Virus record (IMG/VR): IMGVR_UViG_2657245091_000008
Length of the DNA: 64,000 nucleotides
Reading direction: 5' to 3' (one strand)
Origin: a virus
Taxonomy: Duplodnaviria > Heunggongvirae > Uroviricota > Caudoviricetes
Part shown: piece by piece, positions 1 through 64,000 of the stretch
How the letters are laid out: every line of letters starts with the position of its first letter
How positions within the stretch are numbered: the stretch's first letter is position 1
Translations under genes and position numbers: made by a program
The notes under the pieces: generated by a model
What the model was told of the DNA's origin: nothing
The model's database searches: none
The model's input: the letters and a program-made list of their open reading frames with translations, nothing else

Positions 1-546
1 ATCAGCCAAAAATGCCTCCATCTCTGCATGTGGGAAGTAGGGCGCTTTGTATTTGCCATACCCCACGTTGAACTCGCCATTTTGGTTGTACCGCGTTACG
101 CCATTAAAACAGTGCCGATTAAGGTACAAAAAGGCGGCAGCATGATGTAGCTGGTCATACTTTCCTCTGTTAAATGCCTCACGCACTTCGAGGTAAGCGT
201 CAGCGTTGTTGTAATTTTGGAAAAAACTATATGACAGCGTGACGAGCGAATGTCCTTCTCGCTGCAATGTCTGATAGAAGTTAATCAGGTCACCGTTAAT
301 ATCATTAAGCAGGTTGTGGCGAAATCCTGCATTTGTAAATACGGAACCGCCACCAACGAATGGTTCTATTAACCGCTTGCCGTGTGGTAGATGCTCAAGC
401 ACTGTAGGCAACTCTGAGAATTTACCGCCTACCCATTTGAAGATCGGGCGCTCATATTCATCCTGAGTCCGAATGGTGCGCATATAGCTAATTTCAGCCA
501 TCGTATCCTGTTTTTCTATGGCTATGCTTGCTATAGATTTACTCAT
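1..546 (-). CDS. Dam-family DNA N6-adenine methyltransferase, truncated by window edge (start 546 or an internal Met)
   Basis: Minus-strand translation from ATG at 546-544 gives KWVGGK, EPFVGGGSVF and LYLNRHCFNGVTRYNQNGEFNV, closely matching E. coli Dam N-terminal motifs; ORF runs off the 5' edge; not in ORF track because incomplete. Confidence 0.8.
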   Translation of the reverse strand, partial: MSKSIASIAIEKQDTMAEISYMRTIRTQDEYERPIFKWVGGKFSELPTVLEHLPHGKRLIEPFVGGGSVFTNAGFRHNLLNDINGDLINFYQTLQREGHSLVTLSYSFFQNYNNADAYLEVREAFNRGKYDQLHHAAAFLYLNRHCFNGVTRYNQNGEFNVGYGKYKAPYFPHAEMEAFLAD

Positions 547-1189
547 AGAGCACCCCCTTATTCGCTTCGAAAACTGCCTTTGCGAATCCATGCGGAGTAG
601 CACTTCGAAAATTAGCCCTTTCAGGTCCAGGTGGCGCGGTATGGATTCTGTTATCTGGCTTGCCTAATGATTCGTCCATTAGGGCATCAGGCATGACAAA
701 GCCTTGCCCGCTCCAGAGGCATGTTTTTTTGGTGTAATTGTCTTCCTTGCAATATGCAGTGAAGTGGTAAGGATGGAAGATGTGATCAGGTTTACGCCAG
801 AATGTCGATATTTGGCTGACCGGGTTTTCAATCATGTACGGGCAACCAATCATCTTTGCAATATCGTAACACTGCCAGACGACCTGCATCGCTTTGAACT
901 GGAAAAACGGATCTTTGTCAGCCTTATGCGCAAACCAGCGCGCACCGGAAACAGCAAGGTCCGTGCACGGCGGAAAACCAGCTAAAAACACAATACGTTG
1001 TAAATTATTTCGGAGAAAAGCATAAACTTCATCACTATCGATAATCGCACTGATACGTGTCAGAACTGCGCCTGATTGCATCAGCTCATCTCTGGTCTCT
1101 GCGTGTTGTGGATCGACGATAACAGCATCTATACCATGCTCCAGCCAGGGGGCGACCATTTTCCCCGTGAAATCACAAAGACTCACCAT
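539..1189 (-). CDS. Putative DNA (cytosine-5)-methyltransferase-like protein, short form
   Basis: Motifs GFPPCTDLAVSG (like C5-MTase motif IV GFPCQ.FS.AG) and YMIENP (like ENV); likely start is ATG at 1189 (track ORF extends to 1318 across rdgC 3' end); stop overlaps dam start (ATGAGTAAA). Confidence 0.45.
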   Translation of the reverse strand: MVSLCDFTGKMVAPWLEHGIDAVIVDPQHAETRDELMQSGAVLTRISAIIDSDEVYAFLRNNLQRIVFLAGFPPCTDLAVSGARWFAHKADKDPFFQFKAMQVVWQCYDIAKMIGCPYMIENPVSQISTFWRKPDHIFHPYHFTAYCKEDNYTKKTCLWSGQGFVMPDALMDESLGKPDNRIHTAPPGPERANFRSATPHGFAKAVFEANKGVLYE

Positions 1190-1202
1190 CAGAGGTCTAT
1201 TG

Positions 1203-2108
1203 TTAACGTTCTGCTTCACCACCAACGGCCTCCACCAGCGAAGTGAACATCGCGGATAATTCAGCAGTAAACAGGATAAAGTCAGCGTCAAATCGTTGCG
1301 CAACATCCTCTCGATCAATATCGTCGTTCTGGTCGTACAATTCGTCGCTGAACGACAAAGCCTTGATACTCATATCGTCATTCAGTCTGAAAAATGCACG
1401 GTCTTGCCAGTTAACCGCAACTGTGGTTGCAACCTTACCAGCTTCTATATGACTCATGATCTCGTCGGATAGCAGGTCCACTTTTTTGCAGCGGACCGCG
1501 CCGCCATCATCAAGCAATGCTTTTAAGGTCGCTTCCTCACCGGCACGGAAACCGTTCGGGAAGCCATTTTTAATCCAGCCAGTGATGGTCAGTTCTAATG
1601 GGTCTTTCGGAGAGAAGGGGACAACGGGCAAGCTGCCAAGCGATTTCCGTAACAAAGCCAGCTGATCCTCTGCTTTTTTAGCACTGCTGGCCTCGACAAA
1701 AACCAGATGATTGCTTCGGTCTATCAGGATTTTAGCGACTGATTTTCTCGTGAAAGCACGAGGAAGCAGAGAGTGAAGCACTTCATCCTTCAGCGAATCT
1801 TTTTCAGTCTTCTTCAGCTTTCTGTCTTGCTCTTCTTCAAGTGTCAGGATTTTTTTCTGTAACTCTTCTTTGAGCACTTGAGAGGGTAGGATTTTTTCCT
1901 CTCGTTTATGCTGTATCAGAAGAAAACCTTGGTATTCATGGGTGAGGTTGTCGCCAAGAACGGGGGTCCAACCAGCTTTAGCCATATCCTGAGAACCGCA
2001 TGGGGTAAACACAAACTTGCTAAGGGCTGCATTTACTTCTGCAGTATCCCAGCTAACTTCGCGTGAAAGACGATAGATGAAGATATTTTTGAAAGCGACT
2101 GATCTCAT
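1203..2108 (-). CDS. rdgC: Recombination-associated protein RdgC
   Basis: Full-length similarity to E. coli RdgC ([55 protein letters not shown]). Confidence 0.9.
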
Positions 2109-2115
2109 GTCTCAC

Positions 2116-2159
2116 CATTTGTGTTAGAAAATACATATTAATTATCTAACACAAATGGG
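2116..2159. promoter_or_regulatory. Operator-like motif pair (14-bp inverted repeats CCATTTGTGTTAGA / TCTAACACAAATGG) upstream of rdgC
   Basis: Two inverted copies of the recurrent TGTTAGAAAA-type motif. Confidence 0.45.
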
Positions 2160-2167
2160 TGCATTTT

Positions 2168-2821
2168 CTATCCTTTCTTGAAATCGAAGTTGCTAGCAGT
2201 GGCCTGAAAGGTTCCTCCTGCCTTGAAAGCTATGTCTCCGTTAGCGGTGACAGCAATATTTTCCCCTTTAACATTGATGTTGTTGGCTGATTTGACGTTA
2301 ACACTCCCTCCTGCATTCACGATTACATCAGCCGGACCAATGATATATATCTGCCCGGACTCATTCATGCCAATCCTTGAGCCTGCTGCCGTATTGGCAA
2401 TTTCATAGCCGCCACCAGCAGTTCGTACTTCAAGAATATTGTTGCGGTGAATAACGAAGTCTTTCGTTGCTGAGATTTGGGGGCGGGGAGGTGCTCCATC
2501 TACTTCCGGCGGCGTCCAGCCGTTGCCTTTGCCAGATGCTTCTGGTGCAACGTTTGGAATTCCTCCCGGTGCATCCTGAGCGGCACCAACTATCATTGGG
2601 CGTCTGGTGTCTATTCGACCGTTAACATCTAAATAAGGAAACTCTACCCAGACCAGGTCACCTTTGACTGTGGGTACAAAAGCGTTCCCGATGGGTAACT
2701 GGTATTCCGCCCAGGGTAGATCGTCATCAGGAACGCCATTCCAGTCAGGTAAAACACGGACTTGAGCACGCATAAGCCCTGCCGGGTGCACAGTTCCAAC
2801 AATTTGCGCTCTACGCTTCAT
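2168..2821 (-). CDS. Phage baseplate central spike protein (Mu gp45 / P2 gpV-like)
   Basis: N-terminal OB-fold-like pattern (LPWAEYQLPIG...KGDLVWVEFPYLD) followed by Gly/Asn-rich beta-helix-like repeats; last gene of a four-gene operon with overlapping stops. Confidence 0.45.
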   Translation of the reverse strand: MKRRAQIVGTVHPAGLMRAQVRVLPDWNGVPDDDLPWAEYQLPIGNAFVPTVKGDLVWVEFPYLDVNGRIDTRRPMIVGAAQDAPGGIPNVAPEASGKGNGWTPPEVDGAPPRPQISATKDFVIHRNNILEVRTAGGGYEIANTAAGSRIGMNESGQIYIIGPADVIVNAGGSVNVKSANNINVKGENIAVTANGDIAFKAGGTFQATASNFDFKKG

Positions 2822-3798
2822 TTGTTCGGCACTCCCAATATCATTCGTGTTGTGTAGCCTACGCGGTCCTCAAAGTGCGCAACATTTTTTACTATCAGCT
2901 TACGGGGCATTGATTCATCAATGCGGTTTTCCTGGTCATAGCGGTATACGATAATCTCTATTACCATCCCCGGTTTTATATCAGGATTGCCTGCGACTTC
3001 TATATCCATTTTGGGGACGAGAGACAGCTGCATATTGCGAAGAGTTTCCATATCAGAGTCGGATATATAACGCACTGGGAGTGAGCTATCGCCATATTCG
3101 ACGTAGCCATCGGTCATGGAATACCCAACAAAACGATATTGATTCTTTGCTGTTGTCGCATGTTCCTGTTGGAGTAGGCGCATTTTGGACAAAGTGTATT
3201 CTGCTTTAGGGTTATTCCCCTCGTAGGTAAATGATGGCGTTTGCTTCATCAGATCAGCCAGGGTGTAAAAGTTAAATTCCCCCCGGCATACCCAACATAA
3301 TGCACCTTTGTCTCGCGCTATCTCCGAAAGCATTTTTGACGGTTTGTCACCGGCATTCAGATGATATGTAACTGCGCGTTTTAGCACGCTGCTGGTAATT
3401 TTAAGCTTGCCGGAATATGCCTTGAATATAGCGTCTGGTGTTTTGTTGGTATGTAAATTTGTGCGCGGGGAGGGGATCTTAAACCTGCGCACGTCTTCAC
3501 TGACAGCAATAACGGTAACAACATCACCAGCCAGCATTGCAGACGTAACAAAGAAATCTGTTTTAAAAGTGCCTGCATTACCGTTTGGATCGCCCATTTC
3601 AGCCACCAGCGATGCACCGTATTTGGCTTTCCAGTCATCAATTACGGTGCCGGTAGCGTCATGAATTTCCAGTTTTAGCAAAGGGGCTTTGAGGCTGGTT
3701 TTTTCTACATATACTGCGGTAAAAATCCAGTCTCGTGGCACTTTGTTATCGTTAATGAGCACTGACTGTAGAAAATATTGTTGTAACTCCTGGGCCAC
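2818..3798 (-). CDS. Putative baseplate hub-like protein (by position upstream of spike)
   Basis: 326-aa ORF translationally coupled to the spike gene; hub-then-spike order as in Mu 44-45; no motif recognised. Confidence 0.3.
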   Translation of the reverse strand: MAQELQQYFLQSVLINDNKVPRDWIFTAVYVEKTSLKAPLLKLEIHDATGTVIDDWKAKYGASLVAEMGDPNGNAGTFKTDFFVTSAMLAGDVVTVIAVSEDVRRFKIPSPRTNLHTNKTPDAIFKAYSGKLKITSSVLKRAVTYHLNAGDKPSKMLSEIARDKGALCWVCRGEFNFYTLADLMKQTPSFTYEGNNPKAEYTLSKMRLLQQEHATTAKNQYRFVGYSMTDGYVEYGDSSLPVRYISDSDMETLRNMQLSLVPKMDIEVAGNPDIKPGMVIEIIVYRYDQENRIDESMPRKLIVKNVAHFEDRVGYTTRMILGVPNK

Positions 3799-3801
3799 TT
3801 A

Positions 3802-4569
3802 TCACCCCATAGATATCGAGGTTTCGGTAATAATACGTTTTGCGTCCAACTCCCATGCTGTGATCACGTCTGCAATCACACTTATCGGCGCTTGTGTGGC
3901 ATAAATACGCTCTTCTCCAATTGGTGCTGAAACATCCGTAAAGCCGACTTCTTTGGCATCCTGTATCGAGCAAATCAACGGGACCGGGACACGAACAAGG
4001 TGAGTGGTGGCTTCAAATTGTGTACCTGTCATCAGGCGAAGCCGTGCGCCCAGTGAATTACACATCAGACTCATGGTCGCTTTATCAGTTGCCATTAACG
4101 TAACGTCATACGTCAGAATGGCCTGGGTGTATTCCAGTTCTGCTAAAGGCATTCCGGTATCCGGTTCGCAAAAACTGGCTACTTTTTTGCGGTCAATCTG
4201 CTGATCATCGTTGATATAATTGATATCCATAGTGCGTGAGATATTGACCAGGGGGAGAGCATCCCGGTTAATGTTCTGGTTTTCAGGTTTTCTCCCTTGC
4301 CCGGCATTTGCGCGACGAACTGCTTTAAGAAACTCGATCGCATTGTCGAAACGGGCCACATAGACACGCTCTGCTGGTGGACGATTCAGGAATGACGCAA
4401 AGCGTTTTTCTTCCGGCGCGGGGGCCACCAGTAAGATATCAGAAAAAATGTTGCTGATTAGCGTCGCAAACGCGTTATCCACGCTTTCAAAGCCCGTGGT
4501 CTGGAATTTTCCTGTGCGTGAGGTTTGCCATTCACCTGTTCGCGCCAGGAGGGTTTTATTTGAAGTCAT
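3802..4569 (-). CDS. Hypothetical protein (tail/baseplate module?)
   Basis: 255-aa ORF in same operon, stop/start overlap with neighbours. Confidence 0.3.
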   Translation of the reverse strand: MTSNKTLLARTGEWQTSRTGKFQTTGFESVDNAFATLISNIFSDILLVAPAPEEKRFASFLNRPPAERVYVARFDNAIEFLKAVRRANAGQGRKPENQNINRDALPLVNISRTMDINYINDDQQIDRKKVASFCEPDTGMPLAELEYTQAILTYDVTLMATDKATMSLMCNSLGARLRLMTGTQFEATTHLVRVPVPLICSIQDAKEVGFTDVSAPIGEERIYATQAPISVIADVITAWELDAKRIITETSISMG

Positions 4570-5369
4570 TCGATCACTCCGTTTTGAGTCGTATCAAAAT
4601 TCCTGGCAGGTATGCAGTAGTAAAGCGAACCAACATGCTGTGTGCCGTAGCTAAAAATACGGTGCACGTACCACCAGCGGCGGGCTACGCCGTTTACCAT
4701 CTCTTCATTCCATTCAAGAATTGATCCGACGGGGACGTTATTTGCTGCAATACGCAGAATCAGAACATCATCGGTTAAGCCATCCTGCTCACCGTCTGCG
4801 TCAATTGCATGGAAAGAGTCACGCCCGTCCGGGTTATCCAGCACATAAACGATTTCAGGTTCCTGGTAAGTCAGTTCGCGCTGGTTGTTATCCAGTTCAG
4901 TGAATGACTCTTCTCCTGTTTCGTCGCTGACTACCCCATATGTGCCAACATCTGGTCGATATAAGAGAGCCTGAAACGCGTCTGGGCTGGATTCAATAAT
5001 CAGCATCCAGTCTGCGCGGATTTGGTCGTTAAAGGCTTTATGCCCGTTATAGCGTGCTTTTAACTGTGGAGTCGGTTCTCTGCCAGCCAGGGAAGATGGA
5101 AGTATGGCTATATCTGATTCGCCAGCATCCGGAGTAAGGCCACCGTTGCTATCAGCAAAATTATCATGGCTATCAGCTTTGGCGGCGGGTTGCTCTTCCA
5201 GAATGCTGAATGAATCCGAACCTGTATTGCCATGTTCCGGCGCGCCTCCTGCATTCGCTTCAATCGGCGCTGGCGTTTCTCTCTGCGTGCTGTCATGTTC
5301 TGACTCCTTACTTGCCAGGTTTGCATCGTCAGCAAACCATTCGTCAAAACGGCCCATAAGCATCCTCAA
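4566..5369 (-). CDS. Hypothetical acidic protein (tail/baseplate module?)
   Basis: 267-aa ORF, first gene of operon; Asp/Glu-rich N-terminal half. Confidence 0.3.
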   Translation of the reverse strand: MRMLMGRFDEWFADDANLASKESEHDSTQRETPAPIEANAGGAPEHGNTGSDSFSILEEQPAAKADSHDNFADSNGGLTPDAGESDIAILPSSLAGREPTPQLKARYNGHKAFNDQIRADWMLIIESSPDAFQALLYRPDVGTYGVVSDETGEESFTELDNNQRELTYQEPEIVYVLDNPDGRDSFHAIDADGEQDGLTDDVLILRIAANNVPVGSILEWNEEMVNGVARRWWYVHRIFSYGTQHVGSLYYCIPARNFDTTQNGVIE

Positions 5370-5519
5370 AGGTCGATCTGTCAGGTATCGAAAGGAAGAT
5401 TTTCGGGAGATTGTGATTTTGGATGAAGGAGGGGGAATTCATAAAATGCACTTGCGCACAGTGCAACGGTGCGCTATAGTTATGGCATTCGGTAATCATC
5501 ACGGAGGATCAAATGACTA

Positions 5520-5822
5520 ATGACCAAAAAAATTAACATAAAGGATTTCAGGGATGCGTGGCTTGATGATTTTTTTGAATTTTCAACACCACATAGAAAG
5601 ATACCTCCTGATATTCATATGACATTGTCACGGAAGTTGGACATTATCAATGCCGCAACTACCTGTAAGGATTTAAGATCACCACCAGGTAATCGGTATG
5701 AGGAACTGTCAGGGAAGCTAAATGGCTATTCATCAGTAAGGGTGAATAAGCAATATAGGTTAATTTTTAAGTGGGTTAACGGAAAGGCCGAGGACTTGTA
5801 TCTCGACCCTCACAAATACTAA
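5520..5822 (+). CDS. higB: Type II toxin HigB (plasmid maintenance killer protein family)
   Basis: 100 aa; C-terminal YRLIFKWVNGKAEDLYLDPHKY typical of HigB/RelE-fold killer proteins; directly upstream of HTH antitoxin; GGAGGA RBS. Confidence 0.8.
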   Translation: MTKKINIKDFRDAWLDDFFEFSTPHRKIPPDIHMTLSRKLDIINAATTCKDLRSPPGNRYEELSGKLNGYSSVRVNKQYRLIFKWVNGKAEDLYLDPHKY

Positions 5823-5892
5823 AACAGATACCCGGTTACGGACCGGGTTCTGACCAGAGTCCACTTAATACGCACGCTAGTAAGGGCAAAAA

Positions 5893-6231
5893 ATGAAACA
5901 GGCAACCAGAAAACCGACGACCGTAGGTGATATCCTGCTGTACGAATACCTGGAGCCGTTAGAGCTGAAGATCAACGAGTTGGCAGAAATACTTCATGTT
6001 CATCGTAACACCGTAAGTGCTCTTGTTAATAATAATCGTAAGCTAACGATGGATATGGCATATCGCCTGGCAAAAGCATTCGATACTTCTGTAGATTTTT
6101 GGATTAATCTTCAGACCGCAGTAGACCTGTGGGAAGTCGAAAATGATATGCGCGTTCAGGAAGAGTTAAGTCGTATCAATACTGCTGAAAAATTTATTTC
6201 TCAGCGGAACCTGAATAAAAAAGCAGCCTGA
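5893..6231 (+). CDS. higA: Antitoxin HigA (XRE-family HTH, N-terminal HTH type)
   Basis: 112 aa; HTH segment LKINELAEILHVHRNTVSALVNNNRKLTMDMAYRLAKAF typical of HigA/VapI antidote proteins. Confidence 0.8.
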   Translation: MKQATRKPTTVGDILLYEYLEPLELKINELAEILHVHRNTVSALVNNNRKLTMDMAYRLAKAFDTSVDFWINLQTAVDLWEVENDMRVQEELSRINTAEKFISQRNLNKKAA

Positions 6232-6248
6232 TATAGTAAAACACATAC

Positions 6249-6280
6249 AAAAAGCCCACTTAGCAAGTGGGCTTTCCTTT
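6249..6280. terminator. Bidirectional intrinsic terminator-like hairpin after higA
   Basis: Stem AGCCCACT-loop-AGTGGGCT flanked by A-run upstream and TCCTTT downstream. Confidence 0.4.
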
Positions 6281-6287
6281 GTAATTA

Positions 6288-6647
6288 ATGAACATTAAAC
6301 CTATCCGTACAGAACAAGATTATGAGGCCGCACTGCGTGCGGTCGAACCGATGTTCGATAACGAACCGGAAATGAATACTCCGGAAGGTGATTTCTTTGA
6401 GGTTATGAGTCTTCTCATTGAGGAGTACGAGAAAAAACATTACCCAATTGAGCCACCATCACCTATTGAGGCCATTAAATTCCGTATGGAACAGCAAGGG
6501 CTGACCGTGAAGGATCTGGAACCGGCGATTGGTAAGTCAAATCGTGTTTACGAAGTGCTAAATGGGACACGAAATTTGACGTTACCTATGATTCGCCGTT
6601 TACATTCCCAGTTTGGCATTCCTCTTGAAAGCTTGGTTGGTATTTGA
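6288..6647 (+). CDS. HigA-like transcriptional regulator with C-terminal HTH (E. coli HigA / COG5499 type)
   Basis: 119 aa; C-terminal LTVKDLEPAIGKSNRVYEVLNGTRNLTLPMIRRLHSQFGIPLESL aligns with the HTH region of E. coli HigA; no cognate toxin immediately upstream. Confidence 0.6.
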   Translation: MNIKPIRTEQDYEAALRAVEPMFDNEPEMNTPEGDFFEVMSLLIEEYEKKHYPIEPPSPIEAIKFRMEQQGLTVKDLEPAIGKSNRVYEVLNGTRNLTLPMIRRLHSQFGIPLESLVGI

Positions 6648-6709
6648 GTTTGGCGGTCTGGATGACCGCTATTTTCATAAAATAGATATTAGAAATCACG
6701 GTAGTTTAT

Positions 6710-7438
6710 ATGAATACAGATTCATCAACAGAAAAATTGACTGAAAATGATCTAATCAAAGTATCTTTTGGAGATGCCATAAAAGACAAGCTATTTAATA
6801 AAGTGTTTGCATATATATTAATTTCTTTTCTAATTATTAATTGGAAAGATATACTAATATTGATGAAGTCAAAGGATGATATCCTATATACTTTATCTGT
6901 AACATTTGTTGGAGGTAAGATTCCTCTAGTTTATGAAGGCGTTTTGTCTCCTTGGCTTTATCATTTTTGCTTGCCATTTATTTTTGGAATTATTGCATCA
7001 ATTGCAGCTCCGATTGTCACTCTTTGCGTATCAAAGCTAACAAGTAAAATATATACAGAGATAAGGTATTTGGATGCCGACATGGATCAAAATAAAAGAA
7101 AGGCGTTGCAAATAAAAGAGACTGAAATAATAAAAAGCATTAATGATACACAATTCAACAAAAGAATTATGGATGAAAATAAAAATGAACTTGAGAGATT
7201 GCTTAGGCAGCAAAAAGAGATTATGGCGGCAATAAAGTTATTATATGATGATGTTGGAGTTATCATTGAGCTTTTTAAAAGTAGAGGGGTTGGTATTGAC
7301 TCCCCAGAAAAGTTATATGATTTTGTAATGGCAATAAAGAAGACTTCGCTTTATAATGGCGATCATGATTTTAATAAATTGGTTGCTGATATTTCAAATT
7401 TATTTGATAAAACGGAAATTGATTTTTCAAAAAGATGA
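6710..7438 (+). CDS. Hypothetical two-TM membrane protein with C-terminal coiled coil (candidate effector)
   Basis: 242 aa; two hydrophobic segments (FAYILISFLIINW, LYHFCLPFIFGIIASIAAPIVTLCV) then K/E-rich coiled coil; about 30 percent GC by eye. Confidence 0.5.
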   Translation: MNTDSSTEKLTENDLIKVSFGDAIKDKLFNKVFAYILISFLIINWKDILILMKSKDDILYTLSVTFVGGKIPLVYEGVLSPWLYHFCLPFIFGIIASIAAPIVTLCVSKLTSKIYTEIRYLDADMDQNKRKALQIKETEIIKSINDTQFNKRIMDENKNELERLLRQQKEIMAAIKLLYDDVGVIIELFKSRGVGIDSPEKLYDFVMAIKKTSLYNGDHDFNKLVADISNLFDKTEIDFSKR

Positions 7439-7471
7439 AAGCCTAGCCTAGGCAGCTAGGCTATGTGTGGT

Positions 7472-8665
7472 TTATGCTTTTTTTACATACTCCATGAACA
7501 TTTTTTCAGCTTGTGCTGGTGGTGTTCCAGCCATGACAAGCGCATCAATGAACGCCTGCTTCTTCAGTGCGAACTGATCGGCAAGGCGTTGCTGAAGCTC
7601 CTTGTTTTTCTGTTTCTCACGTTGCAAGGCCGCTTCTTTTGCTGCCGCCCGTTTTTTCTGTGCATCTGACAACTTTCTGGCCTTGGTCAATTGGTCACGT
7701 AGTTTGTCGATCTTGCCGTTGTCCTTTGCCAGTTTTGTACTTAAAGCTGCCTGGCGCTTCTGATAGAGCCTCCATTCGCGTTTGGCGGCTTCAACGTTCG
7801 TTTTACTGCTACGATTGCGATTAAACTCCTTCTCGTCTTCTTTTGAGAAGTGTTTGGTTGTACGGCGGCGATCGTCACCAAATGCAATTTGCGTTGCAGC
7901 CTTTTGTAGCGCACGAGCAATACTCATTTGCCAACTGGCGGACTGTAACCGCGTCATTGAGTGGATCACGTGTTTACAGGCGACGCCTTGCAGCTTCGGG
8001 TTGCGAACTTTTGGATAGGCGTATTCTTTTGGCGGTGCCAGGGCAAAGTTACCCGCAGTGGCGATGTAACGATACCAGTATTGATGACGACCACAGTCAC
8101 AATCGAAAGACACTCGCCCGGCGCACAGTGATTTAGTGATTTTGAGAGCTGATTTATCGTCTTCTGCGATGTCATCAACCATCTGATCCCATTCTTCAAA
8201 GCGTATCCGGACGATATGGTGCTGGTGGACGGATATATCCGATGCTTCTACGCGGATATTAATCACATTGTGGCGAAGAGATACGGGTGTAGCTCTTTTG
8301 ATACCAGATCCGTCATCCACGGCGTTATTTGCACGCTTAATATCGATTGCCTGGCTGGATGCCACCAGCTGGGCGTATGTGATGCCAGCCGTCTTGCTGT
8401 CATATTTTTCGCGCGTTTTACTCCGTAGCTTTTCGAAACCTTTCAGGTCGTCTCGCGTGAAGAACGTGCCGCCTTTTTTCTTCCCTAACTTGAGAATATC
8501 TTCGGCGGATTTGTTCCTCAGTCTACCTGGCGTCAGCGTCCGGTGAGCTTGTCGGCGCTTACGGGTTTGTTCTTTCCTGATAAGGTCGAATAAACGCGTG
8601 AAGTCCTTAGAGGACAGGCCGTCAGTGATATAGCGCCCGTCCTGGTTTTTCAGGAAATCAGGCAT
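7472..8665 (-). CDS. Hypothetical protein with SWIM-type zinc finger (CxC...CxH) and Lys-rich coiled-coil C-terminus
   Basis: 397 aa; FDCDCGRHQ...GVACKHVIH matches the SWIM CxCxnCxH pattern. Confidence 0.5.
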   Translation of the reverse strand: MPDFLKNQDGRYITDGLSSKDFTRLFDLIRKEQTRKRRQAHRTLTPGRLRNKSAEDILKLGKKKGGTFFTRDDLKGFEKLRSKTREKYDSKTAGITYAQLVASSQAIDIKRANNAVDDGSGIKRATPVSLRHNVINIRVEASDISVHQHHIVRIRFEEWDQMVDDIAEDDKSALKITKSLCAGRVSFDCDCGRHQYWYRYIATAGNFALAPPKEYAYPKVRNPKLQGVACKHVIHSMTRLQSASWQMSIARALQKAATQIAFGDDRRRTTKHFSKEDEKEFNRNRSSKTNVEAAKREWRLYQKRQAALSTKLAKDNGKIDKLRDQLTKARKLSDAQKKRAAAKEAALQREKQKNKELQQRLADQFALKKQAFIDALVMAGTPPAQAEKMFMEYVKKA

Positions 8666-8987
8666 TTTCTATCTCCGGTTCCGCGCTCGCGTAATCACGG
8701 ATCTTGTTCCTCAGCCATGCCACATCAGGAAGAGTTAACGTGGTCCCGGCGGGCATTTCTTCCATTTCTGACTCATGGCCCACCAGCACCCGGAATACCC
8801 AGCGCAAATCTGCATTGCCATACGCCCTGTAGGCTGCAAGGTCTGAACGATATACTTCATCAATCTTTATCGTGTACTGGAAATTATCAGAGTGATACTC
8901 CGATACCCGCTTAATCATTTCCTGGTGAAACAGCGCACGAAAAATATCGTCTTCAATGTACCTATCGTCGAGTCTGCTATAGCCCAT
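8658..8987 (-). CDS. Hypothetical protein
   Basis: 109-aa ORF overlapping the start of the SWIM protein gene by 8 bp (operon). Confidence 0.45.
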   Translation of the reverse strand: MGYSRLDDRYIEDDIFRALFHQEMIKRVSEYHSDNFQYTIKIDEVYRSDLAAYRAYGNADLRWVFRVLVGHESEMEEMPAGTTLTLPDVAWLRNKIRDYASAEPEIENA

Positions 8988-9180
8988 AACAAAGCCTCTC
9001 AGTCATAACCTGGGGGAAACTGTATGCAGGGTGTGAAATGCGAGAAACAGACAGGCCACCAGTTCAGGGGGATGTGGTTCATAAATCCCCTCACTGGTGA
9101 CAAGTGACTTTCATTAATCTTTATGCGGGGGCCAGCTTCCTTTGCTGGCATTAGATTAAAAATTAAACGGAGTGAATGAC

Positions 9181-9315
9181 ATGGATGTTATCTTCGAATT
9201 ATTAATGCTAATTGATCTGTTTATGAACGCTTCATTGACCACTCAAATACTCGCGTCAATATTTTTGTTACTCTTCTACCTGGTATTGAGGGAGTTAACA
9301 AAGCTACTAATGTGA
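9181..9315 (+). CDS. Small hydrophobic peptide (44 aa), candidate membrane toxin or immunity peptide
   Basis: ATG at 9181 preceded by GGAGTG; translation MDVIFELLMLIDLFMNASLTTQILASIFLLLFYLVLRELTKLLM; AT-rich; below ORF-track size cutoff. Confidence 0.3.
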   Translation: MDVIFELLMLIDLFMNASLTTQILASIFLLLFYLVLRELTKLLM

Positions 9316-9969
9316 TCAAAGTATCACGGTATCTTCATCAACTTCTTTCCCAGCCAGTGACTTTGGCTGGGAGGTGCCTGCTTTAACTTTTTCATGCCCA
9401 ATAATGGAAAGGAACGAAGCGAGTATGCCTGTTTTTTGCTCTTTCTCGACTGTACCGGTCATCTGCTCTACGTAATCCGCACTGGCAACGTTGTGGTATA
9501 CGGTCGCGTAGCAACACAGTATCATCAGAATATGCTCCGGCCTGATATCCTGCCAGTTCACCCTGTAGACTTCTTCTCCGTTACCGTTGTATTCGGTATC
9601 AACGATAGAGTCGGGGATTTCGAAAGCACCTTTGTTATTTTGCGGCAGGGATAATAGCTTCTGGAGTTTTAACTCTCTGTATCTTTCCATCCCGACGATG
9701 ATTGCTGCTCTGCCATCGGCATGACGGGTCTTGAGAGTCACCTGGCTTGCTCCGGTGCCAGCGGAGATCGTTGGCGTAATTTCGTCTACCAGTACCTTAA
9801 ATTTGCTTTTCCGCAGGGCTGCTATAGCTGGAGGAATTTTTTGCTTTTGCTCCAATGCTGACGCGGGAAGGGGTTTTACTTCGTTAATAATGAGAGCGCC
9901 GTCTTTCAGTATTGCAGTGAGCATTTGAGGCTTGCTGGTGGTCAGGCTGAATATTGCGATCTTTTCCAT
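9316..9969 (-). CDS. Hypothetical protein
   Basis: ATG at 9969 (MEKIAIF) preceded by GGAGGAAGG RBS; track ORF extends further to 10011. Confidence 0.5.
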   Translation of the reverse strand: MEKIAIFSLTTSKPQMLTAILKDGALIINEVKPLPASALEQKQKIPPAIAALRKSKFKVLVDEITPTISAGTGASQVTLKTRHADGRAAIIVGMERYRELKLQKLLSLPQNNKGAFEIPDSIVDTEYNGNGEEVYRVNWQDIRPEHILMILCCYATVYHNVASADYVEQMTGTVEKEQKTGILASFLSIIGHEKVKAGTSQPKSLAGKEVDEDTVIL

Positions 9970-9996
9970 TGTCCTTCCTCCACGGATGACGGATAC

Positions 9997-10020
9997 AAAA
10001 AAAGGCCGCACATGGCGGCC
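9997..10020 (-). terminator. Intrinsic terminator-like hairpin (minus strand)
   Basis: On minus strand GGCCGC-CATGT-GCGGCC followed by TTTTTTT; sits directly upstream of the RBS of 9316-9969. Confidence 0.45.
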
Positions 10021-10314
10021 TGCTTTGGCGTTATGACTCCCTACCGCGCTTCGGCTGAAAGTTAATCGTCAAAAGAACCTTCAACGGGAGCCGTTAGCGC
10101 GATGGATTATGTGCAGTTTGTGATTTCAAAAATAGTGTCAACCACTTTTTTTGGATTTTATTTTTTGACAGAAATTTGGCCTAAATCATGTTGATTTGGC
10201 TGATTATTTTTATAACATAAAAGTCATTTTGATTGCATGAAGGACGGTGCAGTGAAGTTAAGGGTTTTAGGGACCGCGCTCGCGGCTAAGATGGTAAAGT
10301 ATGGAGTTAATGAA

Positions 10315-11157
10315 ATGTTTTTTATAAAAAATGGAAAAAGATGTTCCTCAACAATACTTGCTACTGTTGTTGCTCTCTCTGTTCCCACATTTGCCTTTGC
10401 TTATGATTTTAGCAAAATTGACTGCAATGCCCCTAAAACCAGACAGATGTTAATCGATGATTATAATGAACTGCTGAAGGACGATCAGGAAGCAATCTCT
10501 GTAATTGATGCTTATAATCAGATCAATGAGATAAGAGAAAAAAATAAGCTCCAATGCCTGGGAACGTATGAATTCTCAGATGGAAGTGCGCTTAGGGTTA
10601 GATATAAGTTATATTTAAATAGCCTCGGCACACCCATATATGAATTTGCTCCAGTTGAGGAATTAACGCAAGATGACGTAAGTGCATCTATTCATAATTC
10701 CCCTGCAACTCCTGCAACTACAGCGAGCATGGCTGGACATGATAAAAAAAATAATGGTGAAACGTATGCCTGTAAGGTGGCTGTAACTTACAAGGGGGAG
10801 CGTTCTAACTATATGGGGGATTCCGGAACATGGGATCGTGTGATTACTGACTATGGCACTTATTTTTCATGGGATTTGCCACGCGGGAACCGAGGTAACA
10901 GCACAGGTCAGGATGCTTTTAGTGGCATGGACGAATCAAAGCCTGTATTAGAAAATCAGCTAGTGAGAAAGGAAATTGAAAAAGATGGTAGCGTGGTTGA
11001 TGAGTTTAGGACAGAAGTGAGTTATGGAGACAAACAACCGGTACATAAGTTTGTATATGCCCGTAGAATAAAACCTACAGGAACGAGAGAATATTATGTC
11101 ACTGATTTGACGGACAAGCGGGCATTTATGTTTCTGAATTGCCAGCGAGATTCGTAA
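10315..11157 (+). CDS. Secreted/periplasmic hypothetical protein
   Basis: Signal-peptide-like N-terminus MFFIKNGKRCSSTILATVVALSVPTFAFA from ATG 10315 (GGAG RBS); track ORF starts at 10237; AT-rich. Confidence 0.55.
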   Translation: MFFIKNGKRCSSTILATVVALSVPTFAFAYDFSKIDCNAPKTRQMLIDDYNELLKDDQEAISVIDAYNQINEIREKNKLQCLGTYEFSDGSALRVRYKLYLNSLGTPIYEFAPVEELTQDDVSASIHNSPATPATTASMAGHDKKNNGETYACKVAVTYKGERSNYMGDSGTWDRVITDYGTYFSWDLPRGNRGNSTGQDAFSGMDESKPVLENQLVRKEIEKDGSVVDEFRTEVSYGDKQPVHKFVYARRIKPTGTREYYVTDLTDKRAFMFLNCQRDS

Positions 11158-11163
11158 TTGATA

Positions 11164-11196
11164 AAGCAGGCTTAACGACTAAGCCTGCTTTTTGGA
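11164..11196 (+). terminator. Intrinsic terminator
   Basis: Perfect 10-bp stem AAGCAGGCTT/AAGCCTGCTT followed by TTTTTGGATTTT. Confidence 0.6.
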
Positions 11197-11198
11197 TT

Positions 11199-11549
11199 TT
11201 ACTCGGTAATAGTTTTGCAGTTGTTTTGGTTTAAGGCCAATCCAAGTTTGCTGGCGGCTAACTCATTTTCTGTGTGAGAACCAGCAAATACAAATCCTTG
11301 TTTTATCTTATTTACGGTGAAATATTTATTGTATATAAATGCCCAGACAAGTGAAGCTACCCAAGGACCAATTCCTGCAGTGAGAAATGCCAAGATTAGC
11401 ATCACAACGAACACCCCGATGAAAGTTATAAAGTCTTTCCTGAACAAAGCCGGGAAGGCACCAAAAAAGAACGTAGTCCAGGAGAATCCATAAAAGCCTG
11501 AGATGGACTCGCCTGTCCGAGGGTTTTCTAAGTTAATTTTAGTAGCCAA
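11199..11549 (-). CDS. Hypothetical inner-membrane protein
   Basis: 116 aa with two hydrophobic helices. Confidence 0.5.
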   Translation of the reverse strand: MATKINLENPRTGESISGFYGFSWTTFFFGAFPALFRKDFITFIGVFVVMLILAFLTAGIGPWVASLVWAFIYNKYFTVNKIKQGFVFAGSHTENELAASKLGLALNQNNCKTITE

Positions 11550-11717
11550 AGTTATTCATCCTTTAACGTAAAAAAACAAATAATTATAAAGCTGTGTGAG
11601 TGCGCTATTTTACTAATCTACACTATGTTATGCAATTTATTGGTATCAGGCCCCGGCTAGGCCGGGGCAAAAGCTATTAACTAACGATCCAGTCCATAGC
11701 AATAACATCCTCTGGAG

Positions 11718-12617
11718 CTAAATCAATAGCATGGATTTTCCCGTCCCGGATGGTGCGCCAGTGCTTTCGTGATCCACCTTCGGGCCATACCATACACCTT
11801 CAGGCCAGGAAGAACGACGACACACTGTTGCGTATCCAGTCCTGATCTTCTCTCTGGCGGTATGTAGTGACAGATTATCCTTTGGGCTTTCAGGCACAGG
11901 ATGGTGGATTGCCTGAAACATCCCCATCTTTGGATGATACCAGCGTTTATTGCGTGGTTCTGCCTCCGACATCACCTGCTTAAAGGCTTTCCGGAAGGGG
12001 GCCAGGGCCACAATGGAGCGTCGCGCAAGCAAACCATCTGGAGTTAAAAACTCATGCGTATCGGTGGGAATCCGGTAAGCGTTGACCAGGTTTCGGCATT
12101 TGGCTTCAGTCAGGCCGCATTTCGCCGCCAGCTGGCGGTAGCCAATGTAGCCTTCCGGCATATTGCCTTTCTTTATTTGCTCGACGGTTTCAGCGACTTT
12201 GGACACTTGTGCCGATACTTCGGCTACCTGGGCATTAACAGCGTTGATCCGGCGTTCATGCTCAAGATGCATTTGCGCCATTTCAGCCAGGATTTCGGCT
12301 TTTGATTTTAACGGTTCCCTGGCATTCTCCAGTTCGCGCCAGCGGTCCACCAGCCGGGCGGTGAATTCCGGAGAGAGCTGTGCGACGACAATGATACTAT
12401 CGCGCTTGCCTTGTTCGCCTTCGAAGACGTAAGCCTCGACACTACGGCGTAGTCCTAAGTTGTTGATTTTTTCGAAAACCTCAATTTGAGGAAACCGGAC
12501 AACGCCACCTTTGGCTAATGTCTCAATAGTGCGTTTCACATTATCATGACGCTTACCCACCAGTTCCGCGATCTCAATACTGGTCATTGTCGCTTTGCGA
12601 GAGATGGGCAGATTCAT
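11718..12617 (-). CDS. Phage antirepressor-like protein (Rha family N-terminus), copy 1, with aberrant C-terminal extension
   Basis: N-terminal TSIEIAELVGKRHDNVKRTIE (Rha-type); about 80 percent identical to 52798-53505 over shared length; reads on about 65 aa past where copy 2 stops; translationally coupled to icd-like gene. Confidence 0.7.
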   Translation of the reverse strand: MNLPISRKATMTSIEIAELVGKRHDNVKRTIETLAKGGVVRFPQIEVFEKINNLGLRRSVEAYVFEGEQGKRDSIIVVAQLSPEFTARLVDRWRELENAREPLKSKAEILAEMAQMHLEHERRINAVNAQVAEVSAQVSKVAETVEQIKKGNMPEGYIGYRQLAAKCGLTEAKCRNLVNAYRIPTDTHEFLTPDGLLARRSIVALAPFRKAFKQVMSEAEPRNKRWYHPKMGMFQAIHHPVPESPKDNLSLHTAREKIRTGYATVCRRSSWPEGVWYGPKVDHESTGAPSGTGKSMLLI

Positions 12618-12832
12618 CAGTGCACCTCCACGCAGTTCATCGGCAGATTCCAGTAATTGAGGATCTCCATCGCATCAAGAGTGAAGCGAGCAGCAAAAAT
12701 GCAGGGTTCTTCGGGAAGGTATGAGCGCGCTTCTGCTTCGGTTGTAGCCATGACGCAGATATACAGGTGTTTTTGGCAGGAATAGAAACGCCAGATAAAT
12801 TCAGAATGAGTTGGGGTAGGGATAGTAGCCAT
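12617..12832 (-). CDS. Icd-like host cell division inhibitor (immI-type), copy 1
   Basis: 71 aa; EFIWRF...TEAEARSYLP pattern; AAGGAGG RBS; ATGA overlap with downstream antirepressor gene as in P1 icd-ant. Confidence 0.55.
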   Translation of the reverse strand: MATIPTPTHSEFIWRFYSCQKHLYICVMATTEAEARSYLPEEPCIFAARFTLDAMEILNYWNLPMNCVEVH

Positions 12833-13017
12833 ATTGGCAGCCTCCTTTTGCTAAGTTAAGGAGCTACCGCGTGAGGTTCCAATCTCAATGGCGGTAGCAC
12901 TGACTGGGTTGGAACTACCGGCGCAAAAGGGAACCGGCCTGCCTTTCGGCAGCCCAGCCAGCACTACCATTGATCTCTGAGCTAAACGCTACGTATGGCT
13001 GTGCGATGGCATGACAC

Positions 13018-13039
13018 AAAAAAAGACGCTTTCGGCGTC
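13018..13039 (-). terminator. Intrinsic terminator (minus strand)
   Basis: On minus strand GACGC-CGAAA-GCGTC followed by TTTTTTT. Confidence 0.5.
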
Positions 13040-13145
13040 TGTGTCGCCTTTTGCATTATCCGGGGTTCCAATCCCGGCACCCGTTTTTCTAAGGTGCCGT
13101 AGAAATATACCCCACGATAATGCCAGGGCGCAACAGTCAGTATTT

Positions 13146-13313
13146 TATGCTTTGGCGGATTTCTTCCGGGCTTGCTTGCAGGCGTAGGCCATTGCTTTAG
13201 CTTTCACTTCATCCAGCTTCCCGGTAATCACTTCTTTTCCGAGAGTGACAAACCAGTCATAGCAACCGCCAGTAATGTTCTTGATTTGAAAGTTGAGGTA
13301 GCGAACAGTCATT
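13146..13313 (-). CDS. Small hypothetical protein (55 aa)
   Basis: ORF MTVRYLNFQIKNITGGCYDWFVTLGKEVITGKLDEVKAKAMAYACKQARKKSAKA with a minus-strand terminator about 100 bp downstream. Confidence 0.3.
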
Positions 13314-13628
13314 TTGACACCCCCAGCGCGAATAAAGAATGCAGATTATCGCGTGAGTGGTGGACGACGAGTGATGGGAAAAGACTGTAGTTGTTCATAG
13401 TGTAGTGACTCCTTGCTTTCGGAGCCGCCATCGACTGTTCCACGGTCTGGTGGCGGCGCAATAAAGGCTGGAACACCGTGAGTCAACGGGGGCTTTTCAG
13501 CCACCTATATTGCACCGCCATAGGTATGGCGGCGGCAATAATACGAAAAACTAAATAGTTTGTCTCAAAAAGTTGACCGGTGTGCCAATCGGTAGTGAAT
13601 GTACATCGGAGAAATTTTCAATTCAACT

Positions 13629-13650
13629 TAAAATGTTAGAAAACTAATTT
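13629..13650. promoter_or_regulatory. Operator-like motif copy
   Basis: AAATGTTAGAAAACTAATTT. Confidence 0.35.
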
Positions 13651-14222
13651 ATCAATTCAATTGCCATCTGATACAACGCCATTTCATCGGCATTGTGCCG
13701 TATGAAATCTGCTTTTCCGCCTATTTTTCCATCAGCATGAACAGGGACCAGCCAGGGATATTGTTCTCGGACCTCGGCTGGCGCTGCGTACTGGTGGTGC
13801 CATTTACACAAAGGGAGGACATATTTATGCGCGTTCTCTGCCGTTCTCCCGAAGATATGGTGCAGGGATACCACTGGGCTATGTTGCCCGTGAATATGGC
13901 AGGCAATGCAGGGGAGAGTACCGATAGCGGTCTGTATCCGGCGTTCATCGGCTGTGAGTGATCTGCCCTTCAGGCCGCGTGACGTGCGTGTTTTTTTGGG
14001 CGGAGCGGATACAGCTTTATCTTTTCTCCGCTGTTCATATTGCTTTGCTTTTTCAATTTTCTTTTGCCGATATTCAGGCGATGCGGCTTTTTCTCTCGCT
14101 CGCTGCTGCTGGCGTTGAGCTTGTTGAAGGCGCTTTGCCCTTTGTTCCTCTCGCCAGGCCGGGTCAGCCAATTTTTGCATGGCCTTTTGTCTCTGTTTCT
14201 CCCAATAACTCTGTTTCTGCAT
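13644..14222 (-). CDS. ref: Ref-like recombination enhancement function protein (HNH endonuclease)
   Basis: 192 aa; basic disordered N-terminal half and HNH-like core CIACHIHGQHSPVVSLHHIFGR...PLCKWHH; size and architecture as P1 Ref; operator-like motif in promoter region. Confidence 0.65.
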   Translation of the reverse strand: MQKQSYWEKQRQKAMQKLADPAWREEQRAKRLQQAQRQQQRAREKAASPEYRQKKIEKAKQYEQRRKDKAVSAPPKKTRTSRGLKGRSLTADERRIQTAIGTLPCIACHIHGQHSPVVSLHHIFGRTAENAHKYVLPLCKWHHQYAAPAEVREQYPWLVPVHADGKIGGKADFIRHNADEMALYQMAIELIN

Positions 14223-14269
14223 GATGGCTGCCTCTTACTTTTCAGCGATTTTTCTATGATTGATCAAAA

Positions 14270-14310
14270 TGGTTAGATATTCAAAATTGATTTTCTAACA
14301 CAAAACATTA
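14270..14310. promoter_or_regulatory. Operator-like motif pair in ref / 14495 divergent promoter region
   Basis: GGTTAGATATTCAAAATTGATTTTCTAACACAAAAC (two inverted half-sites). Confidence 0.45.
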
Positions 14311-14494
14311 ATATCATTCCTGATAACTGTTTGGAGGACATGATGCTTATAGCTTTAAGTGCGATCCACCAGCCATCTGTGAATGAGATTGGCCTGTTCT
14401 ATGTGTTGTTTTTCGGGGCGTTGGCGCTACTTGAGCTTGGTATTGAGCTTTTCGCAGTGCTTATGTTTTGCGTCACGATTTTGGGGAAATTTTG

Positions 14495-15106
14495 ATGGTG
14501 AAACGTGTTTTGAAAATTTACATCGCGGGGCCGATGACTGGTTATCCAGATTACAACCGTGCGGCGTTTAATGCGAAAGCGAGCGAGCTGATGGCTGAAG
14601 GGCATATCGTTCTGAATCCAGCGGTGTTACCTGGTGGCCTTTGCCAGAGTGAATACATGGATATTTGCCTGGCAATGGTGCGTTCTGCTGATGCGATCTA
14701 TTTGCTCAATCGATGGGAAGAATCGGTTGGTGCTCGTGCAGAGCACGCGCTGGCTGAAAAGCTGGGGCTGACTGTAATTTATGAGTCACCAACCAACATT
14801 GAATGCCAGGTTGCTCCGCATATTTACCGGGAACTGGTCAATGCACTGCGTGATATCGCTGCTGTATATCACGGCACAGAACAGCTTCGTGAGCGTTTAG
14901 CCCATACCATTTCCTATTACCTTTCTTTATCTCATGAGCACAAGCTCCGCCAGAAGGTAATGATCAAATTTATCATGAGGTTATCGAAATCCCTGGCAAA
15001 CGCCGATCCAAAGAATCCATTACCGAAAGAGGCAATGAATTACCTGAAGTCCTGCAACGTTGTTTCTGAAGATGGCGTTCTTTTGGTTAGAAGGAGTTCT
15101 GCGTGA
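14495..15106 (+). CDS. DUF4406 / nucleoside 2-deoxyribosyltransferase-like protein
   Basis: KIYIAGPMTGYPDYN...HIVLNP signature; ATG 14495 with GGGGAA RBS (track ORF begins at TTG 14468). Confidence 0.55.
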   Translation: MVKRVLKIYIAGPMTGYPDYNRAAFNAKASELMAEGHIVLNPAVLPGGLCQSEYMDICLAMVRSADAIYLLNRWEESVGARAEHALAEKLGLTVIYESPTNIECQVAPHIYRELVNALRDIAAVYHGTEQLRERLAHTISYYLSLSHEHKLRQKVMIKFIMRLSKSLANADPKNPLPKEAMNYLKSCNVVSEDGVLLVRRSSA

Positions 15107-15420
15107 GCTGGCGGGGATGGGGAAGGGCAGAAATCATGATACTCCGCCAGTGCGCCGGAACTATGACGGTCGAGAGTATTGGGAAGCTGATCGGTCGTAC
15201 CGGTGATGCCGTCAGGACTAAAGCGCGGGAGTTGGGGATCAGCATGATTCTGAAAGGAGACTTTCATCCGTCAGCCAAATACCGGCAGAGCGATATAGAA
15301 CTGGCACGGCAGCTTCATCAGTGTGGTGTTCCCCGCCGTGAGATCGCGGAAAAACTCGAAATGCCCCTGGGCATGATTAATCAGTACGTTTATTTCGAAA
15401 GGAGAGTGTATGAAGTCTGA
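15103..15420 (+). CDS. Hypothetical protein
   Basis: 105-aa ORF translationally coupled to neighbours. Confidence 0.45.
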   Translation: MSWRGWGRAEIMILRQCAGTMTVESIGKLIGRTGDAVRTKARELGISMILKGDFHPSAKYRQSDIELARQLHQCGVPRREIAEKLEMPLGMINQYVYFERRVYEV

Positions 15421-15805
15421 AGGTTTAACGCCCGCACAACTGGCAGAGCGTAACGCTGAGTATGTAACGGAAATTTCCCGGCTTGAGAAAGCGTGTGCTG
15501 CGCTGGCGGCGGAGAATGCGGCGCTGAATAAATTTATCGCACAGAGTTGCTACGTGTTTGATGGCGAGCAGGATGAAGTATCTGATGCGTATATCTGCGC
15601 AACAGATGGAGGGATGCCGCAAACCCCAGCCACCGACGCTTTTCTGGCTGATGTACGGGCGGTGGCGTTTAACGAGCTTCGCGCGGCGTTTGTCAGGCAC
15701 GCAAAAGTTGCAGGACTGGATGATGCCGATACCGTAACGCTTAAGGAAGTGACAGAAGCATTGTTGCATTGTGCGGAACAGATTCGCAAAGGAGCTGACA
15801 AGTGA
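15410..15805 (+). CDS. Hypothetical protein (shares a domain with 16209-17006)
   Basis: LEKACAALAAENAALNKF...TPATDAFLADVRA resembles ELEGNRAALAAENAKLKA...TPATDTFLDEVKT in the next-but-one gene. Confidence 0.5.
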   Translation: MKSEGLTPAQLAERNAEYVTEISRLEKACAALAAENAALNKFIAQSCYVFDGEQDEVSDAYICATDGGMPQTPATDAFLADVRAVAFNELRAAFVRHAKVAGLDDADTVTLKEVTEALLHCAEQIRKGADK

Positions 15806-16212
15806 AGAAGATGATTTTTGTGGCGGCATTGCTGACCATTACCCAACAGGCGCAGGCTTCAGCAGTTATTGTGGCATCTACCGCCGCGACCACGGCTGCT
15901 GTAGCTGCTGCGAACTCTGCGAATATCGCAAACCAACAGTCACAGCGTGCTGCCAATGCATCAGCCAGTGTTCACCCAATCGCCATTAAGGCCAGCAAGA
16001 AAAATATAGGTTTCATAACATGCGGCAAACGTTCTGACGAGGCTGTAGGTTCGCTTGGATGTACGGTATATGGGGATAGTGAGAGTAGAGAAATTCCATG
16101 GAAAACGTGGCCCGGATACGTTCTCGGCTCGAAGCTTCCTGCCAGCTATGAAGTAAACGCCGTATCGTTTGATCACTATAACGGTGTGGCAACTGTCTAT
16201 TTTGCATATTGA
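15802..16212 (+). CDS. Secreted hypothetical protein
   Basis: Signal peptide MKKMIFVAALLTITQQAQA followed by Ala/Thr-rich linker. Confidence 0.5.
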   Translation: MKKMIFVAALLTITQQAQASAVIVASTAATTAAVAAANSANIANQQSQRAANASASVHPIAIKASKKNIGFITCGKRSDEAVGSLGCTVYGDSESREIPWKTWPGYVLGSKLPASYEVNAVSFDHYNGVATVYFAY

Positions 16213-17006
16213 GGCTCCGCATGAAATTCTCCAAATTTTCTGAGTTGGTGAATCGTATTTTGTCCAATAACCACAGCCATCGTCGCGATATGGATGTAAC
16301 GATCGTTGTTCATTCGCCTGGCAGCATTGGTTCAACACCCTCAGTTGAGGTTCAGTCAATTCACGCTGGTTTTGATTGGGATTCCGGGAAAGTGCTGATT
16401 TTCCCAGCACAGCCACTGACTACGCTAACACCAGAACAGATTACTGATATTACTGATAGTGTGCGCAAAGGTCAGTCCTGGCACGCATATCAGGAATACA
16501 AGAAGCATAAAGAGCGGTTGGAAAAATTATCGATTGAACTTGATACCGCAAAACAGCGCATTGCAGAGCTGGAGGGTAATCGCGCGGCGCTGGCTGCGGA
16601 GAATGCGAAACTGAAGGCGATATGTGAGGATCGCCGCACGTTCATTATGAATGGCGTGCAGCTTGGTTTTATCAAGGTGCCGACAGTGGAAATAGATCCA
16701 GCTCTTGAAACAATTCGTATCGCCCTATCACCACAAAAAACCACTCCTGCGACCGACACTTTCCTGGATGAAGTGAAGACTGAAGCACGCAAGGAGGGCG
16801 CTTACTTTGTGGCGAACAGGATGCTGGCTGCATGGGAAGCTGGTTTTATTGATGATACTGCGAAGAACGCCGCGGATATTGCCCGGATGATTCTTACCTC
16901 TACTGAGTTTATGGCTAATGCGCGGGAAGGCGATTTTGACCGCTCATTCTCTGATGGCGTTCTCGAAGATATCGCCGAACAGCTTCGAAAAGGAGGCAAA
17001 CAGTGA
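16209..17006 (+). CDS. Hypothetical protein
   Basis: 265-aa ORF in coupled operon. Confidence 0.5.
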   Translation: MRLRMKFSKFSELVNRILSNNHSHRRDMDVTIVVHSPGSIGSTPSVEVQSIHAGFDWDSGKVLIFPAQPLTTLTPEQITDITDSVRKGQSWHAYQEYKKHKERLEKLSIELDTAKQRIAELEGNRAALAAENAKLKAICEDRRTFIMNGVQLGFIKVPTVEIDPALETIRIALSPQKTTPATDTFLDEVKTEARKEGAYFVANRMLAAWEAGFIDDTAKNAADIARMILTSTEFMANAREGDFDRSFSDGVLEDIAEQLRKGGKQ

Positions 17007-17251
17007 GTAATTCCGCACGACTACAGCTTGGTTTTTCACCGCTATCAAAAACCATCGTGTTGGCAAAAATGCGTGACTTAGGGGATGGAACAAAACGTCG
17101 TGTCGGCAATGATCGCGGTCGTGATGTAACCAACGAGGCCGCACAACTCGTTTGGCATCTAGTCATGGCTGAAGGCGGTGAAATTAATTGGGAGCTGGAT
17201 GATGGTTCTCGCATGGTATTGAAGGCAGAAAAGCAGGAGCCACCACAGTGA
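17003..17251 (+). CDS. Hypothetical protein
   Basis: 82-aa ORF, stop/start overlaps both neighbours. Confidence 0.4.
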   Translation: MSNSARLQLGFSPLSKTIVLAKMRDLGDGTKRRVGNDRGRDVTNEAAQLVWHLVMAEGGEINWELDDGSRMVLKAEKQEPPQ

Positions 17252-17523
17252 ATATCGACACCACGATAACAATCGATACGGCCCTAAATACCGGTCTGGC
17301 ACTTTTCGGTTGGCTTTACATCATGTCCCGTACCTGGCGATGGCTGGGTTCCATTTTCCTAAAAGAGTGGAAAAAACGGCGCAAACAGGAACTACGCCAG
17401 AAGGCATTAGAAGCGTTCTATGACGCATTTGAGCTTAGCCGCATTGAACCAGGCACAACAGCCAGAATAGCGACAAAAGGCGACCTGATGATAGTGATGT
17501 TCAGACAGGAGAAAACCAAATGA
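17248..17523 (+). CDS. Hypothetical protein with one TM segment
   Basis: 91-aa ORF, overlapping stop/start. Confidence 0.4.
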   Translation: MNIDTTITIDTALNTGLALFGWLYIMSRTWRWLGSIFLKEWKKRRKQELRQKALEAFYDAFELSRIEPGTTARIATKGDLMIVMFRQEKTK

Positions 17524-17744
17524 CAGAACAGACGATGACAAATCGCGAACTTGTTGATGCCGCGATTGAACTTGCTGGCGATTTTTATTCCATGATGGGT
17601 TACGAGCATCGACCTGGTTTTAAGTATTGGGAGTCACCGCATCCGCAAGAACAACAGGTGTTTGAAATGGCCTGCCGTGCTTTTGAGGTTATTCGCGGTT
17701 CTGATGTGATGGAGGCCGTTGCCGACTTGGAGGATGAAGAGTGA
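17520..17744 (+). CDS. Hypothetical protein
   Basis: 74-aa ORF, overlapping stop/start. Confidence 0.4.
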   Translation: MTEQTMTNRELVDAAIELAGDFYSMMGYEHRPGFKYWESPHPQEQQVFEMACRAFEVIRGSDVMEAVADLEDEE

Positions 17745-18052
17745 GCATCATTAAAGAAATGCCGGTAGAACGTGATGAATATGGCTGCTGGACACATCCG
17801 GAGTATGAGAAGTTTTGCGCAGGTCGTGAATATATTTCCACTGAGGAATTTGACGCCTGGATGAAGGAAAATAATCTTCAGTGGACTATTCGCAGTATGG
17901 ATGAAGATGATTTTGATCTGGACGCAGCTGGACCCGATATTGCCGCCTGGGAACCGGAGCGACCAGAGGGTGAAGGCTGGTTTGTTGGCTCTATCCATGA
18001 CACTGAAGATGGTCCAGTTTGTATCTGGCTGCGGGAGAAGGTTGCCGCATGA
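17741..18052 (+). CDS. Hypothetical protein
   Basis: 103-aa ORF, ATGA overlap with phosphatase gene. Confidence 0.45.
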
Positions 18053-18741
18053 TCCAGGCTATGCATGAAGTGAATTTATATAGCCGTATTGATGGTTCTG
18101 GCTACAGAAACATATGGGTTGTTGGTGATCTGCATGGTTGCTACACCAGACTGATGTCCGAACTCCATCGTGTGGATTTTGACCCGGCGCAGGATTTACT
18201 GATATCGGTTGGCGACCTTATCGATCGCGGCACCGAAAATGTTGAATGCCTGGAGCTATTGCAGATGCCCTGGTTTCGGTCAGTTATGGGAAACCACGAG
18301 CGATTAATGATCGATGCGTTAAGTCCTGATGGCAACGTGAATAACTGGCTAATGAATGGCGGACAATGGTTCTTCATGCTGGACGCTGATCAGGAAATAT
18401 TAGCCAGGGCGCTGGTGGAGTTGGTAAGACGTCTGCCCTATATCATTGAGTTGAACACCGGGCATGAAACTATCGTTATAGCCCATGCCGACTATCCAGG
18501 TGGAGAGTACCAGTTCGGTAAGGATGTGTCGCTTTTTGATGTTGTCTGGTCGCGCAGTCGCGTCGGTGATTCGATAGATGGCATTGGTGGAGAAATCACA
18601 GGCGCAGATCGCTTTATCTTTGGGCACACACCGGTACGAAGACCAAAAGCATACTGGAATCAGCACTACATAGACACGGGTGCGGTTTTTTGCGGAAATC
18701 TGACGCTAATGCAGGTGAAGGGAGGGCAGCTTAAAGTCTGA
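18049..18741 (+). CDS. Serine/threonine protein phosphatase (lambda PPase / NinI family)
   Basis: [50 protein letters not shown] closely match lambda phosphatase; ATG 18049 with GGGAGAAGG RBS. Confidence 0.9.
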
Positions 18742-18761
18742 TCAAATCATTTACGCACTCA

Positions 18762-18806
18762 AAATTACGTTAGAACATTGATTTTAGTTTTCTAACATAT
18801 TATTTT
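18762..18806. promoter_or_regulatory. Operator-like motif pair upstream of 18840 gene
   Basis: CGTTAGAACATTGATTTTAGTTTTCTAACATATTATTTT. Confidence 0.45.
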
Positions 18807-18839
18807 ACCGCTCGGAACAAAACAGAGTCGGTATGCATT

Positions 18840-19835
18840 ATGAGTGCAATAATCACCCCATATGTCGTAAATGAAACTGGTGTGGCTGTCTTTCCTGTAG
18901 ATAAGCCCACCAGCAATTACATCGGCGCAGGACGTCGTTTTCTTATATCCCCATTGCCGCGTGAACAGGCTGAAAACACCCCTGATGGTGTCGTTGACCT
19001 GAATTATTCACTGGTTACCAACCAGTCACTGGCACCCTTTTTTCAAAGTGAGCGCGTATTTAACGCGTTAGGTGGTGAGGATTCTCTCGTTCACTGGGTT
19101 AGCACCAACATTCACGATTGCCAGGCGCATGATAAGCGCGATTGCAGCCACCAGCTAACCACCCATTTCTATAACGGTTCTGCCGTTCGCCTGTGCTGGA
19201 AGCATGATGCGGAATACATGATGAAGGGATACGGCAAGCTGGAAGACCAACTGTCACTGAATCGCGCCAACTGGATTATGAACTGGGCTGCCAGCGAGTT
19301 AAAACTTCCGCCAGATCGCGATCTGAGCATGGTTGAACTCACCTTTTGGGCCATTCGCCGGAATCTTAAAGACGAACTGCCTGATGAAGCTGGTCGCATT
19401 GCATTTTGTCAGCCAAAAACTGAAATCCCTACCGGCACTCTGAAAGAGTCGGATATTACCTGGGAGCATAGTACCCGCGAGCTGGTGGATATTTCCGCAG
19501 AGCAGATCGTCAATCTGTCCGTCGATGAAGATTCTGGCCTCCTATATATGCGCCGTCCAAAAACCTTACTCGGAAAAAGCCCGGCTTATCTCCGGTTTGT
19601 GGTGTCTCGCCCGTGTGTAGGCTGCGGCGGTAAGGTTAATCACCCATTCATGTACCGCGCCCGCTCGTTAAACGAACACGACCGCTGGGCTGTTCCTCTT
19701 TGCGATGACTGCGCCAGAAGCGCAGAAAACGATGTCCGGGCATGGGAAAAAGCACATGGCATACGCCTTTACGTAGCCGCTAACCAGCTTTTCGACTTCG
19801 CCATCGAGCGCGGAGTAATCACGTTTAATAACTAA
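18840..19835 (+). CDS. Hypothetical Cys-rich protein (possibly DUF968-like)
   Basis: 331 aa; C-terminal CVGCGG...PLCDDCAR zinc-binding-like pairs; operator-like motifs upstream. Confidence 0.5.
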   Translation: MSAIITPYVVNETGVAVFPVDKPTSNYIGAGRRFLISPLPREQAENTPDGVVDLNYSLVTNQSLAPFFQSERVFNALGGEDSLVHWVSTNIHDCQAHDKRDCSHQLTTHFYNGSAVRLCWKHDAEYMMKGYGKLEDQLSLNRANWIMNWAASELKLPPDRDLSMVELTFWAIRRNLKDELPDEAGRIAFCQPKTEIPTGTLKESDITWEHSTRELVDISAEQIVNLSVDEDSGLLYMRRPKTLLGKSPAYLRFVVSRPCVGCGGKVNHPFMYRARSLNEHDRWAVPLCDDCARSAENDVRAWEKAHGIRLYVAANQLFDFAIERGVITFNN

Positions 19836-19871
19836 TGAGATGGTTCGGATAATTCTTGGCGGGAATAACGA

Positions 19872-20750
19872 GTGACTATGCATCAAGTCGTCAGTTTTTC
19901 AGGTGGACGAACATCGGCCTATCTCGTCCATCTGATGGAGGCACAGCGAAAAGCTGGCGCTAGCGTCCATTTTATTTTTATGGATACCGGCTGTGAACAT
20001 CCTCTGACGTATCGCTTTATTCGTGAGGTTGTGAAGTTCTGGAACGTACCGCTAACGGTGTTGCAGGTCGATATAAATCCAGAACTTGGGCAGCCAAATG
20101 GTTATACGGAATGGGAGCCAAAGGATATTCAGACGCGAATGCCGGTGCTTAAACCGTTTATGGACATGGTTAAAAAGTACGGTACGCCATACATCGGCGG
20201 CGCGTTCTGTACTGACAGGCTAAAACTCACCCCTTTCACGAAATATTGCGATGACCATTTCGGACGAGGGAATTACATCACATGGCTGGGTATTCGTGCA
20301 GACGAACCCCGTAGGCTGAAACCGAAACCGGGCGTCCGGTATCTTGCCGAGCTGTCAGATTTTGATAAGTCGGATGTTATCCGGTGGTGGCGTAAACAAC
20401 CTTTTGATTTGCAAATCCCGGAGCACCTCGGGAACTGTGTTTTCTGCATCAAAAAGTCAACGCAAAAGCTGGGGCTTGCATGTAAAGACGAACCAGGTCT
20501 GATGCGAGTTTTTAATGAGCTGGTTACAGGCAAACACGTCAGGGATGATCATCGCAGAACAGGTAAAGACATTATGTACCGTGGTCACCTGACGCTTGAC
20601 GGAATTGCCAGAATGTCTGCCAACAGCGACTACAGAAATTTGTATCAGGCGATGGTACAGGCCAGGCGATTCGATACCGGCTCGTGTTCAGAGTCATGTG
20701 AAATCTGGGGTGATCAATTGGAATTGAAATTCGAAGAGGTAGTGGCATGA
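19872..20750 (+). CDS. PAPS reductase-like / PP-loop ATP pyrophosphatase family protein
   Basis: N-terminal VVSFSGGRTSAYL PP-loop (SGGxDS-like) and overall PAPS-reductase-like length. Confidence 0.7.
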   Translation: MTMHQVVSFSGGRTSAYLVHLMEAQRKAGASVHFIFMDTGCEHPLTYRFIREVVKFWNVPLTVLQVDINPELGQPNGYTEWEPKDIQTRMPVLKPFMDMVKKYGTPYIGGAFCTDRLKLTPFTKYCDDHFGRGNYITWLGIRADEPRRLKPKPGVRYLAELSDFDKSDVIRWWRKQPFDLQIPEHLGNCVFCIKKSTQKLGLACKDEPGLMRVFNELVTGKHVRDDHRRTGKDIMYRGHLTLDGIARMSANSDYRNLYQAMVQARRFDTGSCSESCEIWGDQLELKFEEVVA

Positions 20751-20950
20751 CAATCGTAAAAACCCATACCGGTACCGTGATCACCAAAGATGGCCCGCAG
20801 GTAAAAAAACTGCACCAAACAGAGCGGATGTGGGTCGTTGGCAAAAACGAGTTTTACCACAAAGAAACTGGACGCCGCCATTTTGCAGAAAATACGCGCC
20901 GCCGACTGCTGTTAGACACCATCAAGCCTATCGAGGTGAAGCATGTTTAA
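20747..20950 (+). CDS. Hypothetical protein
   Basis: 67-aa ORF, overlapping stop/start. Confidence 0.4.
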   Translation: MTIVKTHTGTVITKDGPQVKKLHQTERMWVVGKNEFYHKETGRRHFAENTRRRLLLDTIKPIEVKHV

Positions 20951-21182
20951 ACAGAACGAAAAAGCTATCGCTCAAATTGCTGATTATATCCCGCGTGCGT
21001 GCCGGGGTATGCAGTTGCAGGAAGCCAAAGCGCGCCTGGAGAAAAAAATTGCGCTCTATATTGATGACGGCTGTGATGCCGCCGTTCTTAACGAGGCGTT
21101 CGCACCAGCTCTTAACAGTCATACTCGGGAGTCTTTTTTTTCGTGCATCGCAGCGCAACTCCACCAAGGAGGCATCCAGTGA
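20943..21182 (+). CDS. Hypothetical protein
   Basis: 79-aa ORF, overlapping stop/start. Confidence 0.4.
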   Translation: MFKQNEKAIAQIADYIPRACRGMQLQEAKARLEKKIALYIDDGCDAAVLNEAFAPALNSHTRESFFSCIAAQLHQGGIQ

Positions 21183-21823
21183 GTAACCGTTTTTACATGA
21201 TGTGCTTGCGTGAAACTGTGGGTAATAACGCCTCATTCCATTGCCATAACGGCAATGGTTACAGTTCTGATATCGATCGCGCTCATATTTACACGCTGGA
21301 AGAAGCCCAAAAAGCCTGGAATTGTGGGCGAGATATCGATCAGCCTGTTTGTGCCGATAGTGTGGATGCAATGGCTGTGTGGCACGTTGATTGCCAGTAC
21401 ATCCCTACAGAAAGCCTGATTGAGTCAGATTGCACTGCGTATGTGGCCTACAAAAAAGGTAGCTGGAACGGCAACGATGTTTACTGGCTTCAACACGGTG
21501 GATTGCCAACAGATGACTTCAGTAAAGCGACCATCTTTAGCGTCGCCAACAAAAACGAACCAGGAATAGTTTGGTTGCCATTTTCCATTGCTGATGCAGC
21601 AAAGCGCCGGACGTTCAATATCAATAACTTTAACCGCAGAACAATGGTTCAGGGCGCAGGTTTGGTCATGCCTGACTGGTTGAAAGAGCAGAACAGAAGA
21701 AAGAAGTCGCGAAGCGGGAAGGTGCGTTGGAATTGTCCGCATTGCGGAAAAATAACCTGGCAGTACAGCCCATATGATTTTGAAGGCTGTAGTGATTACA
21801 ACTGTGAAGGATGGCGAGAATGA
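21179..21823 (+). CDS. Hypothetical protein with C-terminal zinc ribbon
   Basis: GTG 21179 preceded by AAGGAGG (GTGA overlap with upstream stop); C-terminal CPHCG...CSDYNC. Confidence 0.5.
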   Translation: MSNRFYMMCLRETVGNNASFHCHNGNGYSSDIDRAHIYTLEEAQKAWNCGRDIDQPVCADSVDAMAVWHVDCQYIPTESLIESDCTAYVAYKKGSWNGNDVYWLQHGGLPTDDFSKATIFSVANKNEPGIVWLPFSIADAAKRRTFNINNFNRRTMVQGAGLVMPDWLKEQNRRKKSRSGKVRWNCPHCGKITWQYSPYDFEGCSDYNCEGWRE

Positions 21824-22398
21824 CAATTGACTATCAAGAACTGCGCGAGGCAGCGGAACAGGCAACTCAAGACGAATGGGTAGCATATATTTTGCCGGGT
21901 CATAACGGCATTTATCCTGCGCGCACGTCTGAGGGTAGGCATTGCGGATACTTTATTGACTGTCCTGGCATTGATGGACAAAGGAATGCTGGTGCTAATG
22001 CCCGTTATATTGCGGCTATCCCACCAAAAGTTGCGCTGGCACTCCTGGGCGAAATTAAGCGCCTGGAAGACACAAATATTGATGCCATGTGCCGAATTGC
22101 AGAACTGGAAGCACGGGAAATAAAACCAGCCAAAGGCGAAGTTCTTGTCGTTGTATCTGGTTTTACTGGTTGCGGAAAAAGCGCCATTGCCGGGGAAATA
22201 GAAATTGCGATGAAGGCTATTGGTGTACCGGTTCAGTGGACTAATGGCGATGCAGAAAAGCGCATGACTGGTGCTGACTGGCTGACAGCAATTGAGATGT
22301 ACAAACCAACTGTGCGCATCGTGGAAGTTAATGTGCCACGCGTCGCTGGCATTCGCATCAAAGGAGACGCAGGAGAGCAAAACGATGAAAAACCGTAA
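21811..22398 (+). CDS. Ead/Ea22-like protein
   Basis: N-terminal ELREAAEQATQDEW...NARYIAAIPPKVALALLGEIKRLE typical of Ead/Ea22-like prophage proteins. Confidence 0.55.
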   Translation: MARMTIDYQELREAAEQATQDEWVAYILPGHNGIYPARTSEGRHCGYFIDCPGIDGQRNAGANARYIAAIPPKVALALLGEIKRLEDTNIDAMCRIAELEAREIKPAKGEVLVVVSGFTGCGKSAIAGEIEIAMKAIGVPVQWTNGDAEKRMTGADWLTAIEMYKPTVRIVEVNVPRVAGIRIKGDAGEQNDEKP

Positions 22399-22574
22399 AG
22401 CAAAGATTCTGTTAGTTCGTAGAAACGCTCCTGGCGTCTGGCAGTGGGTGAGACTCAGCAACCGACGGATGGGGTTGATGAAATATTACGGGATGATGGA
22501 TTGTGGTTTTTGCAAAAAGCCCAGCGCGGCGCAAAACCGCTGGAAAAACCACTTGCGCACTAAAGGAGAGTGAT

Positions 22575-23090
22575 ATGGCGTTAACACACCGCGAACTCTG
22601 TCAGATTGCGTATAAGTTCCTTAAGCGCAACGGGTTCAAGGTTTGTTTTCATGACCGCTTTATAGCTGTAACCAGTACCGGAGAACAGCCAGATGCTATG
22701 GGATTCAGAAATTCAGCATCATGCCTGATAGAGGCGAAGTGTTCTCGTGCTGACTTGTTGGCAGATAGAAAAAAGCGTTTTCGTAAAAATCCATCTCTTG
22801 GAATGGGCGACTGGCGATTCTTTATTAGTGAGCCGGGAATTATTTCAGTTGAGGATTTACCACCTGGCTGGGGATTACTTCACGTTGTTAACGGAAGAGT
22901 ACGGAAAGTACATGGGTGGCCCAAGGGTAATTGCTGTTGGGGTAATCCTGACGATAAGCCATTTACTGGAAATAAGCAGGTTGAATGCGATTACATGTTA
23001 TCTGCATTAAGGCGCATGGAGTTGAGAGGGCACCTTAATGAAATATATGACGGTGTAATTGTTAATAAGAAAGAAGGAAACGCGGCATGA
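22575..23090 (+). CDS. Hypothetical protein, possible PD-(D/E)xK nuclease fold
   Basis: ATG 22575 after AAAGGAGAG RBS; PDAMGF...LIEAKCS resembles a D...E.K catalytic triad. Confidence 0.4.
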   Translation: MALTHRELCQIAYKFLKRNGFKVCFHDRFIAVTSTGEQPDAMGFRNSASCLIEAKCSRADLLADRKKRFRKNPSLGMGDWRFFISEPGIISVEDLPPGWGLLHVVNGRVRKVHGWPKGNCCWGNPDDKPFTGNKQVECDYMLSALRRMELRGHLNEIYDGVIVNKKEGNAA

Positions 23091-23950
23091 TCACTATTAC
23101 CAAAGAGCGACTGCTGACAATCAAGCAGTGGCGCGAAACATACGGACCTGATAGCAACGTTGTACTGCCAGCAGAAGAAGCGGAAGAACTGGCGCGTATC
23201 GTGCTGGCATCGCTGGAAGCAGAGCCTGTTCTGTATCAGTCCTGCACTCGCCCCACCTGGAATAGCGGTGTTCCGTGGACGGAATGGAAAGAACGTAGTC
23301 GTGAGTGCTACGAAGACGATTTGCGTTTTACAGACACGCCTGACCATGCCGGTTGGATATACAAATGTCGAAAACTATATACCACTCCGCCAGCGCCGAT
23401 AGCGTTAGAGGCCATTGAAAACGCAATTGAATACATTCGTAGTATCGCTTTTCACATCGATGAAGACGATTACCACGGCAAACATATTGCGTATTTCATG
23501 CGACAAGCATTGGCCTGGCTGGAAGGGCATTCATGCAGCGACGACAGACTGGGTAAAGCCGACAATCAACCAGTACGCGGCAACCAGGCTGCCGAATCCA
23601 ATCGCGGTAATGAGTGGACCGGCAATCCTGATATTGATAACGCCATCATCATGCTCGACCGCATAGATACGCTGGAAAATTGCGATGATGACCGTATTGA
23701 GGCTGTTAAGGCTGTTTTGCGTAGACTGGCAGGCAACTCTCCGGTAACTCCGGATGGTTGGATAAGCTGTAGTGAGCGAATGCCGGATAAGTTAATTCCG
23801 GTAATGGTCATGTATGAAGACGGTGAGATGTGGTCTGCAATGTGGAATGGTAATCGCTGGGATGATGGCACCGAATATCCGGATCCGCACTCAGTTACGC
23901 ACTGGCGTGAAATGCCAGCAGCACCGAAGCAGGAGGTTAACCGTGGCTAA
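23087..23950 (+). CDS. Ead/Ea22-like protein with C-terminal DUF551 domain
   Basis: N-terminal Ea22-like region; C-terminal DGWISCSERMPDK...VTHWREMPAAP matches DUF551 pattern. Confidence 0.6.
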   Translation: MITITKERLLTIKQWRETYGPDSNVVLPAEEAEELARIVLASLEAEPVLYQSCTRPTWNSGVPWTEWKERSRECYEDDLRFTDTPDHAGWIYKCRKLYTTPPAPIALEAIENAIEYIRSIAFHIDEDDYHGKHIAYFMRQALAWLEGHSCSDDRLGKADNQPVRGNQAAESNRGNEWTGNPDIDNAIIMLDRIDTLENCDDDRIEAVKAVLRRLAGNSPVTPDGWISCSERMPDKLIPVMVMYEDGEMWSAMWNGNRWDDGTEYPDPHSVTHWREMPAAPKQEVNRG

Positions 23951-24242
23951 CCTGCAACTTGCCGTTAAAGGTGAATACTTCGATGCCATGATTCGCGGAG
24001 AGAAAACGGAAGAGTATCGCCTGTGTAATGACTACTGGAATAAGCGAATTATGTTCCGGGAGTATGACCGCCTGATTATCACAAAGGGATATCCGAAGCG
24101 CGACGACTTCAGTCGCAGAATTGACGTCCCGTATAACGGATATGAAATAAAAACAATCACACATCCCCACTTCGGCGATAAACCGGTAAAGGTGTTCGCG
24201 ATAAAGGTAAAATTAACACGGAGTAATTATGTGGCGCGGTAA
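23943..24242 (+). CDS. ASCH/DUF3850-like small protein
   Basis: GTG 23943 after AGGAGG (overlaps upstream stop); KGEYFDAMIRGEKTEEYRLCNDYW resembles DUF3850. Confidence 0.45.
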   Translation: MANLQLAVKGEYFDAMIRGEKTEEYRLCNDYWNKRIMFREYDRLIITKGYPKRDDFSRRIDVPYNGYEIKTITHPHFGDKPVKVFAIKVKLTRSNYVAR

Positions 24243-24522
24243 TAATCATGGCGGAAGCCAGATGATACTTACCGAATATACGTTCGACCACAAAACCAAT
24301 AAATCACGTTCAGTATATTTGCTTCGGCACAATAGCCGCGTAAGAAATACCGTGCTGGAGCAAAATCTGACCGTCGAAATGGATAATTTGGGAAACTTCA
24401 AGCCAACAATATCGCTTGATGATTTTCCGTGTGGTTTAAGCGAAAGAGAAGCAATGCTGAAATTAGCAGAATGGTTACAAAGATTGAGCATTGCTATTGA
24501 AGATAACTGGATTCAACCATAA
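24229..24522 (+). CDS. Hypothetical protein
   Basis: 97-aa ORF. Confidence 0.4.
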   Translation: MWRGNNHGGSQMILTEYTFDHKTNKSRSVYLLRHNSRVRNTVLEQNLTVEMDNLGNFKPTISLDDFPCGLSEREAMLKLAEWLQRLSIAIEDNWIQP

Positions 24523-24546
24523 TGAAAAACAGAAAGAAAGATTGCT

Positions 24547-24756
24547 ATGACAACATTTAGTAAATTCGCAGTAATTATGATTTTATTAATCCCCCTCACT
24601 GTTACAGCAGGGGAACAGCAACATTGCACAAAAGAGAATGAACACCCTTTCATCGTTATTCAATGCGATGACGGAACGGTGACTGTGGTTAATGTAAGAA
24701 ATGACCGTGTAGCTGTTTGCCGTAAAGGCGAACCATGCAAGGAAATAAAACTATGA
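24547..24756 (+). CDS. Small secreted Cys-containing protein
   Basis: 69 aa with signal-peptide-like MTTFSKFAVIMILLIPLTVTA. Confidence 0.45.
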   Translation: MTTFSKFAVIMILLIPLTVTAGEQQHCTKENEHPFIVIQCDDGTVTVVNVRNDRVAVCRKGEPCKEIKL

Positions 24757-25502
24757 CAAGAATCACTAAAGAGCGTATTTCAGATATTATTTCCCGTATC
24801 GAAATGTATGGTCACGGTGCTGGATACACAGCAGATGAAGTATTGGAGCTTGCCAAAATAGCTTTAGCGCCTTGCAAGGATGGTAAAGCTATGACACTGA
24901 TTGACTTGTTAGTGAAGGAATTATCTAAGGGGCGTGGATGGCCTGATGGAAAAGATTTTTGCCATCTATCCATTACGATGCCAGGTAGTAGTCGCGCTAC
25001 GGTTCTTTTTGGTACGCGCCATAAAAATTACCAATCATCAAAGAATTATTCCATTGATGGCATTATTTGCGATATCAGTGACCTTGATCGCAGTGCGTTT
25101 ACATCGGTTGTCACTCGTGAACAGTATGAAGCAGCTCGCATAGCGTCTCAGAAAGTTAAGTCTGAAAGTAAGGCTTACAAGTTAGATTTTGAGCAATGGC
25201 TGGAACAGCAACGCGGGAAAATCGATGTGGACTGCGGTTGTGTGTCTGCGGAAACATTCATGCACTGGTTGCGGGTAGCTTATGAGGCTGGCAACCATCC
25301 GGATTTTCCGGATAGTTCCCAACAATCGCCCAAGAAAAGCGTAAAAACCACTCTGGAAAGAGGCTATCTTGAGGCCGCATTAAAGATTAAGCCGGGCCAT
25401 ACGCTAGGCGTCATTGATGCCATGTTGGTTCATGAAATGGCTAAGGCTTTATTGCCACTGGTAGCAGATCAACATGAGGCGAGTCATGCCAACGAAAGCT
25501 GA
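24735..25502 (+). CDS. Hypothetical protein
   Basis: 255-aa ORF. Confidence 0.5.
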   Translation: MQGNKTMTRITKERISDIISRIEMYGHGAGYTADEVLELAKIALAPCKDGKAMTLIDLLVKELSKGRGWPDGKDFCHLSITMPGSSRATVLFGTRHKNYQSSKNYSIDGIICDISDLDRSAFTSVVTREQYEAARIASQKVKSESKAYKLDFEQWLEQQRGKIDVDCGCVSAETFMHWLRVAYEAGNHPDFPDSSQQSPKKSVKTTLERGYLEAALKIKPGHTLGVIDAMLVHEMAKALLPLVADQHEASHANES

Positions 25503-25770
25503 ACTACAGACGCGTGTAGAGGAACTTGAAAAAGAGAACGCTGGCCTCAAAAAAATGCTGGCCCGGGCAGAAAGGGAGTTGTCCGGCAAACTTCTGCCAG
25601 AAGAACTGCCACCAGCAGATATACCCGAGCGAGTGTCCCGGTGGATGAAATCTTTTTGTTTGCCGTGGGAGACTTTTTGGTGCTACGACCATCGCAGATG
25701 GTGTGATGAGCTTGATAGCAGTTTCCCCTATTTTGCGGAAGGGAACTCTTGCCCTGAATGTAGGAGTTAA
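25474..25770 (+). CDS. Hypothetical coiled-coil / Cys-pair protein (tandem paralog A)
   Basis: C-terminal LPWETFWCYDHRRWCDELDSSFPYFAEGNSCPECRS paralogous to next gene; likely starts at MPTKAEL (25486). Confidence 0.5.
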   Translation: MRRVMPTKAELQTRVEELEKENAGLKKMLARAERELSGKLLPEELPPADIPERVSRWMKSFCLPWETFWCYDHRRWCDELDSSFPYFAEGNSCPECRS

Positions 25771-26075
25771 TGATGACCGGCGAGCTTTATTTTAAAATGG
25801 CACGGGAGCGGCGTGTGCATCTGGATCGGATATTTCATCTCCAGAAGAGAGTAGAAGAACTGGAACGTCGTCTGAACTGTTATCCTGTTGATATGGTGTC
25901 TGCAATACCGCCGATTCCAATAGAAATGCAGATCCGCCTATGGATGGAAGAATATGGAATGCCGTGGGAGATATTTTTCTGCTTCGACCATAAACAGTGG
26001 GTAGATGAGCTGGATAATAGTTTCCCATATTTCACAGAGAACACATGCCCAGTATGCAGGAAGAACGGAATATGA
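25770..26075 (+). CDS. Hypothetical coiled-coil / Cys-pair protein (tandem paralog B)
   Basis: C-terminal MPWEIFFCFDHKQWVDELDNSFPYFTENTCPVCRKNGI. Confidence 0.5.
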   Translation: MMTGELYFKMARERRVHLDRIFHLQKRVEELERRLNCYPVDMVSAIPPIPIEMQIRLWMEEYGMPWEIFFCFDHKQWVDELDNSFPYFTENTCPVCRKNGI

Positions 26076-26596
26076 CAAAATTTGGAAAGCTGGAAGCTCA
26101 TTTGCTAACTCGTAACTACCGCCATGATATACACCCATATAGACAGTGGATCGATGAAAGCGAAGGAGTAGTTACATTCCCTCTATACAGGTTTGATGGG
26201 ATGTTGGCTGGGTATCAGACATATAGACCAGGTGCTCCTAAGCAGCATAGCAATCCGAAGATGGCCCGGTATTTCACGCGATCACACGGCAGACAGTTAC
26301 TTTGGGGAACCTATCTTCCTTTAAAAGATGGCCCAATATGGATAACTGAGTCTATTTTTAAGAGCGCAGCTGTACACAACGCGGGCGGCAATTCGTGGGC
26401 GCTGTTAGGTTCAACTTTCTCCGCAGGATTACGCCGTCAACTTGCGATGCTGCCGTATGACTTTCGTGTAATAGGTGACAATGATGCGGCTGGTGAATCA
26501 CTTGTGAAGTCTTTCGGAAAAGGTTTTGTGGCCCCGGATCTTGACGAGCTACAACCACATGAAGTGTCTCATTTGATTTTTAGCCATAGCCAATAA
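26072..26596 (+). CDS. Hypothetical protein, possible Toprim-like acidic motif
   Basis: 175 aa from MTKFGKLEAH; contains IGDNDAAGE. Confidence 0.4.
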   Translation: MTKFGKLEAHLLTRNYRHDIHPYRQWIDESEGVVTFPLYRFDGMLAGYQTYRPGAPKQHSNPKMARYFTRSHGRQLLWGTYLPLKDGPIWITESIFKSAAVHNAGGNSWALLGSTFSAGLRRQLAMLPYDFRVIGDNDAAGESLVKSFGKGFVAPDLDELQPHEVSHLIFSHSQ

Positions 26597-26804
26597 GCAT
26601 CTCTCCCCTTTGAGGTCACAATTAGTGGCCTTAAACAATGTGTTTTCTACCTCGATTTAGCCTTTATTATCGTTTTGCATTTCTCTAATCCGGGCAACGA
26701 GGTTACGCTGATCCGTTGGTGATGAATAGTAGCAAAGCGCACAAAATCATCAGCGGTGGTTGATGTACGTAACGCGTTTGCACCAAAGGTGTCTCTTTAA
26801 TGTA

Positions 26805-26824
26805 TACTGTATAAATGAACAGTA
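26805..26824 (+). promoter_or_regulatory. LexA (SOS) box upstream of humD
   Basis: TACTGTATAAATGAACAGTA = CTGT-N8-ACAG, 20 bp upstream of humD start. Confidence 0.65.
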
Positions 26825-26843
26825 TCATTGAGGTGAAAACGCT

Positions 26844-27233
26844 ATGGGCTTCCCTTCTCCTGCGGCGGATTATGTTGAAAGCCGAATTTCTCTTGATCAG
26901 CAACTAATCAGGCATCCATCAGCAACCTACTTCATGCGGGCGGCAGACAGCCATCACCGTGAGGGAATATTGCAGGGTGCTTTGCTGGTGGTTGATTCTT
27001 CGCTTACTCCAGTTGATGGTTCGCTGCTTGTGTGCGCTATGGAGGGTGAATATCGCATAAAGAGATACCGAAAGTATCCGCGCCAGCACCTGGAGGATTT
27101 AAGCACCGGGAAGAAAGAGGCGTTACCAGTAGATGACGATGGTTACACGGGTAGTAATGCTGTTTTTGGTGTGATCACTCATGTCATCAATGATGCCCGA
27201 AGTGGGGAGTTTGATGATTGTCCGGTCATTTAA
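26844..27233 (+). CDS. humD: HumD, UmuD'-like translesion polymerase accessory protein (LexA/S24 peptidase fold)
   Basis: 129 aa starting MGFPSPAADYVE (UmuD' form without N-terminal cleavage segment); adjacent to phd-doc as in P1. Confidence 0.85.
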   Translation: MGFPSPAADYVESRISLDQQLIRHPSATYFMRAADSHHREGILQGALLVVDSSLTPVDGSLLVCAMEGEYRIKRYRKYPRQHLEDLSTGKKEALPVDDDGYTGSNAVFGVITHVINDARSGEFDDCPVI

Positions 27234-27305
27234 GCTGCAAAGTGCTGGTGCTTTATGCCTGTGAAGTTTATGATTGTGTACACATAACGAGTACACGAGG
27301 TGTTT

Positions 27306-27527
27306 ATGCAGTCCATTAACTTCCGTACCGCGCGCGGCAACCTTTCTGAATTGCTCAACAATGTTGAAGCCGGGGAAGAGGTTGAAATCACCCGCAGAGG
27401 CCGTGAACCAGCAGTAATTGTCAGCAAGGCTACTTTCGAAGCCTACAAAAAGGCGGCGCTGGATGCTGAATTTGCATCCCTGTTTGACACCCTGGACTCC
27501 ACCAACAAGGAACTGGTTAACCGATAA
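27306..27527 (+). CDS. phd: Phd antitoxin (prevent-host-death)
   Basis: [49 protein letters not shown]... essentially matches P1 Phd as I recall it. Confidence 0.9.
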
Positions 27528-27907
27528 TGAGGCATATATCACCGGAAGAACTTATTGCGCTTCATGATGCGAATATAAGCCGCTACGGCGGCCTGCCGGG
27601 AATGTCAGATCCGGGTAGGGCAGAGGCCATTATCGGGAGAGTTCAGGCCAGAGTTGCCTACGAAGAGATCACCGACCTTTTCGAAGTCTCCGCAACCTAC
27701 CTGGTGGCTACTGCGAGAGGGCATATATTCAATGATGCCAATAAGCGTACCGCGCTAAACAGTGCGCTGCTATTTCTACGCCGTAACGGTATACAGGTAT
27801 ATGATTCTCCCGTGCTGGTGGAACTTGCGGTGGGGGCTGCAACTGGTGAAATCCCCGTATCTTCAGTAGCGGAAAAACTACGTGAACTATATGGTTCCAA
27901 TATTTGA
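27527..27907 (+). CDS. doc: Doc toxin (death-on-curing, Fic fold)
   Basis: [39 protein letters not shown]...[23 protein letters not shown] matches P1 Doc; ATGA overlap with phd. Confidence 0.9.
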
Positions 27908-27936
27908 AAAGAAGCCCGCTCAACCAGGCGGGCTTC
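27903..27936 (-). terminator. Intrinsic terminator ending the 31822-to-27943 minus-strand operon
   Basis: On minus strand GAAGCCCGC-loop-GCGGGCTTC followed by TTTTCAAAT. Confidence 0.55.
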
Positions 27937-27942
27937 CTACTA

Positions 27943-29049
27943 TCACTCAATGATTTTTTCTGCTGTCAGCCAGCTAATTTCTTGCCTGTCTTTCGGCGGT
28001 TTTAGCATGTGGGCGTATTCAGCAACATTCTCCCACGGAATTGTTTTTGCCCACTCAACGATAGCATTGTGATCTGCAGTGAAGAGTGGAATGGTGTGCG
28101 ATTTCAACCACTCCAATGTTGTAACGCCATGTTTTTTGGCGTGGTGCTGTGCATGATGCCGGGCTATCACTCGTAATGGCATTATCCATTCACTACCATC
28201 AGGCATCGAAAAGCGCATTGTCTTCGGCATATCTGATTCAAGAACAGCCTCCCTAATACCAGGAAACTCACCAAGAACCATACGACGGTAGTAATCGCTG
28301 TTTTTACCACCATATATTTCTGCAATGTTATCAAGATAACCTTGAGAAATAATGGGGGTATCTTCTGCGTTCAGCTTGATGGCTGTATAAATACCACATG
28401 GATTTTCTTCTGATTTAGCACGACCATGATGGGAATCGTAAAAGTGTCCATGCTCCTCCTCTGAAGGAGCGGACATTAAAAGTATACGTGAATCGTCACT
28501 TACTAACGATGCTCTTAACATGCTGAATAGCCGATCGCCAGCAAGAGCCGCCTCCGTAACAATGATTAAAAGATGTTCAGCATAATATCCACCGAAACCT
28601 TCCTCATAATTTCGGTGATATGGCTTAATTTCGCAGCCCCAATATTCCCGGTAACGATGATTGATGCCGTTTCCATCGACTTTAAAATATTCTCCCAGCA
28701 ATGGGATTCTGTTACTGACTCTATCCCAATACGTACTTATGTATTGGATAACTTGCCTGCGACAATTATAGAACTTTGGGGAAACAATAACCGTTTTAGA
28801 CTCAGGCATCAGGATTGTATAAAGAATACTAATTATAGCGATAACCGTCTTTTGGCCTATCCCTTCAGGAGTGGTGACGCTGACTGCTGAACCTTTTTGT
28901 TGAATCGCCTCAACAATTAGCTTTTGCTGGTGGGTTAACTTAACACCCATCAACTCTTCTGCTGCTAATGCCCAGTCATGGCTATATTTGCTTACCAGCT
29001 CTCTCCACTCTGGTAATTCGGTGATGTTTTTAGGCGTCAGCATCAGCAT
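27943..29049 (-). CDS. Terminase-large-subunit (PacB) ATPase-domain paralog, degenerate, no nuclease domain
   Basis: Aligns with the PacB ATPase domain encoded at 34384-35892 (HQQKLIVEAIQQKGS...; FYDSHHGRAKSEENPCGIYTAI vs FYDSHHSQAKTPDNPKGIWTAI); Walker A becomes EGIGQKT, Walker B LDE becomes VTE; 368 aa vs 502 aa. Confidence 0.6.
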   Translation of the reverse strand: MLMLTPKNITELPEWRELVSKYSHDWALAAEELMGVKLTHQQKLIVEAIQQKGSAVSVTTPEGIGQKTVIAIISILYTILMPESKTVIVSPKFYNCRRQVIQYISTYWDRVSNRIPLLGEYFKVDGNGINHRYREYWGCEIKPYHRNYEEGFGGYYAEHLLIIVTEAALAGDRLFSMLRASLVSDDSRILLMSAPSEEEHGHFYDSHHGRAKSEENPCGIYTAIKLNAEDTPIISQGYLDNIAEIYGGKNSDYYRRMVLGEFPGIREAVLESDMPKTMRFSMPDGSEWIMPLRVIARHHAQHHAKKHGVTTLEWLKSHTIPLFTADHNAIVEWAKTIPWENVAEYAHMLKPPKDRQEISWLTAEKIIE

Positions 29050-29836
29050 CCTCCGCTACCTCTGCCTCCACATCTGCCGCGACTTCATCGGACTGTTCTT
29101 CTTTGGCCTGTTCTGCAATCGCCGCACGGCATTTGGCCCTTGCTGTGGCGATTGCTTCAGCACGCACATCATCAGGAATCGTTGACGTGATATACATATC
29201 CAGTTCTTCGGCGCGGAACACTGTTTGGTCCAGATATTCGCGTAGCATCCAGGTAAATTCGAAATCACACGCGATAATCTCTGCGCTACCTTCTGCACCA
29301 TTTGGGAAATGAATAAATGCCTGTTTAGCCAAACCGATAACACGACATGCGGTTGCCAAAACAGCGACAACCAGATTTACATTTTCACACGCTACGGGCT
29401 GATTAACGCCGGAGATTACTCCATTTAACTGTCGGTTATATGGAAGGTAGTTTGAGATGCGTTCTACGCGCCATGTGCCAGTCAGGCTGCCATTTTTAAA
29501 GATAATTGGTGTAACGGATAGCCCAAGCTCGCGTATAAGTCGTTGCGCTATAGCAGGATCATTAAACAGGTCTAATGCTACACATTCGAAAGACTGCGCA
29601 AGGGCAAACAGTTCTTCCAGAGAGTAGTCTTTGCCCCTGGCGGTGATGTAACGACGAACGCCGCTGTCTGCATCACTCCATATAGCTACGCCATGCTCTT
29701 CATTCAGTTCTTCATTAAAGCCGAGATACGTCATGATAGTGCGTTCAATCGTGTCAAACGGCAGTGACATGTCGGCGTTAACAGCCACCAGCAGGCCATT
29801 ACGCAAGCGGTATTGAATTGTTTTGGTGCTTTCCAT
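29030..29836 (-). CDS. Hypothetical protein with acidic C-terminal tail
   Basis: 268-aa ORF in same operon; C-terminal Asp/Glu/Ala-rich tail. Confidence 0.5.
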   Translation of the reverse strand: MESTKTIQYRLRNGLLVAVNADMSLPFDTIERTIMTYLGFNEELNEEHGVAIWSDADSGVRRYITARGKDYSLEELFALAQSFECVALDLFNDPAIAQRLIRELGLSVTPIIFKNGSLTGTWRVERISNYLPYNRQLNGVISGVNQPVACENVNLVVAVLATACRVIGLAKQAFIHFPNGAEGSAEIIACDFEFTWMLREYLDQTVFRAEELDMYITSTIPDDVRAEAIATARAKCRAAIAEQAKEEQSDEVAADVEAEVAEDADADA

Positions 29837-29842
29837 GTCAAA

Positions 29843-30499
29843 TTACTCCACTACAAACCAGTCACATGCCAGTAAATCAGCAACAGACGGCAACCAAACG
29901 TTGTCTATATTTTGCGCATCCTTCAATACAAAATGGTCGCCATAAGGAACCTGAATGTCGTGGAAATTGACGCACCCAGCTAGAACTAACCAGCAGCATT
30001 GCTTTTCGCCTTTCCACCCGCGTCGAGATACCTTTCTTCCTTCTTTCAACCACGTCAGCGCGACAGAAAAGTCGGCTGCTTCAAGGTCGATTTCTTCTTG
30101 TTGGGTAGTGATACCACCAGCAGAAATAGTTACGTCCCTGGCTGTAATGAATGTCACCCCATTGTGACCTTCAATCCTGAGCGATACCCCATTTTCGAAG
30201 ATGTCGTTAGTTCGACTAAAGCCATCTTTAAATTTCTTTTCTGATAAACAGGACAGATGACCTTCTTCATCAACGACAAGATAGCCGCCAACTTGTGGTA
30301 GGTGTTTTTGCAAAAACATTGCATCAACATAGATTCTTACTCCTTTGGGTTCTGTGACCTCGATTTCACCACAATTAGGCATCACAGGAGTAATACCACC
30401 GATGTATTTGATATTCTTGATTTTCGATGCACTAACGTTTTTGTGAGCTTTGTATTTGGGAAGGAACTTAAAAAGCTCTTTCGTTGCCATGTTATTCAT
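29843..30499 (-). CDS. Hypothetical protein with C-terminal DUF2829 (Tad2-like) domain
   Basis: C-terminus ALTWLKEGRKVSRRGWKGEK...VWLPSVADLLACDWFVVE fits the DUF2829 pattern as I recall it. Confidence 0.5.
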   Translation of the reverse strand: MNNMATKELFKFLPKYKAHKNVSASKIKNIKYIGGITPVMPNCGEIEVTEPKGVRIYVDAMFLQKHLPQVGGYLVVDEEGHLSCLSEKKFKDGFSRTNDIFENGVSLRIEGHNGVTFITARDVTISAGGITTQQEEIDLEAADFSVALTWLKEGRKVSRRGWKGEKQCCWLVLAGCVNFHDIQVPYGDHFVLKDAQNIDNVWLPSVADLLACDWFVVE

Positions 30500-30513
30500 A
30501 GTCTTTTCTCTGC

Positions 30514-31008
30514 TTATAACTTTTCGTACTGAAGCGGTGAACGCTTAATTTCAAAGTGGCCTTCCGATGTGCTACCAAAGCCACCAGCACCACGTTCCGT
30601 TTCGTTGAGTTCCTCAACCTCGACTAGTGAGACTTGTTCAACACGCTCAAAAATGCCTTGCATGACAGCCATTCCAGGCTTGAGACAAACGCCTTCCCCG
30701 CCGGGATCAGTAATCAGTTTTGCCATGATTTCACCGCGATAATCGGAGTCGATAATTCCTACGCAGTTAGCCAGGCGAGTATGTTTTTTGCAGCCCAATC
30801 CGGATCGCGGATAGAGTTTCAGACACCAGCCGGGCGGGATCTCCATAGCCAGTCCGGTATACACCCACCAGCTTGAGGAAATTGCACCATTGCTATCGAC
30901 GCATGGTTTTATTTCAACAGCCTCAAAATCCATCGCCGCCGATCCGGAGGTGGCATAAGCTGGAAGTTTTGCTGCCGGATGTAGGCGTTTCACTTTTACG
31001 TAAATCAT
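30514..31008 (-). CDS. dut: dUTP diphosphatase (trimeric dUTPase)
   Basis: dUTPase motifs: GSAAMD, PRSG, GIIDSDYRGEI, RGAGGFGST. Confidence 0.8.
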   Translation of the reverse strand: MIYVKVKRLHPAAKLPAYATSGSAAMDFEAVEIKPCVDSNGAISSSWWVYTGLAMEIPPGWCLKLYPRSGLGCKKHTRLANCVGIIDSDYRGEIMAKLITDPGGEGVCLKPGMAVMQGIFERVEQVSLVEVEELNETERGAGGFGSTSEGHFEIKRSPLQYEKL

Positions 31009-31481
31009 TGTTTTTTAGCTCTCTGCGTGAAGGTGTAAACCCGACGTTTGATATGTGGAACGGTAGGAACAGGAAGACAGGAACTTTCAATAACTCCTTG
31101 CTCCTCCAGCGATCGCACCGCCCGCAAGAACTGCGACGTGTCGCCGCCAAACTGGCGGGCATAGGTGCTGCCGTTATGAAGTATTTGAGCTATTACCCGA
31201 GCTTTTGTCTGGCTGACACGATATGCGAATAGCCGCACGGCCTCTTCTGGCGCAATCGCTAACTGATAGCCTTTCCCGGCACGGTGTCGAATGAATCCAT
31301 GCGCCAGTAGGTTTTTGAGTTCGTTACGAGTGCGAACAGATCCGTAATCCAGGAAGTGTGGATTGATAACGACTGGCTTAAACCATTCCGTAGGTGCTTT
31401 AGCTAATAGAGCTAACAGCTTCCCGGATAATTCTGGATAGGAAGACGGGTAACAATTCAGAGATGGGTAATAAGTTTTCAC
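31005..31481 (-). CDS. Hypothetical protein
   Basis: 158-aa ORF, overlapping stop/start in operon. Confidence 0.5.
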   Translation of the reverse strand: MKTYYPSLNCYPSSYPELSGKLLALLAKAPTEWFKPVVINPHFLDYGSVRTRNELKNLLAHGFIRHRAGKGYQLAIAPEEAVRLFAYRVSQTKARVIAQILHNGSTYARQFGGDTSQFLRAVRSLEEQGVIESSCLPVPTVPHIKRRVYTFTQRAKKQ

Positions 31482-31822
31482 CGACGCCCCCTTGCAGGAT
31501 ATCGACCTGCATTAGTATCCGGTGCAATAAAGCCGGTAGTGGGGCGAGTGAAAGCGAGATTAATCTTCTCGACCATAGTGCGATAATTTTCCTGATAGTG
31601 GGCCAGGAGTTTTTCGGCGGCAATGATGGTTACTTTCCGGACGTAGCTTTCTGCTTCCTCCAGATTTCGCCAGTTTTTTTCGAGGGTAAACACAGGGACG
31701 GCCTCAAGCCCGGTCATGATGCCGAACACAACGACAGCATGACTGTTCTTAACACCAGCGGCGAAGGTTACGGTGTAACCATCCACCTTGAAGCGTCTTG
31801 ATTCCGTGATTTGACTCTGCAA
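31478..31822 (-). CDS. Hypothetical protein (first gene of operon)
   Basis: 114-aa ORF; operator-like motif about 55 bp upstream. Confidence 0.5.
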   Translation of the reverse strand: MQSQITESRRFKVDGYTVTFAAGVKNSHAVVVFGIMTGLEAVPVFTLEKNWRNLEEAESYVRKVTIIAAEKLLAHYQENYRTMVEKINLAFTRPTTGFIAPDTNAGRYPARGRR

Positions 31823-31876
31823 AGCACCCTCCTAAATAGGCGAGGGTACTTTACAGCAAAGGCGTTAATCTAAAAA

Positions 31877-31897
31877 GATGTGTTAGAAATTTAATTT
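31877..31897. promoter_or_regulatory. Operator-like motif upstream of the 31822-to-27943 operon
   Basis: GATGTGTTAGAAATTTAATTT. Confidence 0.45.
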
Positions 31898-32924
31898 ACG
31901 AATCCATCAGGCGGCTATTAGCCCCCACAGACACGCCGCCACGGCGAAGATACCGCATAAGTGTTTCCGGTTTCTTCCAGGTTCCTTCCTGCATGATCTC
32001 CACCATAGACACCTGCTTTTCAGCCATATCAATAGCGGCCCCGACGCGTGCACTATGCCCGGTCCACGTCCGGTATCTTCCTTTGTTTGGCGTAGCATCT
32101 CTTTTATTCAGCAACACCCAGGCGTCGCTGAATATTTTCTCCATTGCAGGTGCAGTAAGGGGTGTTGTCGTGATCCTGGCCTTATTGCTACGGTGTATCG
32201 GCGGGAACAGCACTGCGTCAGGATGTTCGCGAAGCCCGGAAACATCCAGCCAGTCATTCAGCACAGCGGTAGTGCGACGGGAAAGCACCTTATCAAGCCC
32301 GGCGGCGGTCGTTATTGTCTTCGTGTGTGAAATATGTAGCGTGACAGTGTCACCTGTTTGATCCAGATCTCCTACACGAATACGCGAGATTTCCGACATA
32401 CGCATCAGCGTATTGTATGCAACAAAGAGAAAAGCCCGGTTGCGCAGGTCCACCAGCCGTTCTGACCTGGACAACAGGACGTCGAGCAGTTTCAGATCGT
32501 CCCACCGAAGCGGTATAGCCTGGCCTGTTCGTTCGCCTTTTTCAGTTGCCGCTTCGCGCCGGATGCGCCGCATAGCCAGAGAAACACTTTTATCATCCGA
32601 AAGTGGCGGAAGACCACAATGCGAAAGCAGCATGTTCAGCATGGCGTAGTGCTTATCAATGGTGGTCGAAGCCAGATCGGCATCATGCAGCTGAAGAAAA
32701 TACTCGCGGGCCATTTCTGGTGAGATCGGAAACCAGGCAAGCTGGCGAGCGTGACACCAGCGCGCCCAGGAATGAAACACCAACCGGAGGTCGCGCAGAG
32801 TATTCGGCGCATAAGCCCCCTGGTCATTCATGAACCGCATAAAGTTTTCTGCGGCTTCCTGGTACTCTTTGCCAATGTTGCGCAGAAAACCACCGGAACT
32901 GCCAGAGATAATTAATTCACTCAT
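31896..32924 (-). CDS. cre: Cre-like tyrosine site-specific recombinase
   Basis: Collinear similarity to P1 Cre (SWARWCHARQLAWFPISPE, VSLAMRRIRRE, AYNTLMRMSEISRIRVGDL, WTGHSARVGAAIDMA); R-H-R-Y-type catalytic residues present; divergent, not identical. Confidence 0.85.
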   Translation of the reverse strand: MSELIISGSSGGFLRNIGKEYQEAAENFMRFMNDQGAYAPNTLRDLRLVFHSWARWCHARQLAWFPISPEMAREYFLQLHDADLASTTIDKHYAMLNMLLSHCGLPPLSDDKSVSLAMRRIRREAATEKGERTGQAIPLRWDDLKLLDVLLSRSERLVDLRNRAFLFVAYNTLMRMSEISRIRVGDLDQTGDTVTLHISHTKTITTAAGLDKVLSRRTTAVLNDWLDVSGLREHPDAVLFPPIHRSNKARITTTPLTAPAMEKIFSDAWVLLNKRDATPNKGRYRTWTGHSARVGAAIDMAEKQVSMVEIMQEGTWKKPETLMRYLRRGGVSVGANSRLMDS

Positions 32925-33076
32925 GAAACTATTTGACCTCTATATACAGATGACGCTACGCGAAAAATATAAAAATGACAGGGTAGCTATAAGTTAATTT
33001 TCAAAATACAAGCCTTTGATTCGAGGCACGTATTTTCAGTGATGTCAACACTGTTCATCTACACATGATTATAGCC

Positions 33077-33108
33077 TAACTTTAAATAATGCCAATTATT
33101 TAAAGTTA
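33077..33108. other. lox-like recombination site candidate
   Basis: TAACTTTAAATAAT-GCCA-ATTATTTAAAGTTA, perfect 14-bp inverted arms (or 12-bp arms with 8-bp spacer ATGCCAAT); arms share TAACTT and ATA with loxP arm ATAACTTCGTATA; about 150 bp upstream of cre-like start. Confidence 0.5.
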
Positions 33109-33285
33109 CAGAATGGCGATTTTTTTTAATCCATCATAGATTGATTTTGACCAGTAACACGTTGCCTTCATGGTCTTTAATTTGCGAAGTGTGGTTTATA
33201 CAGTTGGTTTTCTAAAATTGATGACAAAAAATCACAGTTCGATCCTTTACTCACTCTGTTATTCGACATAAATTTGTCATAGTAA

Positions 33286-33307
33286 TTTTATGTTAGAAAA
33301 CTAAATC
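33286..33307. promoter_or_regulatory. Operator-like motif upstream of 33319 gene
   Basis: TTTTATGTTAGAAAACTAAATC. Confidence 0.45.
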
Positions 33308-33318
33308 GAGTAGGAATA

Positions 33319-34356
33319 ATGAGTAAGAAGTCGATCGAGAAAGAGTACAAACGGTTCCTGCAAACCGCTGAACGGTGGAAAGAGCTGGTGGTCGCAAACT
33401 CTGTTTTCCATGATACCAGTTATGCTGGCGAGGAATTCCGCCATGTTGCATTAACGCATGACCAAAACATATTAGAAGAAGCTGAAAAATGTCTTGCTGA
33501 ATGGAAAGCCTTCGTTGACATGTGCCGCGATGCCGACGGCAAAGCGTCGAACATTGTTGAGTCTGTATATTCTCCGATCCCATTCATCATTGAGGACACC
33601 AATCAAAGCACGCATGTTGTTGTGCAAAGCGCTACAACAACACGTACATTTACACGTGAACAATTGCTCAAAAAATACGACAAAATCATAAAGAAAAGCC
33701 TGAAAAATAGGGTTTTTTCTCAAATTGTAGGTGCTCTTGAAGAAGAACAGCGCTTCTTTGAAGCTGAGCCTGAAGGCGAGATCTACCGGGCGCGTAAAGA
33801 GGCATATACAGATGTTGTGCTGACAACAAACATCGAAGGCAGCAATGCCCTTTCTCGCTTTAGAGTTGGCGCACATGGCGCATTGGTTTTCGCAAGACTA
33901 CCGAAGACAACGATCCCCGTTGTCAATAATGTTGGTGAACGCCGGAGCATTACAATTTATTCAGGCGTCGAATCGGTACCTTGCAGCCTTCTCGGCGATT
34001 TTAACTTATATCGTGTTCGTGACCTGGAAAAACACCAGCCAAGCTACGTTGCGAAGTCGTACATCTTAAGGAACATCGATATTCGCAATGAAAGCCTTAA
34101 GCAGAAATCCGCTAAGATGCTGGAGGATGCCGATCCGGCTATTCGCCATATCATTGAGCGTAAGATACGTACATCACGTGAAGCAATGGCAAGGCTGGAT
34201 AAAATGGATCTGGAATTGTTAGACGTAATGATGGCCTCTGGAGACGACCTGACCGGCATTAAACTGAATGAAGCTCGTAAAAAATACGGCAAAGCAATCG
34301 AAGAACGTTACGGATACACATTCCCCCAAACGCAGTACGCCGCGAAGCTCTGGTAA
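33319..34356 (+). CDS. Hypothetical protein occupying the c1-like position (convergent with pacB)
   Basis: 345-aa ORF; operator-like motif overlaps its promoter region; no HTH recognised. Confidence 0.5.
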   Translation: MSKKSIEKEYKRFLQTAERWKELVVANSVFHDTSYAGEEFRHVALTHDQNILEEAEKCLAEWKAFVDMCRDADGKASNIVESVYSPIPFIIEDTNQSTHVVVQSATTTRTFTREQLLKKYDKIIKKSLKNRVFSQIVGALEEEQRFFEAEPEGEIYRARKEAYTDVVLTTNIEGSNALSRFRVGAHGALVFARLPKTTIPVVNNVGERRSITIYSGVESVPCSLLGDFNLYRVRDLEKHQPSYVAKSYILRNIDIRNESLKQKSAKMLEDADPAIRHIIERKIRTSREAMARLDKMDLELLDVMMASGDDLTGIKLNEARKKYGKAIEERYGYTFPQTQYAAKLW

Positions 34357-34364
34357 TCACAACC

Positions 34365-34390
34365 GGCCCCGCATCGCGGGGCTTTATATA
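34365..34390 (+). terminator. Intrinsic terminator after 33319-34356
   Basis: GGCCCCGC-ATC-GCGGGGC followed by TTTATATAT. Confidence 0.5.
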
Positions 34391-35892
34391 TCCAGATCTG
34401 GCATTTCGATATCCGCCAGAACCTGATCTCGGAAAGTTGCCATTTCGGCACCAATATCTTCATTAGCAGGCACATAGTCCACCAGCATAGTGAAGCAGTA
34501 GGTATCCCATCGGTCAGGCGATTTGATGTTTAGCTTTTGCCGCATGTGCTCTTTGCGCATCATCGCCATTTTCCCTTCCTCATTCAGTAAAAAGGGGATT
34601 TTTGACGCTTGCTCTGCCGTTTTAGGGTCACTGTCTATCCGCATACGCCCTGACTTTATGGCATCACGCGCCATAATATTTGCGTAGGCACGCTGATTAA
34701 CAAATCGCTCCCTGTCTTTGTTCGCAAACATGGGTTTTCCCCACCGAATACGTACCGGGTTCGCACCACGACGCACCAACTGCGCACACGTATCAGAACC
34801 AAAACCATCGGCATCAACCGCGATTGTTATATTCGGGTATTTTTCCGGCGTACATTCGTTATATATAAAGTCAGCAAAGGCCAATGGGTCCATAGTGCCA
34901 GGCATCTCCATTACCTTAAAGTTAACAACGCGCCGCTTATCCCTGTGACCAGATACCTTGCAGATGTTGAGGACCGACTTATCTCGCCCATTACCAACGT
35001 CAGCCGTTGCCACCCATCCCCAGTTTTTCTCCAACAACACCTTGCGGCGAGCAGCGCGATCGCATTCATCACGACCAAGCAAATAGCCGTTAATTTCTCG
35101 TGGGAACTGACCAAGCACCTTGACCATATACTCAATAGAATCGCGCCCACCATATTCCAGAAGCTTCTGCTTGATGAATTGTGGTGTGACGAACGGTGAT
35201 TCTTCCGAGTTAAGAACAATTGCTGTCCAGATCCCTTTCGGGTTGTCTGGGGTTTTTGCTTGAGAATGGTGCGAATCGTAGAAATAACCACTTGGCCTTG
35301 TTGGCTGGGATAGCATCAACATCCGGTTATCTTCTTCAGTAAGAGCACCGGTCATTACGCCGATCGCCTTATCAGATATACCAGATGCTTCATCCAGAAT
35401 TAGAAGCAAATGTGCCGCGTGTTCCCCCGCCAGCGCTTCTTCGTTGCCGAGTCGATAACCTTTGCAGAGAACTTCCCAAATCCCCTTACGGGAGCGCTCA
35501 TAAAACATGGTGTCAGAGAGGACAAAATAGGTCTGCAACCACCCATGACGCTTAACTGCATTCGCCCAATACTGTTTAACGTATTTGAATACGCCTGTTT
35601 TTACCTGGCCTATCTTGTTAGCAACAATGATGACACGGGCATCGGGGAACAGGATCATAAAAATCAACAGCAACATCGCGGTAAGGGACGACTTCCCCGT
35701 TCCGTGTCCGGACGTGACGGTCGTCCTACTCCCCGTTTCCTGCACTGACTGAATGATCTGCTGCTGCTGGTGGGAGGGGAACATCCCAAAAATATCGACA
35801 ACAGCCTGGGTAAAGTTGTAGCGGTATTTGATTACCATATCGCGCCAGCGTGGATCGCTGGTGACGCATTTAATCTTGCGCCCGCCAGCCAT
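34384..35892 (-). CDS. pacB: Terminase large subunit (PacB-like)
   Basis: 502 aa; Walker A VTSGHGTGKSS, Walker B LLLILDEAS, C-terminal acidic nuclease-like residues; directly follows pacA-like gene. Confidence 0.8.
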   Translation of the reverse strand: MAGGRKIKCVTSDPRWRDMVIKYRYNFTQAVVDIFGMFPSHQQQQIIQSVQETGSRTTVTSGHGTGKSSLTAMLLLIFMILFPDARVIIVANKIGQVKTGVFKYVKQYWANAVKRHGWLQTYFVLSDTMFYERSRKGIWEVLCKGYRLGNEEALAGEHAAHLLLILDEASGISDKAIGVMTGALTEEDNRMLMLSQPTRPSGYFYDSHHSQAKTPDNPKGIWTAIVLNSEESPFVTPQFIKQKLLEYGGRDSIEYMVKVLGQFPREINGYLLGRDECDRAARRKVLLEKNWGWVATADVGNGRDKSVLNICKVSGHRDKRRVVNFKVMEMPGTMDPLAFADFIYNECTPEKYPNITIAVDADGFGSDTCAQLVRRGANPVRIRWGKPMFANKDRERFVNQRAYANIMARDAIKSGRMRIDSDPKTAEQASKIPFLLNEEGKMAMMRKEHMRQKLNIKSPDRWDTYCFTMLVDYVPANEDIGAEMATFRDQVLADIEMPDLDI

Positions 35893-37256
35893 TAATCATC
35901 CTCCGGCGGTTCTATCGCGATATCATCATCTCCGGCGTCATACCCTGCATCAGATGCATCATAATCACCGTAAATTTCAGCCGTTGCCGAAGGGTCAATA
36001 TCCAGCTCTTCGTCGTTGGCCTCGAATTCTCCAGCTTTACGCTCGCCATTGCGGTCGTAATCTCCGCACCCCAATTCTTCAACAATGGTTGCCACATCCG
36101 CCCGGCGCTCTGCCAGCCATTGCGGATGGTTAGCCTGAAGCGTTGCAAACTCCCTTGCCTCTTTGTCCAGCTGTTCATCATCAACATCATTGACGTCAGA
36201 AACAGGTGGTTCGAGAAGAGTGATAGCTTTCGCCGCGCGCGCCGCGAGGATAGCCGGGACGCTGACCCCCTGGCGCTCGATGTATTCAGCAACACCGATA
36301 TCATCCAGTTCCTCGCGCTCACGCATACGTATAGCGGCGGCGATAACTCTGGCAGCGCGTGCGTCAGCGCCAATGCGATATTCAATCTCTTTGCCACGCT
36401 GTTCGGCCTGTAGGCGTGCTAATTCGAGTTTTTCTCTGGCCTCAGCCTCTTTGAATGCTTGCTGGCGAGCGCTCTGACGAAGCTTTTCATCCCCCTGTCG
36501 CAGCTTTTGTTCGGACTGATATATAGCTGCCAACCTACTGATAAAATCATTCATGTAGTAGGCCGCGTCACTGATTAGACCGAGAAGGCGCTGCCCAGGG
36601 TGCATTCCTTCTGGCTCTTTATCGCCCAAGGCGTCTATTTCCGCCTGTAGACGTTCGGCCTCCTGATCAACAATGCTTTGATACTGAAGTGCGCGCTCTT
36701 GCGCCATTTGAATTGCTAACCGCAGGTGTTCTTCTGCGCCGTTCTTCATCATATCGCGAGCCACATTCGTAGTGGGCAATGTGGCACGCTGCACAGCACC
36801 GCCAGGGATCATTGCTGAAGATCCCTCAATTTTTGGGGCGCTTTTATCTTCTTCGGGGATCATTTTCGCCATTTTTTCGCGCAATGATCTCCTGACAGAT
36901 TCTTTTATCTCATTGTTATTATTGGTATTACTTTCATGATCCGAAGTTTTCTTTCTTGGCATACTTCGGAAAGAACCTGCACCCTGCGAATTGTCAATTT
37001 CTGTAAATTTTGTTTTTTCTGCACCCTCTTCCAGCTTTTTTGTTGCTCTTCCCGCCCGTTTTTTTTCAGGTGATTTGGTGCTTTTTTTTGTTGTCTTTAC
37101 CTGCGACCGCACCTCATTTTTTTTCATATTGAGATGCTTTCTGGCTGTATTGAAGCTAAGACCATGCTCCTCACAGTATTCCTTTACAGTGATCCCTTTT
37201 TCTTCACGCAACGCTATAAAGCGGGCGCGGTGCTCCTCCCAATTAACCAGACTCAT
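35892..37256 (-). CDS. pacA: Terminase small/pac-recognition subunit (PacA-like)
   Basis: 454 aa; N-terminal HTH-like region, highly acidic C-terminus; GATC-rich pac-like cluster inside 5' part; ATGA coupling with lpa-like gene upstream. Confidence 0.7.
   Translation of the reverse strand: MSLVNWEEHRARFIALREEKGITVKEYCEEHGLSFNTARKHLNMKKNEVRSQVKTTKKSTKSPEKKRAGRATKKLEEGAEKTKFTEIDNSQGAGSFRSMPRKKTSDHESNTNNNNEIKESVRRSLREKMAKMIPEEDKSAPKIEGSSAMIPGGAVQRATLPTTNVARDMMKNGAEEHLRLAIQMAQERALQYQSIVDQEAERLQAEIDALGDKEPEGMHPGQRLLGLISDAAYYMNDFISRLAAIYQSEQKLRQGDEKLRQSARQQAFKEAEAREKLELARLQAEQRGKEIEYRIGADARAARVIAAAIRMREREELDDIGVAEYIERQGVSVPAILAARAAKAITLLEPPVSDVNDVDDEQLDKEAREFATLQANHPQWLAERRADVATIVEELGCGDYDRNGERKAGEFEANDEELDIDPSATAEIYGDYDASDAGYDAGDDDIAIEPPEDD
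36800..36945. other. pac-like packaging site candidate (cluster of GATC-containing hexamers)
   Basis: Five GATC within about 140 bp (36807, 36820, 36858, 36886, 36938), four in TGATC(C/T) hexamers, inside the 5' region of pacA as in P1. Confidence 0.4.
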
Positions 37257-37645
37257 AAAGCAACACCACGCTTTTTAACGGCGGCATTCCACAGCTTATT
37301 CGCCATGTCCACCAGCTCTCGTTGCTCTTTTCGCGCCTGTTCGACTGATTTCCTGCTACAGTTTTTAACCAGTAAGCTACCGTATTCAGGCGTGCGCCCG
37401 CGCACCTTGAACTGATATCCGTTCAGACCATGTAGCCAGTATTTTCGTGGATACACACGATCATCCAGCTCACAGATTGCCCTGCTTGAACGAACAAAAT
37501 GACGAATGATGTTAGTTACACTTACTCGTGAAACATGGAGATGAGGGTATTTTTCTTTGGCGAGAGTGGTAATTTCAGTGACTGTCAGATAGCAGTCAGC
37601 CCTGATCATGATATCCGCAATTTCTGCGCTGCTGATTTGTTCCAT
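37253..37645 (-). CDS. Lpa-like late promoter activator (by position upstream of pacA)
   Basis: 130-aa ORF immediately upstream of and overlapping pacA; operator-like motif upstream; assignment by synteny only. Confidence 0.45.
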   Translation of the reverse strand: MEQISSAEIADIMIRADCYLTVTEITTLAKEKYPHLHVSRVSVTNIIRHFVRSSRAICELDDRVYPRKYWLHGLNGYQFKVRGRTPEYGSLLVKNCSRKSVEQARKEQRELVDMANKLWNAAVKKRGVAL

Positions 37646-37718
37646 TAATCCCCCGGGCAGGAAATGACCGAGGGGATGATAATGAGAATGTTAAAACTGT
37701 ATAGACTGGTAAAAAGAT

Positions 37719-37740
37719 GATTGTATTAGAAAATTAATAT
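37719..37740. promoter_or_regulatory. Operator-like motif upstream of lpa-like gene
   Basis: GATTGTATTAGAAAATTAATAT. Confidence 0.45.
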
Positions 37741-37753
37741 TAAACACCTAATG

Positions 37754-38146
37754 CTACCAGCGAGACAAACGAACAACATGTTTCACTTTTGCGATCCACT
37801 TTCCGCGATAACTATTGATTACGGCCTGTGCCAGCTTCAAATTGGCTTCAAAATCAGCCTTACTACCATCAGACTCCACCAGCATTCCTCCATCTATTTC
37901 TGGTAAACATAGATAATCCTGCTCAACCTGCAGCGGCATTGATGGCTCTCTGAATGGCGTTACTTGCTCTGCTTTCCAGCGAAATCTAACCCTCATCCCC
38001 CTGGTGGTCATTACTAGATAGCCTGTTATAGTGCTTTTATGGCCCACATCAGTACGCGTGGCATTGCATGACACGATCTTACAGTTAGCGATAGACCACT
38101 CCATATTGGTGGCCTGTTGAGTGCTTAATTTGGTAGTCCCGTACAT
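37754..38146 (-). CDS. Hypothetical protein
   Basis: 130-aa ORF, ATGA overlap with upstream gene. Confidence 0.45.
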   Translation of the reverse strand: MYGTTKLSTQQATNMEWSIANCKIVSCNATRTDVGHKSTITGYLVMTTRGMRVRFRWKAEQVTPFREPSMPLQVEQDYLCLPEIDGGMLVESDGSKADFEANLKLAQAVINSYRGKWIAKVKHVVRLSRW

Positions 38147-38721
38147 CAGAAAGCCTCCCAGTCAGTCGCGATAATATCCACACCAGTTGCAAACCAGTCT
38201 GTCTGCGCCTGTAAATCCCCATTCATCATTACCAGGCGAGGCATCACCATCACATCGCACCCTTCCACAATATCGAATGCCTCTTCCGGCAAGAATTCGA
38301 AGAGCTTTTCTTTGCTGCCAATGCTGCCACGGAACATCGATATATAGCTCCCTTTAGGCCATGATGTCCGCCGGGCATCAAGCCCTTTCATCATCCAGTA
38401 AAAAGCCGAGGAAAAAGGGATATTCTTTTTGCCAATGATTACATTATTCGCTTCTGTGTACTTCAGGAACTTAACTAACCTTACCATTGACTCGGATAAC
38501 GCAACGTATGGCTCATGATTGATTGCTGACACGCTTACACCGTGCAATCCAACGCTTACCACTGTCATATCGCCGCTCTGTGCGGTTTCGATATTGACGC
38601 CTTTGCGAACTAATGAGGCGTAAAGTTCCTCTCGCTTTTGGGTCCAGCGTTCCCGCTTCCCTATGAAGTCACTCAAAATGAGATCTTCTTCTGCATATGC
38701 GTTATCGTTCGCCATTAACAT
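38146..38721 (-). CDS. Hypothetical protein with C-terminal DUF2829 (Tad2-like) domain
   Basis: C-terminus FYWMMKGLDARRTSWPKGSYISM...MPRLVMMNGDLQAQTDWFATGVDIIATDWEAF fits the DUF2829 pattern. Confidence 0.45.
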   Translation of the reverse strand: MLMANDNAYAEEDLILSDFIGKRERWTQKREELYASLVRKGVNIETAQSGDMTVVSVGLHGVSVSAINHEPYVALSESMVRLVKFLKYTEANNVIIGKKNIPFSSAFYWMMKGLDARRTSWPKGSYISMFRGSIGSKEKLFEFLPEEAFDIVEGCDVMVMPRLVMMNGDLQAQTDWFATGVDIIATDWEAF

Positions 38722-39175
38722 AACGTCTCCTTTTTTACGCGCGCGACTATCCCCCGGAAGTACCGGTAGTGATGTCGTAACTTCGTATTAATTAAGGGGT
38801 ACAGCCTGAGCGGCTATATGATGAATTGAAAGGAGTTGTGGCGGTGGTGCCTCCACCTGCCAGGTTAGCCACTCCTGGCGACGTCACTTATCAGAACGTA
38901 GTGAATGAAAATGGCTTCGTCACGAGCGCATAGCCGCAATTACCACAACGGAAACGGCGCTCGCATTAATTAAACGCCTTTTCCTGTTGTGCGCCGTACT
39001 CTTCCGGCTGTCACACCGAATCGCCAGGATGGTGAGTCCCTGAGTCCGCTATCCCTCCAGCGGTGACTTGCACATTCCGGCTACCTGATGTGCCCATGCA
39101 GTGTTAGTAAGGTACCTAACAGCTACACCAGACCGCTAACGACGCATGTGCCATACGTCGTGTTACAACCAAATA

Positions 39176-39251
39176 TGGTGGCCCCTACCGGATTTGAACC
39201 GGTGACCGTGCGATTATGAGTCGCCTGCTCTAACCACTGAGCTAAAGGGCC
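39176..39251 (-). tRNA. tRNA-Ile2 (anticodon CAU, ileX-like; elongator Met not excluded)
   Basis: GGCCCTTTAGCTCAGTGGTTAGAGCAGGCGACTCATAATCGCACGGTCACCGGTTCAAATCCGGTAGGGGCCACCA; canonical cloverleaf, near-identical anticodon arm to E. coli ileX. Confidence 0.8.
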
Positions 39252-39388
39252 AGATTACTGTTAATTCCGCTTACGCTTTTTGCCAGAACCGCGTAAGGCT
39301 TTTGCCGCTTGCTCGACCCCATATGCAACCACCAGCAAAAATAAAAATGTCCAACCAGGGTTCTTATCGGCAAACGCCCAAAAATTCA

Positions 39389-39712
39389 TCACTTACAGCC
39401 ACCTTGCATTTCCTCGGATAATTCATTGATTTTAGTGCTCAATAAGTAATCAAAGTAAAGATAAAACACAAAAGTAACGATAGTGCTTAAAGTGTCTGAA
39501 ATTGCGTATTTCAGCTCAGGAAGCATGACAAAGCAGACAAATAGCGGAAGAAATAACTGCACTATGCACAGGCTCTCCTTCCACAACCATCTATATCTGA
39601 AGTCTGACAACAAAAACTCCATTGCTTGAAACTTTATTAGATTGCGGTGCCTGGTGCCTCCAGGTGACGTTAACCAGTTAACAATTAACGCCGGGATGTT
39701 TGACTTAACCAC
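39389..39712 (-). CDS. Hypothetical small membrane protein
   Basis: 107-aa AT-rich ORF between tRNA genes, hydrophobic. Confidence 0.3.
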   Translation of the reverse strand: MVKSNIPALIVNWLTSPGGTRHRNLIKFQAMEFLLSDFRYRWLWKESLCIVQLFLPLFVCFVMLPELKYAISDTLSTIVTFVFYLYFDYLLSTKINELSEEMQGGCK

Positions 39713-39872
39713 TAAGGAGGATTGTTTTAACTGTTCCGCGTGCGCTTAGCCGCATTCACCGCAATGGTAAGAGCACTTGGCTGGCTGGGCGGCGATGACG
39801 CCTGTACGCATTTGGTGATCCGGTTCTGCTTCCGGCATTCGCTTAATTAGCCAAATACTCTTAACGTTGCGC

Positions 39873-39959
39873 TGGCGGAGAGTAATGGAATCGAACCATC
39901 ATCGCTTGCGCAATGGGACGGTTTTCAAGACCGCTTGAGCACCATGCTCCCTACTCTCC
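39873..39959 (-). tRNA. tRNA-Ser-like (anticodon UGA), type II with atypical D-arm
   Basis: Acceptor GGAGAGT/ACTCTCC+GCCA, anticodon arm CGGTCTTGAAAACCG as in E. coli tRNA-Ser(UGA), long variable arm, T-loop GGTTCGATTCC; D-arm non-canonical. Confidence 0.55.
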
Positions 39960-40323
39960 CGTTATTGTGGCGACCGGTGCTGATCTCCGGCTTGCGGTTA
40001 TTTCAGACTCTCACGGGCGTTTAATTGCCCCGCCGAACAGCTCTTTTCCGCAATAGCTGCAATGTCTTTCGCGCATCAGCCTGCGCATTCACCACAATGT
40101 TGAGAACACTGGTTGTCACGCTGCAACGCAACATTTATTCGTAGATTGGGATATGACCCCGTTACGCCAGTGTTCTCAACGTTGTAGTGCCGGTTACGGT
40201 TCCGGCCAGGCCTCTTCCTCAACGGGGTGTTCTCCATACGGACTACCGTTTATTGGTCGTTCCTGCGGTTTATGTTGTGAAGCCAGATGCTTATCTTCTG
40301 GTTGCTTCAAAGAGCTGCACTTC

Positions 40324-40412
40324 CTCACAACGGTAAGGGTACTTCGTAGGGATTCGAACCCTCTGCCAAGCTCGGCGATCTCCGACGTCGCAAAATACCC
40401 TTACCTGTTGTG
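40324..40412 (-). pseudogene. tRNA-like remnant (acceptor, D-arm and T-arm but no anticodon arm)
   Basis: T-loop signature AGGGTTCGAATCCCT and pairing acceptor-like stem, only about 65 nt core, enclosed by a 16-bp extended stem. Confidence 0.3.
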
Positions 40413-40413
40413 C

Positions 40414-40489
40414 TGGTGCCGATTAACGGACTCGAACCGCTGACCATTCGCTTACAAAGCGACTGCTCTACCAACTGAGCTAAATCGGC
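40414..40489 (-). tRNA. tRNA-Thr (anticodon UGU)
   Basis: GCCGATTTAGCTCAGTTGGTAGAGCAGTCGCTTTGTAAGCGAATGGTCAGCGGTTCGAGTCCGTTAATCGGCACCA; canonical cloverleaf. Confidence 0.8.
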
Positions 40490-40493
40490 AATT

Positions 40494-40580
40494 TGGTGGG
40501 GAGTGATGGAGTCGAACCACCCGAGTCGCAATGACAGTAGATTTACAGTCTACCCCGCTACCCCTACGGACTAACTCCCC
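40494..40580 (-). tRNA. tRNA-Tyr-like (anticodon GUA), type II with atypical D-arm
   Basis: Acceptor GGGGAGT/ACTCCCC+ACCA, anticodon arm GTAGACTGTAAATCTAC, long variable arm, T-loop GGTTCGACTCC. Confidence 0.55.
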
Positions 40581-40585
40581 TAAAG

Positions 40586-40662
40586 TGGCGATGGTGGGTG
40601 GATTCGAACCACCGACCGACAGCTTAGAAGGCTGCTGCTCTATCCTACTGAGCTACACCATC
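40586..40662 (-). tRNA. tRNA-Arg (anticodon UCU)
   Basis: GATGGTGTAGCTCAGTAGGATAGAGCAGCAGCCTTCTAAGCTGTCGGTCGGTGGTTCGAATCCACCCACCATCGCCA; perfect acceptor, D and T stems. Confidence 0.8.
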
Positions 40663-41883
40663 ACTTGCCGGGTACGTCTCCGGCGAGGGCTTCCACCTCC
40701 GTATGCTTTTCGGCGCACCGCGCCCTGGCTGCAATTCGGTAACAGGGGATGCATAACCCTGGCTTCCAGCGTGATTAGCGCCTTCAGCATGACGGGATAT
40801 ACCCGTTACAAGAAATTCCCCCAGGATGCCATTAAGCAATGGCTGTTACGCGGGAGGGACGTAACAGGTAAGGGCGCTGACCAGAAAGACCTGACCCTTC
40901 TCATTCATCTGGTTAATCACACCAGCGCCCTTGCCTGTTATGCCTCCCCGTTCCCTAATACACAGACGGGGACACTCTGCGGTCGATTTTTTGACGGGGG
41001 ACGACTCATACCCCGTGGCGTCTGGCTTCTTAGGCCGCTACCATCATCAGATCATCGTTTGCATTTACTTTAATGGTCGGTTTCTAAACCGCCGCAAAGT
41101 CGCTAACCATGACGAAAACCCTAAAAAAGCCCACCCGAAGATGGGCAAATACGCTACATCTCACACAAGAAAGAAGCCGACTGCCTGAGCTGGATTCACT
41201 TTCAAATGCCCGCAGAAAGGGATCACAAGTCGGCTTCTTTCTTGATGCGGCACTCTCTCCGCCCGTCACCGCTCTGTCTCGGTTGTCGCGTTTGCCACGC
41301 CAGCCGTAACGAGGTTTAAAGTCTTTGCACGTTTCCATCACTCGACTGCCGTCTGTGGCTGTTCGTTGCAGCGGGGGTGCCTCCCCCTGGGGATATCCCC
41401 GGCCTTACCCCATTCTTTCAAGACACAATGCAAGGCCACATCCGCATAGGTGCATTACCGCAACATTAAGGAGACTCAGGGCAAAAGGTAACCGCCACAA
41501 AAATCCCTATGCCTCCTTAATGTTGAAGATGTGCATTGATGATTAGATGCAGCATGTACTGTTACTCTCTGCCGGACCATCATCAATGAACACCTTAAAA
41601 AGACCTTCCGTGGCTCAACATGTATTGTCGTTTACTCCGCAAAGTGCTCTCTCTGAAACCACTTTCCGCACTAAACCTGTTGAACTTTGGTCAGCTCGGT
41701 GCCAAAGCGTGCTTTTGCTTTACTATACTTTTCTAACACTTTAATTTGTTAACAGCCGGTGGGCAAACAATAACCAATAAGTGACTATCAAGCCCAGCAA
41801 GCGAAACGTGGGTGCCGCCCACCAGCAAGGAAAATTCTATGTTAAGTTATCATCACAATCAATACATTCGAATTGTGATTTTA

Positions 41884-41900
41884 GATTTCTAACACATTAC
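41884..41900. promoter_or_regulatory. Operator-like motif copy
   Basis: GATTTCTAACACATTAC. Confidence 0.3.
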
Positions 41901-43120
41901 TTCCCGTAAAGATCTTCTACGCCCCCATTCTTCTTATCCCATTCGTTCGCCCATACCCGGCAAGCGTCAATGATTTCCTGACGACGATCTCCTTGCATGA
42001 ACGGGATGCTTTCATGGAAACAGCTTGGAATGCAGGCCACACTGAATACGGTATCAAACTCCGTCTGCTTGATTGCCTCCAGCGTCTCTGGACGCATTTT
42101 TAATTCATCGATTGGCGCATCCTTAGAGTCCATAATCCGGCGATATAAGCGCGGAAAATCCGTCTCCAGGTACGCCATAATTTTATCTGCGAGACATTCG
42201 TCTATGTCGGTATTCCAGTCCTTTTCGAAGCCCGGCAGGCGATAGTAAAGCGGCGTTCCCCATACCGATGGGATCACATCCATCGTTAACAGGCGATTGG
42301 TTCTGATTTGTTGATGGTAATTAGCCGTCAGCAGTGCTTCGCCACGCTGCCCAGTTTCCGCAACCAGGCCGTGCGGATACTCATGGATGTAGGCAATGGC
42401 ATCCCTTCCATCATACATAAGTGGAAATGTCTCTGGTCTTTGTCCCATGCCACAAGCACGGTTCAGATCGTGACCAAGCTGTGAGCACTCTCGCTTTAAT
42501 GTTTCGATAATGCTCTGCGCTGTAGCCAACTTTTTACGCAGTGTGACGCCTTCGCCTTGATAATCAATGCATTGCTGATTGAGCTTGGTTAAACGCTCTT
42601 TTAGTTCCCGGCGCTCTCTTTTCAGCGTGCGGTTATCCTTCTCCGCAACATCCAGCCGCTTTGTCAGGCTGGGCGGATAGTCTTTTTTGTAACGGTTCAA
42701 ATCGGCTTCGGCAGATTTACGCAGTGTATTTGCCTGTTCAAGACGCGCTTCCAGATTGCCGATCTCATTACGCATATTCGCGGCAAATTGATTAACTGCA
42801 TCACCCAGGCTTTCAACTGTCGCTGATACGCCTGTGACTTGTGAAAAACGGATCAAGCCATCATTAACGGCTTGTTGGTATTCCTCAAACTGATCCACCA
42901 GCTTATTGTAATCAACTGCCCCATCATCAAGCAGCTTGTTGATTTCCGCCACCAGGTTATCTGTAGTGGCAATGACACTCTCGTGCAGTCGCTTTGACAG
43001 GTCATCACCCGGATTCCGTTTCTGTATAAGAGCGATTTGTGTGCGCAGCGTTTCAATTGCTGTCGAGATAATTTCCAGATTAGAAGTATCAGTGTGTTGA
43101 CTCATTGCTGTTCCCGTCAC
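41897..43120 (-). CDS. Hypothetical protein (N-terminal coiled coil)
   Basis: 407-aa ORF; operator-like motif just upstream. Confidence 0.55.
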   Translation of the reverse strand: MTGTAMSQHTDTSNLEIISTAIETLRTQIALIQKRNPGDDLSKRLHESVIATTDNLVAEINKLLDDGAVDYNKLVDQFEEYQQAVNDGLIRFSQVTGVSATVESLGDAVNQFAANMRNEIGNLEARLEQANTLRKSAEADLNRYKKDYPPSLTKRLDVAEKDNRTLKRERRELKERLTKLNQQCIDYQGEGVTLRKKLATAQSIIETLKRECSQLGHDLNRACGMGQRPETFPLMYDGRDAIAYIHEYPHGLVAETGQRGEALLTANYHQQIRTNRLLTMDVIPSVWGTPLYYRLPGFEKDWNTDIDECLADKIMAYLETDFPRLYRRIMDSKDAPIDELKMRPETLEAIKQTEFDTVFSVACIPSCFHESIPFMQGDRRQEIIDACRVWANEWDKKNGGVEDLYGK

Positions 43121-43126
43121 CTTGTT

Positions 43127-43153
43127 AAATTAGTTTTCTAACATATTTTATTA
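43127..43153. promoter_or_regulatory. Operator-like motif upstream of 41897-43120 gene
   Basis: AAATTAGTTTTCTAACATATTTTATTA. Confidence 0.45.
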
Positions 43154-43218
43154 GTTTGATGGCGGTATCGGAAGATGCAATAAACAAAAAACCCGCTAAT
43201 TGGCGGGTTTTTATGCAA

Positions 43219-43533
43219 TTACTGTGTTGCAGCCTGATAAATAAGATACGCGATAAATACAGGTACGATGGCCCATTGCAGCAATGAAAGTAGCCTCATT
43301 ACTGTTATTGGGGTAACTCCATCCACGTATTGTTTCTCTGACATTTTCCCGAACCAACTAACCGACAACAGTGCCGAGTTTTCCCCCAATTCCAGCTCTC
43401 TGAGAGCTTCACGGATTAACGGCGCTGTCACAGCCTTAACCGGTGTGCTCAACGTGATACTCCGCGTCCTCCCCGCATCGTCAGCGAACGCCAGACTCAC
43501 ATAATATTTTTTGCTCAATGTACAAACTCCCAA
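43219..43533 (-). CDS. Hypothetical small protein with C-terminal TM helix
   Basis: 104-aa ORF. Confidence 0.4.
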   Translation of the reverse strand: MGVCTLSKKYYVSLAFADDAGRTRSITLSTPVKAVTAPLIREALRELELGENSALLSVSWFGKMSEKQYVDGVTPITVMRLLSLLQWAIVPVFIAYLIYQAATQ

Positions 43534-43715
43534 TCATCAGCGCTTGCACTTTCCGGGGTTATGTGAACCTTATCGCCAGTAACAATATTGCGAGCTTCAA
43601 AACTTCCATTGATACGTTTCGAGATCTCAATACATAGAGCCTGCTGCCATGAGCGACGACGAGCGATAGCATTAGTTCCTGCAGGGATAAGTTCTGCCAC
43701 GTTAAGTAAACGCAA
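43515..43715 (-). CDS. Small DUF2829-like protein (stand-alone Tad2-like candidate)
   Basis: 66 aa; NAIARRRSWQ...ESASADDWEFVH fits the DUF2829 pattern (basic-W motif and terminal DWE). Confidence 0.35.
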   Translation of the reverse strand: MRLLNVAELIPAGTNAIARRRSWQQALCIEISKRINGSFEARNIVTGDKVHITPESASADDWEFVH

Positions 43716-43729
43716 AACGATTTCTCCGT

Positions 43730-44224
43730 TTAATCAAGACAAACATACTCCGTGATAGCTTTTATGGCTTCAGCGGCACTGCGCGCCTCAAAGCAGTAGT
43801 AACCGGCTTCAGTGAGGCGAGTCATCCAGACGAGTTGTTCGGGAGTCAGGCGATTTCTCCCATGTTTCATCTCAATGCGCATTCCGTGGTATCCCCCACA
43901 AGCAAGGTCTATAGAAAGATCGGGATATCCCTTCTTTTGGCCCTCTGCCACCATTTTTATTGCCGTCCTTATGCCTCGCAGGCCACCGTTTGGAGTGGCG
44001 TGAGTATGCTCATACACATAACGCATATTGCGATACAACCAGTCCAGGACGCGAACCTGCTCGTAATGCTCATGGTTCCTTTTGATTAGATCTGGGTTTT
44101 TCTCCAGTTCTCTAAGAGCTGCGGCATGTGGGGATGTTTCAGAATATTCACTGCGACGCCTTCTCTTTCGCGCTATTTTTCTAACACACCCATTGATAGT
44201 AAATGTGCGAAATAATAACAACAA
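43730..44224 (-). CDS. VRR-NUC domain nuclease-like protein
   Basis: EHYEQVRVLDWL...GYPDLSIDLACGGYHGMRIEMKHGRNRLTPEQLVWMTRL matches VRR-NUC; track start is TTG and overlaps an operator-like motif, true start probably further downstream. Confidence 0.6.
   Translation of the reverse strand: MLLLFRTFTINGCVRKIARKRRRRSEYSETSPHAAALRELEKNPDLIKRNHEHYEQVRVLDWLYRNMRYVYEHTHATPNGGLRGIRTAIKMVAEGQKKGYPDLSIDLACGGYHGMRIEMKHGRNRLTPEQLVWMTRLTEAGYYCFEARSAAEAIKAITEYVCLD
44174..44194. promoter_or_regulatory. Operator-like motif at 5' end of VRR-NUC gene
   Basis: TATTTTTCTAACACACCCATT. Confidence 0.4.
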
Positions 44225-44360
44225 CGTTAGATTTGTAAAACAAGAGAGATACTACTCAAGGATGGTCTATATGCAACAGGTCGGATTTGCTTTTAGAGTA
44301 AAGAGTGACCTTAATCAACAAGGAGGGTAAATCGCATGGCATTTACCCAACCTGTTATTT

Positions 44361-44621
44361 TTAAAGGGTTATTTTATCCTGTTCGGATAATTCTTTGATT
44401 GTCTTGTCGATTGCGATCAACCAACCTTCATAGGTTAAATCATCAACAAGTTCTACCAACTTATCATCGGTGTGAGGAAAGTATATCCAGCTCCAGTTCG
44501 CAGGGTTTTCTGCTTTTCGCAGCGTAAAAACCTTCTTGTATCGGTGGAACTCAAGGATATACCCCTTCGATATGGAATATTCCTTTAGGTCTTCGACCGT
44601 AAACCTACGATTCTTTCGCAT
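44361..44621 (-). CDS. Hypothetical protein
   Basis: 86-aa ORF. Confidence 0.45.
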   Translation of the reverse strand: MRKNRRFTVEDLKEYSISKGYILEFHRYKKVFTLRKAENPANWSWIYFPHTDDKLVELVDDLTYEGWLIAIDKTIKELSEQDKITL

Positions 44622-44623
44622 GG

Positions 44624-45058
44624 CTACCCCATGATTCGATATTTCTCTATAGACTCGTCGTAACTTGTGTACACGTATGGCTCTGTATCATCGGCATAAG
44701 GTGCGACTTCCAGAGCATGAACAGGATTGTATACCGCGTCATTTTCCAGGCGATCGCTCGAATACAGATGCCCAGCCAAAACCGTAAGCGCCGGGCGACT
44801 CATTTTGTAGATCTCTGCCACATCACTATCTACAACTTGTCCAAATGATATGTCGCCGCGCTCCAGCAATAACGTTTTAAGCGCAGGCCACCACGGCCCA
44901 TAAAGGTGATAAAGCTGTGGATCTCGTTTCAGCCTTTCCACCATGCCATTCAGATATGCATCCAGAAACGCCTCTTCACTCCTGCCATTGAGCGCCTGCG
45001 GCAAAATGTCCTCAAGGTAGGATTCCGTCGGTTTTACAGTGTCAATTAATGTCGTCAT
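44624..45058 (-). CDS. Hypothetical protein
   Basis: 144-aa ORF immediately downstream of darB. Confidence 0.5.
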   Translation of the reverse strand: MTTLIDTVKPTESYLEDILPQALNGRSEEAFLDAYLNGMVERLKRDPQLYHLYGPWWPALKTLLLERGDISFGQVVDSDVAEIYKMSRPALTVLAGHLYSSDRLENDAVYNPVHALEVAPYADDTEPYVYTSYDESIEKYRIMG

Positions 45059-45094
45059 TCAAATTCGGCCCCGGTTGGGGCCGCTCCTTATCTG

Positions 45095-48000
45095 TTAGGC
45101 CGCATCGGCGATTATTTTACGCAGTTCATCTACCGAGTAACGCGTAGATACCATCCATGCAGGACGGTCAAAGTTCACATCAGCAACCGGGTTTGCTTCA
45201 AAATTCCAGAAACGCCCGCCAATCTTCTTAATCGCGTCTTTGGCGTTCCGTATTGTCGAGGAACCTGGTTGGTCGGCAATGAGATAAACCGCGCCAACGT
45301 CCTCGCTGACGCTCCACCAGCGCCCGCGAACACGCGCCTTAGCGCGAATCGGCTTATCATTAACCACAATGATATAGTCATCATTCGCCGCTTCATCAGC
45401 TCTGGCTTCAGCCACTGCCGCCTGCTCTTCTCTTTTGCTTTCAGCCTGCTCAAGCCTTTCCGCGATCTCTGATTCAGTGGCCCCGCCGTTTTTCAGCGAT
45501 ACATAGTCCTGCCACGTTGCCGATTTGAGCGCATCCGGCAACTCATTCACATAGTCGCCGTCTTTCAACTCACGGGCGCGACGGGTAGCCATTTCTACCA
45601 GGCGATTAACAGAAACAGCATCAGCAAAATCGTCCTTACTAATGTATTTTTCATCAAATGCATTGATGACAGCCCCCACCTTAATCCACTGTGCTGCCGG
45701 TGATTCCAGGGGGTTATCAGCCTGAACAATGGCTAGTTTTGCTCCATCTACCCCATTATTCGCCAGCTGTTCCAATGCCGCCCATCCATCTGCATCACTG
45801 AGTGATTTATATTGCTCAAACAATGCATCGCGCCAGGCCACCAGCGCAGAACGTGTTTTTTCGATCTTCGTCTTAATTTTCGCTATCTTGACCTGATTAA
45901 ACATCCGTTCAATATCATCGATATTGCTAAAGGCTTTCATCCTGCCCTGGAATAAACGGTATGCCAGCACGGTCCTCCAGAATGATTCCAGACCTTCTCC
46001 GGACGGTTTGCGGAACAAGCTAAGAATATCTTCAGAAGTGACTTTATTAAGCGAACGACCTGACAGACCACGCCCAGCCATCCAGTTTTCGAACTCCTGG
46101 GCAACATCATCCATCGTTGCCTGTGCGCCCCATGCCTGCATTCCCTGGATGTAATCATACCCATACAATGCCTGGAGGAATCCCTCGCCGTCCACGATAT
46201 TCAGCGGGTTATCACTGGCTTGTATTTTTGCCACTTCACGCTTCAGCGCCTCGTCGTTGCCATCAGGATATATCCATCGCTCAGGTGCTATATCCGATGC
46301 TCGCCCGATTTTTTGGCCTATCACGCCATCATAGGTCGATGACAGTGCGATCTGACCATCATCTGTGCGATAAGCCCAGTATTTAATAGCTGACCCACCG
46401 CCCCATGCATTACCAGGTTTACCAGCAATAACATTCATTACCCCATTACGAATAGCATCATAGAACTGATCGCGAGTAAGTATTGTTGATAGCTGGTGGC
46501 ACTGAACACCACGCGCAGCCGTTGCGCGCGATTCAGCAACCCCCTCTTCAAAAGTTACCGCTTCAATCACAGAGTCAAACGGCAATGTAACGATTGACCC
46601 CGGTGATCGAGCGTAACGACTTGCTCTATCCAGCCAGGCGATACGGCAGATGTATTGTGCTTTTTCACCGTCAATTTTTTCCACCCGGACAATCGCTGTT
46701 GTTTCGCGATCATCAATGACTGCACGGTAATAACTACCTTTATGCAACAGGATATTCTTGTCAGTGCGCATATATTCCTGTGGGTTCTGAATAACATCGA
46801 TACTGATATCCAGCACACCAGACTTAATAGCGCGCTCCACATCACCACGAGAGCGTTTCATTATGGTATCCGCGTCTTTTGCCCTGGTGATCGCAAACCG
46901 CAGCACCCGCGCACGTTTTCTGTAGCTACTCAACTGCTCAAGCGCGTATTTTTGCCCATTCCTGTTCGTACCCGCTTTTATCAGGTCGTCAAGATTGCGC
47001 TGGTAATACTCTATCTGTTCCATCGCGCTTTTCAGTTCTGTCTCCATCATGCCGATATCTTTTCCGGCGGCGTTTGCCGCTTTCAGGTAGATATCGAGAG
47101 CATTGTTGGCCTCGCGCTGTGCTTTCAGTTTCAGACGTTCTTCACGCTCTTGCGCCTGGCGAGCCATGATTGCGCGGCGTTCTTCCGGGTTTGCCGCCAG
47201 CATAATGGCGCGTTCATCAGCATCATCCGCATCACCATTGGCGATCTCTGACATGTCGGAGGTCATCACCATCTTGATCCAGTCTTTCTTACGTTTCAGC
47301 GTATCCAGACGGAAGTCGTCGAATGTGCCTTTGCCACAATAGTAGTGAACATTGACCTTTTCTTGCGGTGAACCTACGCGCGCACCGCGCCCATTTCGTT
47401 GGTCGATACTGGCTGGCGTCCAGGGCAGTGTCAGGTGGTGGATATCGGTTGTCCCGATGTGCAGGTTAATACCTACTTCAGCCTTCTTGTTACAGATTAT
47501 GATGCGCGTGCGACCTTCGTTATAGTCGGCGGCAATACCTTCCATGCCCTCAAGGCCAGCATCATTTTTAGCGGAGAGATAATCCTCATATTGGGCAAGT
47601 TTGCTGTAGTAGGTTTCCCATGCCCCTTCTTTGTATTCACCGTTTTTGTTTGGAGTAGGTTCGGTCGGCTTATTCACCTTCTTCAGCTTGATGCCGCCAG
47701 CCTGGCTAACTGTCGTTGCATTGATAATGCCAATCTCCTGCTCCGGCATTTGCAGTGCACTGGCGATAATACGGCGCAGCTTCTGGTGCTGGGCTTTTTC
47801 ATCAATAAAGACGATCTGCTTACCGTTCTTCAGACCTTCACGAAGATTTTCGATCAGCGCGGCATACTTCGGCGGGATGGGGTGCGATACCTGCTGCATA
47901 TCAATACCGGCAGCCGCAATGGCCTTAAGTATTTCAGCTTCCAGTTCAATGCTGGCACGTATTTCAACATGCGTCGGATGTTCACTAAAAGCGGTCTTCA

Positions 48001-51000
48001 CTACCTTGCTGGTACGCGTACTGACCAGCCCGCCAGCGCCGTCTTCCTCGGCCTCATCAACATCATCTGCCACTTTACCGCCAGCTACTTTTGGCAAGGC
48101 ATCAGCAATAGCTTTTACCTGGTCTGCAAGCTCAACGGGGAACTGGAATGTAATCGCACTGGCATACAGATCCGGGTCTATAGCAACCTTGTCCATGTCA
48201 CGGATGATGGAGAAGATGAAATCATCCGGTTTGTCGTTAGTGATATGCCCGTTTTCATCGACTGTCAGCTCATCATTGCGACTTAACTCCTGAGCACGCT
48301 TACGAAGCTCTTCATAAGCAGTCTCCTGCTCCCCTGTCATCGGGATCTGCAAGGTGTTCTCAATGATGTCGGGAATTTTAACCGTTGCTCCGACATCTGC
48401 AGCAGTCTTCAGAGTGGTCCAACGATGGAAAATACCACGCAGGCCGTCAAGGTTCTGGAAGCCCACCAGCCCCTGCTTCTCTTCCACTTCCCCGGAAATT
48501 TTCTGGACCTGAACTGTGGCTGTTTTGCCAAACACACGAACGAAATCATCAGGCGTAATGATGCCCATGCGCATCCACTCTTCCTGCGGAATGACAGTAG
48601 ACAGCATGTTGAAGGCATCAATCGGACTGTTCACCAGCGGAGTTGCCGTCAGCATGACTACACCACGCCCGTTGTTGCGTTTCATCATGTACGCAGCTTT
48701 TACAGCCATGTCGCGGGCCATCTTGGATACTGCCGGGTTAGGCAAATATGCCAGTTGTCCCGCTTCACGCCCGGCATTAAAGGAGTTGCGGTAGTTATGC
48801 CCCTCGTCGGCAATCACGCTATCGAAGTTCATATCCTCAAAGTACGGGATATTCTGCTTCTTCGTTGTACCGGTATTCGCGGCCTGATCCTTAATCTTGT
48901 TCTTCTTCTGCGCATCACGGTGTTTACCGGACGCCAGGTCAAGACGCCCCATTTCCACAGCATTAAAGACAGCTTGCTGTGAGTTCTCCTCGATGGTTTT
49001 TTCTCGTAGCGGGATAGACGCGAATTGTTCTTTTGTCATGATGACCGTTCGCCAATTTGACGACGGGATCATGTTCATGCGCTGAACGATAACGGCGCTG
49101 GCGGACTCTTTCACAACATTTCTGGTAAGAGGCTGCCCGTTACTGTCGAGGCGTGGTTCGCCATTTTCATCAAGCACCGGCGCGGTCAGAATATTTCCGC
49201 TGTCATCACGAACTTCATCCAAACCGATAAACATCATATTGGCGAAGGCATCAGCACTGTAGAAACTCTGTGCCTCGTGATACCAGTTCTGATAAACCGC
49301 CTTCGGAACAACAATACACGTGCGTTTAGTGCGACCTGTTTCGAAGTTATACGCCTCAAGCGCAAGCGCGGTCGTGGTTTTACCCAGCCCGGTACCAAAT
49401 CCCATGATGCCGCGCCCATCTTCTGACAAGCGCCGAACTTCTTCATTCTGATAAGTCAGAGGAATGCGCTTTCCACTAATCCCTTCCAGGCCAAGCGGTG
49501 CGTCAGAATGCGTGAACGGAATGAAACCATTGAATGCGTCGTTATACTCGCGGGCTATCTGATCAGCCTGCGGGTGAGTGCGTAACCAGTCGTTAAAGCT
49601 AACTTCCAGTTGAGCAATTTTATCCAGGTACTCGTTAGCGTTCTGCCCACGCGGTTTAACACCGTTCAGGTAGTTTTCTAACTGGTTCAGGAAGCCGTCT
49701 TTATTGTTGGCCTTCTTGAACTCATTCCCGTTTTTGCCGTTTACGGTTCGTAGCTGATAGCCGGTAAATACACCGTCCTTACCTTCGTAATCGTCCGGAG
49801 ATACCAGAATGCCATCGACGACCTTCAGATCAGGTTCAGTGTACTTAAACTCGTCATAGCCCTGCTCTGCCAGGAACTCTTTTATCAAGCGGCGATCCAG
49901 CCAGCGGGCATTCAGATTAACGGTGACTTTATTTAGTGGCGTGAAAATACGTTTCTCTTCGATTTTCGCCAACTGACGCTCAAAGTTGGCTTTCTGCTCA
50001 CCTGTTGACGCATCACGCCAGCTCATCAGCAAAGCTGTTTTGGTTGCAATATCGCCGCTGGTGGCGCGGTCCATCGGCAGCAGGCAGCCATACCCATCAA
50101 TAGCGATATCATCAAATTTCGCCAGGTATTCAAGGGCCGCGTCGTCGTCCTCTGGCAGTTCACCAGCAAACGCCTCACGAAAGTCTCCCAGCGTTATAGG
50201 ATTAAGGGCTACATCACTGAAAAGATGTGCTATCACTTGTTCAGGACGTGTAAAGTCAATACCGGCAGCACCATCCGTTACATCAAGTCGCCCTGCCAGA
50301 AGGTCAGAAGTGGAACCATCCTGTTTCACATTGCCAGTGAACGTCATCCAGTTTTTAGCGCCAGCTTCAGCAAGCCCATTCAGCTTAATGGCGTGCGGTG
50401 GCCCATACTTCGCAACTTCTGCTGCCGCCAGGCGGGATGCATCTGCCAGTTTGTCATCAACGTTCACACCCAGGTTACGCAAATCAAGTGCCTTGTTGAT
50501 CAACTGACCTATCAGCGCACCGCGCATAACGCGCTCCCTGTCTTTTTCTCGCTGCTTGCCAGCAAAGCGAATCATTGCTGCCACTTCATCACTGACAACC
50601 GATGGATAGTCGGACGCGATCGCCGATATCTGGTCCCATGACAAAGCCAGAATCCCGTTTGTTGACTGGAACGCGATCTGCAGATCGCCAAACGTCGAAA
50701 CACCATATCGACTTACATCAAGCGCGGAGGATTTGGTTGTCGTGTCCTTAACCCATTTCAGACCATCAAACTCATGCCAGATACCGCCTACAAGGCGTTT
50801 ATCGCCCACTTTCGCGCCCTGCCATGCCTGAGTAGTTACGCCGAGCAAATCCCAATTGATGCGACTATCAAAGCGACGAGATAGCGCGGTTTTCATCGAC
50901 TCATTGGATACACGACCGTCTTTTTTCACCACCAGGGTATTGCGGAAGCTGGTACGTTCCATGTCGCCGTAAACAAATCGCTTCCCTTCGGTTGTAAACC

Positions 51001-51931
51001 ATTTTCCTTTGAGGAAGGTATCCCAAAGGACGTTTGCCGATTTGAGTGTTGAATCATCCGTGTCGGGGATCATCTCCAGGAAGGTTTCCGGGTGTTTACG
51101 CAATACCCATACGTCCACCACGGTATCTGTACCGGATTCGCTGAACGTACCAGAAGGCATACGATGTGCGCCCAAAAATTCCGCTTTACGGCTGACTTTA
51201 TCGCGCAATTTTTTATATTTCGCACCATCGGTCATGCCATTCGGCACCACCAATACGATAAGCCCACCAGGCTTAACCTTGTCGATCGTGCGCAGCACAA
51301 AGTAATTGCCAACGTTCTTCTCGTTTGCATATGCCGGATCAAGCCCGGCGACACCGGAACGCCCTTCACCAAACGGTACGTTACCAACAGCGTGATCATA
51401 CATTGCGTCTTTCGCCGCCAGCGCCTCAAACGCCCCGATATTCACATCGTCTTCCGGGTGCAAAAGCTGGTTTATTCGACCGGAAATCGGAGACAGTTCG
51501 GCGCTGGTCATTATCATGCCCTGCCGTTTTGTCTCCTGGAAAATACCTGTGCCCGCTGATGGTTCCAGTACGTGCCCGCCATCAATACCGTAGTCAGCAA
51601 ACAGATCCCATATACCTTCAGCCATAAACTGTGGCGTGTAGTATTCGTATTGGCTGCCCTCACCATCTGTCAGGCCGCCTTCACCGGTATACCCGGCAAG
51701 AATCTGACGTTGTTCGTCAGTTAATTTCGCCCCATCGAAGCCGGGCGGAAGGGAATTAAGAAGATTTACTGCGGCATTATTTGCTGCCCGGCGTGTTTTC
51801 TGAATACTGACGCCATCGGCTTTCCTGACGCCAAAGGTCGCAACAGCACGTAATTTATGCAACCGACTAACAATTTCAATCAGTTCGCCTAAGCTGGAGG
51901 CTTCACTGATTGAATGAAGTAGTTTGTCCAA
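45095..51931 (-). CDS. darB: DarB-like giant antirestriction protein (N6-adenine methyltransferase plus DExH helicase domains)
   Basis: 2278 aa; MTase motif I LEPSAGTGIF and motif IV NVPFG; helicase Walker A GFGTGLGKTT and VIADEGHNYRN; size matches P1 DarB (about 2255 aa). Confidence 0.8.
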   Translation of the reverse strand: MDKLLHSISEASSLGELIEIVSRLHKLRAVATFGVRKADGVSIQKTRRAANNAAVNLLNSLPPGFDGAKLTDEQRQILAGYTGEGGLTDGEGSQYEYYTPQFMAEGIWDLFADYGIDGGHVLEPSAGTGIFQETKRQGMIMTSAELSPISGRINQLLHPEDDVNIGAFEALAAKDAMYDHAVGNVPFGEGRSGVAGLDPAYANEKNVGNYFVLRTIDKVKPGGLIVLVVPNGMTDGAKYKKLRDKVSRKAEFLGAHRMPSGTFSESGTDTVVDVWVLRKHPETFLEMIPDTDDSTLKSANVLWDTFLKGKWFTTEGKRFVYGDMERTSFRNTLVVKKDGRVSNESMKTALSRRFDSRINWDLLGVTTQAWQGAKVGDKRLVGGIWHEFDGLKWVKDTTTKSSALDVSRYGVSTFGDLQIAFQSTNGILALSWDQISAIASDYPSVVSDEVAAMIRFAGKQREKDRERVMRGALIGQLINKALDLRNLGVNVDDKLADASRLAAAEVAKYGPPHAIKLNGLAEAGAKNWMTFTGNVKQDGSTSDLLAGRLDVTDGAAGIDFTRPEQVIAHLFSDVALNPITLGDFREAFAGELPEDDDAALEYLAKFDDIAIDGYGCLLPMDRATSGDIATKTALLMSWRDASTGEQKANFERQLAKIEEKRIFTPLNKVTVNLNARWLDRRLIKEFLAEQGYDEFKYTEPDLKVVDGILVSPDDYEGKDGVFTGYQLRTVNGKNGNEFKKANNKDGFLNQLENYLNGVKPRGQNANEYLDKIAQLEVSFNDWLRTHPQADQIAREYNDAFNGFIPFTHSDAPLGLEGISGKRIPLTYQNEEVRRLSEDGRGIMGFGTGLGKTTTALALEAYNFETGRTKRTCIVVPKAVYQNWYHEAQSFYSADAFANMMFIGLDEVRDDSGNILTAPVLDENGEPRLDSNGQPLTRNVVKESASAVIVQRMNMIPSSNWRTVIMTKEQFASIPLREKTIEENSQQAVFNAVEMGRLDLASGKHRDAQKKNKIKDQAANTGTTKKQNIPYFEDMNFDSVIADEGHNYRNSFNAGREAGQLAYLPNPAVSKMARDMAVKAAYMMKRNNGRGVVMLTATPLVNSPIDAFNMLSTVIPQEEWMRMGIITPDDFVRVFGKTATVQVQKISGEVEEKQGLVGFQNLDGLRGIFHRWTTLKTAADVGATVKIPDIIENTLQIPMTGEQETAYEELRKRAQELSRNDELTVDENGHITNDKPDDFIFSIIRDMDKVAIDPDLYASAITFQFPVELADQVKAIADALPKVAGGKVADDVDEAEEDGAGGLVSTRTSKVVKTAFSEHPTHVEIRASIELEAEILKAIAAAGIDMQQVSHPIPPKYAALIENLREGLKNGKQIVFIDEKAQHQKLRRIIASALQMPEQEIGIINATTVSQAGGIKLKKVNKPTEPTPNKNGEYKEGAWETYYSKLAQYEDYLSAKNDAGLEGMEGIAADYNEGRTRIIICNKKAEVGINLHIGTTDIHHLTLPWTPASIDQRNGRGARVGSPQEKVNVHYYCGKGTFDDFRLDTLKRKKDWIKMVMTSDMSEIANGDADDADERAIMLAANPEERRAIMARQAQEREERLKLKAQREANNALDIYLKAANAAGKDIGMMETELKSAMEQIEYYQRNLDDLIKAGTNRNGQKYALEQLSSYRKRARVLRFAITRAKDADTIMKRSRGDVERAIKSGVLDISIDVIQNPQEYMRTDKNILLHKGSYYRAVIDDRETTAIVRVEKIDGEKAQYICRIAWLDRASRYARSPGSIVTLPFDSVIEAVTFEEGVAESRATAARGVQCHQLSTILTRDQFYDAIRNGVMNVIAGKPGNAWGGGSAIKYWAYRTDDGQIALSSTYDGVIGQKIGRASDIAPERWIYPDGNDEALKREVAKIQASDNPLNIVDGEGFLQALYGYDYIQGMQAWGAQATMDDVAQEFENWMAGRGLSGRSLNKVTSEDILSLFRKPSGEGLESFWRTVLAYRLFQGRMKAFSNIDDIERMFNQVKIAKIKTKIEKTRSALVAWRDALFEQYKSLSDADGWAALEQLANNGVDGAKLAIVQADNPLESPAAQWIKVGAVINAFDEKYISKDDFADAVSVNRLVEMATRRARELKDGDYVNELPDALKSATWQDYVSLKNGGATESEIAERLEQAESKREEQAAVAEARADEAANDDYIIVVNDKPIRAKARVRGRWWSVSEDVGAVYLIADQPGSSTIRNAKDAIKKIGGRFWNFEANPVADVNFDRPAWMVSTRYSVDELRKIIADAA

Positions 51932-52082
51932 AGGATTTCCCCCTCTAAACCGTAAAAAATTCCGCTATGCGGTACGGTTGAGAGGGTATGGAGAATGTTA
52001 TTTTCAGGGGGACGATACTACCGTCAAAATCACATACTCCCCATAGTTTGCCTACTTATTAACCCATGACCGGGAGAAAAAT

Positions 52083-52568
52083 ATGGCAAACATTGAACCT
52101 CGCTGGCTAATTGAAGCCCGTAAGCACATTGGCCTGACTGAAATAAAAGGCGCTAAACACAACCCTGAAATCGTTCAGTTCTGGCGCGACATCAAGCGCG
52201 GCGGAATTAAAGACGATGAAACGCCGTGGTGCGCAGCATTTGTCGGTGCAATGCTGGAACGTGTAGGCATCCGCTCAACAAGATTTGAGTCGGCAAAATC
52301 CTATCTGGATTGGGGCGAGAAATTAGATACACCGGCATACGGATGTATCGTTGTATTTACCCGCGTAGGCGGTGGACACGTAGGCTTCGTTGTCGGACGC
52401 CGCGCCAATGGCGATCTGCTTGTCTTGGGTGGGAACCAGGGGGATGCGGTTAATATTCGCGCATTCCCAACATCAAGAGTGTCTGGCTATCGCTGGCCTG
52501 CTGGCGAACCACGCAATACCGCTCTGTTACCAGTCGGAGACGCAGCAACCTCAACTAATGAGGCATGA
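52083..52568 (+). CDS. Putative cell-wall peptidase-like protein (TIGR02594 / CHAP-NlpC-P60-like); possibly Ulx-equivalent
   Basis: 161 aa; PWCAAFVGAML and GGGHVGFVVG Cys/His signature; divergent from darB. Confidence 0.5.
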   Translation: MANIEPRWLIEARKHIGLTEIKGAKHNPEIVQFWRDIKRGGIKDDETPWCAAFVGAMLERVGIRSTRFESAKSYLDWGEKLDTPAYGCIVVFTRVGGGHVGFVVGRRANGDLLVLGGNQGDAVNIRAFPTSRVSGYRWPAGEPRNTALLPVGDAATSTNEA

Positions 52569-52592
52569 AAAAAGCCCCGGCCAGGCCGGGGC
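52567..52592 (-). terminator. Intrinsic terminator (minus strand) ending the icd/ant copy 2 operon
   Basis: On minus strand GCCCCGG-loop-CCGGGGC followed by TTTTTTC. Confidence 0.55.
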
Positions 52593-52600
52593 ATCACGCT

Positions 52601-52801
52601 TCAAGTCACGATCCAATCATTACCGACTATATCAGCCGTCGATAAATCAACTTCCCGGATCTGGAGTCCATTAATACAAAACCATCCGGTAGTAGAGTAA
52701 TTATCAGGCCAGGCCCATACACCAACACTCCATGCTTTACGGCGGCACACTTCAGCCTGTCCTTCCCTGATTTTTTTTACCGCCTGCATGATGTCCATCA
52801 C
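52601..52801 (-). CDS. Small DUF2829-like protein downstream of antirepressor copy 2
   Basis: 66 aa; VKKIREGQAEVCRRKAWSVGVW...ADIVGNDWIVT fits the DUF2829 pattern; terminator follows. Confidence 0.4.
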   Translation of the reverse strand: MMDIMQAVKKIREGQAEVCRRKAWSVGVWAWPDNYSTTGWFCINGLQIREVDLSTADIVGNDWIVT

Positions 52802-53505
52802 TCACCTCCCCAACCGATCACCTGGAATTGCCCCATTTTGGGGTGATACCAGCGTTTTCCTCGGTGTTCAGCCTCCGACATCATCCGGTTAAAAGCATTC
52901 ATGAAGGGATATAAGGCCACGATGGAACGACGCGACAATACCCCCTCTGGAGTTAAAAACTCATGCGTATCGGTGGGAATCCGGTAAGCGTTGACAAGGT
53001 TGCGGCATTTGGCTTCAGTCAGGCCACATTTCGCCGCCAGCTGGCGGTAGCCAATGTAGCCTTCCGGAATATTGCCTTTCTTTATTTGCTCGACGGTTTC
53101 AGCGACCTGGCTAACCTTTGACTCAACAGCATGAATCCGCTTTTGCTGCTGAACTGCATTCGCAGCCATTGCAGCGATCATCTCTATTTCGGTCAACGGC
53201 TGGCGTACTTGTTCTTCCAGTTCGCGCCAGCGGTCCACCAGCCGGGCGGTGAATTCGGGAGAGAGCTGCGCGACGACAATGATGCTGTCTCGTTTGCCTT
53301 GCTCGCCTTCGAAGACGTAAGCCTCAACGCCACGACGCAATCCTAAGTTATTGATTTTTTCGAAAACAGCCATTGGCGGTTTTCGGATAATGCTTCGAGC
53401 AACCATACGCTCAATACTACGTTTAACGTCAGAGTGTTGGCTTCCCACCAGCTCCGCAATCTCAATGCTGGTCATTGATAGTTTTTCGAGAATGCAGATA
53501 CCCAT
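52798..53505 (-). CDS. Phage antirepressor-like protein (Rha family N-terminus), copy 2
   Basis: MTSIEIAELVGSQHSDVKRSIE; paralog of 11718-12617; ATGA coupling with icd-like gene. Confidence 0.7.
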   Translation of the reverse strand: MGICILEKLSMTSIEIAELVGSQHSDVKRSIERMVARSIIRKPPMAVFEKINNLGLRRGVEAYVFEGEQGKRDSIIVVAQLSPEFTARLVDRWRELEEQVRQPLTEIEMIAAMAANAVQQQKRIHAVESKVSQVAETVEQIKKGNIPEGYIGYRQLAAKCGLTEAKCRNLVNAYRIPTDTHEFLTPEGVLSRRSIVALYPFMNAFNRMMSEAEHRGKRWYHPKMGQFQVIGWGGE

Positions 53506-53729
53506 CAGTGAGCCTCCGCAATGCCGGGATTGGTAATATTGCGATACCAGGGATTAGTGTTTGGTTGTGGGGAAGTAGAGAAACGACCAGTAAGAACACC
53601 ATGCTGATCAGGGATCAGAGAACGGGCTTCTTTTTCGGTTGCGGCAATTGCGAAGTGATCGCAGCGTTTTTGCAGGGAGTGGAAACGCCAGATGAATTCT
53701 GGACGTGAACAAGGATTGGCATTAACCAT
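53505..53729 (-). CDS. Icd-like host cell division inhibitor, copy 2
   Basis: 74 aa; EFIWRFHSLQK...TEKEARSLIP paralog of 12617-12832. Confidence 0.55.
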   Translation of the reverse strand: MVNANPCSRPEFIWRFHSLQKRCDHFAIAATEKEARSLIPDQHGVLTGRFSTSPQPNTNPWYRNITNPGIAEAH

Positions 53730-54057
53730 AGTTACGGCCTCACTAACAGGTTTAACAACCTGCCACCCGCTGTCAAACAGGTGGCAGGACGTGACAGGGT
53801 TGACAGACTGGCGTTAGTGAAACCAGCAGGCCGAAGCCTCCCCATCACGCCCCACCATAATTCGGGCGTAACGCGGTTTACGGACACAAAAATACCGCAA
53901 TATCGGAAATCTGCGGTTGTCCGCACTAACATTCAGGCTGTCAAACCCGGTCGCAGAATTTGCTACGACGGCATGAATATAAGCCTGAAAACATGGAAGA
54001 TCAACTAAAAATTTCAGCAATGGATGACTTCAGTCGATGATGCAGATCATACATTCC

Positions 54058-54096
54058 GTTTTAGAAACAGCAAATTAATTTTCTAACATAAATCAT
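54058..54096. promoter_or_regulatory. Operator-like motif pair
   Basis: TTTTAGAAACAGCAAATTAATTTTCTAACATAAATCATC. Confidence 0.4.
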
Positions 54097-54142
54097 CGGC
54101 CGAGCATTTTCCGATCATTGGGATGTTTTGTAGACACACAGG

Positions 54143-55105
54143 TCATCCCCTAAATCCCGCAGGGATTGACCAATCCTCACGGTCAAATTCAGACCGATAG
54201 CCACGCTGTTTCATCAGGTCAAAGGCTTCACCAATGGTTGCACACCCCTGGGAGCCAGAATAATCCATTGAGAAATCTAGGGCACTGGATTGTTTAGGCT
54301 TATTCACTGCGGTAGCGGCACTACGTATCCATGCAAATTTTTTTGCCAGCTTTTCAGCGGTACGATACAGAGCCTGCCGTTTTGCGTGCCCCTCGTCTGA
54401 ACGACGCTTTGCAGCTCTCGCTTTTGCCGCCGCCAGGCAGTGGTTGGTATGTTCTTCCCTGATTACTGGTTTTTTATCCAGTACCACGTTATCCGTTTGA
54501 GAACTATCTGCTGGTGAAGCCTTTGGCTGAACCGCGCATGATCTTTCTCTTCTTTTGGCTATAGAGTGACTCTTATTTTCTATTGGCTGTTCATTTTGAA
54601 CATGGGGGGACTTGTTCAATTTGAACAGGGGGTTCCCAGTTTCAAAAAAATAACGAACCTTTGAAATCAACTGCTTAACCAGTTTTGTGGCGTTGGCAAA
54701 TTTGATGCCCTGCTTACCCCCTATCTCCATTGCTACATGAATGAAGTGGAGAAATTGTGTCGTAAACCGATATACGTTACACACCTGGGCATTGTTATTC
54801 GCTACCTGATGTTGCTTAACAAGCATTCCGCACTTCGTCGCTTCAGCAAATGCCCGGCGCACAGTAGAAATACTGCGTCCTGTAATCTCGGACATATCAG
54901 CATATGAGCGACGGATCATGTATTCATCGGTAGACCCTGCCAGGTTAGCGAACTCGGCAATAATGGCGCTATGTGAAGGGGAAAGAAGACCGCTATGACG
55001 AGCAAAAAAACTCAACTGATGACCTTTGATTTTTTTGTGGTATTCAGTGTTGTTTTTATACTCAGAAGTGTTGAAAGTTACTGAAACTGAATTTAAAATA
55101 CTCAC
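54143..55105 (-). CDS. Hypothetical HTH-containing protein (possible RepL-type replication/regulatory protein)
   Basis: 320 aa; HTH-like MSEITGRSISTVRRAFAEATKCGMLVKQ; operator-like motifs flank the gene. Confidence 0.45.
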   Translation of the reverse strand: MSILNSVSVTFNTSEYKNNTEYHKKIKGHQLSFFARHSGLLSPSHSAIIAEFANLAGSTDEYMIRRSYADMSEITGRSISTVRRAFAEATKCGMLVKQHQVANNNAQVCNVYRFTTQFLHFIHVAMEIGGKQGIKFANATKLVKQLISKVRYFFETGNPLFKLNKSPHVQNEQPIENKSHSIAKRRERSCAVQPKASPADSSQTDNVVLDKKPVIREEHTNHCLAAAKARAAKRRSDEGHAKRQALYRTAEKLAKKFAWIRSAATAVNKPKQSSALDFSMDYSGSQGCATIGEAFDLMKQRGYRSEFDREDWSIPAGFRG

Positions 55106-55274
55106 CAGATAGTTCCGTGAAAAAATCTATCTACCGTATAAATCTATGGCAGTGGATTTATACACCCAAAAAGCCGCTTCTCAGCGGCTTTTGCTTTTTT
55201 GGCAGTCGCTACCGGAGCAGTGACCGCGATCCTACTCGATCCCATCCACCAGGATCAACAGTGTATATAAATAC

Positions 55275-55295
55275 ACTATGTTAGAAATTTAACTT
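55275..55295. promoter_or_regulatory. Operator-like motif upstream of 54143-55105 gene
   Basis: ACTATGTTAGAAATTTAACTT. Confidence 0.4.
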
Positions 55296-55305
55296 AACAA
55301 GGCGA

Positions 55306-56304
55306 TTACCCCCTTCTAGAAACGAAGAGTAACGGGGTGGTGTTTTTGTTCTCTTTCGGTGATAACTCTGGTTCTTTCTTGCCTGATACCGGTAAGCCAT
55401 AAGTAGCATTTGCCCCAAGAGATTCAAGCATCGCAGCCACTATGCGGGCATCATCTTCAGACTGCATACGGCAGAGCGCCCGGCGCTGTTCTGCGCTGAT
55501 AAAAACAGGCATTTCCTGGATAGCGTCACGCAAAATCCGGCGGCATTGCTTTGCATTTTCCCCCTGGCTTTCCATCATCGCTGTTTGAGCGCGCAGCTTA
55601 TCTCGAAGCTGTATGTTTTCCACTTCAAGGAGCATCAATTCTGATTCCAGGGCTTCACGATGTGCAGATTCGAGCATGGCTTGCTGATTTTTCATTGCTG
55701 AAAAGTGGTGAACCAGATCCGTAGCAGCGTTATCAGTAAAACCTTGTTCGATAAGTGCTGCATGAATAGCCGCATCGCGCTCTTCTGCTGATTCAAGCAT
55801 CAGGCTTTTCTTGTCGAGGCTGATATAGTTAGGCACAGTTACGTAATCAAAGCCGTGGAAAGACTTTACCAGGGATACCGATGAATCTGGACCAGATGTA
55901 GCCCACGACCAACCACCAGCACCAGAATTAATCATGCCCTGAACAATACGCCCGGTGTCTGTATCCAGTATTTCCTGCGTATGCGTAACAATGCCGTTGT
56001 CGTCAATCGAAATGTCGATAGTCCTGTTTGACGGCACGTTCTCCAATACAACAGGCTTCCCATCTACCATCACAACAGAGACTTCCGGCAAGTTCAGGCT
56101 TTTCGTTTTGTTATAGTGCATCGCCCGGCGACCATGACCGTAATAACCATACATCTCACCCAGCGCGATACGCTCTTTTGTTTCTGGCGAGTTGAATGTG
56201 TCTCGTACCGACTGAATGACGTAATTTCGGTTGTTCTGCGGTGTGTGTTTGCGGATTTTCTCTACCAGGGAGAAGCGATCCGTAACAGTATTCAGTGATT
56301 GCAT
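55306..56304 (-). CDS. Putative head morphogenesis protein (prohead protease/scaffold-like, pro position)
   Basis: 332-aa ORF directly downstream of portal-like gene; C-terminal coiled coil; by synteny. Confidence 0.4.
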   Translation of the reverse strand: MQSLNTVTDRFSLVEKIRKHTPQNNRNYVIQSVRDTFNSPETKERIALGEMYGYYGHGRRAMHYNKTKSLNLPEVSVVMVDGKPVVLENVPSNRTIDISIDDNGIVTHTQEILDTDTGRIVQGMINSGAGGWSWATSGPDSSVSLVKSFHGFDYVTVPNYISLDKKSLMLESAEERDAAIHAALIEQGFTDNAATDLVHHFSAMKNQQAMLESAHREALESELMLLEVENIQLRDKLRAQTAMMESQGENAKQCRRILRDAIQEMPVFISAEQRRALCRMQSEDDARIVAAMLESLGANATYGLPVSGKKEPELSPKENKNTTPLLFVSRRG

Positions 56305-56317
56305 TATTTCCCTCCGG

Positions 56318-58000
56318 TTAATTGCTCATCACAAATTTTGCAAAGTTTATTAACTGTTCTGGCGTCCAGTTTTCCGGATCGTCACCGGACGACAACGGCG
56401 CGGATTCGTACATACCATGCTCGTTGTTTTGCTCTGATTCATTCGCCTTAAACTCTTTGATCATGGTGTTGAGAGTGTCATCGTCGATGTGCAACTGCTC
56501 GATGAACAGATAACGCATAAACGCGTCACTACCAGCCAGTTTCGGGTTGTTCTGGATCTGGTCCATAATTTGGGAGATGACAGCAACAAAGTTGGCGCGT
56601 GCATCCAGTTCCCGGTTTTCCTCTTCCTGGATAGCAGTGTTCATTGAGTTGAATTGCACGTCATAAGGACGGTTTTTTTCGGTGTAAACCTTCCCGTATT
56701 TATAAGCGAGGTGAATATCATGAAGCCGATAAATAGTTCGCTGGGCGGCCTGTCTGATCCAGTTCGCACGTAATGCGGCCTGGATAGCTGTTTGCTGCCA
56801 ACCGCCTTCCCCAAGTCCACCACTCATCTGATCAGCCCAGCCAAGCATTGTTGCGTCAATGCCTAGGCTTGCAGCAAGCTGCCGGAGGTGAAACATAACG
56901 TCTTCGATACCACTGATATCTGCGGGTATGGATTGCGTATCAATGGTGATGCCATTCTTCCCATCCCCCATAACAGGTATCAGGTGGTTTAGCACCGTCG
57001 GAATAGCGTTGGCATTAATCGACCTTTGCGCCACCAGGTCACTATGACGCTTCAATGCCTGACTGACGCCACGCGTATAGTTCGCCGCATTAACCGGGTC
57101 CAGTGTATTCGTCGTAAGAGCAATCAGGCGGTCAATTTTGGCTGCATTATTTCGCGTTGATTTCAGCGCGGCGAGCGCAGCACATAAATTCAGGTAAGGT
57201 TCATAGCTGTATTCAAGGAATGAAGTTCCGTAATTCTGCGTCTCCATTAACGGCTTATCAGCCTGCTCACTTAACAGTGAGTACCCTTTTGTGCCGTAGC
57301 TAACCGGAATAACTTTATGCTGCGGCGTCCAATAGGGATTTTTCATGGAAACCAGATTCCACGGTTCGGTTATTACTCTGCGCAAACTATGCGTATCCAG
57401 GATGTAATCACCACTGAAACCTACCAGCTGGCTACCACGATAAAACTCCTGGACGAAGTGTGGCAGAGTGTAATAACTGGACTCAATGCCTGTTATCCCC
57501 CTGCCCTGTTCAGCATAAGGGCGGACATAAGACACCCCAAAGATCGCCATAATCATGGCCCATGAAGGAAGTCCGTCATTAATCATCGCCCCCAAATCAG
57601 CGGTTAACTCTTCACATCTACTTACTGCCTCGGCATCGGAACCATCCTTTGGCGAAAGGATGAATGCTTGTCCGGTTTTTTTTGAAGGCGCAAGCGCATG
57701 TGCAATGTGAATGTTTAAAGCCGTCGAGATAGTCGGGCTTTTAGCCATCGTTTCCAGGATGTTGTACTTTTGCAGGCGCTCGCCGGGCAGTTCAGCGGAT
57801 AAAGAAATTGAATCTGCTGCACTCGTCATGCCATCGCTGTTGCTCCCCAGTATACCTGGACGTAAAGCAGACAGGCCGGAACGAGCAACGACACTATGCC
57901 CGCTCGTAAAAACGACCGGATCGGCGGGCGTAACATCACCACCGTTGAAGGCTTTCTTCAATGCTGACAGAAAGCCTTTATTTTTGTCTTTCGTTGCCAT
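56318..58000 (-). CDS. Putative portal protein (prt position)
   Basis: 560-aa ORF in head gene block between Dar-like genes and pro-like gene; by size and synteny. Confidence 0.45.
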   Translation of the reverse strand: MATKDKNKGFLSALKKAFNGGDVTPADPVVFTSGHSVVARSGLSALRPGILGSNSDGMTSAADSISLSAELPGERLQKYNILETMAKSPTISTALNIHIAHALAPSKKTGQAFILSPKDGSDAEAVSRCEELTADLGAMINDGLPSWAMIMAIFGVSYVRPYAEQGRGITGIESSYYTLPHFVQEFYRGSQLVGFSGDYILDTHSLRRVITEPWNLVSMKNPYWTPQHKVIPVSYGTKGYSLLSEQADKPLMETQNYGTSFLEYSYEPYLNLCAALAALKSTRNNAAKIDRLIALTTNTLDPVNAANYTRGVSQALKRHSDLVAQRSINANAIPTVLNHLIPVMGDGKNGITIDTQSIPADISGIEDVMFHLRQLAASLGIDATMLGWADQMSGGLGEGGWQQTAIQAALRANWIRQAAQRTIYRLHDIHLAYKYGKVYTEKNRPYDVQFNSMNTAIQEEENRELDARANFVAVISQIMDQIQNNPKLAGSDAFMRYLFIEQLHIDDDTLNTMIKEFKANESEQNNEHGMYESAPLSSGDDPENWTPEQLINFAKFVMSN

Positions 58001-58064
58001 GAATCACCGCAAATTGTTTCCAGTTTTGCGGCAGCATAATCAGTATGTGATTTCAGCGGTTGGT

Positions 58065-59462
58065 TTAGTTTTCCGTACGGCAATTATTTAAATCTGTAGA
58101 ATTTTCAAACATAGCAAAGTTCAGACCTTTCCCTTCGCCAAATTCACCCTCAATTTCATCAGATACAGCAGACAAAATACGACGCAGATCAACATCGCCA
58201 CCGCCGAACATATCGCCTAATGCCTGTTGTTTATGAGTCAGCTCGTCGTTGATTTTTTGCGCCATTTTTTTGAATGCTGCCCCCATACGCTTCGCACTGC
58301 GATTATTTGCTACGATGAATAACGCCAATGCCTCAGCTTCCGGTGTACTGTCGCCGAATAACCCCCTTTGGGCGATCACTTCTTCAACGGCCTGACCGTT
58401 GTCTTTGGCTTCACGTACAAGATTAATTGCTTCCTGGAGTGCTGCTATCGCCTGTGTATCCAGGCTATTAACCTGCTCTATACCGTCCACTAATCCTGTT
58501 ACTGCGTCATGGTGAGCGTCGCCAGACAGCGACTGCATTTGCGCAAAATCGCTGGCTGCCGTATTTAATGCGGTCAGGATATTACGCATTTCCGGATCTG
58601 GCTCTTCCGACACCAGCCGAACAAGCCTTTCATCCTTGTACGCTTTGGCAAAAATTGCATTCTGAATGCGATCGATAAGCTGTTTCGTGGGACGCCCATC
58701 GGCAGTAAGCAAGCCTGCCGTCGCTGTATCGCCAATTTCACGCAAAAACGCACGAATAAACGCATCATTGGATCGCGCCAGCAGATTTCCATCATCTGAA
58801 GGATTAAATAGCGCCATGACGCTCTCAGTGAGAAATTGCGCATCCGCATACGCTTTTTCACTTGCTGCCATCTCTTGCAGATCGCTAATGTTTGAATCGC
58901 GGGCAAATTGAGCGCGGTCTACATCTGTGAGTCTTTCTCGCACCAGTACGGGCATAGACATTTGCGAAATTTCGTCAGGATTCAGACCAAACTCTTTCGC
59001 ATGGTCGATCAGGTACTGGCGATACTCATCCGCCTGTCCCTGCTCATAGGCACGCCAGATACCCATACTCCTTCCGTTGCCGGATTCAACAACGTTGTCC
59101 GGACCGACTATCGGCGCTCCGTGGCTGCTCATACCGGAATCCGTTAATTGTGCCGGGCGTAAATTAGAGGCAATACGGTTAACCTGGAGTTTGCTGGATA
59201 GCCGGGTACGATCTCGTGGTTGGAGTTCTTCCGGGAAGGCCGGGTTAATCGTACCGTCAAGGTTGTTCGAAATGATCAGACTGCTGGCATCAACGACCTT
59301 AAAAGCCGTCTTTACCTCTGCACCTTTGCTGGTGACTACGTAGCTACTTCGCCCCAGACGTGTTTCTTCCCTTTCTAATGAAGAAACCAGAGCAATGACG
59401 CTGTTAATATCTGCGGCCTCGGAAAGCGCAGAAGTAACTGATTTGTTCAAAATACACTCCAA
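58065..59462 (-). CDS. Hypothetical head-associated protein (Ddr-like position)
   Basis: 465-aa ORF downstream of darA-like gene. Confidence 0.4.
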   Translation of the reverse strand: MECILNKSVTSALSEAADINSVIALVSSLEREETRLGRSSYVVTSKGAEVKTAFKVVDASSLIISNNLDGTINPAFPEELQPRDRTRLSSKLQVNRIASNLRPAQLTDSGMSSHGAPIVGPDNVVESGNGRSMGIWRAYEQGQADEYRQYLIDHAKEFGLNPDEISQMSMPVLVRERLTDVDRAQFARDSNISDLQEMAASEKAYADAQFLTESVMALFNPSDDGNLLARSNDAFIRAFLREIGDTATAGLLTADGRPTKQLIDRIQNAIFAKAYKDERLVRLVSEEPDPEMRNILTALNTAASDFAQMQSLSGDAHHDAVTGLVDGIEQVNSLDTQAIAALQEAINLVREAKDNGQAVEEVIAQRGLFGDSTPEAEALALFIVANNRSAKRMGAAFKKMAQKINDELTHKQQALGDMFGGGDVDLRRILSAVSDEIEGEFGEGKGLNFAMFENSTDLNNCRTEN

Positions 59463-59544
59463 CTATAGAGAAAGCTGTGAGTGTAAAAAGTGTGTGATTT
59501 ATGTGAGAACAGATAAGTGAAAGGGGCATTTCAGCCCCTTTTGA

Positions 59545-59913
59545 TTACCCGGCATAACCGTTAGCTTTCACCCAGCTTATGGTCTGCTCTTTAGCCTGCT
59601 CCAACGTAAGGAACTCGCCAACATAGTTTGAGATCCCACGCAGCGCATCAATAAATTCCATTTGTGTGGACTTTGTGAAGACACCGCCCAAGAAGTCAGT
59701 CACTATCTTAGGGACTTCATCTACAACAGGATCAGTCTGTTGTTGCGGTTCCGCTACCGGTTGCGCGGCAGTCCCCAGGCCCAATTTCAGCATCACATCA
59801 ACAATCTGCTTACCAATGGTGACGCGTTGCAATACTGGCGCAGTTTTCTGCGCCTGCATTAGATCTGATAGCTCTTTACCTAATTTCAGGCGGTCTAAAA
59901 CAGATATGGTCAT
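59545..59913 (-). CDS. Hypothetical small protein (DdrA-like position)
   Basis: 122-aa ORF coupled to darA-like gene stop. Confidence 0.4.
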   Translation of the reverse strand: MTISVLDRLKLGKELSDLMQAQKTAPVLQRVTIGKQIVDVMLKLGLGTAAQPVAEPQQQTDPVVDEVPKIVTDFLGGVFTKSTQMEFIDALRGISNYVGEFLTLEQAKEQTISWVKANGYAG

Positions 59914-61871
59914 TAAGCACCTCCCTGCTGAATTTCAGCCAGAATGTTGATCAGGTAGTCAACTGCTGCACCCACAGTGGCTTCGTTCTCGTCGTATCGA
60001 CCTGCACTGATTAGAGCGTTTGCTGCTTCCTGCACATGATCAAGTTCAGCACTGATGACCGTCAGATCGCGGGATGTAAACTGCTCCGGCACGGATTTCA
60101 GGTACTCCAGCGCTTTATCTGCCTCCTGATCAGCTTCACTTGCTGATTCACCCGTTTCTTCTGGCTCCTGTTCTGGTGCTGGTTGTGGTTGTGATTCTGG
60201 CTCAACCATATGCTCTGTTTTTACTTCGCTTGAATGATTTTGAAGGGCGTTATACACGTCCATAATGAAAAGGTTCTCCCCATCACTAAGTGGATACGCC
60301 ACGTTTGGAAACGCTTTGCGGAAAAGAATTTTCACTTGCGCCTTGAATGTTTTCAGGTCACTGCCAAACAGGTCCACATAGCCATCAATATGTTTCGACA
60401 TGCTGGACGCAACCAATTGGCCTGCAAAATCTTTCAGCTCATCTTCATCAGGAAGATAGAGCAACTCGTACTGGCTGACTTCTTCATCTGTCAGTTTACG
60501 GTCATACGTAATGATACCGTGACGAGCATATTCGTAATACTGATCAGCCTGGTCAGGACGATCAAGCACGGCTTTATTTCCATCCGGAACAGCACCAACA
60601 CCAGCCGGGCGAGATTGAAGTGCATAGTGGTATTTACCTACATCTTGGCTCTCTGGTTGTAATACTGGGTTCGTTTCGGGGTCTGTCTGTGGTGGTTCGG
60701 AGTCTTCCAACTGGCCTGGTAACACATCAACTTTATATTTATCTGCGTTATGCTCTCGGTAGGCTTTAAGTAATTTGGTTGCAGCATCTGCCAAACTGCC
60801 TCCTTTGACAGCACTGGCATCAATACTGAATTTACCTTCAGGTGCTACTATCGTAACGAAATTGTCACTGCCGGACGTGACATAATTAACTTCAGCGCCA
60901 TTATCCAGCACTGTTTTTCCGTCAATGGCAAGATTATGTTTTACATGTCGCAGCTGGTCACTAAACGCTCGTTCTTTCGTTTTTTCACCTTTAGCAGACA
61001 ACAATTTATCGCGTTTTGCTTGTAATTCCTCGTTGATGGCTTTCTGGGCATCAAGTTTTTTTTGCATCTCCGTAAGAGCAGCACGCTTTTCAGTCAGCCC
61101 ACGTTGCGCAACTTCCACCTGATCAATCATTATTGACCGTTCTTCTGCCAGTTTATCTGCTTCATTGAGATAACTCTCAATATCTGCCTTCATTTTGTCC
61201 TGGCGCTCTTTTGCTTTCTTAAATTTTTCGCTGTTACGCTCAATCAAATTAGATAGCGCCTGGCATACCTGGCTTAAAGAAACATCTCTCCCACCAATCG
61301 GGGCGACAACGTGAGTTACGTTACGTTTATTAAGTAAAAACTGAAATGCAACAAGCTCGTCGTTACTCTTTATTTTTGCCCCGTCAGCTGTTGGAGAGTG
61401 GAAAATTATGCTTGTACTCTGCCCGTCAGTAAGCGGTATCTGCGCGGTCAAAACAGGGATATTAGCTACCCGACGTACACGACCGATAATCGCACCACCA
61501 ATACAATTACGTCCATTTTCATCGGTCCCAGCTTCATCAGTCCCTGCCATAATATTCGTACCATTCAGGCCACGATTCAGCGCACGGACGAAAGCTCGCA
61601 TTGTTTGAGCTAACCGAATTCTGGTTGTAGTTATGGACTCAAACATAGCTTCGTCAGACACAACCAGAATTTCATTGCCCATATAGGCAAGCTCAATATC
61701 TTCTAAGGTCGCCGCCTCAAAAATCAGGTCATCTTCGCTTAATTCTTCTGAAGACCAGCGACTTGGCATATAGCCGGGGATCGTATCAGCAAAAGTAGAC
61801 TGAATATTAATTCGTAAAGGATTGTTAATCATGCTCATCCTCCAGGCGCGCGATTTCTTCTTTAAGAGCAC
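59913..61871 (-). CDS. DarA-like internal head/antirestriction protein
   Basis: 652-aa ORF with central coiled coil and acidic C-terminus; flanked by hdf-like, lydA/lydB-like and cin as in P1 darA operon; by synteny and size. Confidence 0.45.
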   Translation of the reverse strand: MLLKKKSRAWRMSMINNPLRINIQSTFADTIPGYMPSRWSSEELSEDDLIFEAATLEDIELAYMGNEILVVSDEAMFESITTTRIRLAQTMRAFVRALNRGLNGTNIMAGTDEAGTDENGRNCIGGAIIGRVRRVANIPVLTAQIPLTDGQSTSIIFHSPTADGAKIKSNDELVAFQFLLNKRNVTHVVAPIGGRDVSLSQVCQALSNLIERNSEKFKKAKERQDKMKADIESYLNEADKLAEERSIMIDQVEVAQRGLTEKRAALTEMQKKLDAQKAINEELQAKRDKLLSAKGEKTKERAFSDQLRHVKHNLAIDGKTVLDNGAEVNYVTSGSDNFVTIVAPEGKFSIDASAVKGGSLADAATKLLKAYREHNADKYKVDVLPGQLEDSEPPQTDPETNPVLQPESQDVGKYHYALQSRPAGVGAVPDGNKAVLDRPDQADQYYEYARHGIITYDRKLTDEEVSQYELLYLPDEDELKDFAGQLVASSMSKHIDGYVDLFGSDLKTFKAQVKILFRKAFPNVAYPLSDGENLFIMDVYNALQNHSSEVKTEHMVEPESQPQPAPEQEPEETGESASEADQEADKALEYLKSVPEQFTSRDLTVISAELDHVQEAANALISAGRYDENEATVGAAVDYLINILAEIQQGGA

Positions 61872-62460
61872 GTGTCTTAGCTACTTCCTGAGACAAGGCA
61901 GCTTTAACATTACCCGTATCTTGCATTACTTTGTCTGACTTGCTCTGGAGTTTAGACAGTTTGTCGTTAGCATTAGCGATATCTTCACGGAGTGCATCAC
62001 GTGATTCTTTCGCTTCAGCTAATTTCTGAGCGTTAGATTTAACTCCCTGCCGCTTCTTATTTCCGTCATCAATATTTTTTGCTGCACGAGCAAGTTTTCG
62101 AGCTAATGACTTCTGGAAAGAAGTTGCTCCACGATTAAATAAAGCCGCAAGAGATTGCCCCAAAGCCGACATTGTTTTTACTGGCTTGAACGGTACTGTT
62201 TTACCATTCAGTTTGATCCCAGATATATCACCGGTATCGTTAACCTGAACTTCCATTGTCTGTTCATCAATACCAATAAGGGTAAACGTGCGCGTCATGA
62301 TCCCATCTTTCTTCCTGCCATTACTTGCAGGGATCACCCTCGCTATCTTGTAACCACCTTTGCTGATTTCTTTGACGAGTTTTGCCAGCCCCTTTTCGTT
62401 TAACTCATCATAATTAAGAAGAACATAATTATTCTTATTTGACATCCCAGTCTCCTTCAC
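61825..62460 (-). CDS. Hdf-like protein (coiled-coil homolog of a DarA fragment)
   Basis: 211-aa ORF; C-terminal coiled coil resembles the central coiled coil of the darA-like protein. Confidence 0.4.
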   Translation of the reverse strand: MKETGMSNKNNYVLLNYDELNEKGLAKLVKEISKGGYKIARVIPASNGRKKDGIMTRTFTLIGIDEQTMEVQVNDTGDISGIKLNGKTVPFKPVKTMSALGQSLAALFNRGATSFQKSLARKLARAAKNIDDGNKKRQGVKSNAQKLAEAKESRDALREDIANANDKLSKLQSKSDKVMQDTGNVKAALSQEVAKTRALKEEIARLEDEHD

Positions 62461-62881
62461 GCTTTTCGATCGTAAACTGGCGCTCTATGCAGTCATTGAT
62501 AGGGAAAATGCGATAAAGCGGATTCAGTCGACAGTTACCGTTAGTCAATGTGACTTTCAGATCCCACTTCGTTGGCTCAAGATATTTCGTATCGATGAGC
62601 AAATACTCTTCTCTCTCACCGCGTTTTGAGGCGTCAACTGGTCGCGTTTTCCCTGAAATAACCACAGATGGATTTTTCAGGTCTTGCAACCAATATTCGA
62701 TTTGAGCATTGCTGACCCAGCTTCGCTTAACACGTAGCGAAACAGGAAATGCTATAGCGGATTCTTTCACTACAGCGTCACCAATACTCAAAATCTCAAC
62801 ACTCTTGCGACGAAAAATGAAACGGTCAATGATGGCAACAAATGCCATGATAAAAATGAAATAATTTCCAAAGTTACCCAT
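62435..62881 (-). CDS. LydB-like antiholin candidate
   Basis: 148 aa with N-terminal TM helix, immediately downstream of holin-like gene. Confidence 0.4.
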   Translation of the reverse strand: MGNFGNYFIFIMAFVAIIDRFIFRRKSVEILSIGDAVVKESAIAFPVSLRVKRSWVSNAQIEYWLQDLKNPSVVISGKTRPVDASKRGEREEYLLIDTKYLEPTKWDLKVTLTNGNCRLNPLYRIFPINDCIERQFTIEKREGDWDVK

Positions 62882-63207
62882 TATTTCTCTCCACCTTTTC
62901 CCCCATTCGCTATTACGCTTAAGAGATTCAAGACGTTACTAGCTCTGGACTTCAAGCCCTGTAAAATTTCACTACCGTTGTTACTGGCAATCAGAACAAC
63001 GCAGAAAATGATACCTTCAGGCCATTCTTGGCTAACCGCCACCCCATACCCCGCAAGCCCGGCTGTTACCGCAGTAAACAATTCACTCGCAAGATTGAGC
63101 AGGGACGCAGAAATGCGCCCGTCTCTAACTCCGAGAAGGAATACGCCGGTTCCACTTAGTAGGGATGTTATGACTACTACAGCCAGATTTTCATAATCTG
63201 CAAACAT
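62881..63207 (-). CDS. LydA-like holin candidate
   Basis: 108 aa, two to three TM helices and charged C-terminus; first gene of the dar-like operon. Confidence 0.45.
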   Translation of the reverse strand: MFADYENLAVVVITSLLSGTGVFLLGVRDGRISASLLNLASELFTAVTAGLAGYGVAVSQEWPEGIIFCVVLIASNNGSEILQGLKSRASNVLNLLSVIANGGKGGEK

Positions 63208-63312
63208 ACCCCTCCAGAAATAACATCTAATGCGCCACTAACTTAGTCAGTTTGTTATTTCCTTACAGGACATCTTCTAAAATCTCCCCCCTTAACATAC
63301 AAGGGGGGACAT

Positions 63313-63873
63313 ATGCTTATTGGATACATTCGCGTATCAACTAATGACCAAAACACCGCTTTACAACGAAACGCCCTTGAAAGCGCAGGATGTGAGCTAA
63401 TTTTTGAGGATAAGGCGAGCGGCAAAAAGGCTGAACGCCCAGGGTTAAAAAAGGTTCTGCGTATTCTTTCCAGAGGTGACACCCTGGTCGTATGGAAGTT
63501 AGATCGTCTTGGGCGCAGCATGCGTCACTTGGTTGTGCTGGTGGAAGAGCTGCGTGACAGAGGCATTAACTTCCGAAGTCTCACTGACTCCATCGACACC
63601 AGTACACCAATGGGGCGCTTTTTCTTTCACGTAATGGGGGCGCTGGCAGAAATGGAACGTGAGCTTATCGTTGAACGTACACGCGCTGGACTTGATGCAG
63701 CTCGCGCAGAAGGTCGTATAGGTGGGCGTCGGCCTAAATACAAAGAAGAAACATGGCAGCAAATGCGGCGATTGCTGGAGAAGGGCATCCCCCGTAAGCA
63801 GGTTGCAATCATCTATGATGTGGCTGTTTCCACGCTTTATAAGAAGTTTCCGGCGTCATCATTTCAATCCTAA
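63313..63873 (+). CDS. cin: Cin/Gin/Hin-family serine DNA invertase
   Basis: MLIGYIRVSTNDQNT...LVVWKLDRLGRSM...FFFHVMGALAEMERELI...GRIGGR; near-full-length similarity to P1 Cin. Confidence 0.85.
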   Translation: MLIGYIRVSTNDQNTALQRNALESAGCELIFEDKASGKKAERPGLKKVLRILSRGDTLVVWKLDRLGRSMRHLVVLVEELRDRGINFRSLTDSIDTSTPMGRFFFHVMGALAEMERELIVERTRAGLDAARAEGRIGGRRPKYKEETWQQMRRLLEKGIPRKQVAIIYDVAVSTLYKKFPASSFQS

Positions 63874-63890
63874 ACCTTGGTTTAAGAGAA
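63865..63890. other. cix/hix-like inversion crossover site at 3' end of cin
   Basis: Reverse complement TTCTCTTAAACC-AA-GGTTTAGGATTG closely resembles hixL TTCTTGAAAACC-AA-GGTTTTTGATAA. Confidence 0.5.
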
Positions 63891-64000
63891 CTCGGTACCA
63901 GCGGTGAAAAGATCCCCCTGTTGAGCACGGCTAACACATGGAGTGCGCGCCAGACTTTCAACGGCGGGATCACCGGGGCGCTGACAGGGAACGCCGACAC

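Follow-up and report, generated by a model that had tools for sequence, protein, structure and literature searches.

In phage P1, a cytosine-C5 and a Dam-type DNA methyltransferase activity are fused in one protein, Dmt, as an earlier note on this DNA had stated; we found both PF00145 and PF02086 in its single open reading frame of 754 amino acids. An orthologous cassette is described in phage D6 (orf64 and orf63, MF356679), with its genes in the order rdgC-dcm-dam. The D6 labels read 'putative DNA-cytosine methylase' and, for orf63, 'site-specific DNA-adenine methylase', with the further remark that the Dam protein is 'similar to C-terminal half of P1 dmt only'. The D6 genome annotation has both methyltransferase genes, so the arrangement reported below is already known. 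Experimental work exists on a cytosine methyltransferase of phage K42, which is near-identical to that of phage KarlJaspers (Bas06). K42 Dcm produced high levels of 5-methylcytosine (5mC) on msDNA in vivo, as measured by LC-MS, and a C82A/E128A/K175A/K176A mutant did not; the enzyme triggers retron Ec86, and its expression was reported to be toxic (bioRxiv 10.1101/2023.08.16.553469, also cited as Cell Rep 2024, 43:114857). Its motif, CCWGG, was assumed from the host Dcm, with support only from msDNA mutants in a dcm+ host (bioRxiv 10.1101/2023.08.16.553469).

The DNA that we analysed, here called the window, is a 64,000-nucleotide stretch of IMG/VR virus record IMGVR_UViG_2657245091_000008. 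It is a D6-like phage-plasmid, 99.9% identical to E. coli plasmid CP058021 and 89.6% identical to phage D6 at the nucleotide level. The locus under study is the rdgC-dcm-dam cassette of this D6-like plasmid-prophage, in its ordinary arrangement and with all features on the minus strand. The same two-gene dcm/dam layout occurs in ~97 plasmids, and all of these (~97 of ~97) matched as at least two pieces, never as one open reading frame. Gene order and the overlap between dcm and dam are also kept in a D6-like relative of only 63–69% identity, and the succession of hrdC or rdgC followed by a methyltransferase is common to P1, D6 and a distant contig (L015). Relative to D6, the window is mosaic: a patch at ~700–1750 departs from it (dS 0.57–0.78), with near-identical flanks. 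The short cytosine methyltransferase-like protein is 91% identical to its D6 counterpart, and the Dam fragment is nearly identical (dS 0.05). With a dN/dS of 0.084 against D6, at a dS of 0.57, dcm is by this sequence measure under strong purifying selection.

The first gene of the cassette is rdgC (1203–2108, minus strand), a homologue of P1 hrdC that matches PF04381 at E = 4.8e-102; its stop codon (1205–1203) overlaps the start region of dcm. The second, dcm, occupies 539–1219 on the minus strand, reading 226 codons from a GTG at 1219 to a TAA at 541–539. Alternative starts are a GTG at 1222 (227 amino acids) and an ATG at 1189, which gives a 217-amino-acid product and was chosen both by PGAP in CP058021 and in the earlier note. 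That ATG is not conserved: D6 has GTT at this place, and a more distant relative has GTG. The GTG at 1219, by comparison, is present in D6, where it is the annotated start; a GGAGG Shine–Dalgarno sequence lies 5' of GTG 1222/1219 (1229–1233, minus strand, within the 3' end of rdgC) and is kept in D6, and the N-terminal 'N-x-R-P-L' residues are conserved among dcm homologues. On these grounds translation probably starts at GTG 1219, which would make the ATG 1189 model nine codons too short. The earlier description of a short open reading frame with GFPPC and an ENV-like motif (here ENP) thus stands, with an adjustment to its proposed extent of 539–1189 and 217 amino acids.

Downstream, dcm and dam overlap by eight nucleotides, ATGAGTAA (539–546, minus strand; sequence read directly), in a junction in which the string ATGAGTAAA spans the dcm TAA at 541–539 and the dam ATG at 546–544. 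The two open reading frames are in different frames, bearing out the earlier claim of two separate, overlapping genes. The junction is identical between the window and D6, and the overlap measures 19 nucleotides in a more distant D6-like contig. Within the end of dcm, six nucleotides upstream of the dam ATG, lies AAGGGGG (553–559, minus strand), a putative Shine–Dalgarno sequence. Because dam starts eight nucleotides before the dcm stop and has this Shine–Dalgarno-like run of its own, the two genes are probably translationally coupled, and the geometry likewise suggests that they are co-transcribed with rdgC.

The third gene belongs to the Dam family of N6-adenine DNA methyltransferases, as the earlier note had proposed. 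Its 5' part, 182 codons, fills positions 1–546 of the minus strand; the rest lies beyond the window's left edge. This 182-amino-acid fragment matches PF02086 (E = 5e-36; 125.2 bits, cut-off 22) and the TIGR00571 'dam' model (156.5 bits, cut-off 114.85). The complete protein has 301 amino acids in near-identical plasmids, and the DPPY motif falls beyond the left window end, where the 301-amino-acid CP058021 orthologue has FCDPPYEP; the earlier statement that the full gene extends leftward therefore holds. We predict that its product methylates adenine in GATC.

The short dcm product is a member of phrog_757 'DNA methyltransferase', which it matched at E = 8.9e-78 over residues 2–214. This is a very large family, with 1,589 phage records encoding proteins of ~210–250 amino acids. 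We counted more than 7,755 family proteins (about 215–250 amino acids) and 1,614 clusters at 50% identity, with homologues mostly 205–260 amino acids long. Standard resources were less informative. The short protein gave no PF00145 match in Pfam even at E values up to 1 and no match in NCBIfam, and searches of PDB sequences by phmmer and hmmsearch, using the single protein and two family profiles, returned nothing significant (best DNMT2, E = 0.32). In profile searches, the Pfam domain for C5-methyltransferases was thus unmatched and that for Dam-type enzymes, PF02086, was found in Dam; the cytosine methyltransferase fold was seen in the structural model. The AlphaFold (AF2) model is one compact domain (pLDDT 86.8) whose best structural matches are DNMT3B/3A and other C5-methyltransferases, and the catalytic elements of motif IV (PC) and motif VI (ENV) follow in order along this fold.

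Individual elements of the domain fit a catalytic assignment. We propose a single Rossmann-type domain in which LCDxTG would serve as motif I and an acidic residue in DPQH would bind the ribose of SAM, followed by a putative catalytic Cys in FPPC, the Glu of ENP, the YTKKTCLW strand and a C-terminal RSATPxGFAxAV helix. The motif IV-like GFPPC lies at 965–979 (minus strand), with the putative catalytic Cys codon at 967–965; this Cys aligns with C82 of K42/KarlJaspers Dcm and did not vary in two sets of homologues, 52 close and 75 diverse ones. The motif VI-like ENP, equivalent to ENV, lies at 821–829 (minus strand; Glu codon 829–827). Its Glu is the counterpart of E128 in K42 Dcm; none of the 75 diverse homologues departs from Glu or Pro, and at least 90% keep Asn. 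At 713–736 (minus strand), YTKKTCLW takes the place of motif VIII; its two lysines correspond to K175 and K176 of K42 Dcm, and K165, T167 and W170 of the strand are invariant in the same 75 homologues. DNMT3A/3B and the PF00145 enzymes M.HhaI and M.HaeIII share this fold and the order of its elements: motif I loop, acidic ribose binder, PC Cys, ENx Glu and C-terminal helix. The window protein differs from canonical C5 enzymes in three motifs: PCQ is replaced by FPPCT, ENV by ENP and the motif VIII RxR by KK. Even the smallest classical bacterial C5 enzymes exceed it by ~100 residues, and no significant sequence or profile similarity links it to any of these enzymes or to DNMT3A/3B.

The comparison with K42 and KarlJaspers ties this family to a studied enzyme. 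The KarlJaspers 'Dcm-like' protein (bas06_0055), itself a phrog_757 match (6.2e-86), is 37% identical to the window protein along its full length (BLASTP E = 5e-43; window residues 9–221 against 3–234). The two are of the same size class (236 versus 226 amino acids), and models of both resemble DNMT3A/3B. All four residues mutated in K42 Dcm (C82, E128, K175 and K176) are kept in the window protein, and none of the 75 diverse homologues lacks the Cys, the Glu or the first Lys. KarlJaspers/K42 Dcm differs in carrying 14 extra residues ahead of the YxKKTCLW strand and another loop behind it, and also in genomic setting: the Drexlerviridae Dcm-like gene is an early gene that stands alone, close to a helicase and with no dam adjoining, whereas the window has dam. 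Activity has been demonstrated for the K42 enzyme, and the window protein is known from its sequence and model. Gene structure, homology, fold and conservation were established in our analysis, and 5mC formation only for the homologue, in the published study; for the window protein, we infer 5mC activity, target sequence and biological role from sequence. In aggregate, the fold, the motifs and the characterised homologue back the earlier view of the short protein as C5-methyltransferase-like.

That note had also raised the idea of a non-catalytic partner, namely an inactive C5-methyltransferase-like subunit that would regulate or target Dam in the manner of DNMT3L. The tiny target-recognition region and the overlap with dam would suit such a role, as would structural neighbours of the DNMT3 type, enzymes that act in complexes. 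Across thousands of homologues, however, there is little or no variation at the catalytic Cys, the catalytic Glu or the acidic residues that bind SAM, the K42 homologue is active and depends on those residues, and family members at other inspected loci have no Dam neighbour. With Cys and Glu invariant and a 37%-identical homologue close to the 5mC-making K42 enzyme, we regard a purely non-catalytic protein as highly improbable, and favour an active methyltransferase.

The target-recognition region of this predicted enzyme is unusual in size. No sizeable variable domain separates motifs VIII and IX; the YTKKTCLW strand and the RSATP helix are linked by only ~30 residues, which show strong conservation and not variability, and which would occupy the place of a target-recognition domain. 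The earlier observation that no such domain is obvious was correct in that the region is tiny, but judged across homologous sequences this is a trait of the whole phrog_757 family and not peculiar to this locus. Literature searches on phrog_757 and, more generally, on orphan C5 methyltransferases or target-recognition domains gave nothing relevant. A minimal target-recognition region is shared by DNMT3 and the window protein.

Such a region invites the thought that the enzyme is active on another substrate or in another chemistry: near-non-specific cytosine methylation, methylation of single-stranded or hairpin DNA, m5C in RNA, or the transfer of a different chemical group. The ~30 conserved residues argue against diverse specificities within the family, the sole demonstrated substrate of a homologue is the retron msDNA stem-loop, and the reported toxicity of the K42 enzyme would agree with such activity. 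Against this, the LC-MS product of the K42 enzyme was 5-methylcytosine, and the neighbours here are rdgC and dam, with no genes for Cx-SAM synthesis or hypermodification adjoining. DNMT3 enzymes, moreover, read a short motif despite a very small target-recognition region. We therefore hold these alternatives to be unlikely, and prefer a stand-alone, SAM-dependent cytosine-C5 methyltransferase that acts on DNA and belongs to the compact 'Dcm-like' family of phages.

How this protein relates to P1 Dmt was a further point of the earlier note, in whose view the locus looked like a split of the P1 fusion. Under such gene fission the two genes would be the separated halves of a P1-type Dmt, the short protein being its N-terminal C5 domain minus the target-recognition domain. 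The genomic slot is the same, after hrdC/rdgC and before Dam, as is the predicted activity pair. Window Dam is also 66% identical (E = 2e-81) to P1 Dmt residues 465–635 in the C-terminal half, and over its first ~30 residues it aligns with the linker between the two P1 domains. The C5 modules tell a different story: that of P1 is a canonical PF00145 domain of ~460 amino acids, whereas the window has a 226-amino-acid module of an unrelated-looking family without PF00145. Because neither BLASTP (E > 1) nor hhalign (E = 0.24–0.35) matched the short protein significantly to the N-terminal half of P1 Dmt (residues 1–466), we rejected the split. In addition, phrog_757 is an independent gene, without an adjoining dam, at every other phage or prophage locus that we inspected among the 1,589 phage records carrying it. 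Fission accordingly has a very small probability in our assessment. By sequence comparison, the locus is better described as an in-situ replacement of the C5 module by a non-orthologous, very distantly related one, next to a Dam module that we take to be orthologous to that of P1.

Compact Dcm and Dam might nevertheless form a physical two-subunit enzyme in which Dam helps to position Dcm, itself nearly devoid of a target-recognition domain, for example at or near GATC. If so, P1, by fusing a canonical C5 domain to Dam, and D6-like elements, by coupling translation of a compact Dcm to that of Dam, would have reached the same composite enzyme independently. The overlap is kept in two diverged D6-like lineages, and in one metagenomic protein, P0121, a compact Dcm of 66% identity is joined in frame to a Dam of the D12 class, which we treat as a hint only. 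That fusion is known from just one 2-kb contig, where its neighbours differ, phrog_757 stands alone at the other inspected loci and the K42 enzyme is active alone, which together leave a physical complex doubtful. Another apparent fusion, P0251 (532 amino acids), was set aside; it joins a Mu gp48-like part to the family's C-terminal third only and is probably chimeric or misassembled.

Taken as a whole, we consider it likely that the locus is an rdgC-dcm-dam cassette with a compact C5 methyltransferase and Dam, whose probable role is self-modification. Together, dcm and dam would supply the activity pair that P1 fuses in Dmt, and would probably modify the phage or plasmid's own DNA, giving protection from restriction and supporting Dam-dependent functions as in P1. 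The novelty is small, given the existing D6 annotation and near-identical copies on ~100 sequenced Enterobacteriaceae plasmids. The gain is in annotation: a gene that RefSeq/PGAP lists as a 'hypothetical protein', and probably truncates at its start, can now be named a compact Dcm-like C5-cytosine methyltransferase and tied to an experimentally studied homologue. Two questions follow, namely which sequence is methylated by phrog_757, a family so widespread and nearly without a target-recognition domain, and whether carriage or induction of D6-like prophages marks host DNA with 5mC and so triggers retron Ec86-type defences.

Site counts in the window showed no avoidance of GATC or CCWGG. GATC occurs 232 times (248 expected from mononucleotide frequencies) and CCWGG 181 times (107 expected on the same basis), counts that are too crude for inferring specificity. 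Upstream of rdgC, an intergenic 18-nucleotide inverted repeat (2115–2132/2141–2158, in the region 2115–2170, minus strand) overlaps a sigma-70-like promoter match at 2170–2141. We found no further copies within the window that would mark it as a repressor operator. In P1, Pdmt/Op68 lies upstream of uhr-hrdC-dmt; by analogy, the repeat here is a candidate promoter/operator of the cassette, or may instead be the terminator of the upstream tail operon.

Three genes lie on the minus strand at the left end of the window, running right to left as rdgC (2108-1203, stop 1205-1203; PF04381, E = 4.8e-102), a short ORF (dcm) with a TAA stop at 541-539, and a dam ORF whose ATG is at 546-544 and which stays open past the left window end. 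The short ORF and dam share 8 nt (ATGAGTAA), and a Shine-Dalgarno-like AAGGGGG (559-553) sits 6 nt upstream of the dam ATG. Within the short ORF, GFPPC lies at 979-965 and ENP at 829-821. The 182 codons of dam in the window matched PF02086 (D12 N6-adenine MTase; 5e-36) and TIGR00571 'dam' (156.5 bits against a cut-off of 114.85); full-length Dam in plasmid CP058021 has 301 aa and a DPPY motif. With the overlap, the Dam profile matches and both motifs in place, the earlier note's observation of a short C5-like ORF overlapping a Dam start, with GFPPC and ENV-like motifs, is therefore confirmed, as is its Dam assignment of the downstream gene. We regard a cassette of a compact Dcm-like C5-MTase plus Dam as a highly probable explanation of this locus. 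Our analysis established the gene structure, membership of a compact Dcm-like family, a C5-MTase fold, the conserved catalytic Cys and Glu, and the Dam neighbour.

The start of the short gene needed revision. ATG 1189, giving 217 aa, was chosen in the earlier note and by PGAP in a 99.9%-identical plasmid, but this codon is not conserved, being GTT in phage D6 and GTG in a more distant relative. GTG 1219 is kept in D6, where its authors picked it as the start, and GGAGG precedes it (1233-1229, minus strand). Homologues conserve N-x-R-P-L residues upstream of the first beta-strand, and an 82%-identical homologue has a Met start at the position equivalent to 1219. Because of these features, the gene most likely spans 1219-539 (226 aa) and would overlap the end of rdgC. 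Residue numbers below are counted from GTG 1222 (227 aa), as in the alignments. In CP058021 (3539-4189), PGAP-style annotation lists a 'hypothetical protein' with the ATG 1189-equivalent start (window 1187-1222). The practical benefit here lies in an improved name and start codon for this gene, which is hypothetical in RefSeq.

Profile scans of the short protein returned no Pfam or NCBIfam match, and its sequence had no significant match among PDB sequences. Against PHROGs, it matched PHROG 757 ('DNA methyltransferase', 8.9e-78). By tblastn, the phrog_757 family occurs in 1,589 of 50,697 phage records, including phages of Escherichia, Klebsiella, Salmonella, Vibrio, Campylobacter and Flavobacterium, cyanophages and pelagiphages. 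A word-indexed protein search recovered more than 7,755 family proteins, nearly all of 215-250 aa and all lacking a Pfam domain; an exhaustive HMMER scan gave 1,614 clusters at 50% identity. Across 75 diverse members, C86 (FPPC), E132 and P134 (ENP), P151, K165, T167 and W170 (YTKKTCLW) and G212 are invariant, and at least 90% of members share D17, D37, P84, N133, R206, S207, T209 and P210.

An AlphaFold2 model built with 52 homologues was confident (pLDDT 86.8, pTM 0.86), with confidence dropping only at the loop that follows the PC motif and at residues ~190-210. DNMT3B and DNMT3A catalytic domains filled the top 15 places in a Foldseek search of the PDB (E = 2.5e-5 to 6e-4, probability 1.0), and the best BFVD matches were members of this family that carry a DNA-cytosine methylase annotation, with canonical viral C5-MTases next. 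Searches with family profiles were not significant against PDB sequences or against the N-terminal half of P1 Dmt; in the alignments from these non-significant searches, the stretches from motif I to PPC and from PPC to ENP ran in register with DNMT2 and P1 Dmt. The short protein is thus an extremely divergent and minimal representative of the C5-MTase fold class. As a separate observation, the compact Dcm-like fold forms one domain of two BFVD proteins from uncultured Caudovirales, A0A6J5NPY6 (1126 aa) and A0A6J5SE15 (1397 aa) (Foldseek E = 6e-10 and 6e-9, 28-30% identity), one annotated 'Helicase/UvrB, N-terminal'.

A study of retron Ec86 provides an experimentally studied homologue (bioRxiv 10.1101/2023.08.16.553469; elsewhere cited as Cell Rep 2024 43:114857). 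All Ec86 escape mutants of Drexlerviridae phage K42, which is 95.4% identical to KarlJaspers (Bas06), had a disrupted 711-bp 'dcm'. Expression of K42 Dcm led to high 5mC on retron msDNA by LC-MS, and a C82A/E128A/K175A/K176A mutant, its residues picked by superposing an AlphaFold model on DNMT3A, gave no high 5mC on msDNA (bioRxiv 10.1101/2023.08.16.553469). The CCWGG target is less secure, having been assumed from the host Dcm, with msDNA mutations in a dcm+ host as its sole support (bioRxiv 10.1101/2023.08.16.553469). KarlJaspers bas06_0055 (711 bp, 'Dcm-like C5 cytosine methyltransferase') matched phrog_757 (6.2e-86) and aligned with the short protein over its full length (37% identity, E = 5e-43); K42 C82, E128 and K175/K176 align with C86, E132 and K165/K166. 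The family therefore contains a member with demonstrated C5-methylating activity, whose catalytic apparatus the short protein retains; 5mC formation is shown for the homologue only and is predicted for the short protein. The earlier suggestion of a non-catalytic partner, which we now consider very improbable, runs against both the invariance of the catalytic residues and the activity of the homologue. An active enzyme with an unusual substrate or chemistry (for example methylation that is relaxed or structure-specific, or use of a non-methyl donor) is unlikely but keeps some probability, because where classical C5-MTases have a variable target-recognition domain the short protein has ~30 well-conserved residues, a replacement that is short and uniform across the family.

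P1 does fuse the two activities, as the earlier note stated: its 754-aa Dmt comprises an N-terminal PF00145 and a C-terminal PF02086 domain, and dmt directly follows hrdC, the rdgC homologue. The Dam of the window is 66% identical to Dmt residues 465-635, linker region included, whereas the short protein has no similarity to residues 1-466. Outside the D6-like lineage, the family was a stand-alone gene at the loci inspected: in Drexlerviridae with the early genes, close to a helicase, as gp42 in phiKO2, in a Klebsiella myovirus of 141 kb, in Cronobacter lambdoid prophages (between ninB and ninE/F/G), and in a Pseudomonas prophage. We therefore rejected a split of a P1-type Dmt, a reading that the missing N-terminal homology leaves with hardly any probability; two different C5 modules instead occupy the same slot beside an orthologous Dam.

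Dcm and Dam may, with low probability, form a complex in D6-like elements; P1 and D6 would then have converged on the same composite enzyme. Hints of it are the conserved dcm/dam overlap and a metagenomic 563-aa in-frame Dcm-Dam fusion, P0121, encoded by a single ORF (218-1909 of a Logan SRR32529081 contig, L011). It joins phrog_757 (residues 1-261) to a complete D12 Dam (PF02086, 303-546), and its Dcm part is 66% identical to the short protein, with ~30 aa inserted into the loop that follows the YTK.TCLW strand. Its source is a single 2-kb contig whose neighbouring sequences are unlike rdgC.

Over bases 1-2200, identity is 89.6% to Escherichia phage D6 and 97-99.9% to many ~90-kb non-mobilizable plasmids of E. 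coli, Salmonella and Shigella, which are D6-like plasmid-prophages. In D6 all three genes are already annotated, as orf65 (RdgC family, 'similar to P1 hrdC'), orf64 ('putative DNA-cytosine methylase') and orf63 ('site-specific DNA-adenine methylase; similar to C-term half of P1 dmt only'). Existing annotation thus already records both the arrangement and how it relates to P1. The triad recurs in an 85-kb contig with a Dcm only 63-69% identical and a 19-nt dcm/dam overlap, and ~97 plasmids carry both modules, separate in every case; the triad is stable inside the D6-like lineage.

Against D6, dN/dS was 0.084 for the short gene (dS 0.57) and 0.078 for rdgC (dS 0.78), and dS was only 0.05 for the Dam fragment. 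Judged by its sequence, the short gene is clearly a functional coding sequence. Divergence is concentrated at ~700-1750 (D6 3700-4750; 8-32 differences per 100 nt), with 0-5 per 100 nt in the flanks, including dam and the rdgC 5' end. This looks like a recombination patch spanning most of dcm and the 3' two-thirds of rdgC, its left edge falling inside dcm. Neither CCWGG (181 observed, ~107 expected) nor GATC (232, ~248) is avoided across the window, by a crude mononucleotide expectation.

We propose that rdgC, dcm and dam would be co-transcribed, with dam translation coupled to dcm, and that Dcm and Dam would modify DNA of the element itself, which would shield it from restriction and serve phage functions that depend on Dam. 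Upstream of rdgC, a 59-nt gap holds an 18-nt inverted repeat (2115-2132/2141-2158, 94% complementary, 8-nt spacer), its arm sequence recurring nowhere else in the window, and an overlapping sigma-70-like promoter match (TAGAAA-18-GATAAT, 2170..2141, minus strand). P1 has a similar layout, in which Pdmt with a C1 operator (Op68) lies upstream of uhr-hrdC-dmt. The repeat region at 2115-2170 may serve rdgC-dcm-dam as an operator/promoter like Pdmt/Op68, or may instead terminate the baseplate operon that lies upstream.

Elsewhere, a 2278-aa ORF (45095-51931, minus strand) resembles P1 DarB-type antirestriction proteins and matches N6_Mtase PF02384 (residues 152-282) and SNF2/ResIII/Helicase_C; counting this PF02384 match, the predicted DNA-methyltransferase modules of the element number at least three. 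A five-tRNA cluster (Met-CAT, Ser-TGA, Thr-TGT, Tyr-GTA, Arg-TCT) lies at 39176-40662 (minus strand), and D6 and related plasmids carry a gene for glutaminyl-tRNA synthetase just left of dam, outside the window.

Follow-up and report, generated by a model that had tools for sequence, protein, structure and literature searches.

A recurrent motif in a D6-like phage is probably the operator set of its own C1-type repressor

In phages P1 and P7, a C1-family gene has the pac genes and a Cre/Dre recombinase site as neighbours, and more than 10 asymmetric sites of ~17 bp are scattered as single copies or overlapping inverted pairs; both traits recur in the DNA studied here, a viral stretch of 64,000 nucleotides (the window) that shares 95-98% identity with D6, a phage distantly related to P1. 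As for the targets, P1 and the window have in common c1, lpa, repL, c4-icd-ant, ref and its 3′ end, rdgC/hrdC, pmgR/S, pmgL/M, and the tRNA-tci operon, and in both the antirepressor is under a C4 antisense RNA. The initial annotation of the window had likened the distribution and asymmetry of its sites to those of the P1 C1 operators, and the comparison bears this out: gene contexts and the mix of monovalent and bivalent sites match the P1 annotation (Table 1).

The operators themselves differ in sequence, TGTTAGAAAAYTAATTT in the window and ATTGCTCTAATAAATTT in P1, with no cross-matches: the P1 consensus, which the initial annotation had given correctly as differing from the motif, has no match in the window at ≤3 mismatches, and the D6-type matrix gives nothing above 12.6 in P1. 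The window pairs measure 30 bp with a 4-bp overlap, whereas P1 Obanab has 28 bp with a 6-bp overlap; several window sites are inverted with respect to their P1 counterparts; and the window, unlike P1, contains two c4-icd-ant modules, with antirepressors of the Rha family. On sequence evidence, this system is of the same kind as the P1-type network and belongs to a different specificity group, and the differing operators, together with the c1 gene of the window, support the heteroimmune C1-like repressor proposed earlier. Since the specificity is unlike that of P1 and P7, heteroimmunity towards both is to be expected.

Table 1. Candidate operators and associated features of the window, with the P1 counterparts of the sites
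Feature	Position	Strand or halves; score	Context	P1 counterpart
Bivalent operator (candidate)	2122..2151	2122-2138(+)/2135-2151(-), 4 bp overlap; 24.3, 27.2	12 bp upstream of rdgC start (rdgC 1203-2108, - strand; RdgC Pfam 4.8e-102); overlaps predicted promoter TAGAAA-18-GATAAT	Odmt, before uhr-hrdC-dmt
C4	12887-12974		Rfam; upstream of icd and Rha-family ant	
isrK	13019-13097		Part of second isrK/C4-icd-ant module	
Monovalent operator (candidate)	13634-13650	+; 27.4	Spans ref stop codon; on the - strand, upstream of small ORFs and second isrK/C4-icd-ant module	Omat 2628-2645, likewise over end of ref (P1 ref 2077-2637)
Operator (candidate)	14271..14300	Strong half 14284-14300(-), 28.1; degenerate + strand partner, 7.4	Between ref (13644-14222, -; Ref Pfam 1.3e-34) and divergent DUF4406 operon	Oref
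Bivalent operator (candidate)	18768..18797	18768-18784(+)/18781-18797(-); 21.8, 28.5	Between ppp and DUF968/pdcB-like gene (18840-19835, +); kept in relatives	
Monovalent operator (candidate)	31881-31897	+; 29.5	3′ end of dre recombinase gene, upstream of orf2-orf3-dut operon (- strand); conserved island in alignment	
Weak additional site near c1	33203-33219	-		
Monovalent operator (candidate)	33291-33307	+	12 bp upstream of c1 start codon; conserved in relatives with 80% and 70% identical C1	Operators likewise upstream of c1 and coi
c1 (candidate repressor reading the motif)	33319..34356	+	345 aa, C1 family; between rox/dre and pacB	
Operator (candidate)	37724..37753	Strong half 37724-37740(+), 27.0; degenerate partner, 4.5	Upstream of lpa (late-promoter activator; 37253-37645, -; Lpa Pfam PF25716, 192 bits)	Olpa
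tRNAs	39179-40662			
Operator (candidate)	41865..41894	Strong half 41878-41894(-), 26.8; partner 3.7	Just 3′ of pmgS; 16 bp upstream of predicted promoter TTGATT-17-TAGAAT facing tRNA/tci region	Bivalent Oban before tRNA-tci-ban operon (matched by context)
Monovalent operator (candidate)	43127-43143	-; 30.7	7 bp upstream of pmgS start; after terminator hairpin; adjoins TAAAAT -10; sharp conserved island, flanks diverged	OpmgRa/b
Weak or half operator (candidate)	44170-44186	-; 9.6	TGTGTTAGAAA kept, 3′ half degenerate; 5′ end of VRR-NUC/pmgM gene (domain VRR_NUC), just downstream of good promoter TTTACA-16-TATTAT with TG; conserved island, same place in relatives (18.3, 18.6)	O26 before pmgL-pmgM
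C4	53777-53862		Rfam; upstream of icd and ant of Rha family	
c4-a1b1	53930-53982		Rfam	
Operator (candidate)	54059..54088	Strong half 54072-54088(-), 31.2	Upstream of c4-icd-ant (antirepressor) module; overlaps predicted -35	Oc4, overlapping a -35 too
Monovalent operator (candidate)	55279-55295	+; 26.8	Between pro end and repL (54143-55105, -); adjoins conserved palindrome and cluster of three GATC sites	OrepL at PkilA, also with three Dam sites

Regarding its frequency, the pattern TGTTAGAAAANTAATTT has 16 matches at ≤3 mismatches in the 64,000-nt window against 0.96 expected, and the exact core TGTTAGAAA has 12 copies against 0.72; none of 100 shuffles attained either count. The most frequent 10-mer of the window is TGTTAGAAAA, and an unbiased 8-mer scan places TGTTAGAA first among the 8-mers enriched in non-coding DNA; run on P1, the same scan gives its highest ranks to the core of the known C1 operators. 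An iterated weight matrix yields 13 strong half-sites at 11 loci (scores 21.8-31.2; next best 10.7), joined by a weaker twelfth locus before the VRR-NUC gene; they are asymmetric 17-19-mers, and all 11 strong loci are wholly or mostly non-coding in a window that, by a crude gene map, is ~90% coding. Weak matches at 10201 (score 9.9) and 30230 (score 9.2) are best taken as chance. The initial annotation had reported a recurrent motif at 12 loci between 2116 and 55295, single or as inverted pairs, and had named a lack of enrichment in intergenic or promoter regions as grounds for rejecting its reading; the loci, their span, both forms, and the list of adjacent genes were all recovered, and the non-coding enrichment is strong. 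One point was clarified: it is the site at 55279 that precedes repL, whereas the one at 54072 follows repL and precedes a c4-icd-ant module.

As for the architecture, two of the 30-bp pairs are strong and four degenerate, and six loci are single; at 6 of the 12 loci the partner half scores far above background (-33.9 ± 10). The geometry of the pairs is constant, with a 15-bp offset in three genomes, and the relative CP104667 has full pairs at the ref/DUF4406, lpa, and pmgS-tRNA loci, where the partners are degenerate in the window. The sites touch promoter-like hexamers or transcription starts or lie within ~20 bp of them, arrangements that occur in P1 too; the position of the motif ranges from ahead of the -35 to beyond the transcription start, and the lpa, repL, and 41878 sites are 16-19 bp upstream of a predicted -35. 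The promoter predictions are weak consensus matches (8-9 of 12), and shuffled sequence contains such matches at least as often; at the dre 3′ site (31881) no predicted promoter was found. Relative to the target genes, the sites of the window face either way; in P1, most operators run in the direction of the gene.

Phage D6 carries the same sites, and in other relatives the TGTTAGAAA core stands out as a conserved island amid diverged intergenic DNA. The motif is retained where C1 is 44-100% identical (relatives at 80%, 70%, 51%, and 44%); relatives with ~30% identical C1 have the related motifs CSTTAGAATTAC and TTTAGAATTG at the same positions. In Leclercia (C1 30%), CSTTAGAATTAC takes the place of the motif, and in Pantoea (C1 28%) TTTAGAAWTG does so, each ranking first among the 8-mers enriched in the non-coding DNA of its genome; both have an equivalent site at the recombinase 3′ end, each with its own motif. 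Because the genomes diverged as wholes, this co-variation of motif and C1 allele is not specific to C1. Relatives have an additional site beside the capsid gene, outside the 64,000-nt window.

The window C1 corresponds to D6 orf1, annotated as "prophage repressor". Its identity with P1 c1 is 21% over 268 aa (tblastn), and it has ~100 additional C-terminal helical residues compared with P1 C1; it matches NCBIfam NF041318 (phage_rep_C1) with an E of 8.9e-6, far below the equivalog cutoff, and PF27008 (Phage_P7_repressor_C1) in precomputed Pfam. A superfamily profile search reaches, via intermediates, a cluster 53% identical to P1 C1. Judged by these sequence comparisons, the 345-aa protein is a member of the P1/P7 C1 family; its AF2 model has a pLDDT of 95.1. 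With P1 Lxc (Bof) as the query, BLAST yielded nothing, even in 44361-44621, the candidate by position, and no ORF between rox and c1 could encode Coi; both are small, fast-evolving proteins, so that homologues may have escaped detection.

Taken together, the motif very probably marks the operators of the C1-type repressor that the phage itself encodes, in a heteroimmune network of the P1 type; we infer that C1 is the binder, that its binding represses, and the stoichiometry. In the prophage state, C1 would bind each asymmetric ~17-19 bp site, T-R-TGTTAGAAAA-Y-TAATTT, with one molecule per single site and two, inverted, per 30-bp pair, and the bound protein would block or trap RNA polymerase at neighbouring sigma-70 promoters. 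It would hold down repL, for lytic replication, both c4-icd-ant antirepressor modules, lpa, for late-gene activation, the recombination genes ref and rdgC, several accessory operons, and c1 itself by autoregulation; the late operons would be silent indirectly, through repression of lpa.

Instead of C1, another regulator might bind the sites, namely an early activator of the phage, a second repressor (e.g., of the Rha family), or a host nucleoid protein, with C1 recognising something else. The co-variation of the motif with the lineage fits any diverging phage factor; mixed orientation and the location of some sites upstream of a -35, as activators use, point the same way. However, no second dispersed non-coding motif is left for C1, the only other coherent motif being the late box described below, and the contexts match the P1 C1 regulon nearly one-to-one, c1 autoregulation included. 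The specificity of a host factor would not shift among closely related enterobacterial hosts, and, compared by eye, the motif is unlike the LexA or the IHF consensus. Binding by another regulator is improbable.

Still less probable is that the motif is a promoter element, either the Lpa-dependent late box or a shared early-promoter or UP-like module to which no repressor is dedicated. It is AT-rich, it is found at promoters, and it holds -10/-35-like hexamers (TAAAAT, TTAGAA). The Lpa-dependent late promoters of P1, made of a -22 box AAGTGACTT plus a -10, are likewise short recurrent elements before phage operons, some adjoining C1 operators. Unlike these, the motif precedes lpa, c1, and the early genes repL, ant, and ref, and the window has no copy of it at the operons for portal, tail, head, and lysis; its distance to the -10 is variable, as is its position relative to the -35, which is not expected of a fixed element, and the inverted 30-bp pairs have no promoter logic. 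The late operons (portal, tail, lysis, head) carry a different box, AAATCACAyAyT, with a TAnnnT -10-like hexamer 3-5 nt on; this separate AAATCACA box is conserved even in Leclercia, whose operator motif differs, and the window has almost no copies of the P1-type late box. Therefore, the motif is not the late-promoter element that the initial annotation had considered as an alternative. Its absence upstream of morphogenesis operons, claimed in the same source, stands for these late operons and does not extend to pmgS and pmgM/VRR-NUC, which carry sites as in P1 and are annotated as "putative morphogenetic" in D6 and P1.

Finally, that the motif is a repeat with no function or a chance product of composition, conceivable given AT-rich intergenic DNA and the low information of the motif 3′ half, has next to no probability and is effectively refuted already by the enrichment, matrix, and conservation results: shuffles never reached the observed counts in either search, the G-containing core TGTTAGA is an island kept in relatives amid diverged flanks, and the offset of the pairs does not change across the three genomes.

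With regard to how C1 might read such sites, the sole PDB match of its predicted fold was Tus, with low TM-scores (0.32-0.41) in a search made with a first, weaker model. Pfam Ter (PF05472) had no match at E up to 10 in nine C1 family members, alignment of the C1 family to Tus had an hhalign probability of 7.8%, and the resemblance between the operator and Ter DNA, with p about 0.08 by our own estimate, is not significant. The E. coli Tus-Ter system is a replication fork trap that arrests forks, whereas C1 would act in transcriptional repression at many sites. This model-based link is a lead, and a Tus-like fold would fit the binding of a monomer to asymmetric sites. It is possible, if rather doubtful, that the C1 proteins of the P1/D6 type are structural and perhaps evolutionary kin of Tus, reading their asymmetric operators as monomers via a Tus-like DNA-binding cleft; the operators of all C1 lineages would then have a TTAGA(A/G) core in common, and their lineage-specific flanks would set immunity specificity. 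If so, the narrowly distributed enterobacterial Tus-Ter could stem from the repressor/operator pair of a phage-plasmid, or the reverse. Core and flanks would be TTAGAG-CAAT in P1 (reverse complement), TG-TTAGAA-AAYTAATTT in D6, CS-TTAGAA-TTAC in Leclercia, and TT-TTAGAA-WTG in Pantoea.

The recurrent asymmetric sequence that the initial annotation proposed as a dispersed C1-like operator at 12 loci is confirmed and greatly exceeds chance: allowing three mismatches, TGTTAGAAAANTAATTT has 16 matches in the window versus 0.96 expected, a number attained in 0 of 100 shuffles, and exact copies of the core TGTTAGAAA number 12 versus 0.72 expected; the most frequent 10-mer of the window is TGTTAGAAAA. 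An iterated weight matrix of 19 positions, T-R-TGTTAGAAAA-Y-TAATTT, scored 13 half-sites at 21.8-31.2, with the next best at 10.7; these form 11 strong loci, and the twelfth, weaker one (44170-44186) retains the TGTGTTAGAAA half alone. All 11 strong loci are wholly or mostly non-coding in a window that, on a crude gene map, is ~90% coding. When non-coding-enriched 8-mers were scanned without a prior motif, TGTTAGAA ranked first; the same scan is validated by P1, where its top matches are the known C1 operator core.

Most of the window matches Escherichia phage D6 (MF356679), a circular plasmid prophage and distant P1 relative, at 95-98% identity. The same sites are present in D6 itself, and neither D6 GenBank record carries operator features. 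Gene identities were taken from the D6 annotation, Pfam and Rfam. In each of two separate immI-like modules (12887-13097 and 53777-53982), a C4 antisense RNA precedes icd and the gene of a Rha-family antirepressor (ant); a c4-a1b1 target element was found in one, an isrK-like RNA match in the other.

Genes, proposed operator sites and candidate late boxes of the window, with the corresponding P1 operators; partner scores are to be read against a background of -33.9 +/- 10
Feature	Position	Strand	Context or type	P1 counterpart
rdgC	1203-2108	-
ant, second c4-icd-ant module	11718-12617
C4 RNA, second module	12887-12974
isrK-like RNA, second module	13019-13097
ref	13644-14222	-
DUF968/pdcB-like gene	18840-19835	+
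dre	31896-32924	-
rox	about 33077-33108
c1	33319-34356	+
lpa	37253-37645	-	adjoined by pacA, pacB
pmgS	41897-43120	-
VRR-NUC/pmgM	43730-44224	-
ant, one c4-icd-ant module	52798-53505
C4 RNA, same module	53777-53862
repL	54143-55105	-
Inverted pair	2122-2151		both 17-mers strong; before rdgC	Odmt, before uhr-hrdC-dmt
Single site	13634		across ref stop codon	Omat 2628-2645 (ref 2077-2637)
Pair, degenerate partner (7.4)	14271-14300		site 14284, before ref	Oref
Inverted pair	18768-18797		both 17-mers strong; before DUF968 gene
Single site	31881		dre 3' end
Single site	33291		12 bp before c1	operators before c1/coi
Pair, degenerate partner (4.5)	37724-37753		site 37724, before lpa	Olpa
Pair, degenerate partner (3.7)	41865-41894		site 41878, before promoter facing tRNA/tci region	bivalent Oban, before tRNA-tci-ban operon
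Single site	43127		before pmgS	OpmgRa/b
Single site	44170		before pmgM/VRR-NUC	O26, before pmgL-pmgM
Pair, degenerate partner (-1.0)	54059-54088		site 54072, overlaps predicted -35 before c4-icd-ant	Oc4, same overlap
Single site	55279		before repL, beside three GATC sites	OrepL at PkilA, with three Dam sites
Late box, clear copy	52027-52049	+
Late box, clear copy	58033-58053	-
Late box, clear copy	59480-59500	-
Late box, further candidate	5412-5419
Late box, further candidate	10119-10126

Regarding its anatomy, every site is asymmetric; in the information profile the 5' part, TGTTAGAAA, is near-invariant, with a looser 3' part, AYTAATTT. A site stands either alone or in an inverted pair, a 30-bp unit made of two 17-mers with a 4-bp overlap; in the relatives the offset within pairs is 15 bp throughout, and several of the window's degenerate pairs have full counterparts there. 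The pmgS operator, 43117-43143(-), and the repL operator, 55279-55305(+), have a further 10 nt in common after the 17-mer (AACAAGGTGA, AACAAGGCGA); in the repL operator these extra nucleotides run away from any gene. Two weak sites, 41722-41738(-) TGTTAGAAAAGTATAGT and 44170-44186(-) TGTTAGAAAAATAGCGC, are like TGTTAGAAAAATAGATT, the operator variant of the lineage with 51% C1 identity, and may be relics or low-affinity sites.

As for their placement, the sites correspond closely in gene context to the C1 operators of P1, taken from AF234172, a record annotating both C1 operators and late promoters; only the pair before the DUF968 gene and the site at the dre 3' end are without a clear counterpart. 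Most sites coincide with promoter-like hexamers or have them no more than about 20 bp away; these hexamers are weak consensus matches, and those of strict promoter scans of the window were no commoner than in shuffles, so that promoter overlap is taken only as consistent with and supportive of the operator model. A perfect palindrome, AGTGTATATAAATACACT (55260-55277), adjoins the repL operator and is kept in relatives; the three GATC sites (55228, 55238 and 55253) are just downstream of it, reminiscent of the three Dam sites of P1 PkilA, and a hairpin (55169-55192) like a bidirectional terminator separates this region from repL.

Homologues of the window's C1 were found in 149 plasmid records, from 100% down to 24% identity, in E. 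coli, Salmonella, Shigella, Citrobacter, Pantoea and other hosts, and the motif tracks their lineage. With C1 at 80% (E. coli CP104667) and 70% (Shigella CP026818), the same motif occupies the same positions, with one additional site beside a capsid gene, in a region outside the window; in alignments with both, the TGTTAGAAA core is a conserved island between diverged flanks. At 51% and 44% (metagenomic contigs), the TGTTAGAAAA half is kept at the c1, lpa, recombinase 3', pmgS and DUF968 positions; drift of the 3' half is seen in the 51% lineage. The D6-type motif was not found in Leclercia pE1_003 (C1 about 30%), where the top non-coding-enriched 8-mer is CTTAGAAT (9/9 copies non-coding), largely at equivalent positions: before ref, before c1, at the recombinase 3' end and at pro 3'/repL; related sites before rdgC, pmgS and VRR-NUC read GTTAGAAT or GTTAGATT. 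In Pantoea pPSP-26e (C1 28%) the equivalent 8-mer, TTTAGAAT, is non-coding in 12 of 13 copies, once more at those positions and once more with inverted pairs. Conserved positions, with a sequence that follows the C1 lineage, are as expected of a co-evolving repressor/operator pair. The dispersed motifs that these distant D6-like plasmids have at the same gene positions are CSTTAGAATTAC in Leclercia (CP042508) and TTTAGAAWTGyRTGTG in Pantoea (CP009882). Between tail genes of Leclercia (our L010, about 30193-30250), tandem 8-bp units with ACTGTATGAC, detected as a non-coding-enriched k-mer, are unrelated to the operator.

The 345-aa C1 has only 21% identity with P1 C1, and its match to NCBIfam phage_rep_C1 (E 8.9e-6) is far below the equivalog cutoff; its precomputed Pfam assignment is PF27008, Phage_P7_repressor_C1, and it had no matches in local Pfam-A, PDB sequences or BFVD. 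A profile search of 1.84 billion representatives gave 83 members, including a cluster 53% identical to P1 C1 and intermediates joining the D6 and P1 types; judged by sequence, the protein thus belongs to the same family as P1 C1. The common part covers residues about 5-245, and the D6 type has about 100 additional C-terminal helical residues. No homologues of P1 Lxc or Coi were found for the window, so fine control may differ from P1.

Regarding specificity, the P1 consensus given in the initial annotation, ATTGCTCTAATAAATTT, was correct, as confirmed from annotated P1 sites and from PMC8546580, and the operator sequence does differ from it: with up to three mismatches it has no match in the window, and the D6-type matrix finds nothing above 12.6 on P1. 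PMC8546580 lists 22 P1 operators and calls them asymmetric. Because neither motif is found in the other genome, the two systems should be mutually blind, i.e. heteroimmune. A TTAGA(A/G) core is common to four lineages (P1, D6, Leclercia and Pantoea); on its other strand the P1 operator reads AAATTTA-TTAGAG-CAAT. TTNNAA is palindromic, so P1 and D6 operators can be aligned on either strand, and site orientation at orthologous loci is mixed. In inverted pairs the cores face outward in Pantoea and P1, and inward in the D6 type.

The alternative that the motif is a late-promoter element, standing in for those of P1 type, was rejected, as the late operons bear a separate box. P1-like late promoters were likewise rejected, given that the window has next to no copies of the P1 late box AAGTGACTT. 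What the portal, head, tail, mat-like and hydrolase (lysis) operons share is AAATCACAyAyT, which differs from the P1 box and is followed 3-5 nt on by a TAnnnT hexamer. This candidate box recurs before late genes of relatives, including Leclercia, whose operator motif differs, so the genome has two separate cis-regulons, the motif being the early, immunity one. The initial annotation had named a late-promoter role as a refuting condition, and this result answers it.

In the operator model, C1 would occupy single and paired operators in the prophage state and repress repL, both antirepressor modules, lpa, ref, rdgC, accessory operons and c1 itself; with lpa off, the AAATCACA late promoters would be silent, and the two c4-icd-ant modules would offer the route to derepression. 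The analysis shows the sites with their placement, architecture, conservation and co-variation, and the family to which C1 belongs; binding of C1 to the sites, repression by it and its stoichiometry are what we infer here. The system is a P1-type network of a different specificity group in a phage with a published genome; a full-text literature search for the motif, D6 and C1 repressor gave nothing relevant, and published D6 accounts may already list the sites. For the D6 group of plasmid prophages, the analysis defines both the immunity regulon and the operator consensus by computation, which would explain the expected heteroimmunity of D6 to P1. Besides the already exploited Dre/rox pair of the same locus, this gives a candidate repressor/operator pair orthogonal to P1 C1, and a natural series for specificity change in a monomeric repressor, in which C1 identity falls from 100% to 28% while operators drift, then switch.

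The more novel by-products are the shared TTAGA core and a possible resemblance of C1 to Tus, the E. coli replication terminator protein. The latter is graded as a lead, since C1 has no match to Pfam Ter, hhalign of its family against Tus gave a nonsignificant probability of 7.8%, and TM-scores of a first, weaker predicted C1 model were low (0.32-0.41). The likeness of Ter to operator DNA was judged not significant (our own estimate, p about 0.08), and no paper connecting Tus with C1 repressors was found in a full-text search. Both Tus and P1 C1 recognise asymmetric sites as monomers, so a link would rationalise the site architecture; a Tus-like fold, if true, would for the first time explain in structural terms how C1 reads asymmetric operators, and would suggest where Tus may have come from.

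Finally, Chi, GCTGGTGG, is present in 42 copies over the whole window (14 on the plus and 28 on the minus strand) versus about 1.6 expected; P1 is also Chi-rich, and the relatives have a similar excess.

What the first reader, a model, noticed from the sequence alone, without database searches (positions are those of the whole stretch)
5370..7438. Low-GC island: higB-higA plus an extra HigA-like regulator followed by a two-TM coiled-coil protein
After a canonical higB/higA pair and a terminator, a second antitoxin-like gene of a different HigA family (C-terminal HTH, E. coli HigA type) has no toxin upstream and is followed by a very AT-rich gene for a 242-aa protein with two N-terminal TM helices and a cytoplasmic coiled coil. 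Antitoxin-like regulator plus membrane effector is a common layout for abortive-infection and toxin-antitoxin systems. The composition suggests recent horizontal acquisition.
Basis: partly seen in the sequence, partly recalled or inferred. Interest (0 to 1): 0.62.

Follow-up and report, generated by a model that had tools for sequence, protein, structure and literature searches.

The report
TA cassette, orphan antitoxin, unknown membrane protein
A small AT-rich island in a D6-type phage-plasmid holds one working-looking higBA toxin-antitoxin pair, a leftover antitoxin whose own toxin gene was swapped out, and an unrelated, fast-diversifying membrane protein of unknown function, probably a prophage defence or exclusion gene, so the "regulator plus membrane toxin" pairing is most likely an accident of adjacency.

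Summary
Window 5520-7438 carries four + strand genes, wedged between - strand tail genes of a phage D6-like plasmid prophage (99.7% identical to D6 orf70-73).

- **Genes:** higB (PF05015), higA (TIGR02607), a stable terminator hairpin, a 119-aa E. coli K-12-type HigA (orf72), then a 242-aa protein with two hydrophobic segments and a long helix (orf73, GC 29.5%).
- **orf72 is an orphan antitoxin.** The proposed orf72-orf73 toxin-antitoxin or abortive-infection pair is not supported. In sister elements, 97-100% identical orf72 copies sit 3 nt after a PF09907 HigB. In the window that toxin gene was replaced by the PF05015 higBA cassette. orf72 lost its Shine-Dalgarno sequence, and orphan copies are independently inactivated in three lineages.
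- **orf73 stands on its own.** Its family is rare and unannotated (phrog_8191; 56 clusters among 1.8 billion representatives). It occurs without any HigA in other P1-like elements at the same locus, in P2-like prophages, next to OLD-like ATPase/methylase genes, and in a chromosome.
- **TA cassettes swap around it.** The upstream toxin-antitoxin (TA) cassettes differ between elements (HigBA, TacAT, ParE-HTH), while the orf73 lineage follows the locus. Its alleles are 33-60% identical between otherwise 96-100% identical elements.
- **Function:** inferred only. A prophage-encoded membrane exclusion or defence protein is my best guess.

The parts
4566..5369 (-). Left flank: tail gene, homologue of P1 gene 7 (D6 orf69)
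   Evidence: phrog_1906 at E 1.6e-116. The D6 record annotates it as 'similar to P1 gene 7'. In P1 itself gene 25 and gene 7 are 3 nt apart with nothing between them.
5420..6280 (+). Swapped-in higBA cassette: leader, higB, higA and terminator. It replaces the PF09907 higB found in sister elements.
   Evidence: Window versus L008/L030: homology ends at 5419 and resumes at 6281.
5520..5822 (+). higB, a RelE-fold toxin (100 aa)
   Evidence: PF05015 at E 4.4e-35. phrog_3066 'toxin of TA system' at E 3.7e-37.
5893..6231 (+). higA, the cognate antitoxin with an N-terminal HTH (112 aa)
   Evidence: TIGR02607 antidote_HigA at E 7.9e-30, above its cut-off. HTH_3 at residues 16-70.
6249..6277 (.). Strong hairpin, terminator-like on both strands, that closes the higBA cassette
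   Evidence: 13-bp stem. Folds at -17.9 kcal/mol, z -4.58.
6288..6647 (+). orf72: orphan E. coli K-12-type HigA antitoxin (N-terminal domain plus C-terminal HTH, 119 aa). Its cognate PF09907 higB is missing.
   Evidence: PDB 5IFG/5YCL HigA at E 8e-8 over residues 6-112. PADLOC PD-Lambda-2_B positions 1-119 of 402 at E 4e-43. It is 97.5% identical to the L008 copy, which follows a PF09907 HigB. The GGAG ribosome-binding site seen in L008 is absent here.
6651..6671 (+). Hairpin between orf72 and orf73, conserved in sister elements
   Evidence: -16.4 kcal/mol, z -4.37. Conserved in L008, L009, L003 and L029.
6710..7438 (+). orf73: membrane / long-helix protein of an unannotated family (242 aa). 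It has a conserved N-terminal membrane part (motif NW[QK]xILILxKSKxDI; invariant N44, P89, G93, P101) and a hypervariable stalk and C-terminal region.
   Evidence: phrog_8191 at E 6e-115, function unknown. No Pfam, NCBIfam or PADLOC hit. Family alignment. AlphaFold2 model. GC 29.5%. Allele breakpoint near 6882-6891.
7440..7463 (.). Weak hairpin between the convergent orf73 and gene 25 homologue
   Evidence: Folding z is only -1.95.
7472..8665 (-). Right flank: tail gene, homologue of P1 gene 25 (D6 orf74)
   Evidence: phrog_1722 at E 4e-197. D6 annotation. 57% identical to P1 gp25.

Best explanation
The island is three separate things stacked in one insertion site of a D6-like P1-family phage-plasmid. 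In P1 itself this site is the tight junction between tail genes 25 and 7.

1. **5520-6231, a complete higBA module.** It is a PF05015 toxin with a TIGR02607 antitoxin and its own terminator. It most likely acts as a plasmid-addiction module and may also contribute to phage defence.
2. **6288-6647 (orf72), an orphan antitoxin.** It is the HigA of a different, E. coli K-12-type/PD-lambda-2-like HigBA module. Its PF09907 toxin gene was replaced, exactly up to the toxin's stop codon, by the cassette in (1). orf72 now lies behind a terminator without its former ribosome-binding site. It is dispensable, and orphan copies are decaying in several sister lineages.
3. **6710-7438 (orf73), the long-term resident of the site.** It is a single-gene, AT-rich accessory gene for an oligomer-type membrane protein: two membrane segments, a cytoplasmic helix of about 85 residues, and a small helical C-terminal domain. 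It works independently of orf72.

Toxin-antitoxin cassettes are repeatedly inserted or exchanged just upstream of orf73.

Inferred, not shown: orf73 is a prophage-expressed membrane protein that excludes or aborts infection by other phages. Its hypervariable cytoplasmic part would set specificity.
For: **Identity of the element**
- The window is 99.7% identical to phage D6 orf70-73.

**The higBA module**
- The terminator is.

**orf72 as an orphan antitoxin**
- L008, L030-32, L034 and L036 carry PF09907 HigB (PD-Lambda-2_A, E 3e-42) 3 nt upstream of a 97-100% identical orf72.
- The breakpoints are at 5419/5420 and 6280/6281.
- GGAG is present upstream of orf72 in L008 and absent in the window.
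- Orphan copies are inactivated in three independent ways. L005-type loci have a deletion leaving 66 aa; these are 9 of 22 IMG/VR loci and the commonest arrangement in the plasmid hits. L029 has a nonsense codon at position 69. L033 has a frameshift.
- All six toxin-linked copies examined are intact.

**Independence of orf73**
- It occurs alone between the gene 7 and gene 25 homologues in L038/L039.
- It occurs alone in P2-like prophages: L040, and L049/50 between the V-like and S-like genes.
- It occurs in an Enterobacter chromosome (L015).
- It occurs next to an OLD/Gabija-like ATPase plus a type II methylase (L045).
- It occurs next to a KAP-like NTPase and an HNH protein (L047).
- Different TA families lie upstream of it at one Citrobacter-type locus: HigBA, TacAT plus a HigA remnant, and ParE-HTH.
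- Histories disagree. The L007 and L013 HigB/HigA proteins are 53-54% identical while their membrane proteins are 26% identical. The L007 and L008 membrane proteins are 40% identical while their HigB proteins are 25% identical.

**Diversification and composition**
- orf73 alleles are 33-60% identical, while the flanking tail genes are 96-100% identical in D6-like loci.
- Every family member is 10-15 GC points below its surroundings, except L043/L045, which sit on an already AT-rich contig.
Against: **On function**
- No experiment or known homologue assigns a function to orf73.
- PADLOC, Pfam, NCBIfam, a PDB sequence profile and Foldseek against PDB and BFVD all gave nothing.
- A defence role therefore rests only on genomic neighbourhood, allelic diversity and composition.

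**On independence from HigBA**
- The PF09907 HigB - K-12-type HigA - membrane protein trio recurs in four backgrounds: D6-like, Enterobacter P1-like, Citrobacter-type and a Klebsiella IncFIB plasmid. A functional link between HigBA and orf73 is not excluded.

**On decay of orf72**
- Two lineages independently keep an open 66-68-aa N-terminal fragment of HigA next to the membrane gene. This could mean the fragment is used.
- Intact orphan orf72 copies still show low dN/dS (0.063). With pS of 0.15 this mostly reflects recombination with toxin-linked alleles.

**On sampling**
- Only about a dozen distinct contexts were seen, and most are in Enterobacteriaceae.
Confidence: 0.6

Rival explanations
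1. One reading: orf72 is the antitoxin or repressor and orf73 is the membrane toxin or effector of a two-gene TA/abortive-infection system.
For: The two genes are adjacent on the same strand and 62 nt apart. orf72 has an antitoxin-type architecture. The orf72-orf73 segment 6281-6882 is inherited as one block in several sister elements.
Against: - orf72's cognate toxin is a PF09907 HigB in sister elements.
- orf73 homologues exist with no HigA-like gene at all.
- orf73 homologues exist with orf72 truncated, carrying a nonsense codon or frameshifted.
- orf72 exists without orf73 in L004.
- A stable, conserved hairpin separates the two genes.
Confidence: 0.07
2. There is an ancestral three-gene system, HigB(PF09907)-HigA-membrane protein, built like PD-lambda-2. 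The membrane protein would be the accessory or sensor component needed for defence but not for toxin neutralisation. The window holds a degenerate version in which another higBA took over.
For: - The trio occurs in D6-like, Enterobacter P1-like and Citrobacter-type phage-plasmids, and moved as a block to a Klebsiella IncFIB plasmid.
- The HigB and HigA of L008 match PD-Lambda-2_A (E 3e-42) and the N-terminal 119 positions of PD-Lambda-2_B (E 7e-43).
- PD-lambda-2 needs a third gene for defence (PMC9519451).
Against: - The membrane protein and HigBA have incongruent histories.
- TacAT or ParE-HTH can occupy the HigBA position.
- The membrane protein is solitary in at least six contexts.
- A terminator-like hairpin lies between HigA and the membrane gene.
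- There is no peptidase domain, and orf73 does not match PD-Lambda-2_C.
Confidence: 0.15
3. orf72 is retained on purpose as an anti-addiction gene. As a toxin-less HigA, it would neutralise the PF09907 HigB of competing, incompatible D6-like plasmids (L008 type), so that they can be displaced without post-segregational killing. This is compatible with the best explanation for the other genes.
For: - The window's orf72 is 97.5% identical to the antitoxin that partners L008's HigB.
- Many orphan copies are still intact.
- N-terminal fragments stay open in two lineages. From my own recollection of the E. coli HigBA structure literature, not checked here, this is the toxin-binding half of E. coli HigA.
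- Orphan antitoxins acting as anti-addiction modules are an established concept (my own knowledge).
Against: - The ribosome-binding site is lost and a strong terminator sits 11 nt upstream.
- Three independent inactivations are seen among orphan copies.
- There are no expression data.
Confidence: 0.15
4. orf73 is a membrane protein with a role unrelated to defence, for example envelope or lysis-timing modulation or host-fitness conversion. Its diversity would reflect drift and recombination in a non-essential, AT-rich gene.
For: - There is no hit to any defence-protein model.
- The gene is truncated or lost in some elements: L004, L028, L034, and cut by IS903B in L006.
- One homologue is an ordinary-looking solitary chromosomal gene (L015).
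Against: - It repeatedly sits in accessory slots of prophages and beside defence-type genes.
- Allelic replacement is very strong next to near-identical flanks.
- It is absent from P1 and P7 and from all other deposited phages, so it is not needed for virion assembly or lysis.
Confidence: 0.25

Closest known systems
HigBA of the Rts1/Vibrio type (PF05015 HigB with TIGR02607 HigA)
   Same: Window 5520-6231 matches both family models over their full length. The toxin gene comes first and the antitoxin has an N-terminal HTH. The pair is already annotated as the addiction module of D6 and D6-like plasmids (PMC6799933).
   Different: Nothing notable. Neither its activity nor any role in phage defence has been tested.
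E. coli K-12 HigBA (YgjN/YgjM; HigA structures 5IFG and 5YCL)
   Same: orf72 aligns with E. coli HigA over nearly its whole length and shares the C-terminal HTH. In sister elements it follows a PF09907 HigB_toxin gene.
   Different: The window has no PF09907 toxin gene. orf72 is 119 aa rather than 138 aa, and similarity to E. coli HigA is modest (E 8e-8).
PD-lambda-2 anti-phage system (Vassallo et al. 2022, PMC9519451)
   Same: orf72 matches positions 1-119 of the PD-Lambda-2_B model at E 4e-43. The toxin that partners orf72 in L008 matches PD-Lambda-2_A at E 3e-42. Both loci have three genes.
   Different: orf72 has no C-terminal peptidase domain (119 aa against a 402-position model). The window has no A-type toxin. 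The third gene is an unrelated membrane protein with no PD-Lambda-2_C match. In PD-lambda-2 the B protein is the toxic component.
Caulobacter higBA-higX arrangement (PMC13384398)
   Same: This is an analogy only. There too a higBA pair of foreign origin sits directly upstream of an older, membrane-associated gene that works independently of HigBA.
   Different: There is no sequence relationship. HigX is a transcription factor, whereas orf73 has no DNA-binding domain. The host and type of element also differ.
Accessory (moron) and defence slots of temperate phages, such as the P2 Z/fun locus
   Same: orf73 homologues occupy accessory slots between conserved tail genes in P1-like and P2-like prophages. 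In L049/50 the slot lies between the V-like and S-like genes. From my own knowledge of the P2 map, this is where Z/fun sits. PMC13586616 names Z/fun as a P2 defence locus.
   Different: No member of the orf73 family has been shown to defend against anything. A recent survey found almost no recognised defence systems in D6-like elements (10.1101/2025.09.12.675607).

Membership tests
HigBA, PF05015/TIGR02607 type (window 5520-6231) | Toxin matches the HigB-like RelE-fold model | tested here: met
   PF05015 at E 4.4e-35, 120.5 bits against a cut-off of 27, covering positions 1-91 of 91.
HigBA, PF05015/TIGR02607 type (window 5520-6231) | Antitoxin matches the HigA equivalog and lies downstream of the toxin gene | tested here: met
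   TIGR02607 at 102.5 bits against a cut-off of 47.7. Gene order is higB then higA.
HigBA, PF05015/TIGR02607 type (window 5520-6231) | The toxin cleaves mRNA on the ribosome, and the antitoxin neutralises it and autoregulates the operon | not testable with these tools
   This needs toxicity, rescue and promoter assays.
E. coli K-12-type HigBA (orf72 as HigA) | HigA architecture: an N-terminal helical domain followed by a C-terminal HTH | tested here: met
   Aligned to 5IFG/5YCL over residues 6-112 at E 8e-8. HTH_3 at residues 63-115.
E. coli K-12-type HigBA (orf72 as HigA) | A cognate PF09907 HigB toxin gene immediately upstream | tested here: not met
   Upstream of orf72 in the window are a terminator and the unrelated higA. 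The feature is met in L008, L030-32, L034 and L036, which carry 97-100% identical orf72 copies.
PD-lambda-2 defence system | Component A: a HigB-like toxin directly upstream of B | tested here: not met
   The window's HigB has no PD-Lambda-2_A hit at E <= 0.1. It is also separated from orf72 by higA and a terminator.
PD-lambda-2 defence system | Component B: a HigA-like domain fused to a C-terminal peptidase | tested here: not met
   orf72 covers only model positions 1-119 of 402. The ORF stops at 119 aa.
PD-lambda-2 defence system | Component C: a third protein related to a P4 antitoxin and required for defence | tested here: not met
   orf73 gives no PADLOC hit at E <= 0.1.
   orf73 homologues occur without a HigA-like gene. 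orf72 occurs without orf73. orf72 is inactivated beside an intact orf73.
   This needs expression experiments. The natural occurrence of solitary homologues argues against strict dependence.
phrog_8191 / orf73 family (unannotated) | Full-length match, conserved membrane motif and invariant N44, P89, G93, P101 | tested here: met
   phrog_8191 at E 6e-115, covering 1-242 of 242. Family alignment A3. Profile search found 56 clusters.
Known anti-phage defence or superinfection-exclusion proteins | Sequence or fold similarity to a described defence or exclusion protein | tested here: not met
   No PADLOC hit for orf73 or its homologues, apart from coiled-coil noise. Foldseek against PDB and BFVD gave all E > 1.

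The most novel reading that the evidence does not exclude
The orf73 family is a previously unrecognised single-gene, membrane-anchored anti-phage (superinfection-exclusion or abortive-infection) protein. It would be carried in the accessory slots of P1-like phage-plasmids and P2-like prophages. Its conserved two-segment membrane module would act as the effector, and its hypervariable cytoplasmic helix and C-terminal domain would act as the specificity or sensor part. TA cassettes would be repeatedly recruited next to it.
Probability: 0.35. Interest if true: 0.55.

Novelty: new member of a known kind. Interest (0 to 1): 0.35.

Why it matters
- **A caution for annotators.** An 'antitoxin-like gene followed by a membrane protein' can be produced by cassette swapping and need not be a system. 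Here the true partner of the antitoxin can be recovered from sister elements.
- **A clean natural example of TA exchange.** A toxin gene was replaced exactly up to its stop codon. The antitoxin was left stranded and is decaying in several lineages.
- **A candidate for testing.** D6-like phage-plasmids are widespread in E. coli, Salmonella and Shigella and are reported to carry almost no recognised defence systems. The orf73 family is small, rare, strongly diversifying and completely uncharacterised. It is a cheap and well-defined candidate for a phage-exclusion test.

Tried and rejected
**Searches for a function of orf73 that found nothing**
- Pfam, NCBIfam and PADLOC scans of orf73 gave nothing.
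- Scanning all 25 family members against Pfam gave only coiled-coil noise.
- A family profile against PDB sequences gave only coiled-coil noise; the best hit was E 0.009 to EnvC-like coiled coils.
- Among 50,697 deposited phage genomes, only D6 carries a homologue.

**Structure**
- AlphaFold2 with 5 sequences gave a poor model (pLDDT 60).
- With 25 sequences the model was usable (pLDDT 77.6).
- Foldseek against PDB and BFVD gave no match below E = 1.
- The afdb50 library was not available.

**Locus scans**
- The narrower alignment found one locus.
- The metagenome scan added only one new context.

**Selection on orf72**
- I tried dN/dS to ask whether orphan orf72 copies are still under selection. 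The result was 0.063, against 0.013 for toxin-linked copies.
- With pS near 0.15, while the adjacent higBA proteins are 99-100% identical in nearly all these loci, the differences come from recombination with toxin-linked alleles. I rejected the result as uninformative.

**Ideas considered and rejected**
- orf73 as a virion or lysis gene. It is absent from P1 and P7, where genes 25 and 7 abut. It is on the opposite strand to the tail genes and is deleted in L004.
- The island as a PD-lambda-2 system. All three defining components fail the test.

**Literature**
- The D6 genome paper could not be read; it is not held.
Full report
**What the window is**

Window 5300-7500 is 99.7% identical to Escherichia phage D6 (MF356679), a P1-family plasmid prophage. 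It is 99-99.9% identical to several E. coli and Salmonella plasmids of 90-97 kb. The four + strand genes are D6 orf70-73. They lie between - strand tail genes that D6 annotates as homologues of P1 genes 7 and 25 (window 4566-5369 and 7472-8665; PHROG tail families). In P1 itself gene 25 ends 3 nt before gene 7. The island is therefore an insertion into an otherwise tight late operon.

**Check of the observation**

- **higB** (5520-5822) matches PF05015 at E 4e-35.
- **higA** (5893-6231) matches the TIGR02607 equivalog at E 8e-30.
- **A hairpin with a 13-bp stem** at 6249-6277 folds at -17.9 kcal/mol. None of 200 shuffles folds as well.
- **orf72** (6288-6647, 119 aa) has its HTH at residues 63-115. 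Its best solved relative is E. coli K-12 HigA, aligned over residues 6-112.
- **orf73** (6710-7438, 242 aa) has hydrophobic segments at 32-52 and 83-107. An AlphaFold2 model built on a 25-sequence family alignment (pLDDT 77.6) shows one helix running from 81 to 191, followed by two short helices.
- **Composition:** GC is 38%, 42%, 44% and 29.5% for the four genes. The flanking genes are 49-50% and the window is 47.5%.
- **A second stable hairpin** (6651-6671, z -4.4) lies between orf72 and orf73.

**orf72 is an orphaned antitoxin**

PADLOC places orf72 on positions 1-119 of the 402-position PD-Lambda-2_B model at E 4e-43. In the source paper that protein is a HigA-like domain fused to a peptidase, and it follows a HigB-like gene (PMC9519451).

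Sister D6-like elements carry a different layout at exactly the same locus. These are L008 from plasmid p95_MLI121 and the IMG/VR loci L030-32, L034 and L036. Each has a PF09907 HigB_toxin gene (PD-Lambda-2_A, E 3e-42), then 3 nt later an orf72 copy 97-100% identical to the window's, then a membrane-protein allele.

DNA comparison of the window with L008 gives four segments:
- homology up to 5419;
- unrelated sequence over 5420-6280;
- homology again over 6281-6882 (86%);
- divergence over the rest of orf73, then homology from 7477.

The right-hand junction falls at the stop codon of the lost toxin gene. L008 reads CTGGAGTAAATCATG, with a GGAG ribosome-binding site inside higB. The window reads CCTTTGTAATTAATG. 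orf72 therefore lost its toxin, its promoter and its ribosome-binding site in a single cassette swap, and now starts 11 nt after a strong terminator.

Orphan copies are decaying, which fits a gene no longer needed:
- The commonest arrangement in the plasmid hits is the L005 type. It accounts for 9 of 22 IMG/VR loci. It keeps only 66 codons, which are common enough to form their own PHROG, phrog_10398.
- L029 has a nonsense codon at position 69.
- L033 is frameshifted.
- All six toxin-linked copies examined are intact.

**orf73 belongs to an independent, rare family**

A word-indexed search of 5.8 billion proteins found nine clusters, all from E. coli. An exhaustive profile search of 1.84 billion representatives found 56 clusters. 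All share one architecture, a conserved motif (NW[QK]xILILxKSKxDI) and invariant N44, P89, G93 and P101. No Pfam, NCBIfam, PADLOC, PDB-sequence or Foldseek match exists beyond coiled-coil noise. The only label is phrog_8191, function unknown.

The family was found in these contexts:

| Context | Loci | What lies next to the membrane gene |
|---|---|---|
| D6-like, gene 7 / gene 25 site | L001-L003, L005, L008, L009, L016-L034, L036, L037 | PF05015 higBA plus orf72 (intact or decayed), or PF09907 higB plus orf72 |
| Enterobacter P1-like, same site | L007, L035 | PF09907 HigB plus a 139-aa HigA |
| Other P1-like, same site | L038, L039 | Nothing; the membrane gene is alone |
| Klebsiella IncFIB plasmids | L006 and about 55 records | HigB and HigA; the membrane gene is cut by IS903B |
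| Citrobacter-type phage-plasmids, between tail-tube and PmgC-like genes | L013 | HigB plus HigA |
| Same Citrobacter-type site | L010-12, L048 | TacA plus a GNAT toxin, plus a 68-aa HigA remnant |
| Same Citrobacter-type site | L014 | ParE plus an HTH protein |
| P2-like prophages | L040; L049/50 between V-like and S-like genes | No TA module |
| Defence-type neighbourhood | L045 | OLD/Gabija-like ATPase and a type II methylase |
| Enterobacter plasmid | L047 | KAP-like NTPase and an HNH protein |
| Prophage-like region | L044/46 | UmuC-like gene |
| Enterobacter chromosome | L015 | Solitary |

One D6-like clone (L004) has orf72 but no membrane gene.

**The partners do not share a history**

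- L007 and L013 have HigB and HigA proteins that are 53-54% identical, but membrane proteins that are 26% identical.
- L007 and L008 have membrane proteins that are 40% identical, but HigB proteins that are 25% identical.
- At the Citrobacter-type site the membrane proteins are 39-52% identical to one another, while the upstream TA modules belong to three unrelated families.

The membrane gene follows the locus, and the TA cassettes are exchanged next to it.

A published analogy is Caulobacter higX. It is an older, membrane-associated gene that acts independently of a foreign higBA pair inserted upstream of it (PMC13384398).

**Diversification**

In D6-like elements the tail genes, HigB and HigA are 96-100% identical to the window's. 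The membrane protein in those same elements is only 36-60% identical, with at least six alleles. The first 58 or so codons are shared at 86-95% DNA identity, and the rest is replaced. Every family member is 10-15 GC points below its surroundings, apart from L043/L045 on an already AT-rich contig.

**How it most likely works**

*Shown:*
- The higBA assignment.
- The orphan status of orf72 and the breakpoints of the swap.
- The independence and diversity of orf73.

*Inferred:*
- higBA acts as the addiction module that the literature already assumes for D6-like plasmids (PMC6799933).
- orf72 is a dispensable leftover. It could still neutralise PF09907 HigB from rival elements, an anti-addiction role that is untested.
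- orf73 is expressed from the prophage as an oligomeric inner-membrane protein that excludes or aborts other phages, with the variable cytoplasmic part setting specificity.

The last point rests only on location in accessory and defence-type slots, allelic turnover and composition. I put it at about 0.35-0.4.

**Comparison with known systems**

- The higBA pair is an ordinary member of its family.
- orf72 has the K-12 HigA architecture but fails that family's context test, because no toxin gene precedes it.
- The island fails all three PD-lambda-2 component tests, although orf72 is homologous to the N-terminal domain of PD-lambda-2 B.
- orf73 matches nothing that has been described.

**Verdict**

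The description is correct. The proposed two-gene system is most likely an artefact of adjacency. The leftover point of interest is a small, uncharacterised and strongly diversifying family of membrane proteins that deserves a simple phage-exclusion test. Overall interest is moderate to low (0.35).

Noticed in passing
window 8988-9315 (between the gene 26 homologue 8658-8987 and the mat homologue 9316-10011): This looks like a second variable slot. The window has only about 330 bp here, with small ORFs (D6 orf76/77). Sister elements L002, L003, L004 and L026 carry an extra RelE/ParE-HigA pair at the same position.
   Followed up: partly
window 5370-7471 relative to P1 (L052 3709-3713): The island lies antisense inside what is a contiguous 26-25-7-24-6 late operon in P1. 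The 6249-6277 hairpin also reads as a terminator on the - strand. How late transcription reaches gene 7 in D6-like phages is unclear; there may be a separate late promoter in 5370-5519.
   Followed up: no
L010-L012 4710-4913; L005 5989-6189: Two unrelated lineages each keep an open 66-68-aa N-terminal fragment of the K-12-type HigA, without the HTH, directly upstream of the membrane gene. In the Citrobacter-type elements the fragment sits after a tacAT cassette and is only 52% identical to the nearest intact HigA. This could be parallel decay or a retained small protein.
   Followed up: partly
L006 (Klebsiella quasipneumoniae IncFIB plasmid) 3171-5395, and about 55 Klebsiella plasmids: A HigB-HigA pair 97-99% identical to that of an Enterobacter P1-like prophage (L007) sits on large Klebsiella plasmids (conjugative in the one examined, L006). 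The membrane gene there is cut to 137 aa by IS903B. This shows transfer of the block from a phage-plasmid to ordinary plasmids.
   Followed up: partly
L053 (Cronobacter phage JK004) 19-746: Two overlapping ORFs of 103 and 139 aa have the same sizes and overlap as the PF09907 HigB / K-12-type HigA pairs seen elsewhere. They lie at a different position of a P1-like phage, near the gene 26 side. I did not scan them.
   Followed up: no
window 5447-5465: An inverted repeat, TGCACTTGCGCACAGTGCA, lies about 55 nt upstream of higB. It is a possible HigA operator. Its RNA fold is not unusual (z -1.0).
   Followed up: partly
window 10200-11600: This is another low-GC stretch (37-43%) with strong positive GC skew, downstream of the mat homologue and near the simB-like region of D6. 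I did not examine it.
   Followed up: no
L028 3811-4440; L034 4001-4444: In two D6-like loci the membrane gene itself is truncated, to 209 aa and 147 aa. Like orf72, it is dispensable for keeping the element.
   Followed up: partly
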